The translations under genes were made by a program, and so were the position numbers. DNA of 64,000 nucleotides. Source: a virus. Lineage: Duplodnaviria; Heunggongvirae; Uroviricota; Caudoviricetes. Where the stretch lies: IMG/VR virus record IMGVR_UViG_3300021387_000074; one strand, written 5' to 3'. Under the pieces are notes generated by a model, which saw nothing but the letters and a program-made list of their open reading frames with translations, did no database searches and had not been told where the DNA came from. Positions 1 through 64,000 of this stretch are shown here, piece by piece. Numbering within the stretch: the first letter of the stretch is position 1; every line of letters begins with the position of its first letter.

Positions 1-9
1 AATACTTCA

Positions 10-1653
10 ATGAAGTATGATAGTATTTCTGACAGAACCAATAAAGAGTCTCCAGCTTTCTATGTAAACGGTGCTTCACAGTTTACTGGTGATGTTGTAT
101 TCGGAAATAGTCTTGTAAGTTTTACAGAAGACGGCAAAACTTATAAAGCACTTGCAAACCAAAAACAAACTGGTAGCAATAATTCTCCAGTTCCTTATTC
201 TAAGGTTATATTCTGGGGAGCAAATGCAGCTAATACTGAAACTAAAGAAAACGGACAAACAACAACAAACTGGCATTCTGATTTTGACTTCCACGGTAAA
301 ACTTGGTTTGATCACAAAGTTAGAATTGGACGTGATTTAACAGACCACTTGGCTCCTGATGGCTATGAAGAAGCTGGCAAATACCAAGGTTCTCTTGAAA
401 TTCTTGGAAAACATTCAACCCCAGCCTTGAAAGTTAGTGGTCCAATACATTTTGAAGATGGACAAATAAGCTATCAGCAAGGACAAAGTATTACTCTTGA
501 GGCAAATTCTAACGCAGACCGCTCTGCTGGTGGAAATGTATCAAGATTGGTATTGAATGATGCAAAAAGCCTTAAAGATGCAGAACTTTACTCTTCTGGC
601 AATGTAGATATAGAAGCTGATGAAAATACAAATATTACTTCTGGTGTAGACACAAATGTAGATTCTGTAACGGATACAAATATTACTTCTGGTGTAGACA
701 CAAATATTACTTCTGGTGTAGACACAAATATTACTTCTACAGAAGGTGATATTACTTTGTTAACAAAAGCTGCTAATAAGAATATTATCTTGAAGAATGA
801 AAAAGATGGAAACATTAAATTAGGAAATGATACTAAAACTACAAATATAAGTTTACTCACAAACAAAGGTAGTGTTGATGTTAAATACAAGGCTGGTGGT
901 AACTTTAAAGTAACATTTGTTGGAACTAGTGACATTGATAAAGTTTTAGCAGACAAAGACAAACTTGTTTTAAAAACAAATGATAATACTAGTATAGAAT
1001 TATTAAATACTGATAATACAATTAACAGCAAAGCAGATAATTTTACTCACTCTGTTGGAAGCAATGAAAAAATAAAAATCGACAGTACAAACTCAATCTT
1101 TAAGTATGATAATGCTTCTATTTTAACATTGTCGAATAAACTTGCAAATCTAACTGCCGACAATTCTATTTTGAAATTAACAACAAATAAAGCTACAATT
1201 GATAGTACTGAAGTTATAATTAATAACAATGTACATTTTGGAACGTTTGCTAAAGCTGGTGCTACTTTCAATACAAGATTTGATGATTCAAGTATTTTCG
1301 CCCCAACTTTAAATCTTGTTGGAACTGGCGACATGGTTATCAAGAATGTTAGCGGTGAGGGTCGAACTGCTACAAATGGTGGTTTATTAACATTAAGTCA
1401 AAATGGTTTTAAACTACAAAGAGGAGAAAACACTGTCATAAATGGTGACAAAGACATTTTAAATTTGTGTGGTAATACTAACATAAAATTTAAATTGTGT
1501 GGTACTGGAAATGATTTAACTATTGCTAGTTTTAACTATTCTCCAGCTGACGGCAAATATGCAACATTCGATTGTAATACTTCATTTAACAATATGGTTA
1601 ATATAGACAACGACAAACTAAAAATAGGAAGCTATACAATTTCTATAAGTTAA
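10..1653 (+). CDS. Tail fibre/baseplate-associated beta-rich structural protein (probably 5'-truncated by the window edge)
   Basis: 547-aa ORF whose frame is open from base 1; T/N/S/G/D-rich beta-strand composition, internal 8-aa repeats; lies upstream of other fibre-like genes. Confidence 0.55.
   Translation: MKYDSISDRTNKESPAFYVNGASQFTGDVVFGNSLVSFTEDGKTYKALANQKQTGSNNSPVPYSKVIFWGANAANTETKENGQTTTNWHSDFDFHGKTWFDHKVRIGRDLTDHLAPDGYEEAGKYQGSLEILGKHSTPALKVSGPIHFEDGQISYQQGQSITLEANSNADRSAGGNVSRLVLNDAKSLKDAELYSSGNVDIEADENTNITSGVDTNVDSVTDTNITSGVDTNITSGVDTNITSTEGDITLLTKAANKNIILKNEKDGNIKLGNDTKTTNISLLTNKGSVDVKYKAGGNFKVTFVGTSDIDKVLADKDKLVLKTNDNTSIELLNTDNTINSKADNFTHSVGSNEKIKIDSTNSIFKYDNASILTLSNKLANLTADNSILKLTTNKATIDSTEVIINNNVHFGTFAKAGATFNTRFDDSSIFAPTLNLVGTGDMVIKNVSGEGRTATNGGLLTLSQNGFKLQRGENTVINGDKDILNLCGNTNIKFKLCGTGNDLTIASFNYSPADGKYATFDCNTSFNNMVNIDNDKLKIGSYTISIS
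628..738 (+). repeat. 24-bp in-frame tandem repeat (TNITSGVD)
   Basis: acaaatattacttctggtgtagac exact at 628, 676 and 700, a degenerate unit at 652 and a partial unit at 724. Confidence 0.95.
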
Positions 1654-1669
1654 TAGCGAAGGAAAGAAG

Positions 1670-2827
1670 ATGGCAATTTTACAATTTGAAGGTAAAGCTT
1701 ATAAACTTTATGATGACAGTTTAGTGACTCCAATATACAATAGTTATAAAAATAGTGGCTATGACGTTAAAAAACTCACAGCCACAAATGGAGCAAAAAA
1801 AGAAAGCGCTATATTGATTAGAGGAAGCTATAATTCATCAAATGAGTTTCAACCATATCTAAACTTAGTGAATGGTGATACAGTTGGGGCAAAAGCTGGT
1901 GGAAATTCGAAACCACAGTTTTTAGCAAAAGCTAGCAATGGCAACGTTTATTGTCCTGTCGTTCTTAACCAAGCAATAACATTTAATTATAAATATTGGG
2001 TAAGTGAATCTTGGGGAACATACACTGGCGGAAGCTCTAGACCAATTTACACAACAGTAAAGCTTGAATTTACAACTTGGAGTTCTAGATTTCCGCTAGA
2101 AAACAATTATCTCTGTTCTTTTGGAAAAAACACATTTACATTATCAGCTGGCAGTAGTTCTGGCAATTGTGGCGATAGTGGTGTTTCGGGTGAGACTACT
2201 GGTGGATATGGTGGAATTTGGAGTGGTGTTTGGGGTAATATTTGGAAACTTTTAAATAAAAACGATGCTAGCAAAACTGGCTATTCAGAGAATGAGCCAC
2301 AAAATGGTTTAAAATGTTTAATTTTTATTAAATCTGGAAGTGATGAAAAACTTTCTTATACTGTGTCAGATGATGCGAGCTGGACAGCAAATGTTCCAGC
2401 TACAACAAGAGACAAAACAGCAACACACAGCGCCTCTGAAAGAGAATGGAAAGAATGGTCTGGACCTATATGGTGGTTTGGCCACAGAAGTAGAACTGTA
2501 TCTGTAACATACTTAAATGCAAATACAGAAAAATGGGATACTGTTTCTGATACTAATGAAAATTCTTATGGTTATGGTAACGACTGGGCTTATAAATGGC
2601 CAGATTGGCCAAGTTGGCCTAGTGTTTCTTTTACTGTACCTGGTGGTACACTCGCTTTTGATGGAACAAAATCATTTACCAAAACATATATAAGTAGAGC
2701 TGTAAGAGGTATCTATGGTTCTGGAACCGAGTCTCAAAATTGGCACTCATACACATATTCAACTGAAGAGGGTACTTCTACTTCAAGAGAAGATTCTGTA
2801 ACTTTTTCGTTTTCTTATGAGGGTTAA
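1670..2827 (+). CDS. Putative tail fibre/receptor-binding structural protein
   Basis: 385 aa, G/S/T/W/Y-rich; SD aagga and AAGTTAA upstream; follows the fibre-like gene. Confidence 0.45.
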   Translation: MAILQFEGKAYKLYDDSLVTPIYNSYKNSGYDVKKLTATNGAKKESAILIRGSYNSSNEFQPYLNLVNGDTVGAKAGGNSKPQFLAKASNGNVYCPVVLNQAITFNYKYWVSESWGTYTGGSSRPIYTTVKLEFTTWSSRFPLENNYLCSFGKNTFTLSAGSSSGNCGDSGVSGETTGGYGGIWSGVWGNIWKLLNKNDASKTGYSENEPQNGLKCLIFIKSGSDEKLSYTVSDDASWTANVPATTRDKTATHSASEREWKEWSGPIWWFGHRSRTVSVTYLNANTEKWDTVSDTNENSYGYGNDWAYKWPDWPSWPSVSFTVPGGTLAFDGTKSFTKTYISRAVRGIYGSGTESQNWHSYTYSTEEGTSTSREDSVTFSFSYEG

Positions 2828-2836
2828 GGTGGAATA

Positions 2837-3577
2837 ATGAATTTAATAATAACATTAGACAAAAATAATATAAAAATAAATGGCGGAAGTTATTTAAGAA
2901 ACTCTTTTAGAATTATAGAATTAAAAGATGTTGATATTGAAAAATTAAAAAATTTAAACTATGACTACGTTTATTTATTCTTGTTTGGCAATTTTGAAAT
3001 AAACAAAAATTTACCAAATTGTCAAAATAACGATTATGGCATTTTTTGCGTTAGCAACAAAGCCTTTCCTTCTTTCTTTTGTTTAAAAAGATCATTTTTT
3101 GAAGTTTTCTGTATTATTATTGGAAATAACATTATGACGAAAACTGGAGAAACTCTAGAAATAAAAAATCATTTTAGATGTCGTGAAGAAGATATTACAT
3201 ACAAAATAACAAAGTTTAGTGATTTTGTTAGTATGAATGTTAATAACACAGATGATTATACTCCTCCAATACTTTCCACTCTTAATGCGGAAAGAACTTC
3301 TGTTCAATTGTTAAACAAATTTAGCCTTTTAGACTTTTGCTCTGCAGATATAAAAGAAAATTGCTTCAATTTTATAATGGGAGAACTAAACGATTATCAA
3401 AAAAAATTTTTGGAAGAGAACTTATATAATAAAGTAAGCTCTGTATATTTTATAAGCAAATGGTGCTCTGATAAAATATTAAAATATTTAAAAGATAATC
3501 CATACACTGTTCCAGAAGATTACATTAGTAAAATTGAAGAAAATTTTATATATGGCGACAAAAGTGATTTGGAGTAA
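2837..3577 (+). CDS. Hypothetical protein
   Basis: 246-aa ORF with SD-like ggtgga; no recognised motif. Confidence 0.7.
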   Translation: MNLIITLDKNNIKINGGSYLRNSFRIIELKDVDIEKLKNLNYDYVYLFLFGNFEINKNLPNCQNNDYGIFCVSNKAFPSFFCLKRSFFEVFCIIIGNNIMTKTGETLEIKNHFRCREEDITYKITKFSDFVSMNVNNTDDYTPPILSTLNAERTSVQLLNKFSLLDFCSADIKENCFNFIMGELNDYQKKFLEENLYNKVSSVYFISKWCSDKILKYLKDNPYTVPEDYISKIEENFIYGDKSDLE

Positions 3578-3580
3578 AAG

Positions 3581-4438
3581 ATGAAATTAAGTATTATTTT
3601 AACATTTTGTGATAAGGATTTTCATTATATAAATGATTTTCTCAAAGATATCAAAAACAAAGTAAAAATAAATCATGAGGTTTTACTTGTTGATAACAGA
3701 ATTAAAAATACTGAAGAACTTCCAGATAAAAAACTTTATGATAAAGTTTTAGTATTTGGAAACAAATCTAACTTTGGCAGACATAAAGCAGTTTTTGAAG
3801 CCACTGGCGATAGAATATGGTTTATAGATGCAGACGATGAAATCTATGAAATAGATGAAAGTTTTGAAGAGTATCTTGGTGGAGAAGAAGAGTATATACA
3901 ATTCTTGTATCTTGATTATAAAAAACAATTCTTCGCTAACGGAAACTGTTCTTTATGGAATAAATGGTTAAAGACAGACGTATGCAAGGAAAGATTTTCA
4001 AAGTTTAAAGATTTACCAATAGTATTTCATGACGACTATTTAATGGTAAGTGCTTTAAATAATTATAAAAGTGTTCAAAAGAAAATTTATATTTATAGAA
4101 ATGATAGAAGTTTATGTTATTCAGACGGTTTAAAAGATAGTAGAGAAATTTTAAGATCTTTTTCTGGTTTAAAATATTTAAGAGAAGAATTAGCAGCGAC
4201 TGGCAACTTTGGCTTTTGGTTCTATAGAGCAATCAGTGATGCACTTTGGTTTTGTTATACTGGTGTTAGAGAATGTGATAAAGAGTTAGCATTTGATATG
4301 GTTTTTTCTTGCATTAGATTTTCAGATTTTGTAGAAGTTATAAAAATAATGTTTGCAGAAATGAATGATGATAATAATAAAATAGCAGCAGAGATTTATG
4401 AAAGATGGGATAAGTTCCAAAGAAAAATGCATAGTTAA
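3581..4438 (+). CDS. Glycosyltransferase family 2 (GT-A fold)
   Basis: N-terminal LSIIL, EVLLVDN, and GDRIWFIDADDEI (DxD) motifs typical of GT2. Confidence 0.85.
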   Translation: MKLSIILTFCDKDFHYINDFLKDIKNKVKINHEVLLVDNRIKNTEELPDKKLYDKVLVFGNKSNFGRHKAVFEATGDRIWFIDADDEIYEIDESFEEYLGGEEEYIQFLYLDYKKQFFANGNCSLWNKWLKTDVCKERFSKFKDLPIVFHDDYLMVSALNNYKSVQKKIYIYRNDRSLCYSDGLKDSREILRSFSGLKYLREELAATGNFGFWFYRAISDALWFCYTGVRECDKELAFDMVFSCIRFSDFVEVIKIMFAEMNDDNNKIAAEIYERWDKFQRKMHS

Positions 4439-4507
4439 CCGAGTGGACAAATTTGTCGTGAGTCACGACACAGATGTCCACTATGCATAATACTAAGTAA
4501 CAAGTAG
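4439..4507. repeat. 69-bp intergenic palindromic element, copy 1
   Basis: 61/69 identical to 38863-38931; nested inverted repeats gtggaca...tgtccac and gtcgtga/tcacgac. Confidence 0.9.
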
Positions 4508-4534
4508 TGCTCAAAAAGTACGGAGAGGATGGAC

Positions 4535-4563
4535 TTGACTGCTGTTTGTTAATTAGTTATAAT
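4535..4563 (+). promoter_or_regulatory. Sigma70-type promoter
   Basis: TTGACT-N17-TATAAT upstream of SD aagga and ATG 4582. Confidence 0.75.
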
Positions 4564-4581
4564 AAAGAAAAGAAGGAAAAT

Positions 4582-5439
4582 ATGAAAAGTAGCTCAGTAT
4601 CTAATTATATCCAGAGAGATGGATTTGTAATGGTTTCGAATCTTCTGATTGCTTATCAATCAGAATTAGGGTTGTCTGATAGAGAATTAATGTTTATAAT
4701 TAAAGCAATCAAGCATAAAGAAAATTATAAACTTCATGATGAGCAGTTAGATCCAAATGTATCACCAAGAACTCTACAAAGATGTAGAAAATCTTTAAAA
4801 GAAAAAGGTTATCTTAACTATAAAATATGGAAATACACAGATGAAAAAGGTCATATTCACACAGAAGGTATAACCTATGATTTCTCTCCACTTGAAGAGG
4901 AATTACAGCGCATTTCTAATCTTATCGCAGAAGAGAAAGAAAGTCAAATAAATAAAGAAGCAGAAAACTACATAATCGAATATGGCGAAGATTCTCCAAT
5001 TATTAATTATCTAAACGATTGGGAAAATCATTATGGTGACAAGTATAGACTTACACCTGCAGAAAAGCAGTGGTATAATAAACTTTCAGAAGAAGACCAA
5101 CAGTATGTTTCAAGAATTTTTGATTACTGTGAAGATTTACACTTATTTAAAGAAATAACACCAAGACTTATCCTGTTTGTTAAGACACCTTCTAGATGGG
5201 AGCAGGTTAAAGCATATGTAAATGAAAACCCTAAAGAAAACATAATAAGTTGTTTGGAAGAGGAGCCAGAAGAAGAAAAACAACCAACAAAGGTAAAGAT
5301 TGATAAAAAATTAATTATAGAAAAAGAAATTAAGAGAGCTCAACAAGCATTAGATGGGAAACTTGACGATATTCAAAGAATGGTTTGGGAAGATTATTTA
5401 AAAGATAAATTAGAAGAGCTTAAAGAAATAGGAGAGTAA
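4582..5439 (+). CDS. Winged-helix DNA-binding protein, DnaD-N/replication-initiator-like
   Basis: LGLSDRELMFII...VSPRTLQRCRKSLKEKGYL...YDFSPL resembles the DnaD N-terminal/RepA wHTH; start moved to ATG 4582 because of the SD. Confidence 0.6.
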   Translation: MKSSSVSNYIQRDGFVMVSNLLIAYQSELGLSDRELMFIIKAIKHKENYKLHDEQLDPNVSPRTLQRCRKSLKEKGYLNYKIWKYTDEKGHIHTEGITYDFSPLEEELQRISNLIAEEKESQINKEAENYIIEYGEDSPIINYLNDWENHYGDKYRLTPAEKQWYNKLSEEDQQYVSRIFDYCEDLHLFKEITPRLILFVKTPSRWEQVKAYVNENPKENIISCLEEEPEEEKQPTKVKIDKKLIIEKEIKRAQQALDGKLDDIQRMVWEDYLKDKLEELKEIGE

Positions 5440-5441
5440 TA

Positions 5442-6209
5442 ATGAACTTTAAAGAACTATTCGACAAAGAGTTTCTTTACGAAAGTAAGAAAGAAGATAA
5501 AAAGTCAACTAAAATTTTTTATAAGTTTGATATAAATATAAAGAAAATAGACGAGGCAGAAGCCACACCAGGCCAACAGCCAGTTGACCAAGCAGCAGTT
5601 CCACAAACTGACCCAACAGCTCAGGTTCCAGTTGACCAGACAATGACTCCAACCGCGCCAGTTGATCAAACAGCAGTTCCACAAACTGACCCAACAGCGG
5701 CTCAGCCAGTGCCAGTAGAACAACCACCAGTTGATTTGTCTATACCTTTAGCATCTGTAGTAACAGAAGACGACGAAAAAGAAAGTGTAGAAATCAATGA
5801 TGAAGATAATATAATCAGAAAACTTGAAGGTGAAGTTGTTCTTTCTGAAGAAGAAGTTGACGAGATTCAAACAATCGAAGATATCATTACAAAATTGACA
5901 GAAACAAAAGTAGACGGTATAGAAGTTCTTGATGAGTTTACTGCAGACATCTTGCAAGTAATGGTAAACCCAGCAACACAGCAAATGCTTAAAGATAAGA
6001 TTGGTAAAGAAAGTACAATCTTCGCAGAGATTATCTATGGTAAAAAGAAGGAAGAATCAGCAGGTTTGAGAATTATTAAGAGAAAGAATTCAGAACTTCT
6101 TACAACTTCTATGATGATAGATAATAAAATTATAAACTCAAAATACAACAAGGAAACATTAGACAAAAGAATAACAGAATACAGAAACAGTAAATTTGAG
6201 CAAGATTAA
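5442..6209 (+). CDS. Putative virion/internal head protein with Gln/Pro/Thr repeat linker
   Basis: Starts MNFKELFDKEFLYE like the internal-protein set; PVDQ/PQTDPTA repeats; acidic. Confidence 0.55.
   Translation: MNFKELFDKEFLYESKKEDKKSTKIFYKFDINIKKIDEAEATPGQQPVDQAAVPQTDPTAQVPVDQTMTPTAPVDQTAVPQTDPTAAQPVPVEQPPVDLSIPLASVVTEDDEKESVEINDEDNIIRKLEGEVVLSEEEVDEIQTIEDIITKLTETKVDGIEVLDEFTADILQVMVNPATQQMLKDKIGKESTIFAEIIYGKKKEESAGLRIIKRKNSELLTTSMMIDNKIINSKYNKETLDKRITEYRNSKFEQD
5580..5698 (+). repeat. 41-bp in-frame direct repeat (PVDQxAVPQTDPTA)
   Basis: 5580-5620 and 5658-5698 differ at 2 positions. Confidence 0.9.
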
Positions 6210-6211
6210 TT

Positions 6212-6502
6212 TTGATTAGCGAAGTAGAGATTGCGAAGAAAGAACATTCCTCAAAAGACAAAAAGGTTGTAATTACTAAACCTAGCAACAGTTGTGCTTT
6301 TCTTCTTTACTTCGACAACGATATAATTAAGAAAAGTAAAGCATTTATATATCCACACACAACTTCTGGGATAAAAAAAGTAAATAAAGAACTTAACCAA
6401 GAATATAAGCTTTGGCTAAGATGTCTTTGGTATTACGGTTATCTAGAAGAAGATGATGTGCAATTACTAGAGTTTAAAAGACTTGACAAAAAGAGTAAAT
6501 AG
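6212..6502 (+). CDS. Hypothetical protein
   Basis: 96-aa ORF with TTG start filling the gap between two genes. Confidence 0.55.
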   Translation: MISEVEIAKKEHSSKDKKVVITKPSNSCAFLLYFDNDIIKKSKAFIYPHTTSGIKKVNKELNQEYKLWLRCLWYYGYLEEDDVQLLEFKRLDKKSK

Positions 6503-6510
6503 TTTATCCT
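6483..6510 (+). promoter_or_regulatory. Sigma70-type promoter for the sigma-like gene
   Basis: TTGACA-N16-TATCCT; shares GTTTATCCTATAC (6502-6514) with the - strand promoter near 30210. Confidence 0.6.
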
Positions 6511-6527
6511 ATACTTAGGAGTAATTG

Positions 6528-7304
6528 ATGGAATTAGATTTAGAATTAGAAGATGAAAACAATAATAATGATGAAATAATAATACAGCCTGATCCTGATT
6601 TTAGCAATGATGAGTCTTTATTGAATTCACTGAAAACAACTCATAAAGCACCAAAAGGCATGTATTTTGATGAGGATTATTTTGCAGACTTGGTTATAAA
6701 CAAATACTTACCAACAATTAAAAGAGATGAGAATGGCAAAATAATTAGTTCTGATAAAGTAGTAGAAAAAGAAGTACTGGCTAATATGCTATTAGTTGTT
6801 AATGCAGTTATTAATAAATATGGTATATGGCGCTTTGGCAAAATAGAAGTGCTACGTTCAGAAGGTTTAGCAGAGTGTTGGAGAAGTTTGCCAACATTTG
6901 ACCCTAGTAGGAAAAAGAAATTTTTCCACTTCTTAAGTTTAGTTACTAAATACCATTTAATAAATTTAACCAAAAAAGACAAAGAAATGAGAGAGGCTGC
7001 AGATATAGCGATTCAGCCTAATCTTGAAAGTAATATTTGTGTAAAGAATGAATTCTTCTTTGAAGATATGGAATGTGTCTTATTTGATATTATAGACGAG
7101 CACTTCCCCGAAAAAGAAAAACATGAAAAGTATATTGACTTAGCTTCCATACTTATGGAGTATGTAAGAGAAAACAAAATGATAATTGGAAAAAATGACT
7201 TATTCTCCACTTTTAGAGAATATGGATATAAAACAAGTGATTACAAAAAGTTTATAGCAGACATAGAGCCTTATAAACAACAACTCTATGAGCTAGCTTC
7301 ATAG
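6528..7304 (+). CDS. Phage late-transcription sigma factor (T4 gp55-like)
   Basis: SEGLAECWRSLPTFDPSRKKKFFHFLSLVTKYHLINL matches the sigma region-2 pattern (EG..C....FDP.K...F.Y); SD aggag. Confidence 0.65.
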   Translation: MELDLELEDENNNNDEIIIQPDPDFSNDESLLNSLKTTHKAPKGMYFDEDYFADLVINKYLPTIKRDENGKIISSDKVVEKEVLANMLLVVNAVINKYGIWRFGKIEVLRSEGLAECWRSLPTFDPSRKKKFFHFLSLVTKYHLINLTKKDKEMREAADIAIQPNLESNICVKNEFFFEDMECVLFDIIDEHFPEKEKHEKYIDLASILMEYVRENKMIIGKNDLFSTFREYGYKTSDYKKFIADIEPYKQQLYELAS

Positions 7305-7316
7305 TTACTCCTTCTG

Positions 7317-7338
7317 GGCCGCGGGTGCGGCCTTTTTT
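7317..7338 (+). terminator. Rho-independent terminator
   Basis: ggccgc-gggt-gcggcc followed by T6. Confidence 0.85.
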
Positions 7339-7352
7339 ATTAAGTTAAAATT

Positions 7353-7559
7353 ATGGATTATGATTACTTACAAGCAGTAGAAAAAAGATATAACCGTATG
7401 TATTCTTATGGTGGCATAGTCGAAAAAAGTTTCTGGCAGAATGTCGGAAAAATTGTAAACAAAAAAGAAAAGCTTGAACAAACAAAAATGTTTGATGAGA
7501 TGCTAAAAACAGCAGATAAAATGATAAAAGGTGGAATGAATGACAGAAGCAGAATATGA
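7353..7559 (+). CDS. Hypothetical protein (leaderless late gene)
   Basis: 68 aa; AAGTTAA + 4 nt + ATG. Confidence 0.7.
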   Translation: MDYDYLQAVEKRYNRMYSYGGIVEKSFWQNVGKIVNKKEKLEQTKMFDEMLKTADKMIKGGMNDRSRI

Positions 7560-8022
7560 TGAAATGATGATACTTAAAGAAAGAGGTATTAAAAAAACAG
7601 ACGATTTAGAAGTAAACGAAGATGAGATAGATACTGCTCTTTCTTTAATAGATGAAAACCAAAAAGAAGTAGCAGAAAAGAAAGAAGAAGTTGTAGAAGA
7701 AAAACCAGAAATAAGTATAGATGATATAACTAGAGTTGCTCTCGACTCCTATAAAGATATCCAGAAGCACTCAGAAGAGATATATGATGCTTTTTATGGT
7801 AGAGTTGCAACAAACCAAGATAGAACAGATGTAAGTAAACAAATGCTTACAGACTCTCAAAGAATTAAAATAGAGAGTATCAATGCTTTGGCAAACTTAG
7901 CAAATGCTAAAGCCAAATTAATAGCTGCAGAAAGAAAAGCTTCTCAAGGAAATGTAGGGGTTTTTATAAACTCTCAGAGAGGAGAAGATGTTGGCATCAA
8001 TTTAGCCAATCTTGGAGATTAA
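7540..8022 (+). CDS. Hypothetical coiled-coil protein, candidate terminase small subunit
   Basis: Helical core followed by GNVGVFINS, recalling the T4 gp16 C-terminal strand; weak similarity only. Confidence 0.3.
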   Translation: MTEAEYDEMMILKERGIKKTDDLEVNEDEIDTALSLIDENQKEVAEKKEEVVEEKPEISIDDITRVALDSYKDIQKHSEEIYDAFYGRVATNQDRTDVSKQMLTDSQRIKIESINALANLANAKAKLIAAERKASQGNVGVFINSQRGEDVGINLANLGD

Positions 8023-8045
8023 AAGTTAATATAAAGGAATTTGAC

Positions 8046-8906
8046 ATGAAATTATATAATTATACACCAGAAATATTTCTTGAAACTTATTCAAAAGATT
8101 GCGTCGAGCTTGGCGAAGAAACTGCGAAAGCAATATATGAAGAAGTATTTAGTGCTATATGTAATAAAAAAGTAACACTTGATAATTTTTCTAAAAGCTA
8201 TGATTCTTTAATGGAAGCAGAAAAAATGTTAATGGAATCCACAGTGCCAGATGCAAGAATGCAAGAAGCAATAGCAAATGCAGAACATGCTAGACAAGTA
8301 GCGTTGGCTAGCCAAAAAGCACAGGGACTTACTTTACAGGCTGTAGCAAATATGACAAATGCTGCTGCTGAACAAGGCGGAATACCAGCTGCAGATATGG
8401 CTTTTCTTAATGGCGTAAAAAATGAAATATATGCCAAATCAGATAAAGCAGCTGCAGAAGCCTTTAATTCTACAATGGAGCAAATTGCAAAAAGAACTGC
8501 TTCTCAAAATATGGTAGACACAGCAAAAGTTGGTCTTTTGACAAAAATAGGAAGGTTTATTACTTCTCTTCCATCAAAAGTAAAAACATTCTTTGGTGGA
8601 TTGAAAGGAAAATCTTTTAGCGAAATTATGCATAAAGGAATGTCTTGGCTGGCAGCAAACCCAGCTTTGGCACTTAAAACAACTGGCGGTATTGCTTTGG
8701 TTGCATTACTTATAAGAGCACTTAAAAAACGTGGAGAACTTAATAAGTATAAAGCCCTTGCAACAATTGAAGCAAGAGCAAATACATTAAAAGAAGATTG
8801 CTATGACACTTATTCTGAAGAAACAAAAGAAAAGGTAGCAATGAGAAAAGTTCTAGAAGAATGTAAAACAAACAAGGCACTTGCCAAAATTATATTAGAG
8901 GACTAA
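8046..8906 (+). CDS. Putative internal head/ejection protein
   Basis: Repeated [LI]-x-E sites (FLE, IYE, LME, LKE), Ala-rich helices, one hydrophobic segment GGIALVALLIRAL. Confidence 0.45.
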   Translation: MKLYNYTPEIFLETYSKDCVELGEETAKAIYEEVFSAICNKKVTLDNFSKSYDSLMEAEKMLMESTVPDARMQEAIANAEHARQVALASQKAQGLTLQAVANMTNAAAEQGGIPAADMAFLNGVKNEIYAKSDKAAAEAFNSTMEQIAKRTASQNMVDTAKVGLLTKIGRFITSLPSKVKTFFGGLKGKSFSEIMHKGMSWLAANPALALKTTGGIALVALLIRALKKRGELNKYKALATIEARANTLKEDCYDTYSEETKEKVAMRKVLEECKTNKALAKIILED

Positions 8907-8916
8907 GAGGTAAAAA

Positions 8917-9711
8917 ATGGTTAGAGGACAAATAATTATAACATTATCAAGTGGTAGAGTAATTTCTTATGCTAATAGATATTTAACAAAGAAAGCAGGT
9001 GTTGATGAAAATGGAGAACCATTAACAGATAACGCTGGTGTAAAAAAGATTTACGATGGCTTTGGCAATCCTATTAAGGTAGAAAAGGATGGTGTTTTGG
9101 TTGATTTGGAAGAAGATATTTCAACACCGTTATTTGATGGCTATCCAGAGTTTAATTATTATTACACTGGTTACGGTGATGACAAATACGAAGACCAGAC
9201 TGGTCTTGGAAAAATAAAAGGAGATTATGAATATCTCGTAGCTCAGCTTGGTGTTGTTGGAAATGACTGTTTGAGATTCCCAGAAGCTGATGAAAATCAC
9301 GGTGATACAACAGAATTAGTAAGAAGAGTAACTTCAACAGTTAACGGCGTTGAAACTTATTCGAGAGAGCAGGTTTCTGCTAAAGAAGTTGTTTCTATCA
9401 AGATAAAAGAAGACTGGGTTAACTTCCCTTATGGAAGAGAAAGTGGCTATAACCTTTCTAAAGACTCACCTAACTTTATGGGCTTCAGAGAGTCTTATGA
9501 AATTAAGCAAAAACAGCTTGACAGAGGTCCAGATTTCAACAAGAATATTAAATATGATAATGGTTACATTCCAAATCCAGTTATAGAAAACGGTGTGGTT
9601 GTAAATGAGGCAGAGTTTGATGAAGTAGTAGAAGAAACTGTTAGAAATGGTAAAGAATACTATGGAATCAAAAATGGCAAAAAGTCTGGTAAGACTTTTG
9701 TTAAGAACTAA
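8917..9711 (+). CDS. Hypothetical late protein
   Basis: 264-aa ORF with SD gaggt. Confidence 0.75.
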   Translation: MVRGQIIITLSSGRVISYANRYLTKKAGVDENGEPLTDNAGVKKIYDGFGNPIKVEKDGVLVDLEEDISTPLFDGYPEFNYYYTGYGDDKYEDQTGLGKIKGDYEYLVAQLGVVGNDCLRFPEADENHGDTTELVRRVTSTVNGVETYSREQVSAKEVVSIKIKEDWVNFPYGRESGYNLSKDSPNFMGFRESYEIKQKQLDRGPDFNKNIKYDNGYIPNPVIENGVVVNEAEFDEVVEETVRNGKEYYGIKNGKKSGKTFVKN

Positions 9712-9735
9712 GTTAAATAATAAGGAGAACAAAAT

Positions 9736-9957
9736 ATGGCAAATATTGCAAATTTCGAAGTAGATGGCGCTTCATACGCTTATGATACAGAAGCAAGAAA
9801 CCCACTTTCAGATCAGACAAAATTAAAAGCTGCTTCTGGAGAATTGGTATATGATATTAATACAAAGGCTCCAACAGAAGTAATTGGTATTCCAGCAAAC
9901 AAACTCAAGGTTGTTGAAGAAGCTGAAGAACCAGCAGATGAGACAGACGGAGAATAG
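9736..9957 (+). CDS. Small virion protein, paralog of the N-terminus of 12225-12776
   Basis: MANIANFE...YDINTKAPTEV.GIPANKLKVVEEAE shared with 12225; AAGTTAA and strong SD. Confidence 0.7.
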   Translation: MANIANFEVDGASYAYDTEARNPLSDQTKLKAASGELVYDINTKAPTEVIGIPANKLKVVEEAEEPADETDGE

Positions 9958-9976
9958 TTGGAAATTATTTAATTAT

Positions 9977-10008
9977 AAAAGCGGGTATGTACCCGCTTTT
10001 ATTTTTTT
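9977..10008 (+). terminator. Rho-independent terminator
   Basis: aaaagcgggt-atgt-acccgctttt then T-rich run. Confidence 0.85.
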
Positions 10009-10021
10009 ATAAGTTAATAAT

Positions 10022-10273
10022 ATGAATTTTGCACAAGTAAAAACAATCGTTGATAAAGACGAAAAAGAAATAAAAGATACAACTCTAAATCAGGAGCAGA
10101 AATTAGCTCAGTCAGAAAATTTAGGAAAGGCTCTCCTTTCGCAATTAAAGAAAGAAGAAGGTCCACAGCACAAAACAACCACAAAGAAAAAGGCAACAAA
10201 AAAGCAGACCGCTAAGAAGGATGATAAAAAAGCAGAAAAGAAAGATGACAAAACTTCTAAGAACAAAAGATAA
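10022..10273 (+). CDS. Small protein with Lys-rich C-terminus (leaderless late gene)
   Basis: KTTTKKKATKKQTAKK tail, histone-like; AAGTTAA + 4 nt + ATG. Confidence 0.65.
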   Translation: MNFAQVKTIVDKDEKEIKDTTLNQEQKLAQSENLGKALLSQLKKEEGPQHKTTTKKKATKKQTAKKDDKKAEKKDDKTSKNKR

Positions 10274-10291
10274 TTCTTAGAGGTAAGAAAG

Positions 10292-10798
10292 ATGTGGGAA
10301 TTTTTAACACAAGTATTAACATCTAGTAATTTTTGGATGATACTAATTGGTATCGTAATTATCATTTTGCTTGTAGCTCTTTTTGGAAAAACTGGTTTAT
10401 TCAAAATTGACACAAAGCATTTTAAACTTGGCGAGTCTGACGACTCTATTAAAGAAAGATTAATCATAAAATCGCAACTTGACGCATCTCATGATTTTAT
10501 TTTCGCTTTAGAAAATAAATTGATTGACATGACTGAAACAAAAGAACCAAGTGATTTTATGGGAAGAATTCTTGAAGAGATTTATGATAAGACTGTTAAC
10601 TGGATTGCAGCTAATCATATAAAAAATGATGAAGCTTATATTTCTTGTAAGCAGAGAGAAATCTTAAACTATCTTTATACAAAAAGAATCTCTGAACCTT
10701 TCAAGACACCAGAATTTAAAGAAAGAGTAAAGAAATGGGTGGAAGAGTTAATCGACCAATTAGCTGATACAAGAGAACTTTATAGTAAGCAGAAATAA
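10292..10798 (+). CDS. Putative holin/antiholin (single N-terminal transmembrane helix)
   Basis: FWMILIGIVIIILLVALFG TM followed by a soluble domain; near the spanin-like pair. Confidence 0.45.
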   Translation: MWEFLTQVLTSSNFWMILIGIVIIILLVALFGKTGLFKIDTKHFKLGESDDSIKERLIIKSQLDASHDFIFALENKLIDMTETKEPSDFMGRILEEIYDKTVNWIAANHIKNDEAYISCKQREILNYLYTKRISEPFKTPEFKERVKKWVEELIDQLADTRELYSKQK

Positions 10799-11388
10799 TG
10801 AGTTTTTTCAAAGAAATAATAAATTGGCTTAGAGGTATAAAGAACTCAGTTGCTACGGGTTTTATAAAAACCCGTAATTGGCCTGTTGGAGCAATCATTT
10901 CAGGACAATATAAAAATTTCAAGCACGATAGTTCACCTACCATTCTTTTTATGGGAACATACACTTCTAGAACTGGCAAACAATATGTTCATGGGTTTAA
11001 TCTTCATTATATGGACCAAAGCGATTTACAATGGTTGCTAAAATTAATATATATGATGAAGCGTGGTGGACAGGTTGTAAACCCAAGACAATTTTATTAT
11101 TACATAAAAATGAATCGTCCAAACATTCCAAAGAAATGTTATAGAATTTATCACTTAGGTTTTTGTAATTATTATACTGTTTGTCCTGGATTTTCTAACT
11201 TAAGTGTCAAACAGTGTTATTCTGTAAAAGACGGAAGAGATGTTATGATTAAGCAGTTAAATCAAATGATAGATAACGCTTATAATCCAGGTGGAAACAA
11301 TTATACAAAACCTTCAAGAGTAGCAGTAGACCAAAAAGAACTTCAAGAACATATACAAATGGTATTGAACACCAGAAAGATTTGGTAA
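10798..11388 (+). CDS. DNA end-protector protein (T4 gp2-like)
   Basis: G...Y...HDSSPTILF...VHGFNLHYM...CYRIYH resembles the gp2 YDPK...D.FP...GLNLHYL...K.Y pattern. Confidence 0.55.
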   Translation: MSFFKEIINWLRGIKNSVATGFIKTRNWPVGAIISGQYKNFKHDSSPTILFMGTYTSRTGKQYVHGFNLHYMDQSDLQWLLKLIYMMKRGGQVVNPRQFYYYIKMNRPNIPKKCYRIYHLGFCNYYTVCPGFSNLSVKQCYSVKDGRDVMIKQLNQMIDNAYNPGGNNYTKPSRVAVDQKELQEHIQMVLNTRKIW

Positions 11389-11397
11389 GGAGAATAA

Positions 11398-12198
11398 ATG
11401 TGGAAATCAAAATTGATAAGAAATTTTTTATTAAGCTTGGCTGCATTATTTTATTTGGTGTTGCCTGCTTTTGCGCAGGAAGCTTCTCCAGACTTGGAAG
11501 AGCTGAATCAGATAGCAATAGAATTGAACAGTCAATCAACAACATTGACACCTCAACAGATAAAATCTCAAATGACACAGACAATCTTGGAGACGTACTC
11601 AATTCTATCGGAAACGGAGACAACGTCGCAGTCGAGCAAATCGAAGATGCTACTCTCAAAAATAGAGAGCTCCAATCTCTCGTTGATGAGTGTAAGTCAG
11701 TTATTAGGACTAGCCAGAGAGAGTTTGACAGTCGTACGAGAGGAATCGAAGCAGTTGCGGGAACATCAGACTACATCTTACAGCTTGCTGGAATCAAAGC
11801 TGAACAAGATGAACAAACTATCGCAAGACTTACAGAACTGCTTGGACTTAGCGATGAAAGCGCTGAAGAGCAATAAGGAAGATACAGCACTGGCGATTGA
11901 AATTATTGGAGACATAACAGAAGAAAATAATAAAATAAAAGAAGAAGCAGCTAACTTAAAAAAAATGACAGAAAGTTTAGAAGAAGTAGTTGCAGATTAT
12001 AAAAAGAAACAGGAAAGAGCAAACATTGTAGCAAACATAGCAATTCCAGTTGCAACCGTTCCAATGATAATTTCTGGTGCAGTGCTCACAGCAACAAATA
12101 ATGACTTGGGAAAACCAATTCTGTATACTGGAGTTGGCTGTTTAGTAGGTTGTGAACTTGTTTGGAATGGTGGACATTTTATCTTGCATTTGTGGTAA
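11398..12198 (+). CDS. Exported coiled-coil protein with signal peptide and C-terminal TM segments (spanin-like)
   Basis: Signal peptide ...LPAFA|QE, long heptad region, two C-terminal hydrophobic segments; SD aaggag. Confidence 0.55.
   Translation: MWKSKLIRNFLLSLAALFYLVLPAFAQEASPDLEELNQIAIELNSQSTTLTPQQIKSQMTQTILETYSILSETETTSQSSKSKMLLSKIESSNLSLMSVSQLLGLARESLTVVREESKQLREHQTTSYSLLESKLNKMNKLSQDLQNCLDLAMKALKSNKEDTALAIEIIGDITEENNKIKEEAANLKKMTESLEEVVADYKKKQERANIVANIAIPVATVPMIISGAVLTATNNDLGKPILYTGVGCLVGCELVWNGGHFILHLW
11400..11876 (+). CDS. Embedded overlapping membrane-anchored coiled-coil protein (spanin partner-like)
   Basis: GTG overlapping the ATG of 11398 (ATGTG) and using the same SD; TM FFIKLGCIILFGVACFCAG; 158 codons open in a shifted frame. 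Confidence 0.45.
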   Translation: MEIKIDKKFFIKLGCIILFGVACFCAGSFSRLGRAESDSNRIEQSINNIDTSTDKISNDTDNLGDVLNSIGNGDNVAVEQIEDATLKNRELQSLVDECKSVIRTSQREFDSRTRGIEAVAGTSDYILQLAGIKAEQDEQTIARLTELLGLSDESAEEQ

Positions 12199-12224
12199 GT
12201 TAATTAAATAAAGGAGAATAAAAT

Positions 12225-12776
12225 ATGGCAAATATTGCAAATTTTGAAATTAATGGTGTATCATATGCATATGACACAGAATCAAGAAACCCTCTTGCAA
12301 CAAGAGTGAAAATAAAACAGGCAAAAGAGGGAATAGTATATGATATTAATACAAAAGCGCCAACAGAGGTTGTAGGTATTCCTGCAAATAAACTTAAGGT
12401 TGTTGAAGAAGCTGAACCAGCTGAAGAACCATCTGTAGAACCAGTACCAGTTGAGCCAGCACCAGTAGCAACTAAAACAAAGACTGTTTATTTTGACTAC
12501 GGTTCTGGAGACATTTTCGTAGTAGAAGTAACATACACTGGTGACATAAATAGCAATAATGTTGGACAACTAAGGCTCAACTATAAATATAACAATGGAG
12601 GAACTAGCTATGTTTCTGGAGCTACATTGCAGATGGGTTCTGGTAACCCAGAAACTTACCCAGCTATCACTCCAGATGAGGGAAAAGAAACTCCAACTAT
12701 TGTAGATTTCACAGTTGTTTCTGCACCTTCTTATACTGAAGAATACTCATTCACTAGCGTTACTTATGAAGACTAA
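12225..12776 (+). CDS. Putative capsid/tail decoration protein
   Basis: N-domain paralogous to 9736, Pro/Glu linker, beta-rich C-domain. Confidence 0.5.
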   Translation: MANIANFEINGVSYAYDTESRNPLATRVKIKQAKEGIVYDINTKAPTEVVGIPANKLKVVEEAEPAEEPSVEPVPVEPAPVATKTKTVYFDYGSGDIFVVEVTYTGDINSNNVGQLRLNYKYNNGGTSYVSGATLQMGSGNPETYPAITPDEGKETPTIVDFTVVSAPSYTEEYSFTSVTYED

Positions 12777-13506
12777 TTTATCTGTTATCATAGTCTTTTG
12801 CGATAAAGACTATGATTTACTAGAACATATTATTTCTTCTGTGGAAAAATATGTTCTAGTAAATCATGAAATAATTCTTGTTGATAATAGAAATAATCAA
12901 GAGCCCTTTGAAACAAAGTATAAATATGTTTCAAAGGGCAAAAATTGTTACATACTAGAAGGAAGAAGGCTAGGGTTAGATGTAGCAGAAGGTGATTATG
13001 TTTGGTTTGTTGATGCAGACGACGATATAATAGATTTTGTAAGAGAAGAAGATTTTATAGGAAGAACTGAAAACATTTTACAGTTTGGCTTTAAAAGACC
13101 CGACTCTGAGTTTAAATCAAATATTAATATAAATAATTTATCATGCTATGGAACTGGGGTTTGGTGTAGGTTTTATAGAACAGAAGCCTTGAAGAGTTTC
13201 TTTAAGCCAATTAAAAGAGACATAGATTTAGTAAATGGAGAAGATAGATTTATACTAAACGCTGTAAGAAGCCTAGATGAAAAAAGTTTTTATATCTTCG
13301 ATAATAGAAGTGTTTATTTTTATAATTGTAACATAAGTGCTTTTTATATTGGCACAAAAGAAAGCTTAGAGAGAGGGTTAATTGGTGAAGAAAATTTAGA
13401 TTATTTATATTCTTTCTTACCAAACACGAAATTTTATAAAATAGAATTATCAAAAACAAAAGAATGGAACAAGCAGGTTAAGCAAAAATTATCCAAACTA
13501 AGTTAA
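12766..13506 (+). CDS. Glycosyltransferase family 2, paralog of 3581-4438
   Basis: LSVIIVFCDKD, HEIILVDN, GDYVWFVDADDD, GED motifs; start moved to ATG 12766 by paralog alignment. Confidence 0.85.
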   Translation: MKTNLSVIIVFCDKDYDLLEHIISSVEKYVLVNHEIILVDNRNNQEPFETKYKYVSKGKNCYILEGRRLGLDVAEGDYVWFVDADDDIIDFVREEDFIGRTENILQFGFKRPDSEFKSNININNLSCYGTGVWCRFYRTEALKSFFKPIKRDIDLVNGEDRFILNAVRSLDEKSFYIFDNRSVYFYNCNISAFYIGTKESLERGLIGEENLDYLYSFLPNTKFYKIELSKTKEWNKQVKQKLSKLS

Positions 13507-13510
13507 TTGT

Positions 13511-13990
13511 ATGATTAACGAAGGACAATTTGAAACAAAAGCAAAAACATATAAATCAAACATCAGTTTAGATAAAGAGTTAAGAAAATATGGTCTTGAC
13601 TATAATGGTGGAGACACTATTTATTCTAAAAATAAAGCCACTATGGTTTCTTGGAGAATGAAGGAAAAAATTATTAATTACCTTAAAAACAAAGGAAAAT
13701 TTACAATGCCAGACTGGAAAGGTAATGAATATTTTTTGGAATACAATTTAAGAACCAAAAAATTTGAAATAGTTAGACTGCTTAACAGTATCGGCTGGGA
13801 AACAAAATGGTATGACCCAGTTGTTATAGATGTAGAAGACGATCCGCTGTTTAAAAGGATTGCTGAAATTGCTGTTTTGCAAAAGAAAAATGCAAACGTA
13901 GAGCCAAATAGGACTGGAAAAGATATAGAATCTGTAGCACAATATGCAAATGAGCATTTAAAAGAAGAGGCTAATTACTTCCCTTATTAA
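13511..13990 (+). CDS. Putative internal head protein with C-terminal YFPY tag
   Basis: Starts MINEG, ends KEEANYFPY*; leaderless after AAGTTAA. Confidence 0.6.
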   Translation: MINEGQFETKAKTYKSNISLDKELRKYGLDYNGGDTIYSKNKATMVSWRMKEKIINYLKNKGKFTMPDWKGNEYFLEYNLRTKKFEIVRLLNSIGWETKWYDPVVIDVEDDPLFKRIAEIAVLQKKNANVEPNRTGKDIESVAQYANEHLKEEANYFPY

Positions 13991-13992
13991 TT

Positions 13993-14649
13993 ATGAACTT
14001 TAACGATTTGAAAGAAAAAGATTTAAGGGAAGAAATCCTTTCCTTAAACGAAGAAAACATTCATGATTTTTTCTCAGAAGAAAGAGAGATAGAAACTCTT
14101 TATGGAAATGTCGCCTATAATTATATTTATAATCAGGGCGACTATTTCTTGCTGGGTGAAGATAAATCATTTTCTTCGCTCGAACAAATGGTTAAGTATA
14201 TAAATGAGCAATATGACGATATGGTAGATTTGCCACTGACAGAAGAGTTAGTTCAAGCAAAGTTTAAATATCGTTCTAAGTATCCAAACAAAGGATACCA
14301 AATCCATGATAAAAGACCGAAAGTGATTGTATTAGATAATGATTATATTTATGATGGCAAAGGAAATGTAAAACCTGGACGTCATGATATTTTAGCATTT
14401 AATTTAAATTACTCAAAAGATAAAAAAACTGATAAGAGAGCAATAGATGAAATAGTTTCTTTTGCACATCTTCTTAAAAAAGAAAAGAAAGATGTTTATG
14501 AAAGAATTAAAAAGTTTTATCCAGAAGTAGTTAAAAATAATTTAAGATGTTATAAGCCACAGCAGATGTCTAAGATTAAAAGAAAAGAGGGCTGGTTTTA
14601 TAAACAGTGTAGTGTCGCAGATTTAGCACCTACAAACGAATGGGACTAG
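13993..14649 (+). CDS. Putative internal head protein containing a second gp2-like domain
   Basis: MNFNDL...LNEE...LTEE leader; FKY...HDKRPKVIVL...ILAFNLNY...RCYK parallels 10798. Confidence 0.45.
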   Translation: MNFNDLKEKDLREEILSLNEENIHDFFSEEREIETLYGNVAYNYIYNQGDYFLLGEDKSFSSLEQMVKYINEQYDDMVDLPLTEELVQAKFKYRSKYPNKGYQIHDKRPKVIVLDNDYIYDGKGNVKPGRHDILAFNLNYSKDKKTDKRAIDEIVSFAHLLKKEKKDVYERIKKFYPEVVKNNLRCYKPQQMSKIKRKEGWFYKQCSVADLAPTNEWD

Positions 14650-14665
14650 ACTAGAAGTTAATCTT

Positions 14666-16696
14666 ATGAGTATAAGATATAAATATGTAAGGCTTCTTAC
14701 AGAAGGATATAATTTTTCAAATGCTGACGAAACAATCTCGGCAATTAAAGCAAATCAAGTAGGTGTAAAAGTAAATAGCTCATTTAAAGTCGCAATAGAA
14801 GAACAACCTAATTCTTTAAAGAGGGCCCTAAAACACTTTTTTGAAAAATGTGAACAATTAGGCATTAAAGAAACAACTTATGGGGTTCAACTGTTATTAT
14901 CAAAAACAGACTGTTTAAATAATAGTGATGATGAAGACGACGATGATTATTATCCAGAAAATAGTTTATTTTCTGATGTTATAAAGTCAGATGGTTTTTA
15001 TGAAATTCTTAAATCTTATAAAAAACCTTGGGTAAAAGAAATGCCAGCTTTCCAATCTTTAATGGAAAGAAAAAGCTGGAACTTCACAAGCCTTGATACA
15101 TTACACGAATTAGAGAAAGACATTCAAAGAGAACAGGGAAATCACGGAAAGAAATCAAAGGGTTCTGGAGAGATGCAAGATGTAAAAGTTCTCTATAATG
15201 ATGGAACTTGGAAACTCTTACAGCCAACTTCATTCCAAGGAGAAAAGGCAGCTGCCTTCTATATTAAAGATGGCAAAGAAACTCCAACTGAATGGTGTAC
15301 AAGATGTGATGAGTACTACTACAATCATTATACACAACTTGGGCCACTTTATATTATTAGAAATATGAAAAGTGGAAAATCTTATCAGCTTGCCTTTACA
15401 GAATATAGTGTAGAATTCCTTGACCAAAATGATGAAAAGGGAGACAAAGTTACAACTGGAGATTTAAATCCAATTCCAGATAATCTTTTAAAATTAATCA
15501 AACATCCAAAAAATGGCAGAACACTGTTAGATTATAAAACATCAAGAAATAAAGCACTTAGTGCTCCAGAAAAGAAAGGTTATTTAAAAACAGATAATGT
15601 TGGAACTGGCCCAGGTGATTTCAAATATGGCCCAACGGTACAACTAGATAACAATATTTGCAAAAAAGATATTTTGAATTTTTCTTATGATAGTTTTAGA
15701 GATTCTTTATCTGATTATTTTACAAGTTCAAAGCCAATACAGGTATCTGAAAAATATGTTAAAAGACATAAAGCAACAGCTTACTTTATAAAAGGTAAAG
15801 AAGAAGCCTTAATGGTTTTACAGACTTTGGGTAAAGAAGGAAAATCATTTGTAGATGGAACTATCTTGGAAACTAAAAAATTTCAAGACTTAACTCCTGA
15901 TGAAAAATATGATGTATATAGAGTTGCTCAAAAAGATTTTGGTGTAACAAAAAGCAGAGAAAGAGCTGAAATGGCCATAGATAGAAAAAATGGCTTGATG
16001 AAGAGATATAATACTAAATCAGAAAATATATCACAAGAAGACCATGATAAACTTGTTGATAATATAAACTCTAGATTGGACTTTAGTAAATCTAAATTGT
16101 TTAAAGGTTTAAATGGTATTTCTATTCCATATTTTGGAAGAACTGGTGAGTGGGGAACTAAGGCAATGTATGGTAAAACCTTAGTGAAAGATTTGAGTCT
16201 TATCCCAACAAGAGAGCTAGAAAGAGAACTACCACCTAATATGAGAAATTCAAGTGTTACGGTAATTTTTAAATATTTAGATGGTGAAACTAATCTTAAA
16301 GCTGCTGATACAGTTACTTGGAATAAAGCGAATGCTGCTATTTTGATAACTGGCTATGGTAATTATGGTTGTTTAAAACTTTCAAAAGAAGAGTTTGAAC
16401 TTTGTAAAAAAGTTGCTATTGAAATTCAAAAAGAATTTATTAAAGACCCAGATTATAGAAAATTAAACATGCAAAGAAAAATTGAGCAAGAAGCTCAAAG
16501 CCAAAAAGAAAACAGAGGTAAAATATTAACAAAGCAACAACTCGAAAATACAGTCGGAAAAGATATGGCCCATAGGCTAACACATCTTGATAACGAAAAA
16601 GCTGGAACAAGATTCCCAGTTCATGTTATGAAATCAATTAATCAAGCAACTCATAGACCAGATTTGTATGAGGAGGTAAATTATTTTGACTATTAA
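14666..16696 (+). CDS. Large multidomain putative internal head protein with YFDY tag
   Basis: LLTEG leader; EWCTRC...YY.HY..LGPLYII domain; ends YEEVNYFDY*. Confidence 0.55.
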   Translation: MSIRYKYVRLLTEGYNFSNADETISAIKANQVGVKVNSSFKVAIEEQPNSLKRALKHFFEKCEQLGIKETTYGVQLLLSKTDCLNNSDDEDDDDYYPENSLFSDVIKSDGFYEILKSYKKPWVKEMPAFQSLMERKSWNFTSLDTLHELEKDIQREQGNHGKKSKGSGEMQDVKVLYNDGTWKLLQPTSFQGEKAAAFYIKDGKETPTEWCTRCDEYYYNHYTQLGPLYIIRNMKSGKSYQLAFTEYSVEFLDQNDEKGDKVTTGDLNPIPDNLLKLIKHPKNGRTLLDYKTSRNKALSAPEKKGYLKTDNVGTGPGDFKYGPTVQLDNNICKKDILNFSYDSFRDSLSDYFTSSKPIQVSEKYVKRHKATAYFIKGKEEALMVLQTLGKEGKSFVDGTILETKKFQDLTPDEKYDVYRVAQKDFGVTKSRERAEMAIDRKNGLMKRYNTKSENISQEDHDKLVDNINSRLDFSKSKLFKGLNGISIPYFGRTGEWGTKAMYGKTLVKDLSLIPTRELERELPPNMRNSSVTVIFKYLDGETNLKAADTVTWNKANAAILITGYGNYGCLKLSKEEFELCKKVAIEIQKEFIKDPDYRKLNMQRKIEQEAQSQKENRGKILTKQQLENTVGKDMAHRLTHLDNEKAGTRFPVHVMKSINQATHRPDLYEEVNYFDY

Positions 16697-17549
16697 TGAA
16701 AACTATGATAAAATAGATGATAAATATGTAAAAAACGAATCAAATTATTATCATTATACAAACACAAAAGCATTTCATGAAATAGTAAGAAGTCTTGTAA
16801 ATGGACAAGGTTTAAAAGGAAAATATTATCCTGATAATACAAACACTTATGGGAAGCTTTCCATAACAGAGCGTAAACTTCCATTGGAAGTTTGTCTTGT
16901 TAGAAGTGATAGAATTCCAGACAGAAAAGCCGCAGTTGTAAGATACGATGATGAAGGAAATAAAAAGGTTGTTTACAACGATTCTGTAGAGCTATCTGGA
17001 AGTGTTGGAGATATTAAATTTACTTTTAAGGAAGACAAAGTCCAAAATAAATTTGGTAAAATAAAGCCAATTCAAGAATACTTAGTTCAAGATAAAAGAT
17101 GGATTATTCAATCAGTTGAGCTTGCAAAAAGTAAATTATGGAATCCAGCTCCAATAGCCATTAAAAGTCTTGATACTGTTAAAAATAAATTTCATACACT
17201 ATCTCTAGAAGAAGTGGACAAGCTTCTAAAAAAAGCAGAGATGTTTACAAAGGATAAAGATAAAAGATATTTGAGAGAAATAAAAGATAATGTTGAAGAA
17301 TATAAAGACGGTAGACCAGGTGAAAAAATGGAAAGTAGAATTAGAGTTCCAGAGGGTAAATTTATAACACTTGAATTTATAGATAAAATTATGATTCCAG
17401 ATTATTTAAAAAATAATCAAGAGGTTTTGACAGATATTCAAAAATTAAGAAGTAAAGGTTTTAGCAATATTGCTTTTTATCATTGTAGAAGCCCAAATGA
17501 TAAAGACGAAAAAGAAAGGTTACAACAAAAAATAAGAATGGGGAACTAA
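16686..17549 (+). CDS. Putative internal head protein, possible ADP-ribosyltransferase-like fold
   Basis: TTG start with SD gaggagg; YYHYTN...VCLVRS...EKMESRI arrangement (H...S...E). Confidence 0.35.
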   Translation: MTINENYDKIDDKYVKNESNYYHYTNTKAFHEIVRSLVNGQGLKGKYYPDNTNTYGKLSITERKLPLEVCLVRSDRIPDRKAAVVRYDDEGNKKVVYNDSVELSGSVGDIKFTFKEDKVQNKFGKIKPIQEYLVQDKRWIIQSVELAKSKLWNPAPIAIKSLDTVKNKFHTLSLEEVDKLLKKAEMFTKDKDKRYLREIKDNVEEYKDGRPGEKMESRIRVPEGKFITLEFIDKIMIPDYLKNNQEVLTDIQKLRSKGFSNIAFYHCRSPNDKDEKERLQQKIRMGN

Positions 17550-17550
17550 T

Positions 17551-17979
17551 ATGAACTTTAGTGAAGTAGAAAAAATATTAGAAGAAGGTAAGTTTAAAAA
17601 GGCAGTAGCTGGTGCATTATTAGGCGCAACACTTGCAAGTGGCGCTATGGCACAAGAGGCTAAAGTTAGAACAAGAGGACCAGCAAGAGCTTCTTGGTAT
17701 GGTACTAATTATGAAGTTGACGATACTGCTCCACCTTTAGATTTAAAAGATACAATAATGCATTTACCAGAAAGAAATAAATCAGATACACTTTTGCTGT
17801 ATCAGATGACACTAAGCACTCTTGGAAATAAAAAAAGTGCTTATCTTAAAATTCAAAAACAATACTTAAATAAAAAAATCACAAGAGAAGAAGCTGTAAA
17901 AAAATTAGTAGATGGCGGAATTCTAAATGCCACCAGCGCCAAAGGGCAGCCGTATTTCTGGGATGACCTAGAAAGTTAA
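17551..17979 (+). CDS. Putative internal head protein with cryptic signal-peptide-like segment
   Basis: MNFSEVEKILEE|GKFKKAVAGALLGATLASGAMA|QE. Confidence 0.55.
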   Translation: MNFSEVEKILEEGKFKKAVAGALLGATLASGAMAQEAKVRTRGPARASWYGTNYEVDDTAPPLDLKDTIMHLPERNKSDTLLLYQMTLSTLGNKKSAYLKIQKQYLNKKITREEAVKKLVDGGILNATSAKGQPYFWDDLES

Positions 17980-17983
17980 CTGT

Positions 17984-18790
17984 ATGAACTTTGAAGATTT
18001 AATACTTAATGAACAAAAGAATATAGACTTTGATAAAATATACACAAAGCCAGAAATAGCAAAGATGTGCATTTCTAAATGCAATATAAAATCTTATGAT
18101 AGAATTATTGAGCCATCTGCTGGCTCTGGCGCTTTTTCTTCTCAAATACCAAATTGCGAAGCTTATGATTTAATGCCAGAAGACAATTCTATTAAAAAAC
18201 AAGATTTTTTAAAATTCAGCACAGATAAAGGAAACATACTTGTTATTGGTAACCCACCGTTTGGTCATGCAAATGATTTAAGTTTAAAGTTTATTAATAA
18301 TGCTGCTAAGTTCGCAAGAACTATAGCATTCATTCTTCCTAAATCTTGTCAAAAGGAAACATTTATAAACAGACTTGATAAAAATGTTCATCTCAGAAGA
18401 GTTGTAGAATTACCAAGAAACTCTTTCCTCATTAAAGGAGTTACTCCTTGTGATATAAGTTGCAACTTCTTTATTTTTGATGTTAAAAATAAAGAAAGAA
18501 TTAGGGCAGAGAAACCAATTACAAACGATTTTGTTTTTACAAGAGATAAAGAAAAGGCAGATTTTGCTATCTTAAGAAAAGGGAGTGGTGTTGGAAAATT
18601 ACTTACAAAAGATGATACCAAATACTCAGAAGCAAGTAAATATTATATTAAGTCAAATATAGGAAAGAGAGAACTTTGGAGAAGATTAATGACTGTAAAT
18701 TACCCAGAGGCAAGAATGACGCTCGCTTCTGATTCAATTTCACAGTTGGAGATAATTAGAAATTATAATTTAAAGTTTGGAGAAAAATAA
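17984..18790 (+). CDS. SAM-dependent amino (N6-A/N4-C) DNA methyltransferase
   Basis: Motif I IIEPSAGSGAF, motif IV VIGNPPFG, N-terminal DKIYT; no cognate endonuclease adjacent. Confidence 0.85.
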   Translation: MNFEDLILNEQKNIDFDKIYTKPEIAKMCISKCNIKSYDRIIEPSAGSGAFSSQIPNCEAYDLMPEDNSIKKQDFLKFSTDKGNILVIGNPPFGHANDLSLKFINNAAKFARTIAFILPKSCQKETFINRLDKNVHLRRVVELPRNSFLIKGVTPCDISCNFFIFDVKNKERIRAEKPITNDFVFTRDKEKADFAILRKGSGVGKLLTKDDTKYSEASKYYIKSNIGKRELWRRLMTVNYPEARMTLASDSISQLEIIRNYNLKFGEK

Positions 18791-19764
18791 TGAATTTTGA
18801 AGAAGTAGAAATAATTTTAGAAGAAATATATGGAAACGCTGGAATTGTTTATCATAGGGGCAACGAAAATAAACTTTCTAGGCTTCTTGAAAAAAATTAT
18901 GTTAATTATAACAAAGTAGATTTTGATAATTGGGATAAAGCTTTATATACAACTTATGATTTAAAATCCCAAATAAAAAATAGTTCTCAGAACATGAAAG
19001 CTGTTTATGGAAAATACATTATAAAGTTATATGTAAAAGGTATTAGAAATTTTTGGTTTTGTGATTATAAAACATATTCTTTATATAATTCTTGCACTTT
19101 GGAAAACTGGAAACAACAACAATTTAATAAATTTAAGATACCGAAAGAATTTCAAAGTGTTTTGATGGGGAGTGATAAAAATGAAACTGCACATCATTCT
19201 GTCATTAGTAGATTTTTTGAAAAACAAAAATATTTAGCAACAAGGGTAAAAGGAATAGAATATAATTCATCTGCTGATGGTCACTGCTTGTTAATTTATG
19301 ATTGGTCTACTGCTGTTCCAATTTCATATAGCGAAGATGAAGGAAAGTCTTGGAAAAAAATTGAAAAAAATAAAACTTTATTTCAAAAAAACAAATTAAA
19401 AAATAATGATTATATTGAATTTTATAAAGAAAAAGTAGTAAGCCAAAACAGTAAGCCAAAAATAGAGGCTGTAGTTAAACAAAATGGAGATTGTGATTTC
19501 TCAAGAAAAGCTATTAAAACTTTAAGTGGAAAGAACTTGCCAGAAATAATAAATGGAAACTTTAACTGTAGTTATAATTTATTAACAAATTTAGATGGAG
19601 CACCAAAAAAAATAAAAAAAGATTTTATTTGTCATGGTAACAAATCACTAAAAAAAGCAAATATAATTAAGTATTTACAAGTAGCAGATATTGGTGGAAA
19701 AATTATTACAGATTTTGGAGAGTTTGATTCTAAAGCTGAAGCTTTAAAAAATTTTCCCTATTAA
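18790..19764 (+). CDS. ADP-ribosyltransferase-fold protein with leucine-rich-like repeat and NFPY tag
   Basis: IVYHRG...ALYTTYD...VYGKYIIKLYV...KGIEY...LLIYD pattern; GNFNCSYNLLTNLDGAPKKI repeat; ends ALKNFPY*. Confidence 0.5.
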   Translation: MNFEEVEIILEEIYGNAGIVYHRGNENKLSRLLEKNYVNYNKVDFDNWDKALYTTYDLKSQIKNSSQNMKAVYGKYIIKLYVKGIRNFWFCDYKTYSLYNSCTLENWKQQQFNKFKIPKEFQSVLMGSDKNETAHHSVISRFFEKQKYLATRVKGIEYNSSADGHCLLIYDWSTAVPISYSEDEGKSWKKIEKNKTLFQKNKLKNNDYIEFYKEKVVSQNSKPKIEAVVKQNGDCDFSRKAIKTLSGKNLPEIINGNFNCSYNLLTNLDGAPKKIKKDFICHGNKSLKKANIIKYLQVADIGGKIITDFGEFDSKAEALKNFPY

Positions 19765-19773
19765 GTTAATTAT

Positions 19774-20133
19774 ATGACATTTACAGAAGCAGGTGAACTG
19801 GCAGACGCCATAGATAAAATAGCAGATTCCGCATACTATAACCAAGGTGGGTTAAAAAAGAAAGCAAAACTTCGTAAGCTTTACAAAGAGATGGATGAAG
19901 TTGACGAAAAATTAGAAAAAGCCAAAAAAGAAAACGATAAAAAAGAAGAAGAAAAGTGCTTAAAAAAGATTAAAGAACTTATGGATAAACAGTATGAATT
20001 GGATCCAGATCCAATGTCAGACCCAGAGGGTTATATAAAATTCTATAATGATTTTTATAAAAAACATAAACTTTTAAGCAAACTTTCCAAGATAAGTTAC
20101 AATAGATACGAAAAAAAGGAAAGAAAAAATTAG
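19774..20133 (+). CDS. Hypothetical charged coiled-coil protein (leaderless late gene)
   Basis: AAGTTAA + 4 nt + ATG; K/E-rich. Confidence 0.7.
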   Translation: MTFTEAGELADAIDKIADSAYYNQGGLKKKAKLRKLYKEMDEVDEKLEKAKKENDKKEEEKCLKKIKELMDKQYELDPDPMSDPEGYIKFYNDFYKKHKLLSKLSKISYNRYEKKERKN

Positions 20134-20153
20134 GTTTAGAATAGGAGAATAAT

Positions 20154-20729
20154 ATGTATTTTCAAGAAGTAGTAAATATTATAGAAGATGAAGAATTAAA
20201 GAACGAAATAAAAAACCTGAAAGATGAAGCAAAAAAGAAAATAAAAGAGCACAAACAAGAAATAAAATATAAAAAACTTGAAAAAAAATATGATATAAAA
20301 CAAACAAAAAAATATTACAAAGAAAAGAAAAGATATGGATTTCCAGACATTCCAGAAGAAATAAAAAAAGAAACAAATTTTATTCTAGAACAGCTCAACA
20401 AAATTGCAAGAAAAGAACATTTTAAAGAGCATTTTGAGCTAAAAAAAATAAGATATGAACCTGGCGATAAATTAGAAAAAGATTTTACAAGTGAACCAGA
20501 TTTTTCTGCAACTTTTACTCCAGAAACTTATTTTTCTCATAACAACTTATTTTATATAATAAGAAACAAAGACTTTATAGAAAATATAAAGAAAAATTGC
20601 AAATATTTTTTAGATATAGATTCTGATTATACTATATTTTATTTTAAAGTTCCAGAAGGTTTGAAAAAGCTTTATGAAACTGAATTTACAAGAACAAAGC
20701 ATGGTGAAAAGCATAAATATGAGGAATAG
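20154..20729 (+). CDS. Putative internal head protein
   Basis: MYFQEVVNIIEDEE leader; SD aggag. Confidence 0.55.
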   Translation: MYFQEVVNIIEDEELKNEIKNLKDEAKKKIKEHKQEIKYKKLEKKYDIKQTKKYYKEKKRYGFPDIPEEIKKETNFILEQLNKIARKEHFKEHFELKKIRYEPGDKLEKDFTSEPDFSATFTPETYFSHNNLFYIIRNKDFIENIKKNCKYFLDIDSDYTIFYFKVPEGLKKLYETEFTRTKHGEKHKYEE

Positions 20730-20737
20730 GAGATAAT

Positions 20738-21982
20738 ATGGATTTTCAAGACGCAATAAACATAGTAGAAGGAATTCAAGCCCTTGAGAAAGGAAAAAAA
20801 GGATGTATCCTTTTTGATATAGATGACTGCTTACTTCAGGCAGATTCAAAGGCTATTGGTATTATAAAAAGAGAACCTGGAAAAGACCCAGTTAGACTTT
20901 CTACAGACCAATACGCAAAAGACCCCGATGCAGCAACTCATAGAGATTGGTTCTCTTATGAAGAGTTCAGAGACCCAGAAAAAGTATACGCATCAATCGT
21001 AGGCGGAACACCACTTCTTAGACAGATGAGATTGCTTGACGCACATATCAAAGCAAACTATGATATCGCTTTCTTGACAGCTAGAGGCTTGCAAGACGTT
21101 GTAGATGCTGCTTTAAGAGCATTCTTGAAAGTAAAAGACGCTAATGGTAATTTATCTCCTATTGGTGATAGACTTAAGTCAGAAATTTCTGCAGCAGTAA
21201 ATGACGAAATTAAAGCATACCCTGGAGCAAACGACCCAGAGAAAAAAGGTATGGTAATCAAGAACATTTGCCAGAAATATGACAAGGTTAAGTTTGTTGA
21301 TGATGATTTGAAGAATGTAAACTTCGCCAAATCTTTGAAGTTGCCAAATCTTCAAGTTATTCTTGCTAACAAAGCACCACTTACAAGAGGAATAACAGAA
21401 GACGTTTTAGAGGAAGAAATTTCTAAAAAGGTCACAAAGAAACTTGACAAACTTGAGAAGTTAGCAGAAAAGTTTAATAAACAAGCAAGGCAAGCAAATG
21501 CCAAAATGATGGTTTATTTAAGATCAAAAGAAGGCAAAGAACTTTCAGAAAGCAAACAGGAAAAACTTTTCAAAGTAGCTCTTCAATTAAATAAAGCCCA
21601 GCAGGAATTAAAGAATATAAAAGAATTAAAAAAATTCAACGATAAAACTAGTCCTGTATCAAAAGAAGACGCTAAGAAATTAGAAAAAGAAATAATGGGA
21701 GTTATAAAAGAAACAAAAAGACAAATAAAAGATAGTATGGACGATCCAATAGTTAAAACAATTCTTAGAGATGCTGGAGTTTTATCTATATTCGTTGGTT
21801 TGCCTTCAATTTTGTCAGCAATTATATTTGATGGAATTCCAACTCTTGGACCAGCTGGTGTTGCTGTTGGTGTTTATGATGTTGGTGTAGCTCACCATAA
21901 CAGAAAAGCTGCAAGATATAGAGCCTTAGGAACCACAAGAGAAATAAAATATTCTTCTAAAAAGAAGGAGACAGAAGACTAA
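20738..21982 (+). CDS. HAD-superfamily phosphatase fused to coiled-coil and C-terminal TM region
   Basis: ILFDIDDCLL (motif I), FLTARG (II), PEKK (III), FVDDD (IV); leader MDFQDAINIVE; internal ITEDVLEEE. Confidence 0.75.
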   Translation: MDFQDAINIVEGIQALEKGKKGCILFDIDDCLLQADSKAIGIIKREPGKDPVRLSTDQYAKDPDAATHRDWFSYEEFRDPEKVYASIVGGTPLLRQMRLLDAHIKANYDIAFLTARGLQDVVDAALRAFLKVKDANGNLSPIGDRLKSEISAAVNDEIKAYPGANDPEKKGMVIKNICQKYDKVKFVDDDLKNVNFAKSLKLPNLQVILANKAPLTRGITEDVLEEEISKKVTKKLDKLEKLAEKFNKQARQANAKMMVYLRSKEGKELSESKQEKLFKVALQLNKAQQELKNIKELKKFNDKTSPVSKEDAKKLEKEIMGVIKETKRQIKDSMDDPIVKTILRDAGVLSIFVGLPSILSAIIFDGIPTLGPAGVAVGVYDVGVAHHNRKAARYRALGTTREIKYSSKKKETED

Positions 21983-21983
21983 T

Positions 21984-22277
21984 ATGTTTACAAATATAAA
22001 AGTAAAATATAAAAATGAATATTATAATGTTAAAGCATGTTACAACTCTGAAAATAAACAATATAGTTATTTAACTCTTAAAATTAAACCAGAAGAAGAA
22101 ACAGACCCCAAGGCAATTGCTAAACAAAATAAAATTTTTGCTTTGGCTTTAAAAATATTAAATAAAAAAACAAAAAGTAAATATGAAATGTACGAAGCTG
22201 AATGCGAAGATGGAGAAGTTACTTTTTGGATTTATCAAAAAAAGAAGGCAATCAAGGAAGACTATTTCCCTTACTAA
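21984..22277 (+). CDS. Small protein with YFPY tag
   Basis: Ends AIKEDYFPY*. Confidence 0.65.
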   Translation: MFTNIKVKYKNEYYNVKACYNSENKQYSYLTLKIKPEEETDPKAIAKQNKIFALALKILNKKTKSKYEMYEAECEDGEVTFWIYQKKKAIKEDYFPY

Positions 22278-22280
22278 TTC

Positions 22281-22305
22281 AAAAGCCCGCTAATTAGCGG
22301 GCTTT
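22281..22305 (+). terminator. Rho-independent terminator
   Basis: aaagcccgcta-at-tagcgggcttt inverted repeat. Confidence 0.85.
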
Positions 22306-22323
22306 ATTATTTAAGTTAATTGT

Positions 22324-23157
22324 ATGACAATTAACGATATATTAAATGAAGTAAATGTAGAATTTGGTAATGGACAATCTTTAGCTGTTACTGATGCTCT
22401 CAAACAGAGAACTACTTATGATAAAACTGGAGCCAAAGACGAGCTTTATACAAAGACGGCAGATTTAGCAACTCGTAGAGTAAATACTAAAGGTAGTGTT
22501 GCAAACGTTATTGAATATCTTAAAAAGAAAGGTGTTTGGGACAAGGTTGCAACCAAGCAGAGTTTTAGAACTACAGATTTAGTATTCAAAGCTGATGGTT
22601 CTTGTCAGGTTAATTATGACGATGGTGGTGGAATTTTAATTCCAAAAGAAGTTGTAAATGTGACAACGCCAATAGCACAAAAAACATTTGTTCAGAAATT
22701 TAGAGAAAAAATTCAGGCTTCTACAATTACTGAAGAAATCTTAGAAGAAGACGTAAAAGAAAAAATTGCAAAATTTGTAAAAACTAAACTAATCCCATGC
22801 GCTGTTGTTGCTGGAATTATGGCAGGCGGAGTTGCCGCAGTTAGCGCTTCAACTAAAAGCATGGTAAACAGCGTTAAGAAAACTGTTAAAATTTTAACCG
22901 CAAACAAAGATAAAGTGCAAGCAGTAGTAGGAAACGATAACATTTCTTATGACGCAAATAAAAATATTTTAACGGTAAATGGAAAGTCAAAAAAAGCAAG
23001 CGACAGTGTTCAGGATGCTTGGTGGGACGCTTTCCCAGACGAGACAGATGTAGAGTTTACAGACGAAAAGGTTGGTAGTGATACACTACAAAGACTGCAG
23101 CCTGCCCAATTAAATCCAACTGGACGCAACATTCAAGAAGATTATTTTCCATATTAA
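22324..23157 (+). CDS. Putative internal head polyprotein with YFPY tag
   Basis: MTINDILNE leader, internal ITEEILEED followed by a hydrophobic segment, ends IQEDYFPY*. Confidence 0.6.
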   Translation: MTINDILNEVNVEFGNGQSLAVTDALKQRTTYDKTGAKDELYTKTADLATRRVNTKGSVANVIEYLKKKGVWDKVATKQSFRTTDLVFKADGSCQVNYDDGGGILIPKEVVNVTTPIAQKTFVQKFREKIQASTITEEILEEDVKEKIAKFVKTKLIPCAVVAGIMAGGVAAVSASTKSMVNSVKKTVKILTANKDKVQAVVGNDNISYDANKNILTVNGKSKKASDSVQDAWWDAFPDETDVEFTDEKVGSDTLQRLQPAQLNPTGRNIQEDYFPY

Positions 23158-23160
23158 TTT

Positions 23161-23188
23161 AAAAGCCAGTTTGGTTAGACTGGCTTTT
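23161..23188 (+). terminator. Rho-independent terminator
   Basis: aaaagccagt-N8-actggctttt. Confidence 0.8.
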
Positions 23189-23229
23189 AAGTTTCGATTA
23201 TTAAAGTTAATAAAAGGATAAGATAAAAT

Positions 23230-24372
23230 ATGATTACAGAAAATTCTTTAAAAATATTATTGGAAGGAAAACCAACTTTACAAAGAGATATAATGCTTAA
23301 AGCAAAACCGTTTTTAAAAAAATATGGAATTGATTTTGACTTAAGTAATTATCAGAATGATGGCTATTTAAGAGCTGGCGGATACAAATTTTGGTTTGAT
23401 GATGAAGAAAGAGATTTCAGAACAAATGAGCCAAAATATGCTGGCAAAGGTTTTGCTGACATAAGAGAATTGTTAGCATATGCTCTTGATATAAAAGAAG
23501 CAGAAAAAGAACATAGAAATACTTGGGGGCTTCAAACTTATTTGGCTAGATCAAAACCAAACAAAGGATATAGCAACAATCTTTATAAGAAAGTTGTATC
23601 AGAAGAAGTTCTTGAAGAAAGTGAACTTTCAAGAGCAAAAGCAGATGTTGCTTACAGAGAACTAGAAAAGAAAATTAAAGAAAAAGGCTGGGCCATTAAC
23701 CAATATATGAATGATAGAAAGGAACGTTCTAGACTTTCACCAAACGAGATGTTTGTAAATAAAGGAAACATTGGTGGTCAATTATATATCTTAGATTTAA
23801 AAACTGGTATTGCAAAGCCAGAAGGTGAAATTAATGTTGGTAGAGACCAAGAGTTAATGACACTTTTTAAGACTGCAAGACACTATTTCCAAAAGAATGA
23901 TGGTAATGGAAATTATCCTGAAAACTCTTATCAAACAAGACTCTTTTCTAAATCTGAATACGAAAAAGGAAAAAAATATGAAAGAGAAGGAAAATACAAT
24001 CCTGCTTATGATTTATCAGATAACAGATATAAATCCAATAGCCATGTTCGTTTAAGAGATAGAAATTATGCATCAAAAGCACTTAAAGAAGAAACTATTG
24101 TAGAGGGTTCTCATCACGCAAAATATTCACCAGCAATTAATTATAAATGTGTTAATAATTATTTGATTAAGGCGAGAAAAGCACTTAAAGAAGGAAATAT
24201 AAAAGAAGCTGAAAAGTGGGCTTGGGAAGCTAATATAACAATGCACGAAGATGAAATGCAAGGGCCAGGAGTTGCTGCTGATAAAAATGCTTATAACATT
24301 TTTCACAAGCAACTTAGCAATATACATAGCGCTATTTTAGCAGCAAAAAAAGCAAATAAGGAGAACAACTAA
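23230..24372 (+). CDS. Putative internal head polyprotein (three modules separated by x-x-E sites)
   Basis: KILLE|G, EEVLEE|S, EETIVE|G. Confidence 0.55.
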   Translation: MITENSLKILLEGKPTLQRDIMLKAKPFLKKYGIDFDLSNYQNDGYLRAGGYKFWFDDEERDFRTNEPKYAGKGFADIRELLAYALDIKEAEKEHRNTWGLQTYLARSKPNKGYSNNLYKKVVSEEVLEESELSRAKADVAYRELEKKIKEKGWAINQYMNDRKERSRLSPNEMFVNKGNIGGQLYILDLKTGIAKPEGEINVGRDQELMTLFKTARHYFQKNDGNGNYPENSYQTRLFSKSEYEKGKKYEREGKYNPAYDLSDNRYKSNSHVRLRDRNYASKALKEETIVEGSHHAKYSPAINYKCVNNYLIKARKALKEGNIKEAEKWAWEANITMHEDEMQGPGVAADKNAYNIFHKQLSNIHSAILAAKKANKENN

Positions 24373-24995
24373 TGAACTATTTTATGAAATGTCAACTTTT
24401 ATCTGAAGGATTTAAGCATGATCAACTTATAGAAGAGGATTGGGAAGAACTTAAAAAGCAGCTTGCCGATTTATATGCAAAAAACGAAATAACTCAAAGA
24501 CAAGTTCAAACAAGACTTGCCAGAGCTGGCTGTACTTATGCTGCTCATCACGCTCAGAAAATTGCAGATGAGAGAGGTGGAGAAAGACAAGCAATTCTTG
24601 ATAAAATAGAAAAAGAAAAACAAGAAAAGGCAATGAGAGCCGCTGCAGAAGCTCAGGCTGCTAAACATCAAACAAGAGGTTCTGCGGCCGCTGAATACAA
24701 CAGCGAAGCAAGCAGAGCTGCTTGGCTAAAAGCTGCTAATGAATATAGAGCAAGAAAAGAAAAAGAAAGACAGAATCTTTCTCATAGCTTTACAAAAGCT
24801 TGGAACAATCACGAAGTTGGTAATATCGTAAAAGCAAAAGTTGTTAAAGAAAACGTATTTGAAAATATGTTTAATAAACTTTGCGAAATGGAAGAAGAGT
24901 TAAATATTGAACTTACAGAAGAACAGGTTGCTAATCTTTTCGAAGAAGTATTTGAAGAAATAGTTGAAGAGAAATCTAACTATTTTAATTACTAA
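24372..24995 (+). CDS. Putative internal head protein with YFNY tag
   Basis: LLSEG...LIEED leader, Ala-rich helices, ends IVEEKSNYFNY*. Confidence 0.6.
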   Translation: MNYFMKCQLLSEGFKHDQLIEEDWEELKKQLADLYAKNEITQRQVQTRLARAGCTYAAHHAQKIADERGGERQAILDKIEKEKQEKAMRAAAEAQAAKHQTRGSAAAEYNSEASRAAWLKAANEYRARKEKERQNLSHSFTKAWNNHEVGNIVKAKVVKENVFENMFNKLCEMEEELNIELTEEQVANLFEEVFEEIVEEKSNYFNY

Positions 24996-25017
24996 GTTAA
25001 ATATATTGGAGAATAAT

Positions 25018-25938
25018 ATGAAAACATTGAATGAAGGTGAAGCACTTAATAAAATAAAGAAAGGTTTAAAGGGAGCAGCTATCGGTGCTGGAGTACTTGG
25101 AGCAACTGCTGCAGGTATAACTGGCTATGGTGCTGTTAATGGCGTAAAACAAGCAAGAGCAGAAAAAGCAGCTCTGGAAAGACAGGCAGAGGAAGAAAGA
25201 GCAGCAAAGGATAAGTTTGCAAATGATCTTTCTCAAAATCTTCACAAAAGAGGTGTTGAAGTATCAGATTATGCAACAACAAGCGCTAGAGGTGCTAAAG
25301 AAATAGCTGCTTTTGCTAAAGCTTACGAAAATGGAACCTTTGAAGGTGACGTAGACGATAAAGTTAACGAGCTTTGTGATAAATATGGAGTAGATAATTA
25401 TATTAAAGTTCTTAATGGTCTTGAGGTTGCAAACAAAGCAAAAACCAGATTAAAAACTGCAGCTATAACTTTTAAAACAAATGCTAAATTAGCAGCAAAA
25501 GAAGGTGCAACAAAAGTAAAAGAAGGCGCAGTAAAAGTAAAAGAATTCTTACAGAAAAAAGCTAACTCAGCAATGCAAGAGGCAAAAAACAAAAAAGTAT
25601 TGCATGATGAAAAAAAGATAGCAGCAGAAATGAAAAATTATGTTGCATCATTGGCTGAAGAAATGAATGGAGCCTCACATACAATATATAATGCATATAG
25701 AGATGATTCTAGTTCTTGGGATCTGATTCCTTTTTGCCAAAAAGAATATTTAAAAGGGCTTATTTTAAGAGAGGGCGAAGAAAATGTAAAAAAAGCCATT
25801 GGACTTTTAAAAACTCAAGATTTTGGAGAACGAAAAATTACTTCTCAGTATGTTTGGAGTCATCAATACAAAAAAGCTGTTGAAGAGCTAAAGGATAGTG
25901 GTTTTTTAAAAGAAGAAGTAAATTATTTCCCTTACTAA
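25018..25938 (+). CDS. Putative internal head/ejection protein with YFPY tag
   Basis: Start moved to ATG 25018 (SD ggag); MKTLNE|G then GAAIGAGVLGATAAG; ends LKEEVNYFPY*. Confidence 0.6.
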   Translation: MKTLNEGEALNKIKKGLKGAAIGAGVLGATAAGITGYGAVNGVKQARAEKAALERQAEEERAAKDKFANDLSQNLHKRGVEVSDYATTSARGAKEIAAFAKAYENGTFEGDVDDKVNELCDKYGVDNYIKVLNGLEVANKAKTRLKTAAITFKTNAKLAAKEGATKVKEGAVKVKEFLQKKANSAMQEAKNKKVLHDEKKIAAEMKNYVASLAEEMNGASHTIYNAYRDDSSSWDLIPFCQKEYLKGLILREGEENVKKAIGLLKTQDFGERKITSQYVWSHQYKKAVEELKDSGFLKEEVNYFPY

Positions 25939-25956
25939 TTAAAATTGATTAATTAC

Positions 25957-25982
25957 AGCCCGTCTAATAGACGGGCTTTTTT
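25957..25982 (+). terminator. Rho-independent terminator
   Basis: agcccgtct-aat-agacgggct followed by T run. Confidence 0.85.
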
Positions 25983-25998
25983 ATTTTAAGTTAATTAT

Positions 25999-27930
25999 AT
26001 GACAGAAAAAGAGAGAAAATTTAAAGAGTCTATATTAAAGAAAATACAAGACTATGAAATAAAAAAAGATAAAAACACATATGTCACTTTCAATGATTGC
26101 TTAAAGCATGCAAAAAATCAATTTGTTGAAACTGTTTATTACGACCAATCTAGAGAATTAATAGATGTTGGTATTGAAACATATTTATGTCGAAAATCAC
26201 CATATTATTTTATTTCTAGATATTGTTCTTTTACGCTTCCTGGTGTTGGCGAACTTCCAGGAAGTAATTTATATTACTACCAAAAAGAAATTCTTAAAGA
26301 CTTTATTTTTCATAAAAAGGTTGTTTTGACAAAATCTCGTCAGACTGGTCTTTCAACACTTATGGCTTTAATCTTCTTTTGGAGAATTGTATTCTTCGAT
26401 TCTCAATGGGGTGTTGTAATATCTAAAGACGGTAAATCTTCTACAGATGTTTATGAAAAGATAAAAGACAATTTTAAAAACATTCCTTATTGGCTTGGTG
26501 TAAAAGATGTTATAAACAACCAAAAGGGTTGTAAGTTTAGTAATAAATCAAAAATAGATACATTCGCAAGGTCTAAATCAGCAGGTCGTGGTACTTCACC
26601 TACTATACTTTTACTTGATGAATTTGGTTTTTATCAGACAAAAGGTATTGCTGAAGGTATTGTTTCTTCAGTAGTTCCATCTGCAGCTAAAACGGGTGCT
26701 CCTATATTCATTGTTTCTACGCCTAATGGTACAACTGGTGAAGGACAATTATACTACGAACAAGTACAAGAATTAAAAAATTGCGGTGGCTATGACCCAA
26801 TGACAGAAGCCGTCCTTTACGATGTTCAGTGGTGGATGTGTCCTGACTACCCAACAATTACACCACACAAAGGATACAATGATAAACTAAAATATTTTGA
26901 GGATAGAGATTACTGGAACAACCCAGAAGTAAAAAAAGAAGCAGAAGAATTCTTTAAACCAATAGCAGAAAAACCAAAAGAGAATCCTTGGCTTGCTTAT
27001 CAGTTTAAAACTTCTGGTGAAGTAAAATATCGTCAGGAAATTCTTCAAGATTTCGTTGTAATGGGAAACTCTGTATTCTCAAAAACTGTTTTGGAGAAGG
27101 TTCAAGAAAAGGTTTTAAATCCTGTGAAGGAAGGAGACCTTGGCACAAGAAACTGGAAAGGTTTATGGTATTGGCTATTACCAGAAAAGGGACACAGATA
27201 TGGTATTGGAATGGACGTTGCAAAAGGAACGGCAGACGACTCTACTTCTATTCAAGTTCTTGATATAGATACTGGTGAACAAGTGGCAGAATACCTTGGA
27301 AGAATTTCAACAAAAGAAGCAGCTAGGCTTGTTTGCGATTTGGGAAAATATTACAATCATGCATATGTTTATGTAGAATGTAACTCTATTGGTGAAGCAG
27401 TATTTAACGATTTGTATTATAATTATAATTATGAAAATATGTACAAGATGAAGAAAATCAACAAGCACGATAAAACTATGGTTTGGACTGGTTGGATGAC
27501 AACAATGAAGTCCCGTGAAATGATAACAGACTGCTTTATTGATTATATGTCAGATGACGATTATTGGCCGTTGTTCCATCCACATTCACAACGTCTTGTA
27601 GACCAGATGAAAACTTGGGTTTGGGCAGGTGGAAGACCAGACCATACAGAAGGTTCACACGATGATGATATAATGGCTATGGCTATTTTGCTTTATAATT
27701 TGCCTAAGATTAGACAGATTGTACCAAAAGAGGGTGGAGCAAAGAAGGTTGCCTTTATTAATGAGAAAGGTAAAGAAGTTTCTTTGGGCGCTTACAATAA
27801 CGATGAATATAATAGTGCTTATGAAGAGAGAAAAGAAATGGCTGTTGACAAAATTAAGGAGAATTTAGGCTTAATGGATACGCCTTTTGAGGAAGATGCA
27901 TTAAGTATTTATTCTTGGCTTATAAGTTAA
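25999..27930 (+). CDS. terL: Terminase large subunit (T4 gp17-like)
   Basis: YYYQ adenine-binding, Walker A KSRQTGLST, Walker B LLLDEFG, VSTPNG coupling motif, nuclease GMDVAKG and HDDDIMA. Confidence 0.95.
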   Translation: MTEKERKFKESILKKIQDYEIKKDKNTYVTFNDCLKHAKNQFVETVYYDQSRELIDVGIETYLCRKSPYYFISRYCSFTLPGVGELPGSNLYYYQKEILKDFIFHKKVVLTKSRQTGLSTLMALIFFWRIVFFDSQWGVVISKDGKSSTDVYEKIKDNFKNIPYWLGVKDVINNQKGCKFSNKSKIDTFARSKSAGRGTSPTILLLDEFGFYQTKGIAEGIVSSVVPSAAKTGAPIFIVSTPNGTTGEGQLYYEQVQELKNCGGYDPMTEAVLYDVQWWMCPDYPTITPHKGYNDKLKYFEDRDYWNNPEVKKEAEEFFKPIAEKPKENPWLAYQFKTSGEVKYRQEILQDFVVMGNSVFSKTVLEKVQEKVLNPVKEGDLGTRNWKGLWYWLLPEKGHRYGIGMDVAKGTADDSTSIQVLDIDTGEQVAEYLGRISTKEAARLVCDLGKYYNHAYVYVECNSIGEAVFNDLYYNYNYENMYKMKKINKHDKTMVWTGWMTTMKSREMITDCFIDYMSDDDYWPLFHPHSQRLVDQMKTWVWAGGRPDHTEGSHDDDIMAMAILLYNLPKIRQIVPKEGGAKKVAFINEKGKEVSLGAYNNDEYNSAYEERKEMAVDKIKENLGLMDTPFEEDALSIYSWLIS

Positions 27931-27951
27931 TTAATATAAAAGGAGAACTCA

Positions 27952-29259
27952 ATGAATATTGATTTTTTACTAGAGGCAGTTAAAGAAGACCCTCAGACAT
28001 ATAGAGACTTGGCAAGATTTGCAAGAGATAATCCAAAACCAAAAGCAAACCCATTGGCAGCTCGTATGGCGGCAGAGCAGGCTAGAAAAGATGCGCATAG
28101 AGGTGCAGCTGCAGATTCAAGAGATGTTAAGCGTGTAAGTGACTATGATAAAGTAGGTGGTATTACAACATTGGGTGATTTGGCCGCTAAATATGATTCA
28201 ATTAAAACTGCTAAAAGAAATTTAGCTCTCGCTGTTTTAAAGGTTGAAAGAGCACTTAGCTGTCAAACTGAAGAAGGTCACGATTTAAACGAAAAGAATA
28301 TACCTGCTGCAGTTAACAAAGCAGTTGTTGGACTTCAAGAAGCATTAACAAAGGCTAAAACAGTTGGCGCTGTTAATAGTGGTGTAATTAATTATTACAA
28401 AGAACTTATTAAAGACTGTAAACAGAACATTGACCTAGAAGACGAAGTAGAAAGAAACAGTGCAGTTAGAGATGTTGTTCTTAATACTAAGAGATTTGGT
28501 CTTGATAAATATATTAATGATTCAGACAGCCCAGTTCCAAAGAATACACCAGTTGGACCAGAAAAAGCTTCTTGGTTAGCAAACATTCATGGTGAAAATG
28601 GAAAAGATAGCAGAAATGCAAAACTTAAGAAAGCAGATAAAGAAGTAGAAGACGCATCATATGCAAAAATGAAGGAGATTGCTTCAGCTTCTGAAAGACT
28701 TAGAACAGCTATCAGAAAGGGTGATTTGCCAGAAGGCTCATCAATCAAAGATTTGATTGCGAAAGAAAATAAAGAAAGAGCTGCTGAAGGAAAACCAACT
28801 TCGCAGAGATATACTAACAATTTCCAGAATATGGCTTCACCAGAAAGACTTAAGGAACTTAATATTTCTACTTTGAAAGATAGACCAGTTGAAGGTTGTG
28901 ATAATGTAAAAGCTCTTGTTAAGAAATGGAAAGAAAACGGAAAACAGCCAGCAGGACAAATTGAAATTGTTTATCGTCCAGCTAAACTCCCAGAGGGAGC
29001 TGCTAAATACGATGTTCAGACAAAGCCAGTTGTTTATATTGCTGGAAATTATTATTCTGTTCCACAGAACGATTTGTTCACTAAATCTCAAAATGGTATA
29101 GCAATGCCAGAAGATAAAGATGGAAATCCAAACCCTTACATTGGTTATGTAAGACCTTACAAGGTATCACAAAAAGATCCAAAGCATGCTGACATAAGAG
29201 CAAAACTTAAGGTTCATTCTTCTGTAGTTACAGAGGAAGTAAACTTCTTTAATTACTAA
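27952..29259 (+). CDS. Putative internal head protein with FFNY tag
   Basis: MNIDFLLE|A leader; ends VVTEEVNFFNY*. Confidence 0.6.
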   Translation: MNIDFLLEAVKEDPQTYRDLARFARDNPKPKANPLAARMAAEQARKDAHRGAAADSRDVKRVSDYDKVGGITTLGDLAAKYDSIKTAKRNLALAVLKVERALSCQTEEGHDLNEKNIPAAVNKAVVGLQEALTKAKTVGAVNSGVINYYKELIKDCKQNIDLEDEVERNSAVRDVVLNTKRFGLDKYINDSDSPVPKNTPVGPEKASWLANIHGENGKDSRNAKLKKADKEVEDASYAKMKEIASASERLRTAIRKGDLPEGSSIKDLIAKENKERAAEGKPTSQRYTNNFQNMASPERLKELNISTLKDRPVEGCDNVKALVKKWKENGKQPAGQIEIVYRPAKLPEGAAKYDVQTKPVVYIAGNYYSVPQNDLFTKSQNGIAMPEDKDGNPNPYIGYVRPYKVSQKDPKHADIRAKLKVHSSVVTEEVNFFNY

Positions 29260-29265
29260 AAAATC

Positions 29266-29293
29266 AGCCCGTCATTTAGACGGGCTTTTTTTA
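29266..29293. terminator. Rho-independent terminator between convergent genes
   Basis: agcccgtc-attta-gacgggct followed by T7. Confidence 0.85.
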
Positions 29294-30022
29294 TTATATA
29301 GTAGTAACACCCTTTACAAATAAATGCATAACTGGTCTTACCCTTGCAAGTAATTCATTTTTTGGTATTAAATTGTCATTTCCGCTTACCTTTTCGTAAG
29401 TTTCTGTTTTAAAATTAAACCTTCCATAAGTATTATCAATGATGTAATTAACAACAGAATTTGGTGATAAATAATCTTTTTTGAACTGAGCTCCAACAAT
29501 TGTTATATAATGTCCACAATCTTTAAATCTTACAGAAGTAACAACTGGCAATCCTTTTCTCAAACAATCACAAACAATTTCTTCATTGAACCCGTTAACG
29601 AGCTTTGTAGCATAATATCCATTATTGATATCTTCTTCTGTATAGCCCAAGAACAAGTTTGTTGCAAAGTTCATTACGTCATGAACTTCATTTGGAGCAT
29701 TTGCTTTTGGGCAATCAACCTGCCATAATTCTTGACCTTCTTTTCTTAGAGAATTTGCTTCGTCTACCCAGTTGATATACATATTTCTATATTTTCTTCT
29801 GTAGTATTCAAGAACAGCTTCATTTGTTCTTGTAAACTTCATTAGTTTGTCTTCTGGCTGAATAAGGTCTGGGAATACCTTTTTGTTTATCTCCCAACCA
29901 GAATATTCAAGCCCCTGAATCATATTTGTTGGTCCACAAGCAACACTTGGCAAAATTTCATTGTTTCTTTGAGAACTGTTTAAAAAGCCAGTACTAATAT
30001 TAATTTCATTAAGCTTCGCCAT
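29294..30022 (-). CDS. C39-like (papain-fold) cysteine peptidase, candidate endolysin
   Basis: SQRNN...ACGPTN (catalytic Cys), GHYITIVG (His), DNTYG (Asp). Confidence 0.65.
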   Translation of the reverse strand: MAKLNEINISTGFLNSSQRNNEILPSVACGPTNMIQGLEYSGWEINKKVFPDLIQPEDKLMKFTRTNEAVLEYYRRKYRNMYINWVDEANSLRKEGQELWQVDCPKANAPNEVHDVMNFATNLFLGYTEEDINNGYYATKLVNGFNEEIVCDCLRKGLPVVTSVRFKDCGHYITIVGAQFKKDYLSPNSVVNYIIDNTYGRFNFKTETYEKVSGNDNLIPKNELLARVRPVMHLFVKGVTTI

Positions 30023-30188
30023 TATTATTATCCTCCACTAATAATTCATCCTCGTCTGTTTCTGGTTTAGGAGCAGTTTGCTCTGCGAATTGATTCTGCA
30101 TTTTTGTAAGCAAACTGTTTGTCTGCTTTTGTAAAGCGTTCATTAATAATTCAGCTTCATTTTGTTCTAGATTAAAATTATAGCCCAT
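30009..30188 (-). CDS. Small hypothetical protein (59 aa, not in the ORF track)
   Basis: MGYNFNLEQNEAELLMNALQKQ...NGEA*; SD aaaggag; overlaps the peptidase start. Confidence 0.7.
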   Translation of the reverse strand: MGYNFNLEQNEAELLMNALQKQTNSLLTKMQNQFAEQTAPKPETDEDELLVEDNNNGEA

Positions 30189-30206
30189 TATTTTCTCCTT
30201 TTGTAT

Positions 30207-30235
30207 AGGATAAACCTTATTACTAATTTTGTCAA
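30207..30235 (-). promoter_or_regulatory. Sigma70-type promoter
   Basis: TTGACA-N17-TATCCT on the - strand, back-to-back with the AAGATAA late promoter variant. Confidence 0.65.
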
Positions 30236-30244
30236 GATAATTGT

Positions 30245-31081
30245 ATGGAATTGAAAGAAGAAGATATTACAATCGTTTATTACGATTTTTATGATCATGT
30301 AAAAGGTGATTACATCAGAGAAAGATGTATAGAAAGTTGGCGCAGAAGCATGCCTAAAGCAAAGATTATTTGTAAAACAGAAAACACTCCAGAAATTAAA
30401 GAGTTTATGGAAACAAATAGATGGTGTCAAGAATGTAAAAAAAGAGACATGCGTAATTATTATGTAGACACCATTAGACTTTGGGATAGTTTAAAAACAG
30501 AAAATTTCTTATATTTAGACACAGACGTATATATGATAAAAAGTATTTTACCGCTACTACAAGAGCACGATATGTTTGCTGGTAGACAAACTGACGGTTT
30601 ATGGATTAATGGAAAACCAGTTAAAACAGAAGTTTTTCAGAATGGTACGGTAATGTGGTCAAGAAAGCCAAACGATATAATAAGAAAATTGTTAAATACT
30701 TACGAAACAGCAATTTGCGATGTAAGCCATCATAATTGTAGAGTCAATACAGACTTTCAAAAAGATAATCCAGAATTACGAGACCATGCTTTAGCAGAAG
30801 CAAATGATTATTTATATCACTTTTTTGAAAGTGGAATTTGTCTTGCTGGTGATAAAAAAAGATTAGCTATAAATTTTGACGAATTTGATAAATTAGATAG
30901 TGGCTTAAGAAATAATCTTAGCTTAGTTGTTTATAATAATCCATCTGGTGAAATGAATAGCAATAGTGAAAAATATTGCAATAGAATTAACTATGTTGGT
31001 ATAAAAGAAATGCCACTAGAAGAACAAAAAAAAATGATAAATTATTTGTACAAAGATAAGGTGGTTTACTACAAAAGTTAA
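30245..31081 (+). CDS. DxD glycosyltransferase (GT32/capsular-polysaccharide-synthesis-like)
   Basis: CIESWRR, YVDTIRLW, FLYLDTDVY motifs. Confidence 0.7.
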   Translation: MELKEEDITIVYYDFYDHVKGDYIRERCIESWRRSMPKAKIICKTENTPEIKEFMETNRWCQECKKRDMRNYYVDTIRLWDSLKTENFLYLDTDVYMIKSILPLLQEHDMFAGRQTDGLWINGKPVKTEVFQNGTVMWSRKPNDIIRKLLNTYETAICDVSHHNCRVNTDFQKDNPELRDHALAEANDYLYHFFESGICLAGDKKRLAINFDEFDKLDSGLRNNLSLVVYNNPSGEMNSNSEKYCNRINYVGIKEMPLEEQKKMINYLYKDKVVYYKS

Positions 31082-31085
31082 TTGT

Positions 31086-31994
31086 ATGATTAAAACAGCC
31101 ACTTGCCCTGCACAAGATGCAGTAAATTATTTTATGTGTAATAAAGAATTGTACATTAGTCATGGGTGTTGTTTAAACCAAACAGCCAAGCTTGTGCAGC
31201 ATGATGAAATAAGAGCAGATAACCTAGACAATGTACATAAAAAAATTATAACAAACGAACCTATATTCTCAGCGTTTACACCTGGTGAGTTTGATATATG
31301 TTTTTCTACAAAAAAATGCCCTTCAAAAACTGAAATAAAAAATGTAAAAGTTGGCGCAACTGTTTGTAACTTAAAATGTAAAATGTGCGAAATAAAAGAT
31401 ATGAACAGTTATGCAGAAGAAAAGAAAGAGTTGTTTTTTAAAATTCTGAATGAATATAAAAAGCACGGTGGATATGAAACATTAATTATTAATACTTGCG
31501 GCGAAATGTTTATATGGAAAGAAGAGATTTTGGATTTTATAGAAAATCTAAAACATGATGAATTTCAAGAAATATTAATAATGTCTAATGGTCAGCTTAT
31601 AGATGACGAAATAATAGAAAGACTAAAAAACGTAAAAGAAGTATCTATATTTATAGAAATAAGTATAGACAGCGTTAAAAAGGAAACTCTTGAAAAAATA
31701 AGGGTTGGAACAAATTATGAAAAAACTATAGAAGTAATAGATAAATTAAAAGAGGCAGGACTATTAAAAGGTTGTAATTACGTTGTTCAAAAAGACAATC
31801 TTGATGAATTAGAAGAAGCTTATACTTTCTTTAAAGAAAGAGGTATAAAGGTTAATTTTCTTTGCCAAAGAGTTCAATCACGAATTGGCGACTATTTCTT
31901 TGAAACAAATGCTATTGACGTAATTACAGATAAAAGAAGAGTTTCTTTTGTAAGAAATCATCCTGATACTATTTTATTTAATGAGGTGAAGTAA
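31086..31994 (+). CDS. Radical SAM protein
   Basis: CNLKCKMC (CxxxCxxC), TCGEMF, SNG, ISIDS motifs. Confidence 0.9.
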   Translation: MIKTATCPAQDAVNYFMCNKELYISHGCCLNQTAKLVQHDEIRADNLDNVHKKIITNEPIFSAFTPGEFDICFSTKKCPSKTEIKNVKVGATVCNLKCKMCEIKDMNSYAEEKKELFFKILNEYKKHGGYETLIINTCGEMFIWKEEILDFIENLKHDEFQEILIMSNGQLIDDEIIERLKNVKEVSIFIEISIDSVKKETLEKIRVGTNYEKTIEVIDKLKEAGLLKGCNYVVQKDNLDELEEAYTFFKERGIKVNFLCQRVQSRIGDYFFETNAIDVITDKRRVSFVRNHPDTILFNEVK

Positions 31995-32221
31995 TGATAA
32001 ATTTAGTAAAGAAAATAAAAACATTCAAAGGAGACGTTTGCACATTTGATGTTGATACTTACGATGATATACAGAACTTAACAAACTCTCAAAGCGAAAG
32101 ACTTCCAATTGTTCAAGGTAGTATAGCTAATGTCATAGACGAAGGAAAGTCTTATGTTTTAAACTCGGATGACGAATGGATTCCTGCGAATAGATTTATT
32201 AATTTACCAGGAGCACTATAA
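31994..32221 (+). CDS. Small structural/fibre-associated protein
   Basis: GSIANVIDEGKSYVLNSDDEW parallels GCRAYVIENGKFYIMGSDRKW in 32221. Confidence 0.55.
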   Translation: MINLVKKIKTFKGDVCTFDVDTYDDIQNLTNSQSERLPIVQGSIANVIDEGKSYVLNSDDEWIPANRFINLPGAL

Positions 32222-33348
32222 TGGTTGAAACAGACAAGTATAGAAATTTGTTAAGCCAAACATTTACAAAAGCTGGAAAATTAAATTTCTATGCTGTTGA
32301 TAAGTTGGCAGACTTAGAGAAATTATCAAATGACGAACTCGAAATAGCTGGTTGTAGAGCTTACGTTATAGAGAATGGTAAATTCTATATAATGGGAAGT
32401 GATAGAAAGTGGCACGAGCAACTTCTAGCTTACAACATTTCTATGGATGAAGAAATAACAAGAGCTGGTGTTTACACTTTTGATTTCGACCCAACCACAT
32501 ATGATGGAATTCAAACTATTAAAATTACAGTAACTCCAACACTACAAACAATAGAAGATACAATTACAGAGAATGGTGAATATGAATACGAGTATGACCC
32601 AGTAGATTACGACGGTATAGAAAAATTAAAAATAACCGTTGAAACTGTTGGTGGCAATGGAGATAAAGTTGCGGTTGACTTTACAGATGAAGAACCAGAT
32701 TATTTACTTCACAAAATAGCAACAACTGTCGGCTCTGGTATTAAAATTTCTTTTAATCCAGATGACGAAGATAAAAAAATGTTAATAGCTTATTCACCAG
32801 CAGACTATGAAGTGGAATACTTAGAAACATTACCACTCGCAAGTATTCAAGGTGAAGATACTCCAACTTATCAGTCTGGTTCTATTACATTCATTGGGAG
32901 TTCTTTTATACCCTCAAACGGTTTTTCTTTTGTGGTAGACCATTCTATATTTACGGCTTATTCATCTGAAGGAAACATGGTAAATTGCAGATTTTTAGTT
33001 CTAAAATTAAATAACGATAATTCCGCAACAGTTATTGCTTATTCTGACTTATTTAGCATGAATAACATCAGAGCAAATAATAAATTACAGGTTGTTTGTA
33101 AAGGAGCAACTGAAAAAATAAAGGCGGGAGAAAGATACTATATAGGAATTGCTGGAACGGCAGTTACAACAGACTGGGCAAAAATGATGGGATATAGAGC
33201 TTGGGCAGCACAGGATATAAACCTGAATCCACCATTTAATGTTTATTCTACTAGACATATAGATATGTCTAACCCATTAGTTACATTAAATGCTGGAGAC
33301 TTAGTAAACAATGGTTCTTTTTATGTTTACTATTCTATAGTAAAGTAG
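32221..33348 (+). CDS. Putative fibre/whisker or decoration protein
   Basis: Duplicated IT..G.Y....DP..YDGI...KITV unit; beta-rich C-terminal domain. Confidence 0.5.
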   Translation: MVETDKYRNLLSQTFTKAGKLNFYAVDKLADLEKLSNDELEIAGCRAYVIENGKFYIMGSDRKWHEQLLAYNISMDEEITRAGVYTFDFDPTTYDGIQTIKITVTPTLQTIEDTITENGEYEYEYDPVDYDGIEKLKITVETVGGNGDKVAVDFTDEEPDYLLHKIATTVGSGIKISFNPDDEDKKMLIAYSPADYEVEYLETLPLASIQGEDTPTYQSGSITFIGSSFIPSNGFSFVVDHSIFTAYSSEGNMVNCRFLVLKLNNDNSATVIAYSDLFSMNNIRANNKLQVVCKGATEKIKAGERYYIGIAGTAVTTDWAKMMGYRAWAAQDINLNPPFNVYSTRHIDMSNPLVTLNAGDLVNNGSFYVYYSIVK

Positions 33349-33355
33349 GTAAGAA

Positions 33356-34390
33356 ATGAAAACAGATATAGATTCTAGTAGATTTGATTATTTATATGAC
33401 GCTATAGAAGTTAAAAATCTCACAAAGGAAGTGTTAAATACAACAACCGCTACGAATGAAAACTATGATTTTGCGAATGTAAATTATGGTTTTTCAACTT
33501 CTTTACAAAATAACTATGGAAAGTATTTAAGTGCTAATACGGTTTTTGTATCTGAGACGGAATCTTATGTTGCTACTGGAAAATTTTTACAAGTGCAACA
33601 TAGTGGTGATGATTTTAGAATAAAAAATACTGGTAAATTAAGAATAACAATTTGGGCAAATTCTACTTCTAATGAAAACCCAAGAGATGTAATTCTAAAA
33701 ACTGTTGACAATACAGAGCTGGCAACCAATTCAGTTACGTCCACTGTAAAGTCTGTTGTATTTACAACTTCTGGCGATAAAGACTTTTTAATTTCTCATA
33801 AAGGTGGAGCAATTAGATTTTATAGTTTAGCAATTGAAGTTTTAGAGCCAAGATTAACAAAGAAATTAATTTTAAAAATTAATCCTTCTGAAACTTTTTT
33901 ATCTGAAATAGAAACATTTTCACAAGTTGTTGCGGCAAGGGACAACTCTTATTTTTCTGGTTCTTCTGGTTATACATATTTTACAAGACTTAATTTTTAT
34001 GGCAAATTTAAAATGACGTTAAATACAAAAGTTATTCTTGGTATAATTAATGAAGCTTATATGAACTGTAAAATAAAAATTTACAGAAGAATTCAGGGAA
34101 CAAATACTTTTAGACTTGTCGCCCAGACTGGAACTAATGGACTTAAAGAAAAACAAATTTTATTTGTAAATGAAGATATACTAGATGGAATTTATGAGTA
34201 TTATATTGGAGTTTATGCAGACGGTAATACTGTAAATCTTATGGGATTTAACAATGAAGATGTTGCAGAAAAAATAATACCACCATTAAGTTTTAGAGTT
34301 GAAGGAGAGCCAGATGAATATTTTACAACACAAAATATACAAAGTAGTTATCAAACTTTTTCTATAAAAGTTCAGACATTGGAGGAATAA
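33356..34390 (+). CDS. Putative fibre/adhesin protein with carbohydrate-binding-like beta domain
   Basis: Beta-sandwich composition; C-domain (Y.IG...G.....MG) paralogous to that of 32221. Confidence 0.4.
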   Translation: MKTDIDSSRFDYLYDAIEVKNLTKEVLNTTTATNENYDFANVNYGFSTSLQNNYGKYLSANTVFVSETESYVATGKFLQVQHSGDDFRIKNTGKLRITIWANSTSNENPRDVILKTVDNTELATNSVTSTVKSVVFTTSGDKDFLISHKGGAIRFYSLAIEVLEPRLTKKLILKINPSETFLSEIETFSQVVAARDNSYFSGSSGYTYFTRLNFYGKFKMTLNTKVILGIINEAYMNCKIKIYRRIQGTNTFRLVAQTGTNGLKEKQILFVNEDILDGIYEYYIGVYADGNTVNLMGFNNEDVAEKIIPPLSFRVEGEPDEYFTTQNIQSSYQTFSIKVQTLEE

Positions 34391-34951
34391 ATGCAATTTA
34401 ACAGAGAAGAATATTTAAAAGGAAATTTTGACACAAATTCACAAGAAGAAAGAAAAAATGCTTATTATGCAACCAAACTAATTGGTTTAAATTGGAATAA
34501 TTATATAAAAGAATACTTTAAAGATTGTATGGGCGATGCTATTGGAACATTCGAATATAACTATCAACTTGTTATGCCCTTTGCTACAGCGGGTGTATTG
34601 GTAGACTTTGGTCTATTTAAACAAGCCGCAGAATACTTAGAGTCTTTAGAGTCTGATAATGTAGAGTTTAATGCTAATAAAGACTTATGGATAGAACGTT
34701 TGCTATCAGCAGACGACCATTATTATCAAAAGGAACACAATCCTGATTATATTACATTTACTGAGAAGTCTATGGCAGAAAAAGATATGCCAAAAGAGGA
34801 AAATCCGTTAGACTTAACAGAAAATGAAAATAACAATACAAGCAATTATGAAGCAAATGAAGAAACTAATGTTAATTCTGCTGTAATTGACCAAGAAATA
34901 GATGAAAATGCTTCTAATGAAGGAGAAATAATCGAAGGAACCGATGATTAA
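34391..34951 (+). CDS. Hypothetical protein
   Basis: 186 aa, SD ggagg, acidic tail. Confidence 0.7.
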   Translation: MQFNREEYLKGNFDTNSQEERKNAYYATKLIGLNWNNYIKEYFKDCMGDAIGTFEYNYQLVMPFATAGVLVDFGLFKQAAEYLESLESDNVEFNANKDLWIERLLSADDHYYQKEHNPDYITFTEKSMAEKDMPKEENPLDLTENENNNTSNYEANEETNVNSAVIDQEIDENASNEGEIIEGTDD

Positions 34952-34980
34952 ACCTAAGTTAATTTAAAAGGAACTTAGTA

Positions 34981-36990
34981 ATGATTGTTAACGGTAAAGA
35001 AGTAAATATAGATTATAGAGCTGCACAAACAATTCAGCAGCGCTTAGATGTTTCTCCAGAAATTCCAGAAACAGCAAAAGTAGAAGTTTCAAAAAAAGAC
35101 ATAAAGGAATTAAACCAGTCATTTGATAGTGGTGTTTCTAATTATAATGAAGCGTTAATGTACGGTAATTTGTATGGTACAGAAAATCAGTTATTGACTG
35201 GTTTAAATGCTTCTGAAAATAGGGCTAGCTATTATCAAGTTTTTGACCAAATGGATGGATGTCCATTTATTCACAGAGGTTTGCAGGTTATTGCAGACGA
35301 TGCTTGTCAAAAAAACGTAGACGGTGATACTGTAAAAGTTTATTCAGATGACGAAGATATAAAAGAAATATTGGAAAAATTATTCCACGAAAGATTAAAT
35401 CTTAATAAAGAGCTTTGGTCTATATTTTTTGAAACTTGTAAACTTGGTGATAACTTTTACGAAATAATTCCAGACAGTTATGAACATCCAACTGAGATTT
35501 CTAGAATTAGATATTTGGACCCAAGAAAAACAAATAGAATAGAAAAGAATGGAAAACTTGCTTTCTATACATACAGAACAGACTTAGATAATAACGAATA
35601 TACAACTGGTGTTGGAGATGATTCAAAAACAAAGCAAGAAGTTATTTATAAACTTCAGCCTTGGCAAGTTATTCACTTTAAAATCACAGATAAAAAATTT
35701 GCACCATATGGTGGTTCTTTATTGAGCCCTGGTGTTCAGGCTTACAGACGCTACTCTATGCTTGAAGATGCTATGCTTGTATATCGTTTGGCTCGTGTAC
35801 CAGAAAGACGTGTATTTAAAATAGATACTGGAAACCTTTCTACTGCAGAAGCAATGAGAGCCGTTCAGAAAATTAAAGACAATAATAGATCTCGTTCAAT
35901 TCTTGACGAAAAGGGAAATATTCAGAAAAACGCTTTGGCTCTTTCTTTGCTTGATGATATTTATATTCCAGTAAGAGAGGGACAGAATAGTACAGAAGTT
36001 ACAACATTACAACCAGGTGTTGGTTTAAATAATATCGACGATATTAGACACTTCAGAGATGAAATTCTTTGGATTCTTAATATTCCACCAGAGTATTTAG
36101 GTTTTACTTCTGACCAGAATAGTGGTATGGCTGGTAAAGGTTCCCTTGCTATGCAAGACGTTAAATTCGCTAGATTTGTTGAAAGAATTCAATATTATGT
36201 AGAAGAAGGTTTAACAAAGATTGCAGCTATTGAATTGTTCTTTAAGAAAAAGAAAAAAGCAGACTTAAAGAATTTTAAACTTGAACTTACACCACCTTCA
36301 AACGTTAAAGAGATTATGGATATCGAATATCTTAACCAAAAAATATCTCTTGTTTCTGCTATGCTTGGAACTCAATTATTCCCTAAAGATTTCATTCTTA
36401 AATATGTAATGAAGATGTCAAGAAAAGAAATATCTGACATTAATCTTCAGAAAGATATTGAAGCTTCTACACTTGCAGCTATGCAAGGCGGCATAGGTGG
36501 AGATATGGGTATGGGTGGAATGCCTATGGGTGGAGATATGGGAGCTGGAATGCCTATGGGTGGAGATATGGGAGCTGGAGGAGCACCTGTAGCACCTATG
36601 ATGTCTGTTAAAACAGAAGAGTTCTCACCAAAAGCAATGGTTAACATTTTCGGAAAAGAAGTTCTCATAGAACATAAAGAAGACTACGCAAAAATTGTAA
36701 AAGCGTATGAAGATTACAAAAAAGAAAAAGAAGAAAATTTAATAAAAGAAGAAATAGAAGAAAGTCTTTCTAACAACGAGTTTTTATCAAAGGTTAAAGA
36801 CTTGTTGATAAAAGAAGAAACAATTAAAACAAATAAAACTGCAAGTAATCTTTATTACGAAAATGAACTTGGTGGTTTAAATTTTGCTAAAGAACAGTTT
36901 ACTATTTATAGTAAGCCAAAGAAAAGAACTGGACCTTCATCTAAAAAATCTTCAAGAATAATTACAGAAGAGATAACAAGAGATTTATAG
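34981..36990 (+). CDS. Portal protein (T4 gp20-like)
   Basis: MLEDAMLVYRLARVPERRVFKIDTGNL, DDIYIPVREG..TEVTTL.PG, F.KFVERIQ motifs. Confidence 0.95.
   Translation: MIVNGKEVNIDYRAAQTIQQRLDVSPEIPETAKVEVSKKDIKELNQSFDSGVSNYNEALMYGNLYGTENQLLTGLNASENRASYYQVFDQMDGCPFIHRGLQVIADDACQKNVDGDTVKVYSDDEDIKEILEKLFHERLNLNKELWSIFFETCKLGDNFYEIIPDSYEHPTEISRIRYLDPRKTNRIEKNGKLAFYTYRTDLDNNEYTTGVGDDSKTKQEVIYKLQPWQVIHFKITDKKFAPYGGSLLSPGVQAYRRYSMLEDAMLVYRLARVPERRVFKIDTGNLSTAEAMRAVQKIKDNNRSRSILDEKGNIQKNALALSLLDDIYIPVREGQNSTEVTTLQPGVGLNNIDDIRHFRDEILWILNIPPEYLGFTSDQNSGMAGKGSLAMQDVKFARFVERIQYYVEEGLTKIAAIELFFKKKKKADLKNFKLELTPPSNVKEIMDIEYLNQKISLVSAMLGTQLFPKDFILKYVMKMSRKEISDINLQKDIEASTLAAMQGGIGGDMGMGGMPMGGDMGAGMPMGGDMGAGGAPVAPMMSVKTEEFSPKAMVNIFGKEVLIEHKEDYAKIVKAYEDYKKEKEENLIKEEIEESLSNNEFLSKVKDLLIKEETIKTNKTASNLYYENELGGLNFAKEQFTIYSKPKKRTGPSSKKSSRIITEEITRDL
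36517..36576 (+). repeat. Exact 30-bp tandem duplication in the portal Met/Gly linker
   Basis: ggaatgcctatgggtggagatatgggagct x2 (GMPMGGDMGA). Confidence 0.95.
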
Positions 36991-37000
36991 GAGAAAGAGA

Positions 37001-37438
37001 TTGGATAGTAGAAACTCTATAAGTAAAATTTTAAACAGACTCGAAAATGAAATGCCATTGGTTGAAGAGGGAGATATAATAGAAACAATTAAAACTATTT
37101 ATCCTTCTTCTAAAATTCCAAAAGAAGAAAGAAACATTATTTTGGAAGGTGTCGAAATGACAATGCCAATGGCTTCTTCTAAAGAGTCAAAACTTCTTTT
37201 GGAAAGAGAAAAATCAAAATTATTGGAAGTTTACAAAGATATAGATAGAGGCGATATACTTATAGTAAAAAAAATACATCCTAATAAAATAATAGTTGAA
37301 AATTGCTCTGTAAAAGATGAGTATAAAAAAGATTTTGAAATTGAAAAACTTGATATAATCAAGGGCAATTTTAATGTTGTTAAGAGAAGAAGTATTGATT
37401 TAATTAAAACATTAAATAAACTTATTGGCGATTCTTAA
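37001..37438 (+). CDS. Hypothetical protein
   Basis: 145 aa, TTG start with SD ggag, directly after the portal. Confidence 0.65.
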   Translation: MDSRNSISKILNRLENEMPLVEEGDIIETIKTIYPSSKIPKEERNIILEGVEMTMPMASSKESKLLLEREKSKLLEVYKDIDRGDILIVKKIHPNKIIVENCSVKDEYKKDFEIEKLDIIKGNFNVVKRRSIDLIKTLNKLIGDS

Positions 37439-37655
37439 TTGGTGCTAAAACCATATCATCTGTAAAGAAATAATGTTCTTCTAAGACATTATCACTATTT
37501 AAACCAACCCATAGAACGAATGCTTCCTTATCGTTATAAGGAACTCTGCAATAAGCATATCCGTCTGAAGTTTTCTTTATTATTTGAGTTGCTGTTTTTA
37601 TTAATAAATTTAAATGTGTTTCTGGTATTTGATTTGGGTCAATGCTTACAGTCAT
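37422..37655 (-). CDS. Small hypothetical protein (leaderless, sigma70-type promoter)
   Basis: 77 aa; TTGACA-N16-TATCAT ending 6 nt before the ATG. Confidence 0.6.
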   Translation of the reverse strand: MTVSIDPNQIPETHLNLLIKTATQIIKKTSDGYAYCRVPYNDKEAFVLWVGLNSDNVLEEHYFFTDDMVLAPIKNRQ

Positions 37656-37661
37656 ATAATC

Positions 37662-37689
37662 ATGATATGAATTAAAAAAAATTTGTCAA
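37662..37689 (-). promoter_or_regulatory. Sigma70-type promoter
   Basis: TTGACA-N16-TATCAT on the - strand. Confidence 0.6.
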
Positions 37690-37721
37690 GTAATAAGTTA
37701 ATTATATATTTAGGAGACAGT

Positions 37722-38804
37722 ATGGAAATTACAAGTAGCAAATTGTCAAATTATATTTTGTTTAGTAATAAAAATCTTGAGAAGTGTGTTAGATCTTTGA
37801 TTAACGAATCTTCTAACGCAGTTCTGCTTGAGTCTTATAATGATAAGCTGCTTTTAGCTGATCACAACAGTGGTGCTATTTACTTGGCAGATTATAAATT
37901 TGATGGAAAAATTCTTACAGTTGAGAATTATGAACAAGTAGACGTTGTTAACGATAAATCAAACCTTAAAGAAGCAATTGAAAATTACTTCGATTCTGAT
38001 GGTTATGACGTTGCAAGCATTGTAGAAGCTTATGAAGAAGATTCAGAAGCAGAAAACACAGACCTTAGAGAAAGTATCGTAGAGGCTTTGGCTTCAAAAA
38101 AACAGGATATTGCTGATTATTCACAACTTGAAGGAATTAACGAAGAAATCGGTGAAGTAAAAGATATGCAGTTCTTCAAGAACTACACAAAATATCTTAC
38201 AGAATCTCCAACTTCTAGCATTAAATATTTCAATTGGATAGACCCAGTTAGAGTATCAATTATCGACGAGGATGCTTCAAACATTATCGTTTCTGGTTCA
38301 AAAGACAAAGCAAAGAAACTTGCAAAAGATAAAGAATTCAAAGATATGTTTGCTAATGCGGCAAGAGAATTGATGGAGGGAAATTCTCTCGAAATGGAAG
38401 AACTTCTTGAAGATAACTCAGCAATCCTTGCTCTTGACAACGTTGAAATGAAAGAGTTCATTGGTATGTCTATCATCGGCGACAAAGAACTTATGGAAAG
38501 CAGAAAAGAAATCATAGACGCTGTAAGCGGAATTATTTCAGAAAATGAAAATCTTCAGGAAATGAAGATGCTTTTCGAAGAAGATGCAGAAGACGATGGT
38601 GCAGAAGAAAATAAAGAATTGGCAACTTCTGACAAAGATATCGACGCTTTGAAGAAAGCTTTGGATAAAGCAGCAGAAAACATTTCTGACGAAGCTATCA
38701 TTTCAAAGATTAATTCTTTGAAAGATGCTTTGGATTCTTCAAAAGATTCTGGTTCTACAGATGTTGGAACAGTTAAAGAGTGTGTTGAACTGCTTAGCTT
38801 CTAA
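37722..38804 (+). CDS. Acidic helical protein, candidate prohead core/scaffold
   Basis: Very D/E-rich, many [LIV]-x-E sites, located near the portal; start moved to ATG 37722 (SD aggag). Confidence 0.45.
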   Translation: MEITSSKLSNYILFSNKNLEKCVRSLINESSNAVLLESYNDKLLLADHNSGAIYLADYKFDGKILTVENYEQVDVVNDKSNLKEAIENYFDSDGYDVASIVEAYEEDSEAENTDLRESIVEALASKKQDIADYSQLEGINEEIGEVKDMQFFKNYTKYLTESPTSSIKYFNWIDPVRVSIIDEDASNIIVSGSKDKAKKLAKDKEFKDMFANAARELMEGNSLEMEELLEDNSAILALDNVEMKEFIGMSIIGDKELMESRKEIIDAVSGIISENENLQEMKMLFEEDAEDDGAEENKELATSDKDIDALKKALDKAAENISDEAIISKINSLKDALDSSKDSGSTDVGTVKECVELLSF

Positions 38805-38823
38805 TTTTAAATAAGTAATTTAT

Positions 38824-38855
38824 AATGGGTTGCTTTAAAGCAACCCATTTTTTTT
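38824..38855 (+). terminator. Rho-independent terminator
   Basis: aatgggttgctttaaagcaacccatt palindrome followed by T run. Confidence 0.85.
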
Positions 38856-38862
38856 ATCCGCA

Positions 38863-38931
38863 CCGAGTGGACAAATTTGACGCACGTCACGACACAGATG
38901 TCCGTTATGCAACATACTAAGTAACAAGTAG
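38863..38931. repeat. 69-bp intergenic palindromic element, copy 2
   Basis: 61/69 identical to 4439-4507. Confidence 0.9.
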
Positions 38932-38968
38932 CATTTTAGTTTTTAAAAGTTAAAATTAGGAGCAATTC

Positions 38969-39421
38969 ATGTTAGGTTTAGAAATTATTAAACAGACAAT
39001 GCAACAAAATAGTTCTAATGGCGGAATGTCAGAAGAATTAAGAAAGAAAATAGCTATAGCGAAAATAAATGAATCAATCAGACAAATTGGTGATAATTGG
39101 TTCTTTTCAAATATTCTTGATAGAATTATTAATTCAGAATTACCAGAAGAAAGTAAAGGTGAATTAATAGAACATTTGAAATCAGAATACGTTTCTTTAA
39201 GTAAAGAAATAAAGAAAGAATTAGATGAAATTTTTGGAGCAGAAAAACAAGCATCTGTAAAAGCTGATGATAATGTTGATGTTAAAGGAAAAGAAGAAAT
39301 TGGACAGTCTAAAGAAGGCAGTTCAGAAGAGGCTGCACAAGACGACTCCGAAGATGAACACAAAACACCAGCAGAGCACGTAGTTGAGCAGAAACCAGGA
39401 CAAAGTATTTTTAATTATTAA
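38969..39421 (+). CDS. Hypothetical protein with IFNY tag
   Basis: Ends GQSIFNY*; AAGTTAA and SD. Confidence 0.65.
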   Translation: MLGLEIIKQTMQQNSSNGGMSEELRKKIAIAKINESIRQIGDNWFFSNILDRIINSELPEESKGELIEHLKSEYVSLSKEIKKELDEIFGAEKQASVKADDNVDVKGKEEIGQSKEGSSEEAAQDDSEDEHKTPAEHVVEQKPGQSIFNY

Positions 39422-39432
39422 GGAGAGAAAAT

Positions 39433-39852
39433 ATGACTATACAAGACATTATTTCTTCTAACTCTGATACGACTTCAGAATTTAAGAATAGAATTACAAA
39501 AAAGAATATAGAAAGAGAAATAACTCTTAGATTTGAAGATTTCAAAAGGTCATTTTTTGGCAGTATAGAATGTACAGCCAAAGCAATATCTGCTGGAACA
39601 ATAGCAGTAAGTTGGAAAGAAGAAAGAGAAGGAGTTGTAATATCTGAGGAACTTAAAAAAGAACTTTTGACAAATTTAAAAGCAACTTGCTATAAAAGAT
39701 TACAAGAGCTTGACCAATATATAAGAGATGTCTTTGAAATAAAAGAAGAAAAAGCAACCGTTGAAACACCTTCAGAACCAACTGGTGATTCTGATAGTGG
39801 TGAAGAAACAGAAGCAAGTGTAAATACTACAAAAGATTATTTCAATTATTAA
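39433..39852 (+). CDS. Hypothetical protein with YFNY tag
   Basis: Ends TTKDYFNY*. Confidence 0.65.
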   Translation: MTIQDIISSNSDTTSEFKNRITKKNIEREITLRFEDFKRSFFGSIECTAKAISAGTIAVSWKEEREGVVISEELKKELLTNLKATCYKRLQELDQYIRDVFEIKEEKATVETPSEPTGDSDSGEETEASVNTTKDYFNY

Positions 39853-39861
39853 GAGGTGTTT

Positions 39862-40284
39862 ATGGACTTTAATAAGATTACAGATTTGCTAGAAGAAAAT
39901 TTAATTCTCGAAAAAAGATCTTATAAACACCGTCCAGGATATGAAGGAAACCAAAAAGGTTCTTATATAGAAAAAGGCAAAACTTATTGGGACTATTCCA
40001 GTGGAGCTACACCTGGAAATGAAAGACTAGTTACCCAAATACAGAGAAAAGGCCAAAAGAAATATGATAAATATTTATCAAGAAGAGAAATAAAAAGATT
40101 TTTGAAGACAGAAGATTCTCAAAAACTTTATAATAAACTTGAAACTGTTGCAAATAAAAAATTCGGCGAAGATAAAAATTCTCCAGAATGGAGAGCATAC
40201 ACATACGGAGGTTTTGCTTCCGCAGCCGCAAGAATATTGTGTGCCAACGATACAAAGAAAAAAGGTTTGCAGTATTTACTATAA
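39862..40284 (+). CDS. Putative internal head protein
   Basis: MDFNKITDLLEE|N leader; ATG 39862 preferred because of SD gagg. Confidence 0.55.
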   Translation: MDFNKITDLLEENLILEKRSYKHRPGYEGNQKGSYIEKGKTYWDYSSGATPGNERLVTQIQRKGQKKYDKYLSRREIKRFLKTEDSQKLYNKLETVANKKFGEDKNSPEWRAYTYGGFASAAARILCANDTKKKGLQYLL

Positions 40285-40286
40285 GC

Positions 40287-40315
40287 TTGACAAATAAAAA
40301 AATAACCTGTATCAT
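40287..40315 (+). promoter_or_regulatory. Sigma70-type promoter (leaderless transcript)
   Basis: TTGACA-N17-TATCAT, ATG 6 nt downstream. Confidence 0.75.
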
Positions 40316-40321
40316 CATGTT

Positions 40322-41704
40322 ATGATACAGGTTATTTTAACTGATGCCACAATTCAGATAAGTGGCGACGATAAAGAATTAAAAAAAATAGAAAAATTCC
40401 AAACATATGACGATAACTCAGCTTGTTTTTCTAGGGCTGGTTATGATATCAAAAAATTAAAGCATGTCCCTTTAATGAAAAATATTAAAGGAAGATTAGT
40501 TGGTTTTGCTGGCTTAACAAAAGAAATAATTTTGTTTTGCAGAAACAATAATATAAAAATAGAACACTTTGAAGATAAAAGAACGCATTTTGATTTTCAA
40601 GAAAAAGATTGGACTGATGATGAATTAAAATCTTTCCTACCAAATTTTGACTATGTTGAACATCAGATAAGAGCACTGAAAGCACTTCTCAAAACAAACA
40701 AAATGATTGTATGTGCTCCAACTTCTGCTGGTAAATCTTCAATTATGGCGGCTTGGTTAAAACTTACAAATCTTCCAACATTAATATTAACAGATAGAGC
40801 AACTCTTGGTGCTCAGCTTGCGCAAGATTTTAGAGATAAAGGAATTGATTGTGGCTTCTGCTCTGGTAATGGCGTAAGACAAGGTTATTGTATGGTATCT
40901 ACAATCCAATCTGTAAAGAAGTTAGATATTTCAAGATTTCAGATGATACTCGCAGATGAAGTTCACAAACATTCTTCGAAAACATTCCAAGAGTTTTATG
41001 CTTCATTCGGCTGTCCTTTAAAGTATGGATTTTCTGCTTCACCATCAAATGGAAATTTATTAGACTTTGCAAGAATTAGACAACACTTTGGAAGTATTGG
41101 TATTCAAATTAAATCAAAAGAACTTTCAGATAATGGAGTAATGGCAAAAGCAAAAATCAATTTAGTAAAGGTTGATTGTCCCGAAACCTTTGACTATCCA
41201 TCAGCAAACGACACTGGAATTGTTCATAATAAATTAAGAAATGATGTTATTAGAAAGATAGTAGAAAAGCATAAGAACGACGGTTATATTTGTATTCTTA
41301 CAAGAATTCTTGAGCACGGAGAAGAACTTGAAAAAACAATCCCTGGAGCTGTTTATCTTAAAGGTGATGATCCACTTAACAAAAGACTTGATATAATAAA
41401 ACAGTTTAATAATGGAGAAATACCAGTTCTTATAGGTTCTTCAATTCTTAACGAAGGTATTTCTATTTCAAATATGAAAGTTCTTATAATGGCAAGTGGT
41501 GGTAAAGCACAAACTCAAACAATTCAGAAAATTGGTCGTGTATTAAGAATTACAAAAGAAAAAAGAGAAGGTATTTTCTATGATTTTATAGATGCTGGAA
41601 ATAAGTATTTGTTTAAACACTCAAAACAAAGATTGGCATTATACAAAAAAGAAGGATATGAAGATATTTCAGTTCTTGACTCGGACTTGACAAAAATAAA
41701 GTAA
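40322..41704 (+). CDS. uvsW: SF2 DNA helicase (T4 UvsW-like)
   Basis: HQ Q-motif, APTSAGKS, DEVH, GFSASP, ILNEGISI, QKIGRVLR. Confidence 0.85.
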   Translation: MIQVILTDATIQISGDDKELKKIEKFQTYDDNSACFSRAGYDIKKLKHVPLMKNIKGRLVGFAGLTKEIILFCRNNNIKIEHFEDKRTHFDFQEKDWTDDELKSFLPNFDYVEHQIRALKALLKTNKMIVCAPTSAGKSSIMAAWLKLTNLPTLILTDRATLGAQLAQDFRDKGIDCGFCSGNGVRQGYCMVSTIQSVKKLDISRFQMILADEVHKHSSKTFQEFYASFGCPLKYGFSASPSNGNLLDFARIRQHFGSIGIQIKSKELSDNGVMAKAKINLVKVDCPETFDYPSANDTGIVHNKLRNDVIRKIVEKHKNDGYICILTRILEHGEELEKTIPGAVYLKGDDPLNKRLDIIKQFNNGEIPVLIGSSILNEGISISNMKVLIMASGGKAQTQTIQKIGRVLRITKEKREGIFYDFIDAGNKYLFKHSKQRLALYKKEGYEDISVLDSDLTKIK

Positions 41705-41715
41705 AATCATATAAT
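41687..41715 (+). promoter_or_regulatory. Consensus sigma70 promoter (leaderless transcript)
   Basis: TTGACA-N17-TATAAT, ATG 41722 6 nt downstream. Confidence 0.85.
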
Positions 41716-41721
41716 TTATAT

Positions 41722-41982
41722 ATGATTAAATCTTATAAAATTAAAGAAACATTTCAAGCTCTTCTTTGGTCTGGCAAAAATAAAGAAGAGCTTGAAGATT
41801 TTGTTGGCAAAGAAAATCTAGAATGGACATTATCAACTATAAGACCGCCAGTACCAGAAATAACCAAAAATAATTTAACACCAAATGAAAAAATAGAAAT
41901 CGGAACTTATATTTTAAATAAAGATGGCTCATTTGAAATAATAAAGTCTGATGATTTTTTAAGAAAATATGAAGAAGTTTAA
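41722..41982 (+). CDS. Small hypothetical protein
   Basis: 86 aa; conserved-looking EIGTYILNKDGSF...DDFLRKYEEV. Confidence 0.7.
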   Translation: MIKSYKIKETFQALLWSGKNKEELEDFVGKENLEWTLSTIRPPVPEITKNNLTPNEKIEIGTYILNKDGSFEIIKSDDFLRKYEEV

Positions 41983-41988
41983 GGAGTA

Positions 41989-42894
41989 ATGATGGAATAC
42001 GTTAAAAACAATGTAAAACTAATTGACTTGGCAGAGCCAGGAAGAAAGATTGAATACGCTGGTAGAGTGTGCTATAAATCACAAGATAAAATTTCTGAAG
42101 ATTCATACGAACGCTTCATTAAAGGAATTGTGAACAGAGGTCACACTTCTGTTCTTGAACATGAAAGAAAAATGTTTGCAATTCCAGCAAATGTTTTTTG
42201 TGAAAATTATTATAGAGAAATGTTTGAATTTGAACACTATTTTAATATAACCGTAAATACAAGCGGAGCACCTACACATTTTTTTGTTTCTGGAGATATA
42301 AGAGCTTGGTATGAATTACTAAATGGCGAAAAGTCGATAATGTATCAAGAAGAAACAAAGGTTTTAAATAATTTCTTACATAAAGATTATCCTTATCTGT
42401 TTGAGGTCGATGAAAGTGAAGATGTTAGAGATGATAACATTCTTTATGATTTGGATGCTGAAAAAATTTGTGATAATTTAAGTGCTCATAAGGCTTACAC
42501 TTTTGAAATTGTAGGAAGCCGTTCTTTTACTCATCAGATTGTAAGACATCGTTCTTTGTCATTCTCTCAGGAAAGTCAGAGATATTGTAATTATAACGGT
42601 GATAAATTTAATCATTCTATAAGATTTATAAAAAGCGAAAGTGTAGATGAGAATATACTGAAAATAATAGAAGATTCTTATTTTAAAGCCATTGAAAATG
42701 GTGCAAAACCAGAAGATGCAAGACAGATTTTGCCAAACTGCACCGCTTCTACAATTGTTGTAACAGGAACAATTGATGACTGGAAAAAGTTTTTACATCT
42801 TAGAGTAGATACTCATGCCCAAAAAGAGATTAGAGAAATAGCAGAGTCTATTATGAGTTACCTTCGTTTGACAAAAAAGGATATTAATTTATAA
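41989..42894 (+). CDS. thyX: FAD-dependent thymidylate synthase
   Basis: IEYAGRVCYKS, GHTSVLEH, SRSFTHQIVRHRSLSFSQESQRY signature, EDARQILP, HAQKEIR. Confidence 0.95.
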   Translation: MMEYVKNNVKLIDLAEPGRKIEYAGRVCYKSQDKISEDSYERFIKGIVNRGHTSVLEHERKMFAIPANVFCENYYREMFEFEHYFNITVNTSGAPTHFFVSGDIRAWYELLNGEKSIMYQEETKVLNNFLHKDYPYLFEVDESEDVRDDNILYDLDAEKICDNLSAHKAYTFEIVGSRSFTHQIVRHRSLSFSQESQRYCNYNGDKFNHSIRFIKSESVDENILKIIEDSYFKAIENGAKPEDARQILPNCTASTIVVTGTIDDWKKFLHLRVDTHAQKEIREIAESIMSYLRLTKKDINL

Positions 42895-42895
42895 T
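42868..42895 (+). promoter_or_regulatory. Sigma70-type promoter
   Basis: TTGACA-N16-TATAAT overlapping the thyX 3' end. Confidence 0.6.
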
Positions 42896-42950
42896 TAAAT
42901 CGAAGATTCTCCATTTTTCTTAAAATGGAGAAAAAATTGGAGTTGAGCAG

Positions 42951-43277
42951 ATGATTAATATTTTTTACGCAAGTGAAACAAATGACGCAGCAGCAAAGAA
43001 AAGGAATAAAAAAATAGCTGAAGCAGCAAAAAACACCATAAAAGAATATGGTTATATAGAAGTTTATTCTTCCAAAAATGGTCAACGTGCTGCTATTATA
43101 AAGGATAAAGAAACGATAATACCTTATTGGGGAGGAGTAAGTTTTGAGTTAGATGATGAAATTGACTCAGCTTTGGCACAAAAAGGTAATTTAGTTCATG
43201 AAATTTGTTTTGGAAGCATACCAGATCCAAAAGCACCAGAACAAGAGGTATTGGGAATAGAAAAAATACTTATCTAA
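42951..43277 (+). CDS. Hypothetical protein
   Basis: 108-aa ORF. Confidence 0.65.
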   Translation: MINIFYASETNDAAAKKRNKKIAEAAKNTIKEYGYIEVYSSKNGQRAAIIKDKETIIPYWGGVSFELDDEIDSALAQKGNLVHEICFGSIPDPKAPEQEVLGIEKILI

Positions 43278-43292
43278 TTAAAAGTTAAATGT

Positions 43293-45770
43293 ATGATTGA
43301 AAACTACGTTTACAAAAAAGAAAGTAATCCCAAAACATTTTGGTATGAAGATAGAAAAATAAGCCTTAGAAGATATCAAAAAGATCTTCTATTTTATTGG
43401 TCTGGTGAAGAAGATAAAGCAGAATACGCTATTTTTGATAAATCACCAATTTGCGAAAATCTACCATCTATTTATAATGGTGGTAGATTTGGTAATTATT
43501 CTAGAATTTCTTCGCCAATTTCATTTGATGGCAGAAACTTTGAAAGTTTAACTGATAATCTCCATGTTAGTTTTTGGCTTGGTGCTAATTGTTTGAACGG
43601 ATATAGCACTATATTTTTAGAGAAGAATGGAGACTGGCAGAACTTAAGCGCAGGTGATTATTCTTTCACACTTCAAATAGATGGTGAAATTTCAAATACT
43701 ATTATTTTAAAATTAAAAGAAGGAACAACTTTTGCCACATTAAAAAATAAACTTTCTTTTGAGTTGGATCCAAATAAATATAATGTAGAAGTTGACTTAG
43801 AACAAACCACAAGTTCAGTTATAGCAATAAGATGCTTAATTAAAGGTAAAACATTTAAGATTTCTGAAGGAACAGATGGAACAAACTTATTAACTGTTCT
43901 TAAGCAAGTAGAAAAAACAAACGGCTTTTTACCTTCTGAAAATGTAGATATTGTAAAGTTTGAAGCAGAAAATTCTTCATTTACAATTTCACACATAGCT
44001 GCTTCAGAAAATGATAAAACACTTTCTAAGCTTAAATTTACACTTTCTCAAGGAGAAACAAGCAAAACAACAAGTATCCCTTGGAATAATAACGGTGTAG
44101 ATTTAGACCACGTTGAAGTAGACATAGATAGTTCAGTAATGTATGTTTTCCTTAATGGTGAATTACTTAAAGCAGTTTTGATTTCACCAATAAAGAGAAC
44201 AGCAGAAATAACAACTTTAACAATTAATGGTACAGAAAATGATTTCTATTCTATTGAAGAATTTATAGTTAAGTCAAAACTTCAAAATAAAGAAAGTTTT
44301 GAAGCACCAACCTCGCAACTTACAGAATATGATACAACAAGACCTTACATAGATTTCTATTTCTCTGGCGATAAGATTTTTGAAAATTCTTTAAATTCAT
44401 TAGTAGCAAAGTGCTCAGAGAATATAGATTTTGTTTTAAATTATGACGGCTTGTTCTACTACTACAGTGCTGGAGCTTGGAGACAATCAGACGGAACTTA
44501 TACAAAATCAAACGATTGTTATACATTCGCAGACTATATAGACCAATTCACATTCTCTGGAAAGGACGAAATGTTTATCCGCGCCTTCTTTGAAAGTGAT
44601 GGTAATACTCCAGCTTGGATAGAAGATTTATATTTCACATTAAATGACGATTCTCTTCTTGGTGATGGTTCTACAACACCAGCTATCTTAGTTGGCGAAA
44701 AAGAACATGACGACAATGAAGAACTTCAAGTAAAAGATAAAACTCTTGTAATACAAACAGACCAAGGAACAACAGAAATAACATTCCCAGACAATTTAAC
44801 TATCGACGACGTAATAAAACTTATAAAAGAAAACTACCCAGAGGGTATAGCAAGTGTTTATAAAGACAACGCTGGTAGAATTGTATTAATTTCTGAAACA
44901 AAAGGAGACAACTCTTATATAATTGTTTCTGGAAATGCTGCAGAAGATTTATTTGGAAACACAAAAGGTGCTCAAGGTACAGACCAAGTAAAGAATACTC
45001 TTGAAGACAACTATAACAAGTTTATAGAAGATGTAAAAAGTTATAGCTCTAACGATTTAATCCCAATAGAGATAAAAGATGACCAGGTTAGACTTTATTT
45101 ACAAGAAGCTTTAAATATTTACAAAAAATACAGAAGTGATGAAATTAATACATATAGCGTTCAGCTAAAAGGTAATGCAGAAATTGGTTATGAAATTCCA
45201 CCAATTATAGAAGATTGGCATGATATAACAGATATTCTGTTTAGACCACTTTTTCCAATCGGCTTCTACACTGGTTCTTTTGATAACAATGCAGAAGACG
45301 TAATTGCATTAACACTTGTTAACGCAATGTGTGGAAAGGGTTCTACAAACTATGGAGAGTTCTACGGAAAAGGTTTCCAAACTGATTACTATATTAGTAT
45401 GATGAATATCCAAGCGATGGAAAGAATCTTAGGTTTAGACCCAACTTGGAAAGTAATGAACAACAGACTTTATATTTTCCCTAATAATATATCTAAGTAT
45501 TTATCTGTTTCTATTTGTTATAAAGCACCAGTAGACCCAATAAAAGCAATGAGAGATCCTTATATCATACAATATGTTTATGGTAAAATAAGAATGGCTC
45601 AGGGTGAAGTAAGAGGACAGTACGGAAGTAATTTGTCTGCAGGAGGTGGAACTGGAATAGCAATGCAGTTTAATGGAGACTCTATGTATGAAAGAGGTGA
45701 AAGAGCTGTAGAAAAAGCAGTAGAGGGTATGATGAAAAACCAAGAACCTTTAGGATTTATTTGGGGATAA
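43293..45770 (+). CDS. Neck protein (T4 gp13-like) with about 550-aa N-terminal extension
   Basis: C-terminal YIIQYVYGKIRMAQGEVRGQYGSNLSAGG...FNGDSMYERG...EPLGFIWG matches the gp13 pattern; N-terminal LamG-like beta domains. Confidence 0.7.
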   Translation: MIENYVYKKESNPKTFWYEDRKISLRRYQKDLLFYWSGEEDKAEYAIFDKSPICENLPSIYNGGRFGNYSRISSPISFDGRNFESLTDNLHVSFWLGANCLNGYSTIFLEKNGDWQNLSAGDYSFTLQIDGEISNTIILKLKEGTTFATLKNKLSFELDPNKYNVEVDLEQTTSSVIAIRCLIKGKTFKISEGTDGTNLLTVLKQVEKTNGFLPSENVDIVKFEAENSSFTISHIAASENDKTLSKLKFTLSQGETSKTTSIPWNNNGVDLDHVEVDIDSSVMYVFLNGELLKAVLISPIKRTAEITTLTINGTENDFYSIEEFIVKSKLQNKESFEAPTSQLTEYDTTRPYIDFYFSGDKIFENSLNSLVAKCSENIDFVLNYDGLFYYYSAGAWRQSDGTYTKSNDCYTFADYIDQFTFSGKDEMFIRAFFESDGNTPAWIEDLYFTLNDDSLLGDGSTTPAILVGEKEHDDNEELQVKDKTLVIQTDQGTTEITFPDNLTIDDVIKLIKENYPEGIASVYKDNAGRIVLISETKGDNSYIIVSGNAAEDLFGNTKGAQGTDQVKNTLEDNYNKFIEDVKSYSSNDLIPIEIKDDQVRLYLQEALNIYKKYRSDEINTYSVQLKGNAEIGYEIPPIIEDWHDITDILFRPLFPIGFYTGSFDNNAEDVIALTLVNAMCGKGSTNYGEFYGKGFQTDYYISMMNIQAMERILGLDPTWKVMNNRLYIFPNNISKYLSVSICYKAPVDPIKAMRDPYIIQYVYGKIRMAQGEVRGQYGSNLSAGGGTGIAMQFNGDSMYERGERAVEKAVEGMMKNQEPLGFIWG

Positions 45771-45781
45771 GAGGTGAGAGA

Positions 45782-46645
45782 ATGATAGATGAGAAGGAAA
45801 TAACATTTTTTACAATAGACTTAAATGATTACATAGAGAAAAACCAAGTGGCTTCTTTCTGTGTTAATCATTTTAAGACTTCGTTTCCAGAATTGAAATA
45901 CAAAATCTACACACCAAAAGACAAAATTGTAAAAGAGTGTATGGAAGAATACGGAGAAATCATAGATGTACTTCTAAATGGGTTTGCTTGTCCGCAGATT
46001 GCTTCAGATGTTGTAAGACTTTATATTTTAAACAAGAAGAAAAAGCATATCTATTTGGACGGGGATATATTTATAAGAGACTTTAATTTTTTAAAAAGAG
46101 TAGACCCAAAGAAATCATTATTCTTTCTTGGCGGCTTTCAAATGATTTATTCTGGCAATGATAATAAAGAAATCTTTGGAAAAATGCTAGACTTTTACAA
46201 GATGATAGATATAGAAACCATGTGGAAAAAATATGGTGAATTGCACTCTGATGAAGAAAGAGTAGATTACTGCTATAACAATTTTGCAGACCATCTATTA
46301 AGAAAAAAAATTTTATCGCCAGAAGTTGGATATAACAAATATTATCCAGGGGCTGATAGTAGTAGTTATTATCATTTTGAGGCTAGATTTGCTGGTGGCA
46401 AAAAATTTGGTGGTGTAAAGTTTTTATTTTCAGATAAATCAAAAGAAGATTTTGTTAACTTCCCACAAGAAAAAAAAGAAGAATATTTTAGTTATGAAAA
46501 TAAATTGTATGGTGGAGTTATAGCAACAGTAGAAGAATTAGAAACTTATAAAAATGATTTAATACCTTGGAACTTAATGTTCAATACGGTAGAAGACTGT
46601 TTATTATTTTTGCAAAAAAATAACAACGGAGCTATATTTTTATGA
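45782..46645 (+). CDS. DxD glycosyltransferase (GT32-like)
   Basis: IASDVVRLYIL...HIYLDGDIF; start moved to ATG 45782 (SD gaggt). Confidence 0.7.
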   Translation: MIDEKEITFFTIDLNDYIEKNQVASFCVNHFKTSFPELKYKIYTPKDKIVKECMEEYGEIIDVLLNGFACPQIASDVVRLYILNKKKKHIYLDGDIFIRDFNFLKRVDPKKSLFFLGGFQMIYSGNDNKEIFGKMLDFYKMIDIETMWKKYGELHSDEERVDYCYNNFADHLLRKKILSPEVGYNKYYPGADSSSYYHFEARFAGGKKFGGVKFLFSDKSKEDFVNFPQEKKEEYFSYENKLYGGVIATVEELETYKNDLIPWNLMFNTVEDCLLFLQKNNNGAIFL

Positions 46646-47487
46646 CATTTTTTACAATAGATACAGACCCAGAGCAAAAGTTTTTAAATAACGACAGAGT
46701 ATCGCAAGTTTGCTTAGCACAGTTAAAAAAACTTTTAAAAGATACAGATATAGAATTTAAAATTTTTACACCAAAAGACAAAATAGTTCAAGATTGTCTC
46801 AGTGAGTTTAGTAATTATTTTAAATATATAAGAGAAGTGTTTCCTACAAACAGTGCTCCATTTGAAGCAGATCTTATAAGAATTTATATCTTAAGCAAAA
46901 ATAAAAATTATTTATATCTTGACTCCGATATATACTTAAAAAATTTAGATATTGTAAAATTTTTAGGCAAAGAAGCAAAAAGTATAATGAAATTTTGTTT
47001 TGCGGGGCTTTGGAGTGGAGAACACCCAGAAGCTTTCGATGTTATTTTAGACTATTACAAAGAAATAAATGATAACGGGTATCAGTATATAATAGAAAAA
47101 TATGGGTTAGTAAAAAATAGTGATTATACATCTGACGCTGCAGCTTATATAAATAGTGGTTGTAATCTTGATGCTTTCTCTTGGGAAGAATTATCAAAAT
47201 CTTCACTTTTTCATTTCCCAAGTTTTAGATTCCAAAAAGGGTATAAATATTATGTATGTTCAGACGAAACAGCAGAAAAAATAAAAAACTGTCCAGACAC
47301 TTGGAATTCTTTTAAAGAACAAAAAATAAAAATAATTTGTAAAAATTTTCCTTGGTTTGAATGGGAAAACGATCCAAATAAAAATGAGTATGTATGTATT
47401 TATGTTATAGCATATGGAATATGTTTTGAGAAAGAAGAGTTTTTAAAACTATTTAGAGAATTATTTCCAGACTATGAAATTATTTAA
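46642..47487 (+). CDS. DxD glycosyltransferase (GT32-like), tandem paralog
   Basis: FEADLIRIYIL...YLYLDSDIY; shares IFTPKDKIV with 45782. Confidence 0.7.
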   Translation: MTFFTIDTDPEQKFLNNDRVSQVCLAQLKKLLKDTDIEFKIFTPKDKIVQDCLSEFSNYFKYIREVFPTNSAPFEADLIRIYILSKNKNYLYLDSDIYLKNLDIVKFLGKEAKSIMKFCFAGLWSGEHPEAFDVILDYYKEINDNGYQYIIEKYGLVKNSDYTSDAAAYINSGCNLDAFSWEELSKSSLFHFPSFRFQKGYKYYVCSDETAEKIKNCPDTWNSFKEQKIKIICKNFPWFEWENDPNKNEYVCIYVIAYGICFEKEEFLKLFRELFPDYEII

Positions 47488-47507
47488 GTTAATAAAAGGA
47501 AATAAAC

Positions 47508-48341
47508 ATGTCATTTAATTATATAGATGCTTTTAATAATTCTTCTCAGTTAGAATATGAATCAAATCAGCACGATAAGTCTGTAGAACTTCAAGGAAGA
47601 AGATGCTATATTTTTTTACTAGATAGAGAGAAAACAGAAAAATCTGAAATTTACAACGAAGCAGTTGGGGCAAGAATTTATCTACCACACTTTGAGCAAA
47701 GAGCTCTCTACAATATGAATAGCTGGACAGGAAGTGTTGGATTAAATAATTATGTAGAAACAGAAGATACTATCGACTTTGAATTTAATTTTGCAAGAAT
47801 GGTTTGCAATATTAGAAACTTAAAGGATAAGAAATCTGGAAAATTAAAAATAAAAAACACTTCAAAAGAAATATTACATTTAATAATAGAAAATAATAAG
47901 TTCATTGTCAGAAGTGCAAACTCTGTAATCTTACTTTCTTTGGATTTGGAAAGTTATAAATCTATAAAACAGTTCATAAATGACGCAAAAACAAAGTGCT
48001 CTTTAGTTGATTTAGAGTATTCTGGCGATATGGAATTAGCAAAGAATATTATTTCTGTAAATAAAAAACTTCTTCCAAATAGAAAAGAAGAAATTGATGT
48101 TGTAAGTAGAGTATACCAGAATTGTCAGGATGTAATTTGGGATGGTGATATAATACTTACAGATAAGTACAAACTTTATCAAGTAAACAATGCTTATCCA
48201 ACGGGCGCAATGGTTAACGAGTATACCTCTTGGACTTGCAAGTGTAATATAATAGACTTAGCAATTGCTAGTCTTCCAGATGATTACAGAAAAATAGTAG
48301 AAAGAAACAACTACGGACTTCCAAAAACAAAAATAAGTTAA
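47508..48341 (+). CDS. Head-completion/neck protein (T4 gp14-like)
   Basis: ESNQHDKSVELQGRRCYIF...IYNE...GDII...KLYQV...WTCKC layout; position between gp13-like and gp15-like genes. Confidence 0.55.
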   Translation: MSFNYIDAFNNSSQLEYESNQHDKSVELQGRRCYIFLLDREKTEKSEIYNEAVGARIYLPHFEQRALYNMNSWTGSVGLNNYVETEDTIDFEFNFARMVCNIRNLKDKKSGKLKIKNTSKEILHLIIENNKFIVRSANSVILLSLDLESYKSIKQFINDAKTKCSLVDLEYSGDMELAKNIISVNKKLLPNRKEEIDVVSRVYQNCQDVIWDGDIILTDKYKLYQVNNAYPTGAMVNEYTSWTCKCNIIDLAIASLPDDYRKIVERNNYGLPKTKIS

Positions 48342-48345
48342 TAAT

Positions 48346-48918
48346 ATGACAAGTTTTAAAGATTATTATGAAACAAAAGAAGCAGAGAGTGTCCTTGAAG
48401 AAGGATTCGCTAATGTTCTTGGAAGTATATTAGGAATTGGAACAACTGGTGTTTTATCAGCTTGGATAGCCGCTTTACTTTTTAAAGGTGGTGTTGGAGC
48501 AATTAATAGTATTGCAAAAACAATGGGTAAAGAGGGTATTACTTTTAAAAAGAATTTTAAAGAAGCCAATAAAGATAATCCAGCGGTAAAAAAAGAACTT
48601 AACGAAATGGAAGTTCTTAAGAATAAATATCAGGAAGAAATCAGCCCACTTCTTAATGATGTAAAAGCAAAAAGATGGAACGCTGCTAGAGAAGACTATC
48701 AGAACTTACCACTTGATTTAAAAAATTCTGTAGAAATTAAAAGAATAATCATAGAGGAAGTTATGAAAGTTTGTGGCGTTGCTATAATTGATGAGCCAAC
48801 TCCTGGATCAGAATCATATCAGGCTGTAAGAAAAATCATTGATTTAAAAACAGCAAAGGCAACCGCAGAAGCAACAAAAGCACAGATTAAAAAGTACATA
48901 ATTGAAAAGGAAAACTAA
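48346..48918 (+). CDS. Putative internal head protein with cryptic membrane segment
   Basis: SVLEE|GFANVLGSILGIGTTGVLSAWIAALLF; leaderless after AAGTTAA. Confidence 0.55.
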   Translation: MTSFKDYYETKEAESVLEEGFANVLGSILGIGTTGVLSAWIAALLFKGGVGAINSIAKTMGKEGITFKKNFKEANKDNPAVKKELNEMEVLKNKYQEEISPLLNDVKAKRWNAAREDYQNLPLDLKNSVEIKRIIIEEVMKVCGVAIIDEPTPGSESYQAVRKIIDLKTAKATAEATKAQIKKYIIEKEN

Positions 48919-49556
48919 TGCAAGACCAGTTTATTGTATTTGAAGAATACGCAAAGACAGTAAAGATTGCTCTCGAAAATATTTTGCATGATTACAATAT
49001 GGGCGATAAAGACAAAGTCCAAGTTATTTATGCAACACCACCAGTAGCATTTGCTAGCTTTTCGCAGAATACTGTAAACGGCGAAGACCCTGGACCACTT
49101 GTTAGTTTTTATTTAAAAGGAATAGAAATTGATGCAGAAGACCAACTTGGTGGATTTACTTCAATTCTTCTTCAAAAGAGATATAACTATAAAGCACCAA
49201 TAGTTGCTAAGTTGCAATATGAAGTAACAATTAATGCAATTAAAGAAAGTCAGGCAGATTTGTTGCAGGCACAAATAATGATGGCAATGCCTTTCAACAG
49301 ACCATATGCAACAAAACTAAATGGACAATGGGTAACAATGGAAGCAAAGGATTTTGAAAATGCTTCCACTATAGAAATAGAAACGGATAAGGATAAAACT
49401 TCAAAAAGAACTTTAAGAATTGAAATTCCTAGAGCTTATTTTGATTATCCAATTCAAGAGAATGATAGATTTATTCAGTCTATCAATTCACATATATTTA
49501 GTGTTGAAAAAGTAGCAACAAGTATGCAAAGGAGTGAAAAGGATGAAAATAATTAA
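48918..49556 (+). CDS. Tail completion/terminator protein (T4 gp15-like)
   Basis: VQVIYATP...PLVSFYL...P....LQYEVTI...QADLLQAQIM..MPF pattern; upstream of the sheath. Confidence 0.6.
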   Translation: MQDQFIVFEEYAKTVKIALENILHDYNMGDKDKVQVIYATPPVAFASFSQNTVNGEDPGPLVSFYLKGIEIDAEDQLGGFTSILLQKRYNYKAPIVAKLQYEVTINAIKESQADLLQAQIMMAMPFNRPYATKLNGQWVTMEAKDFENASTIEIETDKDKTSKRTLRIEIPRAYFDYPIQENDRFIQSINSHIFSVEKVATSMQRSEKDENN

Positions 49557-49698
49557 TAACACAAACAAAGTAATAACTCTCGTTAATGGAAAAAAAATAG
49601 AAAAGTATGCAAGCATTACAGTTAATAATCCTGGAGAAGAATTAATGCAGCAGGTTAGTAGACTTGTAGAGTTAGGTGTTATCCGCGCCGAGTTCTAG
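49543..49698 (+). CDS. Small hypothetical protein (51 aa, not in the ORF track)
   Basis: MKIINNTNKVITLVNG...LVELGVIRAEF*; SD aagga; overlaps the upstream stop. Confidence 0.55.
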   Translation: MKIINNTNKVITLVNGKKIEKYASITVNNPGEELMQQVSRLVELGVIRAEF

Positions 49699-50089
49699 CA
49701 CATTTTGGACAACCACAGCCCCGTAAATGATTTGCGGGGCTTTGTTCAAACACTCCGTGTATAGGACAAATAATTTTTATTTTTGTTGTAGAGTCGATAT
49801 AATCAACCAAAGAATAATCATACTTTCCAAAATGCTTTTTTAAAGCCTTTCTTATAAATTCCCTAAGTGGCATAAATTTACTTCTAGAAATTTTCTCCCT
49901 CGCACATTCTGGACATCCACAGCTACGTTCTAATACATTAGTTGGATATGCTAAAAAATCACCATGAATTTTGCAAGTAATTATTGTTCTTGTGTGAGAA
50001 TCTATATATGTTGTTTTTGTAAAATCATAATTATCGCCAAGTAAACATTTGGCTCTATTTATGAATTCTTCTTTTGTCAGTTTTTTCAT
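49679..50089 (-). CDS. Homing-endonuclease-associated zinc-ribbon repeat protein (DUF723-like) with no nuclease domain
   Basis: Two units of [EEFI..A...G..YDY....Y......I.C.IHG.F...P.N.L..GCP.CA]. Confidence 0.75.
   Translation of the reverse strand: MKKLTKEEFINRAKCLLGDNYDFTKTTYIDSHTRTIITCKIHGDFLAYPTNVLERSCGCPECAREKISRSKFMPLREFIRKALKKHFGKYDYSLVDYIDSTTKIKIICPIHGVFEQSPANHLRGCGCPKCARTRRG
49717..49746 (+). terminator. Terminator-like hairpin inside the antisense zinc-ribbon gene
   Basis: agccccgtaaa-tga-tttgcggggct then ttgtt. Confidence 0.5.
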
Positions 50090-50162
50090 TTACATTTATC
50101 TTTATGATATGCCACTTTTTACAAGATAATTATAATGGTAGTAAACCAGAAAAGGAGAAAAT

Positions 50163-53024
50163 ATGGCAACACAGAGCCCTGGAATTTATGTTCACGAGCA
50201 TGATAATACAGCTTTTGAAAACCCAAAATCAACTTCGGGAACAACTGTATCAATTATCGGCTACGCAAAAAAAGGTCCAATCGGTGAACCTACAACAATA
50301 ACATCTTGGGCAGAATTTACAAGCACTTTTGGAAAACCAATAGAAGGTTATTACTCAGGAATAGCTGTAAAGAATGTTCTTGGCGCAGGTGGAACAGTAT
50401 TGTTCACTCGTGTAGCTGACAGTTCAGCTAGCCCTTCTAACTACATTGTAAAAAATGCAGTAGCAGGAACAAAAGGTTATGTAAAATTTGCAAGAGAAAG
50501 CGATATTCTTATTGGAACAAAAGACTATAAGAATGGTTCTATCTATAATGTAAAAGTTACAGACGCAGATGGAAATTCAAAAGTATTCTATGTAAGATCA
50601 CCAAAAGAAGGAAAATTTACACAGAATTCTATTTACTCACAGCTTCTTCAGCAGAATGTTGAAGGTGGAACACCTGGTACATACGAAGCAAAGATTAACA
50701 AAGCAATAGCACCTGGTCTTTATTCATTCGCAGTTGAAGGTACTGGCGTTACTGAAGATTTCGGTGAAGTATTTGTAAATCTTGAAACTACAAATACAGA
50801 TAAGATTTTTGCAGAAACAATTGAAAAAGCAATTATGACTGGTTCTAATGCAACTTGCGTTTTGAGACTTTCAAAGTCAAATAACGGTTTTGGTGCACCA
50901 TTTGATATAACAGACGCTATGGAACTTAACGGAGTTAAGAAATTCCAGCTGTCAGTTAATGGCGCAGCACCAGTTGTCTTGGAAATCAGTTTAAGTGCAA
51001 CAGATACATTTGAAGATTTGGCTTCAAAGTTGAACGCAAAATGTAAGAGCTTAAATGTTAACGTTATAATTCAGCAGGTTAAATTTGGTAATAGTTACTT
51101 CCCAGCTCTTGTATTCGTTTTGATGAATAAAGGCTCTGGAAATACTATCGCTGTTTCTTCTTTACCAGAAGACAAAGTAGTAACAACAGTAGACCCAGAG
51201 AGTGATACAGTAACAAACACTAACCAGCTGTTCCTTTCTTCTAACTATGACGCTGGAGTTTCAAATGTTGAAGGTTTTGAAGCAGCAGACAACAATGGCG
51301 AATTTTCTGTAAAAGTTTACAGCATGACACAGACAGCAAACTCTGACAATCTTTTGGACGGTTTCTCTGTAGAATATGATGAAAACATCAACAGTATTAT
51401 TTTCAAAACAGACGCTACTGGAACAGAAGCAACTATCGACGTAGTAGCTGCTGAACTTGGTAGAGATTTGTTTGCAGCAAACACTTCTTTCATTGGAAAG
51501 ATAGACGGACAGAAAACTCTTAATGTAGACATTAAGAGAGGAACAGATAAGAAGATTTATTTCGAATCTATAGATAATCTTTCGGCTCCTACTTTAGGAA
51601 ACGTTGGAAATGCAGATGGTTCTGCTTATCTTGACCTTCTTTCAATTGAAAAAGACCCAACAGATTATGAATCAGTTGGTTTCGAAGAGCCAGTAGAAGG
51701 TAATGACGCTATCGACGCTTCTAACAGAGATATGGTAGTATTCACTTCTAAAGAAAATGGTTCAGCAACAAACAACATTGTTGTAGAAGTATACTCTTCT
51801 ATCAACCCAGTTGACGGAAGTGTTAAACACGACCTTACAATCAAAGTTGACGGACTTTTGAAAGAAACATATGAAGATATCTCATATAACTATGCAGATG
51901 TTGACAATCGTTTTGATACAATAATTAACGAAGCATCAGAAAATGGTGGTTCTAATATTCTTAATGTTACAGTTGTAAAGAACGACTTCACAGACGAAGA
52001 AGTTCAGTTGCCAGATGGTGTATACTATATTGGTAAACCAAACAACGCTGAAGATGTAGCAAAAGAAGCAGACGTTTCTTACTCTGCTTATAATCTTTAT
52101 GACTACACTCTTGGTACAGACGGTATCCCAGCAGATGATGGTTCTGCTTTGTTTGAAGATGCTATGAAAGTAGGAACTTCAAAACTTGCTAACAAAGATT
52201 TGTATGACTTCCATATTCTCATCACTCCAGATGATATTTCAGAAGTTGTTCAGAACGCAGCAGTAGCACTTTGTGAAGACAGAGGCGACGCAGTAGCAAT
52301 CATCGACCCACCTATCGGATTGACAGTTAAGGGTGTAATTAACTGGCACAATGGACGTGGATTTGGTAGATCTACAGCTCTTACATCAAACTATGCGGCT
52401 ACTTACTGGCCATGGTGTAAGGTTTACGAAAACACAAGTGGTAAAGCAAAATACACTTGGGTTATGCCTTCTGTAGTTATGGCAGCTAAGTATGTTACAG
52501 TTGATAAGACTGCAGGTTGTTGGTATGCGCCAGCAGGTGAAACAAACGGACAGTTGGCAGTAGCAGATATAGAAGCTTATCCAAACAAACTTGATAGAGA
52601 CGAAATGTATGTAGATTACAACAGAGTAAACCCTATTACTAAGTTCAAAGATGGCTCTATCATCGTTTACGGTGAAAAGACTTTGCAGAGAATCAATTCG
52701 GTTCTTACAAAGATTCACACAAGACGTATGCTTGTTCAGATAAGAAAACAGTGTCGTGAAGCATTAAGAGGATATATCTTCATGCCTAACACACCAGATT
52801 ACTTAGGAAAGATTTCAAGCAATATGACTGCTATCCTCGAAGGCTATAAAGCTGGTGGCGGATTGGCATTCTACCGTGTTGTTTGTGATGAAACAAATAA
52901 CCCAACAGAAATAAGACAGCAGGATATTGTAAATGTAGATGTTGTTTGCGTTCCACAGGGAACAATCGAAGAGATTAACATCAATCTTACACTTAACAAA
53001 TCTGAAGAAACTGTTACTGACTAA
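50163..53024 (+). CDS. Contractile tail sheath protein (T4 gp18-like) with inserted domains
   Basis: SPGIYVHEHD, IIGYAKKGP, AIIDPP, YAATYWPW, WYAPAG, GEKTL, IHTRRML, VVCDETNNP motifs. Confidence 0.95.
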   Translation: MATQSPGIYVHEHDNTAFENPKSTSGTTVSIIGYAKKGPIGEPTTITSWAEFTSTFGKPIEGYYSGIAVKNVLGAGGTVLFTRVADSSASPSNYIVKNAVAGTKGYVKFARESDILIGTKDYKNGSIYNVKVTDADGNSKVFYVRSPKEGKFTQNSIYSQLLQQNVEGGTPGTYEAKINKAIAPGLYSFAVEGTGVTEDFGEVFVNLETTNTDKIFAETIEKAIMTGSNATCVLRLSKSNNGFGAPFDITDAMELNGVKKFQLSVNGAAPVVLEISLSATDTFEDLASKLNAKCKSLNVNVIIQQVKFGNSYFPALVFVLMNKGSGNTIAVSSLPEDKVVTTVDPESDTVTNTNQLFLSSNYDAGVSNVEGFEAADNNGEFSVKVYSMTQTANSDNLLDGFSVEYDENINSIIFKTDATGTEATIDVVAAELGRDLFAANTSFIGKIDGQKTLNVDIKRGTDKKIYFESIDNLSAPTLGNVGNADGSAYLDLLSIEKDPTDYESVGFEEPVEGNDAIDASNRDMVVFTSKENGSATNNIVVEVYSSINPVDGSVKHDLTIKVDGLLKETYEDISYNYADVDNRFDTIINEASENGGSNILNVTVVKNDFTDEEVQLPDGVYYIGKPNNAEDVAKEADVSYSAYNLYDYTLGTDGIPADDGSALFEDAMKVGTSKLANKDLYDFHILITPDDISEVVQNAAVALCEDRGDAVAIIDPPIGLTVKGVINWHNGRGFGRSTALTSNYAATYWPWCKVYENTSGKAKYTWVMPSVVMAAKYVTVDKTAGCWYAPAGETNGQLAVADIEAYPNKLDRDEMYVDYNRVNPITKFKDGSIIVYGEKTLQRINSVLTKIHTRRMLVQIRKQCREALRGYIFMPNTPDYLGKISSNMTAILEGYKAGGGLAFYRVVCDETNNPTEIRQQDIVNVDVVCVPQGTIEEININLTLNKSEETVTD

Positions 53025-53042
53025 TCTCAGATAACTAGTTTT

Positions 53043-53068
53043 AAAAGCCCCAAGAAATTGGGGCTTTT
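53043..53068 (+). terminator. Rho-independent terminator
   Basis: aaaagcccca-agaaat-tggggctttt. Confidence 0.85.
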
Positions 53069-53195
53069 ATTATTTATATAAGTTAATATAAAGGCGTGGA
53101 GCGCACCTATCACAATGTTTAATGTTTAGACGGCCTTTCGTTTAAATATTAAAAAGTGATAAAACCAAATCCAGGTAGCTCGAAAGGAGATATAA

Positions 53196-54293
53196 ATGGA
53201 TTTTAAAAATTATGTAAGAATGATGCTTGAGGCTGAAAAAGCAAAAGATCAAGACGAAGAGAGAACAGAAGATCAGGACGAAGAAGATGAAGACGACGAT
53301 TCTGATGAAGATGAAGACGATGAGGCACAGGCATCTGTAAAAACAAATAAAACTGGCTGCACTGGTAGTGAAGCATCTTGCAAAACAGATGATGAAGATG
53401 AAGACGATTCTGATGAAGATGATGACGAGGATGAAAAATGTCCAGATTGCGGAAAATCACCTTGCGAGTGTAAGAAAGAAAATCTTAAAGAAGCAATGAT
53501 TTACTCTGCAAGATATGCAAGAGGCGAAAAACAAGCTGTTTTGTCAGAAGAAACAAGAATTCTTTGTGAAGACATCAAAAACAACTCAGCTTCTAAATAC
53601 CTTTCAAAACTTTCTAAGAAAGCTGAAAAAGAAGCAGCTAAATATTCTAAGAAAGGAATGAGTAAAGAAGCAGCAACTTCTAAGAAAGCAGCATCTGCAC
53701 TTAAAGAAGCTTCAAACAAACTTTACAAATGTGAAACAAGATATAAGGCTGGAGACCCAACAGCTAAGAAAGAATATAAATCAATTTGTAAACAGTATTC
53801 TAAAGAATTAAAAACTCTTGGAAAAACTGCAAGAGGTCTTAAGGGACTTATCTTCACTTTGATTTCTGGTGCAATTTTGCTTGGTGCAGTTGGAACAACA
53901 GTTGTTGCAAATAACGCTGACGGTGGTATTATCGACAAGATTTCTAGAGCAATTACAGAATTCAAAGGTGGAGACACAAAGAGAGGCTTGTCAATTCTTG
54001 GTGATATTGCAGAAAACGACAAAAACTTTGTAAAGAGTGTTGTTGATGGTTCTGAATTTAAAGGAACTGACTGGGCTGGAAAGAAAGCAGACTTTGATGC
54101 TCAGGACGCTGGATGGGATAATGCAGCACACAGAGATAACAACATAGGTTATAAAGCTGGTAAAGCAATTGGAGATACTGCAAGAGCTGCTGGTAAAGGT
54201 GTAAAAGATACTTGGAGAGGACTCACACAGGGAGCTAGCAAAAGTATAGAAGACAATTCTAGAGGACTTAGACAAGGACTTTCTGGAAAATAA
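53196..54293 (+). CDS. Putative internal head protein with acidic tract, Cys knuckle and TM segment
   Basis: MDFKNYVRMMLE|A leader; D/E run; CPDCGKSPCEC; LIFTLISGAILLGAVG. Confidence 0.55.
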   Translation: MDFKNYVRMMLEAEKAKDQDEERTEDQDEEDEDDDSDEDEDDEAQASVKTNKTGCTGSEASCKTDDEDEDDSDEDDDEDEKCPDCGKSPCECKKENLKEAMIYSARYARGEKQAVLSEETRILCEDIKNNSASKYLSKLSKKAEKEAAKYSKKGMSKEAATSKKAASALKEASNKLYKCETRYKAGDPTAKKEYKSICKQYSKELKTLGKTARGLKGLIFTLISGAILLGAVGTTVVANNADGGIIDKISRAITEFKGGDTKRGLSILGDIAENDKNFVKSVVDGSEFKGTDWAGKKADFDAQDAGWDNAAHRDNNIGYKAGKAIGDTARAAGKGVKDTWRGLTQGASKSIEDNSRGLRQGLSGK

Positions 54294-54296
54294 TAA

Positions 54297-54316
54297 AATA
54301 GGGCTTCGGCCCTATT
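54297..54316 (+). terminator. UUCG-tetraloop hairpin/terminator
   Basis: aatagggc-ttcg-gccctatt. Confidence 0.7.
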
Positions 54317-54337
54317 AAATTATTTATAGGAGAAAAT

Positions 54338-54778
54338 ATGGCATTAAAAATTAGTAGTGAAAATTTTAAAGATAACGAAATAGGCGCAGGAAATGGAGGT
54401 ATTCAGCCTTCAGAAACTTCTAATTTGAAAGGTATGCGCCTTAATAACGGTGCTCCTACCAGAAATGGAACAAATGACGATATTATTAATTATGATAATA
54501 GTGGCAAAGAAAATCCTTTTCAGGACAGAGTAATTGCTTCTAAGCAAGGAAACGAAACTTCTTATACAACAGCAAGAAATACAAAATTTTTTGAATTGAT
54601 TGATAGAGAAGGTTCAGACGATGATAATGGAACACAACTTGGAAATGTAACATTGTCTGGTAGTTTCCATTATGTTGCTCCGCAGGCAAATATAACAACA
54701 GACGACGCAGACAAGAGAAAGACTGAGATAGAACAAATCTATATGGTTGGTTCTGTAAACGCTATGTCAGCTAGATAA
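54338..54778 (+). CDS. Hypothetical protein (N/G/D-rich)
   Basis: 146 aa with SD aggag. Confidence 0.7.
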   Translation: MALKISSENFKDNEIGAGNGGIQPSETSNLKGMRLNNGAPTRNGTNDDIINYDNSGKENPFQDRVIASKQGNETSYTTARNTKFFELIDREGSDDDNGTQLGNVTLSGSFHYVAPQANITTDDADKRKTEIEQIYMVGSVNAMSAR

Positions 54779-54861
54779 ATCGAAGAACCTCCTTTTTTTT
54801 AAAAAGCGAGAAATTTTCGGAGAAGTGCTGTAATGTTTCCAACAACGCAAGCGCAAAACAA

Positions 54862-54885
54862 AAGTCCCACTGAGAAGTGGGGCTT
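54862..54885. terminator. Probable bidirectional terminator at the late/early convergence
   Basis: aagtcccact-gaga-agtggggctt between convergent gene blocks. Confidence 0.6.
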
Positions 54886-54902
54886 AATCATTTTTTTAAA
54901 TT

Positions 54903-55400
54903 TTAGTTTTTTAAATATCTTTCATAAGAGTCAGGCTCTTTAGGCTCTGGCTTTCCTTCTTTTATCCATTTCTGATAACAGTCAACACATCTTACATACC
55001 TAATTTTAGAAGTATGTGAAGTCGCTGTTATAAACTCATAATTTGGTTTACGTTTTTCAGAAGTTTTTCTTTCTTCCTTAAAATAATTACCAACTACTTC
55101 GGGATGATATCTTAGCTCGTGGGCTTGACACCATTCATAAACTTCTTGTTTCTTATCATCTGTGTCTTCCCAACCACCTAGCCAAATAGTTGGCTCGTGC
55201 ACCAAAGGATTATTTTCTGCAGCCATTTTTGCGGCTACAACTTCTTCGATTTCTTTATTGTATTCTTCAATGCTGGTTTTACTTTCGGCAATCCAGGTTT
55301 CTTCTTCTTTAATTTTGTCCTTGAGATAAGCAATATGTTCATCGAATGTTGAGAAGTTTTTACCATAACCAGTTTCATTAAAAAATCTATTCATCGTCAT
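54903..55400 (-). CDS. Hypothetical early protein
   Basis: 165 aa, coupled to the upstream gene. Confidence 0.7.
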   Translation of the reverse strand: MTMNRFFNETGYGKNFSTFDEHIAYLKDKIKEEETWIAESKTSIEEYNKEIEEVVAAKMAAENNPLVHEPTIWLGGWEDTDDKKQEVYEWCQAHELRYHPEVVGNYFKEERKTSEKRKPNYEFITATSHTSKIRYVRCVDCYQKWIKEGKPEPKEPDSYERYLKN

Positions 55401-56121
55401 CCTCGTAATCTTCTAAGTTTCCAACAAAGTCAATCTTGAATCCTATTACTTTACCATCTTCATTTCTTGCGACATAAAGATCATAACCACCATCACCATA
55501 GTTTGTAGAAGAACAAGCACCTCTATTATCAAGATTAGAAACACCGTATTCTGCAATGTTAAAACAACGAGCATCACTTTCATAATATTCATCACGATGC
55601 TTTTTTGCGACTTCGTATTCTGCTATAAGTTGATGTTCGCCTTTATTTACTATTTCTTCTACTTCTTTTGGAAAGTTTGCAAATGCCCATCTTTCTTCTG
55701 ACATATAATTAGGATTAGGTTTTTCTACATATCCCTGATAAAAACATCGATCATACCAATCTTCATATTCTTTTGTTTCTTCGCCGTTTTCATCTTTTTC
55801 ATTTTCATAAATTTTTTTGTAGTATTCTTCATCGAAGATACCAGCCTGCCCAGAGTCTACACCAACTTCACCTTCAACGCGCTCGTTATATTCAAAAGAA
55901 TTATAATCAGAATGTTCTACAATAAGGTAAGCAGGTGCGTCTTTGTTCCAAAGTCTGTCGTCGTCTATCTTAACAATTCTTGCTTTATACTTTCCAGGCA
56001 AAGCGTCATTGATAACAATAGTACACCAAACGTCAGGATCATAACAAGGGTCTGTTGCTCTTACAACTTCACCAAGTTCTATCTCTGTCTCCATAACTGC
56101 TTCTGTAGGTCTCTTTTTCAT
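55387..56121 (-). CDS. DUF4241-like protein
   Basis: VGVDSGQAGIFD and STNYGDGGYDLYV motifs. Confidence 0.55.
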   Translation of the reverse strand: MKKRPTEAVMETEIELGEVVRATDPCYDPDVWCTIVINDALPGKYKARIVKIDDDRLWNKDAPAYLIVEHSDYNSFEYNERVEGEVGVDSGQAGIFDEEYYKKIYENEKDENGEETKEYEDWYDRCFYQGYVEKPNPNYMSEERWAFANFPKEVEEIVNKGEHQLIAEYEVAKKHRDEYYESDARCFNIAEYGVSNLDNRGACSSTNYGDGGYDLYVARNEDGKVIGFKIDFVGNLEDYEDDDE

Positions 56122-56123
56122 AA

Positions 56124-56528
56124 TTAATCCTCCTCGATTCCGAGGTCTTCTAGTGTGAGTTCTGCTAACTCGTCGTCTTCGTAACTATGACAATAATCAT
56201 CATAATCTTCGAAAACTTCATCTCGCTCTTCGTCATATAAATGATAAAGAGTTTCGCCATAATGTTCGCCAAGTTCACTCATAAGGAACGCATGCTGATC
56301 AATGTCGATAACTCTTGCTCGTTTTAAGTCAGAGAGAACTCCTTCTGCAAAAACATAGTCGTCTTCGTTTGTACCATAACAAACACGGCAGCCTTTCTTT
56401 TCTTTTGCACGTTTAAGAAAGTCTTTAACTTTGTTTTTATATTCATCTTCTGAAAAAAGATCGAAACCTTCAAAATCAATTTCGTCTGCCCAGTTAGGAC
56501 TAGACTTTACCAAATAAAACTTATCCAT
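56124..56528 (-). CDS. Hypothetical acidic early protein
   Basis: 134 aa with SD aggag. Confidence 0.7.
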   Translation of the reverse strand: MDKFYLVKSSPNWADEIDFEGFDLFSEDEYKNKVKDFLKRAKEKKGCRVCYGTNEDDYVFAEGVLSDLKRARVIDIDQHAFLMSELGEHYGETLYHLYDEERDEVFEDYDDYCHSYEDDELAELTLEDLGIEED

Positions 56529-56537
56529 AATTATCTC

Positions 56538-57860
56538 CTATTCATGCCATAAATATTTTTCTGTTTCTGAGAATACTTCGTCGTCATATCTAAGATGTGG
56601 CGGTATGCAATTACCTCTACTATCGGGGACATACGCGTGCCGCCAATAAGTATAAAGGTTATTATAATTTCCATTTTTGAAGTAACTAAATTCATCATTC
56701 TTAAAAGCATCTGTCTTTTCAGAACGACAATATTTACAATGGTCTTTTTTCTTCATTCTTATGAGAGTTCCACAAGAACAAGTTTTAACGTCTTTTCTAC
56801 CAAAAAGTCTTTCAATACAATCACTACATATCCAAGTGTTGTCTTCGGTAAAGTGCGCGTCTTTTAATAGAATTTCTTTTCCGCAATTATCACATTTTAT
56901 TTGTGCTTTGCTATAACAATCAGGACAATAATTGTGATCGCCAACAGTTTGAATATTGCCTCTAACAGTTCCACATACATCACAATTTCTCCAAAGCATA
57001 TTAAATAGGCAATCGCCTTCAAATTTTATTTTATCAGAATAAGAAACTACTTCTCCGTTGTTGTATTGAATAATAGGATGAAATCTTAAATAATCATCTG
57101 AGAAGTAATACTTATCTGTATCTGTATCAAGAATTGAATAATCCAAATAAGGATAAACAAAGAAATCTGCTTTATTGTAAACTTTATCAAATCCATACTT
57201 GGCGTCTTTATTCTTTACGTCTCTTACACATTTAAAATGGTCGTCTTGAAAAGCCATATAAGTTTTAATTGGATACCAAATATTTCCAACCATTTCACCG
57301 TCTTTGTTTACAAACCCAAAGCAGCGATAAAACATTTTATAACTTTCAAGCCCTTCATATTCTTTCTTTTCCAAATCAGTTACATAAGCAATGAATCTGC
57401 CTTTAGTAAATACATTGCCCATTGTTGTAAATCTGAAATCACCATCTGTCAAATCAGTACAAGCAGTCCAAGGATTCTTTGTTGCACACATTAAGAAGTC
57501 ATCAAAGTTTGTAGAAATAACCAAATACAGTTTTGTCTTTGGTAATTTATATTTTCCAACAAGTTCTGATAATTCTTTGTCGTTGATGTATTTAAACAAC
57601 TTTCTTCGCTGCCCATCAACTTCAATCTTGTTATCAACAAAATCTCTATAAGAGATTTGCAAGTCAGGCTTGGCTTCTCTGAGTTCATGCCAACCTCTAT
57701 CAAAATACTCGCGTTCTTCGTCTTTTATTTCACGAATAAAACGTCTGTCTTGAAACTGATTTAGCCAGGCGAGTTCATCGACTGGCTTCCAATTATTGAT
57801 GTAATCATTTAAAGTGCTGTAATCATATCCGAACATTTCGGAAATTTTTTCTGTTATCAT
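56538..57860 (-). CDS. Hypothetical protein with C-terminal zinc-ribbon repeats
   Basis: FDDFLMCATKNPWTAC core; six CxxC/CxC pairs near the C-terminus. Confidence 0.7.
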   Translation of the reverse strand: MITEKISEMFGYDYSTLNDYINNWKPVDELAWLNQFQDRRFIREIKDEEREYFDRGWHELREAKPDLQISYRDFVDNKIEVDGQRRKLFKYINDKELSELVGKYKLPKTKLYLVISTNFDDFLMCATKNPWTACTDLTDGDFRFTTMGNVFTKGRFIAYVTDLEKKEYEGLESYKMFYRCFGFVNKDGEMVGNIWYPIKTYMAFQDDHFKCVRDVKNKDAKYGFDKVYNKADFFVYPYLDYSILDTDTDKYYFSDDYLRFHPIIQYNNGEVVSYSDKIKFEGDCLFNMLWRNCDVCGTVRGNIQTVGDHNYCPDCYSKAQIKCDNCGKEILLKDAHFTEDNTWICSDCIERLFGRKDVKTCSCGTLIRMKKKDHCKYCRSEKTDAFKNDEFSYFKNGNYNNLYTYWRHAYVPDSRGNCIPPHLRYDDEVFSETEKYLWHE

Positions 57861-57877
57861 TTTTTCCTTCTGATAAT

Positions 57878-57906
57878 ATTATACCATATTTTTAAATTTT
57901 TGTAAA
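57878..57906 (-). promoter_or_regulatory. Early promoter
   Basis: TTTACA-N17-TATAAT with extended TGn. Confidence 0.8.
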
Positions 57907-57916
57907 TTTCAGTGAT

Positions 57917-58258
57917 TTAATTAATCCCTGCGAGGAAGCCGTCCCTGCTACTAAAGCTGAGTAATTGCTTAAGACTTTCGATGGTTTTATTAAGATCTGG
58001 ATTAACCTTTGTTTCTGTCCACAAACTACTATCTTCATCGCTAGGCTCATCTTCGTCTTCCCAAGTAGCAGAGCCATACTTCATAAGTTTATAACCTGCT
58101 TTAAAAGCCTTAAACATTTGCTCATAAGAATAGCCAGTTGCTCCTGGGCCTTCATTAATATCGGGGTCTATGTTGTCTATCCAAGTGTCAAAAGAATCTT
58201 CAACTTCTTCCCAAGCGAGTTCTTCAGGCTCATCACTGAACGATGTTACTTCAGCCAT
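57917..58258 (-). CDS. Hypothetical acidic early protein
   Basis: Start moved to ATG 58258 (SD ggagg). Confidence 0.65.
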   Translation of the reverse strand: MAEVTSFSDEPEELAWEEVEDSFDTWIDNIDPDINEGPGATGYSYEQMFKAFKAGYKLMKYGSATWEDEDEPSDEDSSLWTETKVNPDLNKTIESLKQLLSFSSRDGFLAGIN

Positions 58259-58778
58259 CCTTTTCCTCCGAAAATGAATCAACAAATATGTTGTTTAATG
58301 AATTACCATAACCATTAATGCTATCTGTTAATTCAGCTCTTCTTTTTAAGAGAGCTGATATTTGTTCATTGACTTCATCAAGTTCTTTAATCATATTAAA
58401 GATTAAGTTATTTGTATTATTTACTTCAACTTTCCACTTAAAATCAATAAGTGTGCTAAAATCAAAAGTGCTTGGTAAACTACTTGTTTCCCAAAAGTAA
58501 AAAGTAAATATATTATGATTATAATTTATAACTACTTCGTTATAATAATCATGAAAAGTATCTTCTCTTATTAAAGTGCTTTCGACGCTCATTTGTTCAT
58601 CACCAACTAAATAATCGTCATAATCATGATAATCTACGTGTCTTTCTATCTCATACCTTTTTTTCTTTGCATTTTCATGAAGAAAACGAGTGAGCAAACC
58701 AACTTCAGTATTACAAAGTGCTTTATAATCATTAGTTCTTGCTAATTTATCAAGAACATCTTGAACTCTTTCCACCAT
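58251..58778 (-). CDS. Hypothetical early protein with C-terminal coiled coil
   Basis: Start moved to ATG 58778 (SD aaagga) to resolve the overlap with 58750-59022. Confidence 0.6.
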   Translation of the reverse strand: MVERVQDVLDKLARTNDYKALCNTEVGLLTRFLHENAKKKRYEIERHVDYHDYDDYLVGDEQMSVESTLIREDTFHDYYNEVVINYNHNIFTFYFWETSSLPSTFDFSTLIDFKWKVEVNNTNNLIFNMIKELDEVNEQISALLKRRAELTDSINGYGNSLNNIFVDSFSEEKDG

Positions 58779-59022
58779 AGTTAATACCGTCCTTTTCAAG
58801 TTTTTCCCAATCTCTTGCGGCGTGAATTGCGTAGGTTCTACCTTTGTATCTAATCCAATCTTCTCCGCTGCCATCCATATAGATAGACATAGATTTAATC
58901 TCGAAACCACGAGTTTCGATTTCTTTGCGCTCTTCAAGAGTCATACGACCTTTGTAATAAGAGCCATTTGGTTTCTCTATAGCTTCAACTAATTTATCGT
59001 TTAATTCCTTTCTGAGTTTCAT
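58750..59022 (-). CDS. Hypothetical early protein
   Basis: 90 aa, SD ggagg, ATGA overlap with the upstream gene. Confidence 0.6.
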   Translation of the reverse strand: MKLRKELNDKLVEAIEKPNGSYYKGRMTLEERKEIETRGFEIKSMSIYMDGSGEDWIRYKGRTYAIHAARDWEKLEKDGINYGGKSSRCS

Positions 59023-59585
59023 ACTGCCTCCGCAAAAGTTTCAACTTCTCGTTGATTTAATTCGTCTTCAATTTCATATAATTCTTCTTGAAGTTTTTTA
59101 ATTTCTGCTTTTAATTTTTCTGCCTTAGTAAGCAAATTCTCTGTTCTGTTGCGAGTTGAAGAAACTTCGCAACTCCAAAACGGAAGTTTGTTAAAATAAA
59201 TTTCTTCTTTACTACAATCCCAAAACTTAAATATGAAATGATCGCCATCAAGCCAAACTTCTTCTTTAACAAGAACACCAAATTTCTTTTTCGTTTGAAT
59301 TATTGTTGCTTTGACTTCGTCAAAGATATTTGCATAACCAGTATTCCAAGAATCGATTGCTTTAAAAGTTGTATCAAATCCCCAAGGAAGATTAGCACTG
59401 TCAGAATAATCTTCAGCCGAGCATCCGCCCCAGCAATAATTATAATCGTCTTCTCTGTTTGCAAATTCTGCAATCCTATCAAGATTGTAGTGAAGATAAT
59501 CACAAATTAGACATTGCTCTGCAGATGTTAATTTTTCAAAATCACCAAGCTCAGCCAAATGTTTAAAAACTTCTTTGTCTGTCAT
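59019..59585 (-). CDS. Hypothetical early protein with C-terminal coiled coil
   Basis: 188 aa, SD gaggt, own promoter. Confidence 0.7.
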   Translation of the reverse strand: MTDKEVFKHLAELGDFEKLTSAEQCLICDYLHYNLDRIAEFANREDDYNYCWGGCSAEDYSDSANLPWGFDTTFKAIDSWNTGYANIFDEVKATIIQTKKKFGVLVKEEVWLDGDHFIFKFWDCSKEEIYFNKLPFWSCEVSSTRNRTENLLTKAEKLKAEIKKLQEELYEIEDELNQREVETFAEAV

Positions 59586-59605
59586 AAGTTTTACCTCTTG
59601 AGAAA

Positions 59606-59634
59606 ATTATACTATAAAAATGGATTTTTGTAAA
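59606..59634 (-). promoter_or_regulatory. Early promoter
   Basis: TTTACA-N17-TATAAT. Confidence 0.8.
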
Positions 59635-60039
59635 TTAGATTGGTTTTAAAACACTCTCTTTAAATGAAAATTGATAAAGACGACAATTGTTAAACTTGAC
59701 TTGAAATAGTGGAAAATCTTCAGTTTCCATCATGTTGAAAACACTCTCTTTAAGCATTTGTGTTTCTTCTACTCCGAGAGTCATAAATAATGGGTTTAAT
59801 CGTTCGGCAACTGCTTCTTCTATCATTATGTGTAAATCTAGAGCATTAAACATATTGTCTACTTTTGTGAAAATATAAACTTCGTCATCTGAAGGTAGTG
59901 GTGGAACTTCTGTAAATGAAGTTGCAGTAAATGACTCATCAACATTTGCTGAAAGCATATCGACGAGTTCTTTAGATTTTACCGTTATTTCCATTTCAAT
60001 AGCGGCTTCCATATTGTATGGTAATGTTATGCTTATCAT
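59635..60039 (-). CDS. Hypothetical early protein (start uncertain, 60039 or 60069)
   Basis: Open frame; ATG 60039 follows the upstream stop. Confidence 0.55.
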   Translation of the reverse strand: MISITLPYNMEAAIEMEITVKSKELVDMLSANVDESFTATSFTEVPPLPSDDEVYIFTKVDNMFNALDLHIMIEEAVAERLNPLFMTLGVEETQMLKESVFNMMETEDFPLFQVKFNNCRLYQFSFKESVLKPI

Positions 60040-60044
60040 GTTTA

Positions 60045-60653
60045 TTACATTGGTACGAAAGTGGCGCACATGTTTGTTTGCGCTAAGCAGTATTCGGCAA
60101 GTTCTTCCTTACCTGCTTTAGTAAGTTCTTCCGCTAATGTACCAACTGCCTCTCTTACTTTTTCTTGAGAATCAGGGTCTTCGTTAAGAAGTTCACCCAC
60201 AGCCTTAACAAGGCTCATTGTTGTTCTGAGGATAGGATCTGGCTTTTTGTCCGCGCCAACTTTTTGAAGCTCGCGAATAAGCCAGTCCATCATTTTATTA
60301 TTTAAATTACCGTTAAGCCATTCTTGTAAAAAGCAAACAGTTTCATAAACAAAATCACTCTCGTTAGGTATATAAGTAGTAAAAAACTCTTTAAAGAATC
60401 TTTTGAAAATATCTTTGTAAGTTTCTACAAAGCCACTCCAATTTACAACCCAAACACCATTAGAATTTATTTTTTCAAACTCAACGCATTTGTAAATTGT
60501 TTCAATAAACTGATAATACTTAGTATTTGTTGCTAATGAATATGAATCGCTCCAATCCCATTCAACGGTTACGATGCAATCATATACAGTATCACTAGTG
60601 TTTTCGCTTACATGGTCTTGGTGTTTCATAAAATCATAAAGAGTCATAAACAC
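60045..60653 (-). CDS. Hypothetical early protein
   Basis: 202 aa, SD aggagg. Confidence 0.75.
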   Translation of the reverse strand: MFMTLYDFMKHQDHVSENTSDTVYDCIVTVEWDWSDSYSLATNTKYYQFIETIYKCVEFEKINSNGVWVVNWSGFVETYKDIFKRFFKEFFTTYIPNESDFVYETVCFLQEWLNGNLNNKMMDWLIRELQKVGADKKPDPILRTTMSLVKAVGELLNEDPDSQEKVREAVGTLAEELTKAGKEELAEYCLAQTNMCATFVPM

Positions 60654-60656
60654 CTC

Positions 60657-61661
60657 CTATTCTGCAGCTTCGAGTCGTCTCGCTGCACGAAGCTTTCCCA
60701 TTTGTCTGTCGTTAAAAGCCTCATCAACACGCTCTGCGTAAATCCGAGCAATATCTGGTCTACCTATTTCTTGTAAAAGGCCTCTAATACATTCGTGATA
60801 GTCTTCAACATTATCTTTGTATCTGTCGCCCATTTCTTCAATAAGATAGAACATTTCTGAAGATAATTTTTCAGCAACATCGACATTTTCTTTGTAATCA
60901 CCTATCTTAGCAAATGGATCTACGAGTTCTGTGTATTCTTGTTTTCCATATAAATCCCAAACGCCAATCTTTTCGTTTTCGTCCACTTTATAATTGCTAA
61001 ATCTATCTGACTGCAACTCAATACTAACATTTACTTCGATATCACTGATTGCTTTATTAATGTAGTCTTTAAAGATTTTTGGAGTAATTTTCTTCTCTTT
61101 AAGAAGCTTTTCACATAATACAGTTTTGAAGTTTTTCTCAAACTGTTTTTTTACTTTCAAAAAATAATTAGTAGCAACTTTTGGGTCTTCTTTAATTTTT
61201 TTATACTCTTCAAAAGAAATGTCTAAAGTATAATCCCAAATACCAATAGTAATTTCTTCGATATTGAAAATATCTTTGCTATCTGCTTCTGTATCGTTGT
61301 GCATTACATTATGCTCAGCTTCTGAAAACGAACCTGCATAGGAAATCTCCTTACCATTTTCGTTAACAAGTTTAGGATTTATTTTTTCTACATCTATTTT
61401 ATTATCGCAATTAGGTCTTTCAAAATAGAAAGTTTCATTATCGCAAGTTGGCTTAACTCTTATTTTAAGACTAAAGCTTGCAGGTATAAACTGAATATCG
61501 CGTGTAGGTCTAAGCATAGTACGAGGATCGAAATCGTTCGCAGTCCAATACCTACTGTTTGTGCTATAACAATTATCTTCATAGTCAAGCCATGATGTAG
61601 AAAGTGAATTATAATTGTCTTTCCAAGCGTATATCGCATCTCTAAAATCATCTGGATTCAT
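60657..61661 (-). CDS. Hypothetical early protein
   Basis: 334 aa, SD aagga, own promoter. Confidence 0.75.
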   Translation of the reverse strand: MNPDDFRDAIYAWKDNYNSLSTSWLDYEDNCYSTNSRYWTANDFDPRTMLRPTRDIQFIPASFSLKIRVKPTCDNETFYFERPNCDNKIDVEKINPKLVNENGKEISYAGSFSEAEHNVMHNDTEADSKDIFNIEEITIGIWDYTLDISFEEYKKIKEDPKVATNYFLKVKKQFEKNFKTVLCEKLLKEKKITPKIFKDYINKAISDIEVNVSIELQSDRFSNYKVDENEKIGVWDLYGKQEYTELVDPFAKIGDYKENVDVAEKLSSEMFYLIEEMGDRYKDNVEDYHECIRGLLQEIGRPDIARIYAERVDEAFNDRQMGKLRAARRLEAAE

Positions 61662-61692
61662 AATTTCCTTCCTTCTTTTTACTTCTTAGGAA

Positions 61693-61721
61693 ATTATAAC
61701 ACGAAAGTGATTTTTTGTAAA
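61693..61721 (-). promoter_or_regulatory. Early promoter
   Basis: TTTACA-N17-TATAAT with extended TGn. Confidence 0.8.
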
Positions 61722-62180
61722 TTATTTCTCTTTGCGTTCCTCTTTGGATTTGTTCTTATTTTTGTTATAGTTTCCGAAATCGTGTTTTCTATATTTTTGC
61801 ATATAATGTTTGAAACATAGTTTGTGAGCATAATGTTCATTACCACAACCTGGCACAGAACATTTAAAATGCTTTCTTGCATTTGGTTCTACACGACAAT
61901 GCTCTGCTCTGCTTAGGGCAACTACGTTCTCTTTTCTGTTGTCGTGCTTATCTTTATTCTTATGATGTGAAATTCTATTATCTCCGAATTTTAAACCCGC
62001 AGCTACTCTATGTGGGTATTCCCAATAGCCGTGAATATGAGTTCCATGCTCTTTATTATAAGCGGCCGCTTCTTCTTTTGACATTTCAACCCAATGTCTT
62101 TCATAATCTGAAGCTTTTACGTGCTTAGCTTCGTCTAAAATCTCAGCTTCTTCTTTGTCTAACAGTTCGTCTAAGTTCAT
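61722..62180 (-). CDS. HNH endonuclease-like protein with zinc finger, under a late promoter
   Basis: ISHHKNKDKHDNRKENVVALSRAEH (HNH) and CSVPGC...KLCFKHY; AAGTTAA + 4 nt + ATG. Confidence 0.75.
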   Translation of the reverse strand: MNLDELLDKEEAEILDEAKHVKASDYERHWVEMSKEEAAAYNKEHGTHIHGYWEYPHRVAAGLKFGDNRISHHKNKDKHDNRKENVVALSRAEHCRVEPNARKHFKCSVPGCGNEHYAHKLCFKHYMQKYRKHDFGNYNKNKNKSKEERKEK

Positions 62181-62214
62181 ATAATTAACTTAGGTGTAAT
62201 GGTTCAAATAACGC

Positions 62215-62240
62215 AAAACGGGTAGACACCCGTCTACCCG
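62215..62240 (-). terminator. Rho-independent terminator on the - strand
   Basis: cgggtagac-N4-gtctacccg followed by TTTT on the - strand. Confidence 0.8.
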
Positions 62241-62260
62241 CTGGAAGTAAAACTATGAAT

Positions 62261-62326
62261 TTATTTATTCACTGGTATGAATATACCAATGACAATTCCT
62301 ATAATAATACAAATTATAAAATCCAT
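62261..62326 (-). CDS. Possible 21-aa membrane peptide
   Basis: MDFIICIIIGIVIGIFIPVNK*; TAATG coupling to the upstream gene. Confidence 0.4.
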   Translation of the reverse strand: MDFIICIIIGIVIGIFIPVNK

Positions 62327-62880
62327 TACCACACCACAAATTCATCAGTAGCTACAGATTTGTATTTTATGTCATATATAAACCTACATCCGTTATGTTT
62401 GATCACTTGTTTAATTGGAAGATGTGTAGGTTCAGTATCAAATTCAACAAATATCTCAGCTTCATCACTTAGCATAAGTCTCTCTCTAATAAAGTCTTTT
62501 AATAAACTACTGATAACACTATAATTAAGTTTACTAACTAAAAGTTTAGCAGTTTCTTCTCTATATTTAAAATGTTTATTGAAGTTATTAGCACAGAACT
62601 CTGAAAACAAACTCGTTAACCTTTCTTCTCTTGTTTTAAAGAGTAAGTTTAATGTTCCAATAAACACATAATCATCAAGCCAAGTTTTATCTCCAAATGT
62701 TTCGCAAGTCATTTGTTCTTCGGCTAAAACATAATACTCTCCATCTTTTTTATAAATATAATGTTCGCCGCAATTAAAAATTAAATAGGAGACAAATTGA
62801 TCATCTTCACTTGCTTCCGCTACATAAGTAGCGTATTTTGATTGTCTGTCAAAGTCATTCAATGTTATAAGCGACATCAA
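62326..62880 (-). CDS. Hypothetical early protein
   Basis: 184 aa, coupled start. Confidence 0.7.
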   Translation of the reverse strand: MMSLITLNDFDRQSKYATYVAEASEDDQFVSYLIFNCGEHYIYKKDGEYYVLAEEQMTCETFGDKTWLDDYVFIGTLNLLFKTREERLTSLFSEFCANNFNKHFKYREETAKLLVSKLNYSVISSLLKDFIRERLMLSDEAEIFVEFDTEPTHLPIKQVIKHNGCRFIYDIKYKSVATDEFVVW

Positions 62881-63401
62881 TTTCCTCCAAAATCGTCCTT
62901 TACAACTCTTTTTTCTTTTGTGTCGTATGCTATTTGCTTACCAGTAAAAACCTCATCACCTTCATGGTCTACTTCAAATTCATCTATTGTAATTAGAAGA
63001 TCGAAGTCTGAAGGGTTCACAAGATTTAAAATTTTATATTCTTCAGTTTTTTTTCTTACAATACTCCAAGAAAGAAGATGCTTATAAAACGCTTCAGCTG
63101 AGAATAGTAAAAGCATCTTAAAGGCTCCTTCTCTGAATTTTTCGCTTTCATAAAAATCTTCTATCCAAGGCTTACCGACACTTAGGATATCTGAGAACAA
63201 TTCATTTAGTTCACCATTAAAACCATTATAATGTATAACATAATCTCTTTCGTGATCAGTCATAAAATTTTCTTGATTAAAAGATTCTACTTCAAAGTCT
63301 TTTTCTGTACAAAAAACAATATGCTTCTTTTCTTCGTTCTTGCAAAGAAAAATTTCTAATGGCTTTACAAAATTAAATGCTACATACAGATTTGTTCTCA
63401 T
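62877..63401 (-). CDS. Hypothetical early protein
   Basis: 174 aa, ATGA overlap. Confidence 0.7.
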   Translation of the reverse strand: MRTNLYVAFNFVKPLEIFLCKNEEKKHIVFCTEKDFEVESFNQENFMTDHERDYVIHYNGFNGELNELFSDILSVGKPWIEDFYESEKFREGAFKMLLLFSAEAFYKHLLSWSIVRKKTEEYKILNLVNPSDFDLLITIDEFEVDHEGDEVFTGKQIAYDTKEKRVVKDDFGGN

Positions 63402-63658
63402 GAAAGTTTCCTAATAATGATTGGTGTCTTCTCTCCGAAGTAAGCACCAACAGTATTATAGTCGATGAACTCTGCAGCTTCTTCATAAGAAATGTTGTCT
63501 TGCTTCATAAGGCACTCAACCATTTTCTCGTAATCATAAACTGCAACATCATCCATAGTAACTCCAACAAACGCGTCTGCGTAGTCAGGATTTTCGAATA
63601 CTATTGTATCTTCACAATCGTTATCTACTAATTTCTGTTTAAGTTCATCAACTGTCAT
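63398..63658 (-). CDS. Small conserved-type phage hypothetical protein
   Basis: DAFVGV...AVYDYEKMVECLM...SYEEAAEFIDYNT.GAY.GEKTPII pattern I recognise from phage hypotheticals. Confidence 0.7.
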   Translation of the reverse strand: MTVDELKQKLVDNDCEDTIVFENPDYADAFVGVTMDDVAVYDYEKMVECLMKQDNISYEEAAEFIDYNTVGAYFGEKTPIIIRKLS

Positions 63659-63659
63659 T

Positions 63660-64000
63660 TTAGCCCCTTGCTCTTTTTAAAATATCAAGTACGTCATTTA
63701 TCTGTACTGTTCCACCTGAACCAAGTGTTAAACCGTTTACTTCTTTTTCGATCCAATTGATTGTGTTACAATCTAAGTTGCGTGGCTTAGATGGGTCGAT
63801 AAAGATAAAGCCAAAATCATCAATATTTTCATCCCAACTAAAATAAGGGCTTTCACTTGTATTCATTGTGAACATAATTTCTTTTGCTACACCATCTTCT
63901 ATACAAGTTCCAATCTTCCACTCACAGTAAACATCTTCATAACACTTTTCAAGATCTCTGTCAGTTACTTCGCCGTCGCCAACAACTTCATAGAAAAACT
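63660..64000 (-). CDS. Hypothetical protein, 5'-truncated by the window edge
   Basis: The 63660-63875 frame stays open to the window end (FFYEVVGDGEV...EIMFTMN). Confidence 0.65.
   Translation of the reverse strand, partial: FFYEVVGDGEVTDRDLEKCYEDVYCEWKIGTCIEDGVAKEIMFTMNTSESPYFSWDENIDDFGFIFIDPSKPRNLDCNTINWIEKEVNGLTLGSGGTVQINDVLDILKRARG

Follow-up and report, generated by a model that had tools for sequence, protein, structure and literature searches.

A capsid-targeting sequence (CTS) was reportedly described in bacteriophage T4 by Mullaney and Black in 1996. In T4 the CTS is MKTYQEFIAE, and the propeptides, 10–20 amino acids long, attach to the core and are cut off by the gp21 protease (PMC8442874, PMC7411985, PMC9026906). 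The proteins that carry it are IPI, IPII, IPIII and Alt, while Alt and gp21 itself are processed at the C-terminus too (PMC8442874, PMC7411985, PMC9026906). Members of the gp21 protease family cleave after Glu in a short motif, and 19 cleaved head proteins are documented in phage 201phi2-1 (PMC9026906).

Here we describe a locus of an uncultured, 233-kb, T4-related rumen phage, in which about 20 late-gene products begin with acidic, amphipathic leaders of 6–21 residues. The window is the whole stretch of DNA that was analysed (64,000 nucleotides), and genes are named by their lower coordinate within it. We assign a probability of roughly 0.7 to a T4-type capsid-targeting and maturation system with polyprotein-like cargo which, as judged from sequence, appears to be the known strategy of T4 in an expanded, modular form. 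Leader tags of this kind let probably injected proteins be read from sequence.

Genomic setting and protease

The cargo array lies directly upstream of the large terminase gene, and the tagged genes are grouped with terminase, portal and scaffold-like genes (Table 1). The product of gene 37722, for which a family search gave no match, is a candidate scaffold (gp22 analog) and contains 19 [ILVM]-x-E sites where 11.8 would be expected. A search for the major capsid protein through 96 kb of sequence from this phage and 103 kb from the sister phage did not find it. Cargo genes are hyperplastic between phages whose TerL is 94% identical.

The sequence-only reading had placed a prohead protease gene outside the window, and a T4 gp21-type serine protease gene (PF03420, Pfam S77; 45.9 bits, cut-off 27) is indeed present on the same scaffold, about 26 kb upstream of the window (L042:5076-5714) and within a baseplate module. 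The sister phage also encodes the protease (58 bits; phrog_207 at 6e-35). If the specificity is carried over from T4, the S77 enzyme of this phage would cut after Glu in [ILV]-x-E. Further candidates for processing enzymes in the genome are a ClpP-like protein, a weak C39_2-like match and a radical-SAM protein.

Table 1. Leaders, internal hinges and neighbouring genes in the window; the arrow marks the putative cleavage junction.
Feature	Coordinates	Strand	Junction or motif	Support or remark
Leader of gene 5442-6209, 14 aa	5442..5483	+	L-Y-E↓S	N-terminal similarity cluster
Leader-like start of gene 10022-10273, candidate only	10022..10063	+		Cluster member
Leader of gene 13993-14649, about 21 aa	13993..14055	+	L-N-E-E↓N	N-terminal similarity cluster
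Leader of gene 14666-16696 (676-aa cargo), 13 aa	14666..14704	+	L-L-T-E↓G	64-cluster junction logo
Leader of gene 17551-17979, then hydrophobic segment	17551..17586	+	I-L-E-E↓G	N-terminal similarity cluster
Leader of gene 17984-18790, DNA methyltransferase-like	17984..18013	+	L-N-E↓Q	phrog_5172, phrog_799
Leader of gene 18790-19764	18790..18825	+	I-L-E-E↓I	52 homolog clusters
Leader of gene 20154-20729	20154..20186	+	I-I-E↓D	N-terminal similarity cluster
Leader of gene 20738-21982, HAD/PNK-like N-module	20738..20770	+	I-V-E↓G	phrog_415; N-terminal similarity cluster
Hinge in 20738, aa 219-226	21392..21415	+	ITEDVLEE	Homolog ends
Short leader of gene 22324-23157, not M-x-F type	22324..22350	+	I-L-N-E↓V	Kept in 23 homolog clusters
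Hinge in 22324, aa 135-142	22726..22749	+	ITEEILEE	Homolog module swaps
Leader of gene 23230-24372	23230..23265	+	L-L-E↓G	Kept in relatives
Hinge in 23230, aa 123-130	23596..23619	+	VSEEVLEE	Left border of 162-aa insert
Hinge in 23230, aa 285-292	24082..24105	+	LKEETIVE	Right border of 162-aa insert
Leader of gene 24372-24995	24372..24407	+	L-L-S-E↓G	Junction conserved in three relatives, leaders changed
Leader of gene 25018-25938, six residues	25018..25035	+	MKTLNE↓G	Public gene call agrees on start
Large terminase gene	25999..27930	+		phrog_2 2e-37
Leader of gene 27952-29259	27952..27975	+	L-L-E↓A	Junction conserved in four relatives and L061
Portal gene, T4 gp20-type	34981..36990	+		phrog_213 4e-71; PF07230
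Acidic helical 360-aa protein, candidate scaffold (gp22 analog)	37722..38804	+		Located after portal
Leader of gene 39862-40284 (basic 140-aa protein)	39862..39912	+	I-L-E↓K	Ortholog junctions
Leader of gene 48346-48918, then hydrophobic segment	48346..48402	+	V-L-E-E↓G	Ortholog junctions
Leader of gene 53196-54293, then very acidic stretch	53196..53231	+	M-L-E↓A	Regex match; PSSM weak
Leader of gene 61722-62180, HNH-like	62130..62180	-	L-D-E↓A	Cluster member; HNH_3

The leader family

The tight M-x-F leader family is real and specific to late genes. M-x-F starts occur in 15/61 plus-strand genes vs 0/20 minus-strand genes (F at 4.6%; p = 7e-8), and 17 N-terminal pairs reach a BLOSUM62 score of at least 18 where 0.94 are expected (maximum 5 in 200 controls), with two similarity clusters of 6 and 5 proteins. 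A scan with the leader profile and regular expression is specific to late-strand N-termini: across seven related genomes the strict leader is found in 26/252 late-strand genes, in 0/92 genes of the other strand and at 2/1434 internal Met controls. By contrast, a loose pattern, defined as [ILVM]-x-E ending within residues 5–22 of the protein, is near chance, with 26/61 genes on the plus strand, 10/20 on the minus strand (Fisher p = 0.61) and 30% of internal windows, so that the proposed scarcity of leaders on minus-strand genes holds for the tight leader and fails for the loose one. The internal density of generic [ILV]-x-E in cargo is not distinguishable from that of other genes, and single [ILV]-x-E sites have little predictive value because the generic motif is common everywhere.

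All 16 N-terminal strings quoted in the sequence-only reading were found in place, and the gene starts of 25018 and 39862 match public gene calls. The idea that the 16 form one family stands for ten of them (5442, 13993, 17551, 17984, 18790, 20154, 20738, 39862 and 61722, with 53196 by regular expression only); 27952 clusters without M-x-F, and 14666, 22324, 23230, 25018 and 48346 have other leader types, for which the support is junction conservation in homologs, not M-x-F. Two carriers, 10022 and 24372, come in addition to that list. The commonest leader type is M-[NDK]-F-x-[ED]-[LVA]-x-x-[IL]-[ILV]-E-[E], and its signal lies at the peptide level, since synonymous codons vary and the starts are SD-type, leaderless or stop-overlapping. 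The carriers are not paralogs of one another, they include methyltransferase-like and HAD/PNK-like enzymes, and their mature parts have a pI of 8.3–10 in 15/18 cases. The only minus-strand carrier, 61722, has an AAGTTAA-N4-ATG start like the late genes and an ortholog in one related genome (G001).

The product of gene 10022 has a very basic mature part and a leader without a canonical E-site, which is a point against a cleavage system; the gene is missing from the sister phage, and its analog in L061 ends L-T-E↓P.

Junctions, hinges and the C-terminal tag

Relatives retain the [ILV]-x-E junction while the length and sequence of the leader change. In the 14666 family (64 clusters) there are 49 distinct leaders of 3–23 aa, with 29% identity in the leader vs 50% in the mature part, and the junction has L/I/V at P4 in 61 clusters, L/I at P3 in 62, E at P1 in 63 and G/A at P1' in 60. 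Orthologs of 39862 have leaders of 11, 16 or 17 aa before a fixed [IL]-L-E↓K-R junction, and those of 48346 differ in linker length at a constant junction and begin MKTFKEFYEE, identical to the T4 CTS at 6/10 positions (0/1519 controls this high). Across the 52 homolog clusters of the 18790 family, the same mature start is preceded by any of five leader types or by a complete upstream module; the short leader MKTLNE of 25018 also stands before an 18790-type module in P0134. The sister phage and a distant L012 homolog conserve the junction of 5442, orthologs of 17984 (e.g. in L061) have different leaders, the leader of 53196 is identical in its orthologs, and that of 23230 is conserved in G001 and G006 although the mature part diverges. 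Gene 20154 is missing from the sister phage.

As to the internal motifs quoted earlier in 20738, 22324 and 23230 (in the latter LLE↓G, VLEE↓S and IVE↓G), all are present, and in cargo [ILV]-x-E-E occurs internally 24 times vs 7.4 expected (z = 6.7), other genes not being enriched. The suggestion that some cargo is made as polyproteins gains support from relatives, in which modules are gained and lost exactly at these E-sites, and in which modules that carry a leader of their own here are fused behind another module at the predicted cut site. Homologs of 20738 of 212–217 aa stop just short of ITEDVLEE, directly after which a coiled-coil and hydrophobic module begins, and a 218-aa homolog of 23230 in the sister phage is without the 162-aa insert. 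After the 22324 hinge, homologs continue in one of four ways: with the C-tag, alone or behind a hydrophobic module, or with the mature part of 23230 or of 18790. The 22324 N-module is joined to mature 23230 at V-L-E-E↓G in P0086, and to mature 18790 at I-N-E-E↓I in P0085 and in no fewer than 9 further clusters.

The C-terminal tag (C-tag) has the form x-N-Y-F-[PND]-Y, and [ILVM]-x-E directly precedes it in 26/35 tails vs an 11% background. It follows L-Y-E-E as V-N-Y-F-D-Y in 14666, follows V-T-E-E as V-N-F-F-N-Y in 27952, and also ends 24372; the product of 18790 has a C-terminal LRR-like domain (Z 6-7) and an N-F-P-Y end. In AlphaFold2 models, pLDDT is below 50 over residues 1-12, 664-676 and two short internal loops of 14666, and is 35 over residues 1-10 of 18790, so that the leaders in both models and the C-tag in 14666 (below 50) are predicted to be unstructured.

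Proposed mechanism and alternatives

We infer core binding, cleavage, head retention and ejection. While the prohead is being assembled, the propeptide would dock its cargo protein to the core, and the S77 protease would then remove the leader by cutting after Glu in [ILV]-x-E, would also split modules at the [ILV]-x-E-E hinges of 20738, 22324 and 23230, and would probably trim the C-tag, a second address. [quoted passage not shown]

It is unlikely, in our judgement, that the leaders are instead uncleaved assembly or targeting helices and the E-rich hinges flexible linkers or recombination joints, with the proteins full-length in the particle. For modules to be exchanged at hinges, a permissive linker and repeats of GAA-rich DNA would suffice, 42 head proteins of SPN3US are uncut (PMC10052503), and the missing canonical site of 10022 fits such a reading. 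The joints are, however, more than acidic linkers, with P3 L/I and P1 E near-invariant and the flanks variable, which fits what the protease family represented on the scaffold is known to prefer, and the same motif also directly precedes the C-tag. Junction residue conservation could partly come from fold constraints.

Hydrophobic segments lie at the start of or within the mature parts of 17551, 25018, 48346, 22324 and 53196, and the protease gene sits in the baseplate module, as might be expected if the tags sent proteins to a non-head site (membrane, tail or baseplate) or kept hydrophobic segments soluble before assembly. We regard this as improbable: gp21-type proteases work inside proheads (PMC9958956), the tagged genes are grouped with the terminase, portal and scaffold-like genes, and in a processed ejection protein of SPN3US the mature fragment itself has an N-terminal transmembrane segment (PMC5694885).

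The chances are slimmer still that a modifying enzyme, for instance the radical-SAM protein of the late block, recognises the shared ends as tags (31086-31994, 65.7 bits; more in relatives). The aromatic C-tag could serve as a radical-SAM substrate, but the N-terminal leader is without conserved Cys, Ser or Thr, an entire protein module can take its place at the same junction, the carriers are folded proteins of large size, and a SPASM domain search of the radical-SAM gene gave no match. Finally, the evidence strongly opposes a by-product of DNA-level constraints on translation starts or promoters, or chance, since, for all that many late genes have AAGTTAA-N4-ATG starts and the loose motif is no higher than chance, the carriers show three start contexts with a synonymously variable codon 2, leader similarity extends over 11–12 residues and junctions are conserved at 35% identity.

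Comparison with known systems

As in T4, the putative capsid-targeting system described here places a short N-terminal propeptide with a hydrophobic-x-Glu end on unrelated, mostly basic proteins, with a gp21-family protease, a gp20-type portal, cargo genes that are hyperplastic among close relatives and one leader family, MKTFKEFYEE, that is 6/10 identical to the CTS. Unlike T4, the main leader consensus is M-N-F-x-E-V-x-x-I-L-E-E, the carriers number about 20 vs four T4 ejection proteins, part of the cargo consists of several modules with hinges between them, the same site also precedes a second tag, aromatic and C-terminal, and the protease gene is displaced to the baseplate module, with no gp23-type capsid gene near the portal. 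The payload, which had been called unusually large, is so against T4 and is not so against phiKZ-like jumbo phages, given the 19 cleaved head proteins of 201phi2-1. In these giants (201phi2-1, phiKZ, SPN3US; PMC5694885, PMC10052503) a gp21-related protease cuts many head proteins after Glu, at multiple sites per protein, and mature ejection proteins can have hydrophobic N-terminal segments, all of which the locus is proposed to share; their P3 residue is small (A/S/G-x-E) vs L/I/V here, as in T4, and their propeptides are mostly 100–250 residues long vs leaders of 6–21 residues here, again as in T4. The polyvalent proteins found in phages and conjugative elements (Iyer et al. 2017, PMC5512222) likewise have several effector-like modules per polypeptide, late virion genes and a proposed co-injection with DNA; they are much larger (2–15 domains), with processing attributed to peptidase domains that they themselves contain (PMC5512222), whereas here two or three small modules are joined by short hinges with the prohead-protease motif. 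What is new here is module exchange at the hinges and an E-site before a second, C-terminal tag.

Genome and late gene block

The window belongs to the ENA metagenome scaffold SHIW14-1 scaffold_35 (233,198 bp) of an uncultured phage; it is AT-rich (~31% GC) and densely coding, with a late morphogenesis block on the + strand to ~54.8 kb and early genes on the – strand beyond. The late genes include a T4 gp20-type portal (phrog_213 at 4e-71; PF07230), a large terminase, a gp13-type neck protein and a tail sheath. The portal is ~30% identical to those of the nearest GenBank phages, and no near-identical phage was found in GenBank by megablast, nor an exact 40-mer match in IMG/VR; comparisons were made with relatives of 42–94% portal or TerL identity and with database homologs. 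Genes are named by their start coordinate in the window.

Location and description of the features discussed in the text (window coordinates unless a record is named)
Position	Strand	Feature
3581-4438 and 12715-13506		Repeated cassette: glycosyltransferase paralogs, 31% identical
9736-9957 and 12225-12776		Same repeated cassette: small genes, both starting M-A-N-I-A-N-F-E
10007-10021, 17969-17983, 25984-25998		AAGTTAA-N4-ATG, examples
62181-62195	–	AAGTTAA-N4-ATG, example
13511-39852		Proteins with C-terminal tag x-N-Y-F-[PND]-Y: 13511, 14666, 18790, 21984, 22324, 24372, 25018, 27952, 38969, 39433
18790-19764		Gene 18790; residues 222-324 modelled as an LRR-like solenoid (middling VIA-align match, Z 6-7)
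29294-30188	–	Conserved pair inside late block: 242-aa protein (weak Peptidase_C39_2, 19.7 bits; homolog in the distant phage L061 has a recorded match) and 59-aa protein
30245-31994		Between terminase and portal: DXD glycosyltransferase-like gene and radical-SAM gene (65.7 bits); relatives have further radical-SAM genes (420-458 aa)
53196-54293		Between sheath and next tail gene: leader, ~80-residue Asp/Glu-rich stretch, Cys pairs, basic coiled-coil region, hydrophobic segment
L042:5076-5714 (same scaffold, ~26 kb upstream of position 1)	opposite	gp21-family protease gene, 212 aa, inside baseplate module, far from portal
L055:540-1196 (~8-9 kb past window end)		ClpP-family gene (PF00574) in early block, with AAA+ and two large genes (695, 758 aa) nearby
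L061:8467-9938		Adjacent unrelated MTase-like and HAD genes starting with an identical 11-residue leader

A leader family on late-strand proteins

A sequence-only reading had listed 16 N-terminal strings as leaders, i.e., short propeptides ending in an E-site, [ILV]-x-E, and most commonly starting M-x-F; all 16 are present where that reading placed them. In its loose form, [ILVM]-x-E ending within residues 5–22, the pattern occurs in 26/61 + strand proteins, 10/20 – strand proteins and 30% of internal windows, and since these frequencies are similar, which had been named beforehand as the outcome that would speak against it, the loose pattern does not hold as a late-gene mark. The specificity for the late strand stands for the tight type: M-x-F starts are found in 15/61 + strand and 0/20 – strand proteins (F frequency 4.6%; p = 7e-8). 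An unsupervised BLOSUM62 comparison of residues 2–12 gives 17 pairs scoring ≥18, against 0.94 expected from segments after internal Met (maximum 5 in 200 draws), and the high-scoring pairs group into two clusters of six and five proteins. A strict leader expression, built and scanned as had been proposed, matches 26/252 late-strand proteins, 0/92 other-strand proteins and 2/1434 internal Met positions in seven related genomes, confirming it as late-strand-specific; a PSSM of fixed register adapts poorly to the varying leader length and scores 39862 and 53196 below 0.

The carriers, hereafter the cargo, share no similarity beyond the leader. They include a DNA methyltransferase-like and a HAD/PNK-like protein; most cargo has no family in PHROGs and Pfam. 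Mature parts are basic (pI 8.3–10) in 15 of 18, and leaders are mostly acidic. The leader signal lies in the peptide: synonymous variation is seen at codon 2, and the carriers' starts are of three kinds, SD-type, leaderless (AAGTTAA-N4-ATG) and stop-overlapping. The AAGTTAA-N4-ATG arrangement is found before many late genes, among them the terminase and 61722, the only – strand leader gene, and other late genes have AAGTTAA further upstream together with an SD-like site.

A fixed junction behind exchangeable leaders

Judged from relatives and database homologs, the leader is a separable piece that ends at a fixed joint. In the 14666 family (64 clusters) the joint has L/I/V at P4 in 61, L/I at P3 in 62, E at P1 in 63 and G/A at P1' in 60, and the leaders before it, 3 to 23 residues long, come in 49 distinct sequences; in pairwise comparison the members are 29% identical in the leader and 50% identical over the first 40 columns of the mature part. 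In the 39862 family leaders of 11, 16 or 17 residues precede a constant [IL]-L-E|K-R joint, and in the 48346 family a variable linker precedes [VI]-x-E|[GS]. The leader of the latter family in relatives, MKTFKEFYEE, is identical in 6/10 positions to the T4 capsid-targeting sequence (CTS) MKTYQEFIAE (PMC8442874), which none of 1519 controls reaches. Five leader types, among them MKTLNE, which had been flagged on 25018, precede one and the same mature start in the 52 clusters of the 18790 family. In the AlphaFold2 models of 14666 (pLDDT 83) and 18790 (pLDDT 74) the leader falls below pLDDT 50; in 14666 the segments below this value are the leader (1–12), the C-terminal tag (664–676) and two short internal loops.

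Internal hinges and the exchange of modules

Internal E-sites had been proposed to separate modules, and in 20738, 22324 and 23230 they do coincide with module borders. The 212–217-aa homologs of 20738 (414 aa) end just before ITEDVLEE, directly after which an extra coiled-coil and hydrophobic module starts; the 154-aa form of 22324 in the sister phage diverges directly after the equivalent hinge; and 23230 has, relative to the sister's 218-aa form, a 162-aa insert with the borders V-L-E-E|S and I-V-E|G. Stronger cases are homologs in which modules of different genes are fused. In cluster P0086 the N-module of 22324 is joined via V-L-E-E|G to mature 23230 (77% identity, E = 1e-31), exactly at the end of 23230's own leader in the window phage, and in cluster P0085 and no fewer than nine others, whose contigs reach 230 kb, the same N-module is joined via I-N-E-E|I to mature 18790 (55% identity, E = 2e-76), at 18790's leader junction. 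A module can thus begin with a leader of its own or follow on another module, with the same motif at the joint. Internal [ILV]-x-E-E is enriched in the cargo set (24 vs 7.4 expected, z = 6.7) and not in other late or early genes. The densities of generic [ILV]-x-E and [ILV]-x-E-[GSA] do not distinguish cargo from other genes and were therefore dropped as evidence.

A C-terminal tag preceded by the same site

Ten window proteins end in the tag x-N-Y-F-[PND]-Y, against a chance expectation of ~0.2 among 322 proteins. [ILVM]-x-E stands directly before the tag in 26 of 35 distinct tails from seven genomes (background 11%; p = 2e-18), and among homologous proteins of families 20 and 24 the N-terminal leader and the C-terminal tag alternate. 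The tag fits a C-terminal propeptide that would be trimmed by the same gp21-type protease, by analogy with T4 Alt and gp21, for which such trimming is known (PMC9026906). Alternatively, the aromatic tag could be the substrate of a radical-SAM enzyme, and radical-SAM genes are present in the window phage and its relatives; the radical-SAM gene has no SPASM match, and the N-terminal leader has no conserved Cys, Ser or Thr.

New here are the exchange of modules at hinges, the equivalence between leader junctions and internal hinges, and the E-site before the C-terminal tag. A more far-reaching reading, tentative and with a probability of about 0.4, is that the prohead-protease site serves as a universal joint: leader, hinge and tag would be interchangeable "cut here" addresses, at which modules recombine between phages, riding on their own leader or behind another module.

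The prohead protease and other head genes

No protease gene for maturation was found in the window itself. The prediction that one would lie outside it was borne out by walking upstream on the scaffold, guided by the sister phage, whose TerL is 94% identical: the gp21-family gene reached in this way scores 45.9 bits against Pfam PF03420 (S77; curated cut-off 27), retains the GELEH and FSTR motifs and matches the T4 gp21 structure 5jbl weakly, and the protease of the sister phage scores 58 bits against Pfam S77 (phrog_207, 6e-35). The position of the gene on the window's scaffold is unlike that in T4 and in Flavobacterium phage immuto. Two other candidates for the maturation protease were set aside, a ClpP-like gene for its early-gene context and a weak C39_2-like gene for its sub-threshold score, the known specificity being mismatched in both cases.

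An acidic 360-aa protein encoded after the portal at 37722–38804 is a candidate scaffold (gp22-like core), since it has 19 candidate E-sites against 11.8 expected; phmmer against PDB sequences returned nothing for this protein or for 27952. The search for a major capsid gene of gp23 type, by tblastn with the gp23 homolog of phage immuto and by Pfam Gp23 on seven relative records, came up empty in ~96 kb belonging to the phage itself (window 1–54778 and the scaffold records L041 and L042) and in 103 kb of sister DNA (G005), although the T4 type is seen throughout in portal, terminase, gp13, sheath and protease.

Turnover of the cargo

The array of cargo genes that adjoins the terminase on its upstream side is hyperplastic. 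The sister phage lacks homologs of four genes of the array, 10022, 17551, 18790 and 20154, the flanking genes being 60–96% identical, and leaders are found on new cargo in the relatives L032, G006 and L061, the last being a distant 232-kb phage from another sample with the same system. The identical leaders of its adjacent MTase-like and HAD genes suggest homogenisation within a genome, which would be comparable to T4 IPII and IPIII. Among individual cargo proteins, fold searches gave no match at E ≤ 0.001 for the 14666 model and no Foldseek match for the 18790 model. Homologs of 18790 (317–559 aa) differ in repeat number, and the searches speak neither for nor against an ADP-ribosyltransferase fold of its N-domain.

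Implications

Phage proteins injected with the DNA are the first to act in an infection, for instance by countering host defences or taking over the host, and to our knowledge recognising them in uncultured phages is next to impossible. An address and cut site readable from sequence would allow the injected proteome of this group of rumen jumbo phages to be listed from metagenomes; here the putative set includes a methyltransferase-like and a phosphatase/kinase-like enzyme, an HNH nuclease, proteins with LRRs and membrane-active modules. If the joint is indeed universal, a large group of uncultured T4-related phages would use two-address loading (N-terminal CTS plus C-terminal N-Y-F-P-Y), and in that case the complete injected proteome would be predictable. 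Module exchange exactly at the predicted cut sites suggests how payloads diversify, and the short tags could be tried as packaging handles, like the T4 CTS.

Comparison with known systems

For cargo of several modules the nearest concept is that of the polyvalent proteins (Iyer et al. 2017, PMC5512222), which are of far greater size and whose processing is attributed to peptidases of their own; in the window phage two- and three-module proteins are seen, recognisable domains are found in only some modules, and Pfam scans of the multi-module cargo showed no peptidase domain of its own. In T4, the capsid-targeting sequences of IPI–III and Alt, 10–20 residues long, dock proteins on the prohead core and are removed by gp21, a protease that cleaves behind Glu within a short motif (PMC9026906, PMC7411985, PMC9958956). 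Replacement of the P1 residue by Asp abolishes processing in T4 and leaves targeting intact (PMC9026906). As read from the genes, the mechanism is probably this CTS/gp21 system, about five of its defining features recurring here at the sequence level. A short (~10–20 aa) N-terminal propeptide is common to otherwise unrelated proteins; it ends, at the sequence level, in hydrophobic (L/I)-x-Glu; the genome has a gp21-family (PF03420, S77) protease gene; and as cargo genes change from one close relative to the next, the leader is retained, a hyperplasticity that parallels the T4 internal-protein loci (PMC9026906). Of the T4-type head genes, the portal is of gp20 type, the gp22-like core is a candidate and the gp23 gene was not found in the DNA reached. 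By contrast with the phiKZ type, which has a small P3 residue (A/S/G-x-E) and long propeptides, P3 is L/I in 62/64 clusters and leaders have 3–23 residues, so that in P3 preference and leader length the predicted sites are T4-like and not phiKZ-like.

Follow-up and report, generated by a model that had tools for sequence, protein, structure and literature searches.

In T4, the internal proteins IPI-III and Alt carry capsid-targeting sequences (CTSs), short N-terminal propeptides found on unrelated cargo that adjoin an [LI]-x-E site cut by the prohead protease gp21 (Mullaney & Black 1996, as cited in PMC7411985 and PMC9024508), and gp21 cleaves these propeptides off both kinds of protein (PMC7411985). 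A terminal signal is also sufficient to load DarB, a large anti-defence protein, into the myovirus head of P1; this signal is N-terminal and has no consensus among the Dar proteins (PMC9024508). Loading through the C-terminus has its precedent in the encapsulins, whose cargo-loading peptides (CLPs), around ten residues long and common to different cargo proteins, form the C-terminus and follow a flexible linker (PMC8229669). CLPs are rich in G, S and L, bind the luminal face of the HK97-fold shell, can be transferred to foreign proteins and are not cleaved. In SPN3US, a C-terminal propeptide of gp245 directs the protease to the inside of the procapsid and is cut off by the maturation protease (PMC7411985, PMC10052503). 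This signal is 64 residues long and belongs to a dedicated assembly protein. The tails of herpesvirus scaffold and protease proteins are likewise C-terminal segments that direct into the procapsid and are removed by the maturation protease, and the HK97 protease reportedly has a C-terminal targeting region; these signals, longer than the tag described here, each belong to just one or two dedicated assembly proteins.

The tag, Y-F-x-Y-COOH, is located at the extreme C-terminus of ten proteins encoded in a 64,000-nucleotide stretch of viral DNA (the window), and we rate it as a variant that joins the known capsid-targeting and cargo-loading peptides. It differs from the T4 CTSs in its position, in having no sequence in common with them and in that a free carboxylate is probably needed, and from the SPN3US signal in being 4–10 residues long and in marking 21 or more unrelated families. 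The phage itself resembles T4 in its gp20-type portal and in the N-terminal leaders found in the window, and its relatives have a gp21-family protease and a gp23-type capsid protein. Encapsulins, in contrast, are cellular compartments without portal, protease or DNA. The source of the window is a tailed phage, with portal, terminase and sheath present; an encapsulin system proper was rejected on these grounds and because Y-F-x-Y is unlike the CLPs of PMC8229669. The original prediction held that no such C-terminal tag was known, which overlooks the encapsulin CLPs, the C-termini of the HK97 and SPN3US proteases and the herpesvirus scaffold tails; in the literature we came across no tailed phage in which many cargo proteins are described as having one short C-terminal tag in common.

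F-[PND]-Y followed by a TAA stop ends ten plus-strand ORFs of the window, and the tails and end coordinates first reported for them all match the ORF translations; this ending is found on none of the remaining window ORFs of at least 50 aa on either strand. Composition alone predicts 0.0005 such ends per terminus, or 0.04 per 81 ORFs, and 2000 shuffles of the termini gave a mean of 0.04 and a maximum of 2, compared with the 10 observed. The motif is a property of C-termini, as internal F-[PNDG]-Y is not enriched (13 found versus 10.5 expected). Codons within the tags vary synonymously at every position (TAT/TAC, TTT/TTC, CCT/CCC/CCA, AAT/GAC), and the constraint therefore acts on the peptide and not on the DNA, as had been proposed. 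The description of the ten proteins as otherwise unrelated is close to correct: with the tails removed, no pair gave a BLASTP match at E<0.05, but 38969-39421 and 39433-39852 are distant paralogs, as seen via their orthologs (E=1e-7 and 6e-4), and 24372-24995 and the next gene are the counterparts of the two parts of one 375-aa gene in the relative G001.

All the tagged genes and their landmark neighbours lie on the plus strand. The first tagged gene (13511..13990, 159 aa, tail ...H-L-K-E-E-A-N-Y-F-P-Y) has TAAGTTAA directly upstream, and its ortholog in the close relative G004 is 96% identical with an identical tail. It is followed by a 676-aa protein (14666..16696, ...D-L-Y-E-E-V-N-Y-F-D-Y), in which a conserved domain of ~300 aa lies at the N-terminus and the C-terminal half is variable, and which also has an N-terminal L-L-T-E site, and by a 324-aa protein (18790..19764, ...A-L-K-N-F-P-Y) with the N-terminal leader MNFEEVEIILEE, for which no Pfam or PHROG family and no homolog in the relatives compared was found. 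The next four encode proteins of 97 aa (21984..22277, ...A-I-K-E-D-Y-F-P-Y), 277 aa (22324..23157, ...N-I-Q-E-D-Y-F-P-Y, with TAAGTTAA upstream), 207 aa (24372..24995, ...I-V-E-E-K-S-N-Y-F-N-Y, with the most enriched [LIVM]-x-E density of the window) and 306 aa (25018..25938, ...F-L-K-E-E-V-N-Y-F-P-Y, with a hydrophobic G/A-rich segment inside). A hairpin resembling an intrinsic terminator lies downstream of the 97-aa gene, and terminator-like hairpins also follow the 277-aa and 306-aa genes. The start of the 306-aa gene had been placed at TTG 24964; ATG 25018 is more likely, with a ribosome-binding site and TAAGTTAA upstream. The 435-aa protein (27952..29259, ...S-V-V-T-E-E-V-N-F-F-N-Y), whose N-terminal leader is MNIDFLLEAVKE, is encoded immediately after the large terminase subunit (25999..27930; phrog_2, E=2e-37; Pfam Terminase_6C). 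The last two belong to the portal module, whose portal protein (34981..36990) matches gp20-type portals of T4-like phages at 23–31% identity in tblastn; they encode proteins of 150 aa (38969..39421, ...P-G-Q-S-I-F-N-Y), with a weak head-scaffolding match (phrog_10439, E=0.0018), and 139 aa (39433..39852, ...T-T-K-D-Y-F-N-Y), and in both the tag is preceded by an acidic low-complexity linker, which in the 150-aa protein is disordered.

A scan of the C-termini of relatives found the tag on 41 of 419 ORFs, belonging to 21 BLAST sequence families, in nine contigs of related T4-like jumbo phages of ~30% GC, although counts across orthologs are not independent of one another. The 676-aa protein has 64 homologs, 52 of which end in [YF]-F-x-Y, and the tail is kept in all 20 homologs of the 435-aa protein (48–97% identity); for these two proteins together the tag persists down to ~35–48% identity. 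Over 350 aa, the 676-aa protein is 63% identical to its G001 ortholog; the C-terminal halves of the two are unrelated, and each ends in the tag. The last 96 residues of a tagged 243-aa G001 protein are the counterpart of 21984..22277 (88% identity), and the G004 ortholog of 22324..23157 (91% identity over 142 aa) ends 12 residues later and is tagged (VNYFNY). In the case of 24372..24995, the match is to the N-terminal part of single tagged genes of 361 aa in G004 and 375 aa in G001, while 25018..25938 matches residues 212–345 of the same 375-aa gene (E=1e-5), so that a single gene in G001 corresponds to two genes here, each with its own tag. Within the portal module, the G004 and G002 orthologs of 38969..39421 are tagged and the G001 homolog is truncated and untagged; the G002 and G004 orthologs of 39433..39852 end in YFGY and the G001 homolog is untagged. 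The tag is thus a portable terminal module. It persists when domains are lost or the C-terminal half is replaced, it comes and goes between orthologs, and selection acts on it at the peptide level, independently of the rest of the protein.

AlphaFold2 models of the 676-aa protein (pLDDT 84) and the 435-aa protein (pLDDT 70, a helical bundle and a small alpha/beta domain) leave the last 13–15 residues unstructured, with pLDDT below 50 (residues 664–676 in the former). An [LIVM]-x-E site lies within the last 14 residues of 25 of 35 tagged proteins, compared with 75 of 290 untagged proteins (26%), and begins at −10 or −8 in 20 of those 25. In the window, where seven tags had been said to follow an x-x-E site, [LIVM]-x-E begins at exactly these positions in seven of the ten. 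The tag therefore usually adjoins a [LIV]-x-E pattern of the T4 gp21 type, as the T4 CTSs do. The spacer from the site to Y-F varies between 0 and 3 residues, suggesting that the site and the tag are two separate elements, and ten of the 35 tags are without a nearby site, so clipping cannot be universal. A Peptidase_S77/gp21-family protease is encoded in G004 (PF03420, E=3.7e-17; phrog_207, E=4.8e-35), its cleavage specificity being assumed to be that of T4 gp21; it ends in ...KEIFDAEF, without the tag, and its gene is not within the window itself.

The tag occurs only in structural-gene blocks, on 25 of 161 ORFs versus 0 of 61 in opposite-strand blocks, with the late and early classes defined by strand block and a promoter-like word and not by expression data. 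Tagged genes flank the terminase gene and occur in the portal module, beside scaffold-like genes, and TAAGTTAA is an upstream motif common to tagged genes, terminase, portal and an acidic core-like protein. In G010 and G011, a tagged protein of 520–530 aa is encoded one or two genes upstream of a gp22-like scaffold, itself untagged, and the adjoining gp23-type capsid gene. The tag is absent from all proteins recognised as belonging to replication, nucleotide metabolism, tail or baseplate. Sequence homology connects none of the tagged proteins with a proven virion component; the sole link is a low-TM-score fold match of the 676-aa model, for which Foldseek against BFVD returned uncharacterised jumbo-phage proteins, one of them a ‘structural protein’ of PA5oct.

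The distribution of the tag across blocks, head-gene neighbours, cleavage sites and protease makes a role in capsid loading plausible, and we give a probability of about 45% to the reading that late proteins are loaded into the head by a portable short linear docking peptide at their flexible C-terminus, [YF]-F-x-Y-COOH (x mostly P, N, D or G), which is then clipped off. The aromatic tail and free carboxylate would dock on the prohead core or scaffold, or on the inner face of the gp23-type shell, so building the tagged protein into the head; the gp21-family prohead protease would then cut after Glu, releasing a peptide of 5–7 residues and freeing the cargo inside the head, from where it might be injected along with the DNA. 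Binding, cleavage and packaging of the tagged proteins are steps that we infer. The capsid-loading role put forward in the original prediction is accordingly supported in part, by the portability of the peptide, its restriction to structural blocks, its coupling to [LIVM]-x-E, the G004 protease and the head genes near tagged ones; the untagged gp22-like scaffold and the N-terminal leaders, which by the example of T4 could be the real address, complicate it. More tentatively, this rumen/gut T4-like jumbo phage clade may use Phi-x-E, spacer and Y-F-x-Y-COOH, 4–10 residues in all, as a transferable, self-removing capsid-loading address beside N-terminal leaders, marking more than 20 fast-evolving families of head-packaged and probably injected proteins. 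In that case the proteins that uncultured phages inject, their ‘effectorome’, could be identified straight from sequence, and the tag would serve as a minimal handle with which to package foreign proteins.

Of the 19 genes in the 13.5–29 kb block, 12 encode N-terminal leaders that resemble T4 CTSs and end in [LIVM]-x-E. The block therefore looks like an internal-protein array, and such a leader is present on five or more of the ten tagged proteins. Since a T4 leader alone suffices for targeting, the tag on doubly marked proteins may do something else; the leader could be the address of head-internal proteins and the tag a protease-recruiting exosite, or a core-layer tether that sets copy number or ejection order. 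This is unlikely in our view, although the tight coupling of tag and [LIVM]-x-E site, the methyltransferase and PNK-like neighbours, which have the leader only, and the T4 precedent of N-terminal CTSs (PMC7411985, PMC9024508) agree with it. The tagged proteins at 13511, 21984, 25018, 38969 and 39433 have no leader, and the tag is kept or regained after gene split or truncation, which fits an address needed by each polypeptide. Docking of late proteins on a hub outside the capsid, be it a phage or host chaperone, a PDZ- or TPR-like carboxylate clamp, a membrane, or a tail-assembly or other late complex, is distinctly unlikely. Phi-x-Phi-COOH does resemble class II PDZ ligands and the ‘YxF’ signals of OMPs, acidic-aromatic tails such as those of SSB and T7 gp2.5 are common hub-binding motifs, and no head receptor was found in the analysis. 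However, a hub of this kind leaves the coupled [LIVM]-x-E site without a role and does not account for the clustering with terminase, portal, scaffold and capsid genes, and a Pfam scan of ~60 window ORFs, most of which have no family at all and in which distant domains could escape, detected no PDZ, TPR or similar carboxylate-binding domain.

Hydrophobic or aromatic residues at the C-terminus are typical of degrons, and the tag could in principle time the turnover of late proteins through a ClpP-like or host tail-specific protease. We hold this to be very improbable, as a degron is hard to rationalise on ~10% of ORFs, among them those of large conserved proteins transcribed together with terminase and portal, or with re-acquisition after gene splits, and Y-F-x-Y is unlike ssrA-type (LAA) tails; no tmRNA was found in the G001 stretch scanned (L111, 1–8000), and no tag peptide could be read there. 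That the motif is a nucleotide-level gene-end element, or acts as a nascent peptide on translation termination or coupling, is barely credible. Every tagged gene does end in TAA, terminator-like hairpins follow four of them and the TAAGTTAA word overlaps two stops, but TAA is the stop of most genes here, downstream sequences differ, synonymous codons vary throughout, position −2 may be P, N, D or G, and the specific proline context needed by known arrest peptides is missing in 16 of 35 tags.

For the capsid-loading reading, a possible receptor is encoded at 37722..38804. This very acidic helical protein of 360 aa, for which family searches gave no match, is a candidate for a core or scaffold protein of the prohead; it is kept in all relatives and contains 19 [LIVM]-x-E sites and a conserved tail of its own, VKECVELLSF.

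The ten positions at which the original prediction had placed a shared C-terminal tag are all TAA stops of plus-strand ORFs, and the terminal residues are as it quoted them (10/10). These ORFs, which begin at 13511 (159 aa), 14666 (676 aa), 18790 (324 aa), 21984 (97 aa), 22324 (277 aa), 24372 (207 aa), 25018 (306 aa; most likely starting at the ATG at that position), 27952 (435 aa), 38969 (150 aa) and 39433 (139 aa), end in a motif that is typically Y-F-x-Y-stop, and on neither strand does any other window ORF of at least 50 aa have an F-[PND]-Y end. Given the amino-acid composition of the window, an F-[PNDG]-Y terminus has a chance frequency of 5e-4, or 0.04 per 81 ORFs, and 2000 shuffles yielded a maximum of 2 against the ten observed; the same word occurs inside proteins 13 times against 10.5 expected, so the enrichment is large and specific to the C-terminus. 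The codons used for Y, F, P and N/D differ among the ten tags, which places the constraint on the peptide, as had been claimed. The tag is real. That its carriers are otherwise unrelated is correct for most of them, since no pair of the ten matches at BLASTP E<0.05 once the tails are removed, but there are two exceptions: 38969 and 39433 are distant paralogs, linked through orthologs, and 24372 and the gene that follows it correspond to the two portions of one gene in relatives.

The window has a GC content of ~31% and encodes a gp20-type portal (34981-36990; 23-31% identity with T4-like phages), the large terminase (25999-27930), a tail sheath (50163-53024), a helicase (40322-41704), thymidylate synthase (41989-42894), a radical-SAM protein (31086-31994), two glycosyltransferase-like proteins (12715-13506 and 30245-31081) and a DNA methyltransferase-like protein (17984-18790). 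A lone reverse gene (29294-30022, minus strand) lies between the terminase and portal blocks; its product has a weak Peptidase_C39-like match (E=0.0013) and is 71% conserved in the related contigs G001 and G004. Relatives were drawn from IMG/VR and comprise G001, G002, G004, G005 and G007, with G009, G010 and G011 more distant; portal identity to the window is 72% for G004 (103 kb), 67% for G001 (65 kb), 72% for G002 and 53% for G005. A prohead protease of the T4 gp21 family is encoded in G004 (L026, 14152-14793; PF03420, E=3.7e-17; phrog_207, E=4.8e-35). G010 and G011 contain a gene for a gp23-type major capsid protein (PF07068, E about 1e-60; in G010 at L127, 7378-8928, minus strand), and the gene directly upstream of it encodes an acidic, gp22-like scaffold. 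A PF07068 search of relatives G001-G009 gave no match, no capsid protein was among the PHROGs or Pfam matches of the ~60 window ORFs and 20 G004 ORFs scanned, and a search with an alignment of capsids like that of Flavobacterium phage immuto matched only an unrelated aquatic clade.

A scan of C-termini in the relatives places the shared tag on firmer ground than the window could provide: it is clade-wide, modular and spread over 21 BLAST families, ending 41 of 419 ORFs of at least 60 aa in nine contigs. Among 35 tags, Y at position -1 and F at position -3 are invariant (35/35 each), position -4 is Y in 28 and otherwise F, I, M, C or N, position -2 is P (19), N (10), G (4) or D (2), and position -5 is N in 19, D in 6 and S in 5. 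Of the 64 homologs in the 676-aa family, 52 end in [YF]-F-x-Y, down to ~35% identity and with Q, E, S and K also occurring at position -2, and all 20 homologs of the 435-aa protein end in ...S-V-V-T-E-[ED]-x-N-[FY]-F-x-Y. Tags of this kind are absent from the vicinity of the portal gene in megaphage LR756511, whose portal is 32% identical.

Sequence comparison indicates that the tag stays with the C-terminus whatever befalls the protein body. Over 350 aa the 676-aa protein is 63% identical to its ortholog in G001; the C-terminal halves of the two are unrelated, and both are tagged; the 277-aa protein is 91% identical to its G004 ortholog for 142 aa, after which the G004 protein stops 12 residues on, tagged. 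The final 96 aa of a 243-aa tagged protein of G001 correspond to the 97-aa window protein, and a 375-aa tagged gene of G001 corresponds to two window genes (24372 and the next), which have one tag each. Tags are also gained and lost, as the untagged product of 8046-8906 has a G004 ortholog (49% identity) ending in SYFGY, and the G001 homologs of 38969 and 39433 are without the tag. For five tagged proteins of G005, no homolog is detectable in the window. On these comparisons, the cargo set turns over and the tag persists. In the AF2 models of the 676-aa and 435-aa proteins the last 13-15 residues have pLDDT <50; in this the tag behaves like a short linear motif carried on a free tail. One 123-aa tagged ORF (...IKEEVNYFPY; locus L111 of G001, 3094-3465) lies within a tRNA array, flanked by tRNA-Ala and tRNA-Ser.

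Tagged genes are confined to particular parts of these genomes: 25 of 161 ORFs are tagged in the strand blocks that hold structural genes against 0 of 61 in opposite-strand blocks (Fisher p=2e-4, with orthologs that are not independent), and the tag is absent from every protein recognised as one of replication, nucleotide metabolism, tail or baseplate. We infer the late or early timing of the tagged genes. The terminase is flanked by tagged genes and the portal module contains them, and G010 and G011 encode a tagged protein of 520-530 aa, 1-2 genes upstream of those for scaffold and capsid and adjoining a homolog of the leader-bearing window gene 20738-21982. This 520-530-aa protein was considered as a member of the 435-aa family, and an HMM of that family did not match it. 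The gp22-like scaffold of G010 and G011 has no tag, which rules out that the tag is simply the scaffold's tail.

The word TAAGTTAA occurs at 17 sites in the window against 9.4 expected, always co-directional with genes, in nearly every case 4-25 nt ahead of a start codon and in many overlapping the preceding stop (for example at 13499, 22312, 24993, 25987, 27923, 34955, 37694, 47485 and 48334, and at 62185 on the minus strand). This promoter-like word precedes the tagged genes 13511, 22324, 25018 and 27952 as well as the genes for the terminase, the portal and a 360-aa acidic protein. It is also found upstream of both 9736-9957 and 12225-12776, whose products begin with 16 near-identical residues, MANIANFE[VI][DN]G[AV]SYAYDT, and which appear to be a local duplication with a much shorter first copy. 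Its core, AAGTTAA, lies just upstream of an 825-aa ORFan (43293-45770) that is of equal length in G001, G002, G004 and G005 and has no match in Pfam or PHROG; it is probably a major structural protein.

Of 35 tagged proteins, 25 have a potential cleavage site, [LIVM]-x-E, among their final 14 residues, compared with 75 of 290 untagged ones. Two registers predominate, Phi-x-E-[ED]-[VAI]-N-Y-F-x-Y and Phi-x-E-[DNS]-Y-F-P-Y (Phi, hydrophobic), and one homolog has E immediately before Y-F; this variable spacing suggests that a cleavage site and an anchor are distinct elements. In T4, gp21 acts at sites of this kind to cut the targeting propeptides off Alt and the internal proteins (PMC7411985). 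N-terminal leaders ending in [LIVM]-x-E at residues 8-14 are found in 12 of 19 genes between 13.5 and 29.3 kb (for example MNFEEVEIILEE, MNFEDLILNE and MDFQDAINIVEG), with the pattern M-[ND]-F-x-[ED]-Phi-x-x-Phi-Phi-E in, among others, 13993, 17551, 17984, 18790, 20154, 20738, 23230 and 27952, and also in 39862. The genes that bear them include those for methyltransferase-like and PNK-like proteins. The layout is like that of the T4 capsid-targeting sequence (CTS), and by this analogy the 13.5-29.3 kb block looks like an internal-protein array. In the very acidic, helical 360-aa protein (37722-38804), encoded after the portal in all relatives, [LIVM]-x-E sites number 19 (z about 3 relative to shuffles) and the tail, VKECVELLSF, is conserved; the protein is a plausible candidate, outside any assigned family, for a gp22-like prohead core protein. 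Phage immuto also encodes a 360-aa protein at this position, and homology between the two was considered and is not detectable.

The best single explanation of the tag, held tentatively at a probability of roughly 0.45, is that of capsid loading and clipping, in which the tag would be an anchor or address that loads cargo into the head and the protease would clip after the adjoining Phi-x-E. Counting against it, 10 of the 35 tags have no Phi-x-E nearby, the scaffold adjoining the capsid gene is untagged, and an N-terminal leader is also borne by five or more of the ten tagged proteins, which by T4 precedent could itself be the address and would leave the C-terminal tag with a different task. 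The cargo has no function recognisable by Pfam, PHROGs, tblastn or Foldseek. A related reading, unlikely by itself, adds some weight to a place inside the head: the proteins would be head-internal and the tag would serve another role. Readings in which the tag works outside the head are, taken together, unlikely too.

If capsid loading by the tag is correct, it would resemble known systems in action and belong to none of them. The capsid-targeting signals of T4 and P1 are N-terminal (PMC7411985, PMC9024508); in SPN3US, 13 of 14 mapped cleavages take off N-terminal propeptides, and a C-terminal propeptide is present on the protease only, where it is proposed to target the protease into the prohead (PMC10052503, PMC7411985). 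In encapsulins, the cargo bears loading peptides (CLPs) of ~10 residues at the C-terminus, behind flexible linkers (PMC8229669). The tag would work like both, but differs from the CTS in its position and from the CLP in sequence, cleavage and context, and is therefore a member of neither family. Other known phage capsid-targeting signals are each confined to one assembly protein, for example the protease or the scaffold. Full-text searches aimed at a C-terminal tag common to several internal proteins of phages gave no description of one, which does not prove that there is none.

Such a system would give tailed phages a new way to address cargo, intermediate between the T4 CTS and the encapsulin loading peptides, in which a very short C-terminal tag is common to a tenth of the ORFs examined in the contigs. 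The genes for head-internal or injected proteins of uncultured jumbo phages are almost all ORFans, and the tag would list candidates for them from sequence alone; it would also account for the retention of the tag through splits, fusions and domain swaps, and could offer a minimal tag for packaging proteins. Even if the head reading is wrong, this is among the clearest viral short linear motifs seen from sequence, and its receptor is worth seeking.

The cargo itself gave few leads. The ten tagged window proteins and ten from relatives had nothing significant in Pfam or PHROGs, the conserved domain of the 676-aa protein had no tblastn match among GenBank phages, and Foldseek found no match in PDB and only unnamed families in AFDB; structure searches with the 435-aa model returned generic helical-bundle matches. 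The 676-aa protein has a conserved N-terminal domain that resembles uncharacterised jumbo-phage proteins, including a PA5oct 'structural protein' (E=7.6e-5), a modelled fold-level link to a virion protein at low TM-score. Five paralogs of the 676-aa family (P0032, P0035, P0038, P0047 and P0064; G001 59801-61744, loci L113/L114) have, in place of the tag and after the same Phi-Y-E-E, the end ...M-Y-E-E-[VI]-x-N-[KR]-[FY]-x-K-L-I-x-G. This second tail resembles the strongly conserved scaffold tail R-[MWF]-x-K-L-A-G-[IL]-[IL]-K of the clade of Flavobacterium phage immuto and Microcystis phage Mel-JY01, which is encoded at 57 loci (L029-L109) by the gene immediately preceding that of the gp23-type capsid protein and is probably the scaffold's capsid-binding end. 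The resemblance offers a lead, that both tails may be head-binding modules.

A 126-aa tagged protein of G004 (P0065; 24582-24962, minus strand; L024, 4585-4962) has the R / S-T-S / E-x-E arrangement of small ADP-ribosyltransferases (LYRG...FSTS...EIE) and recalls the packaged Alt of T4; the pattern was seen by eye and has no support from Pfam. Two gp22-like scaffolds encoded upstream of the capsid gene (L127, 8948-9766; L128, 3168-4001; minus strand) have long Ser/Asp-rich repeats (SDDSSE...) followed by a basic C-terminal tail.
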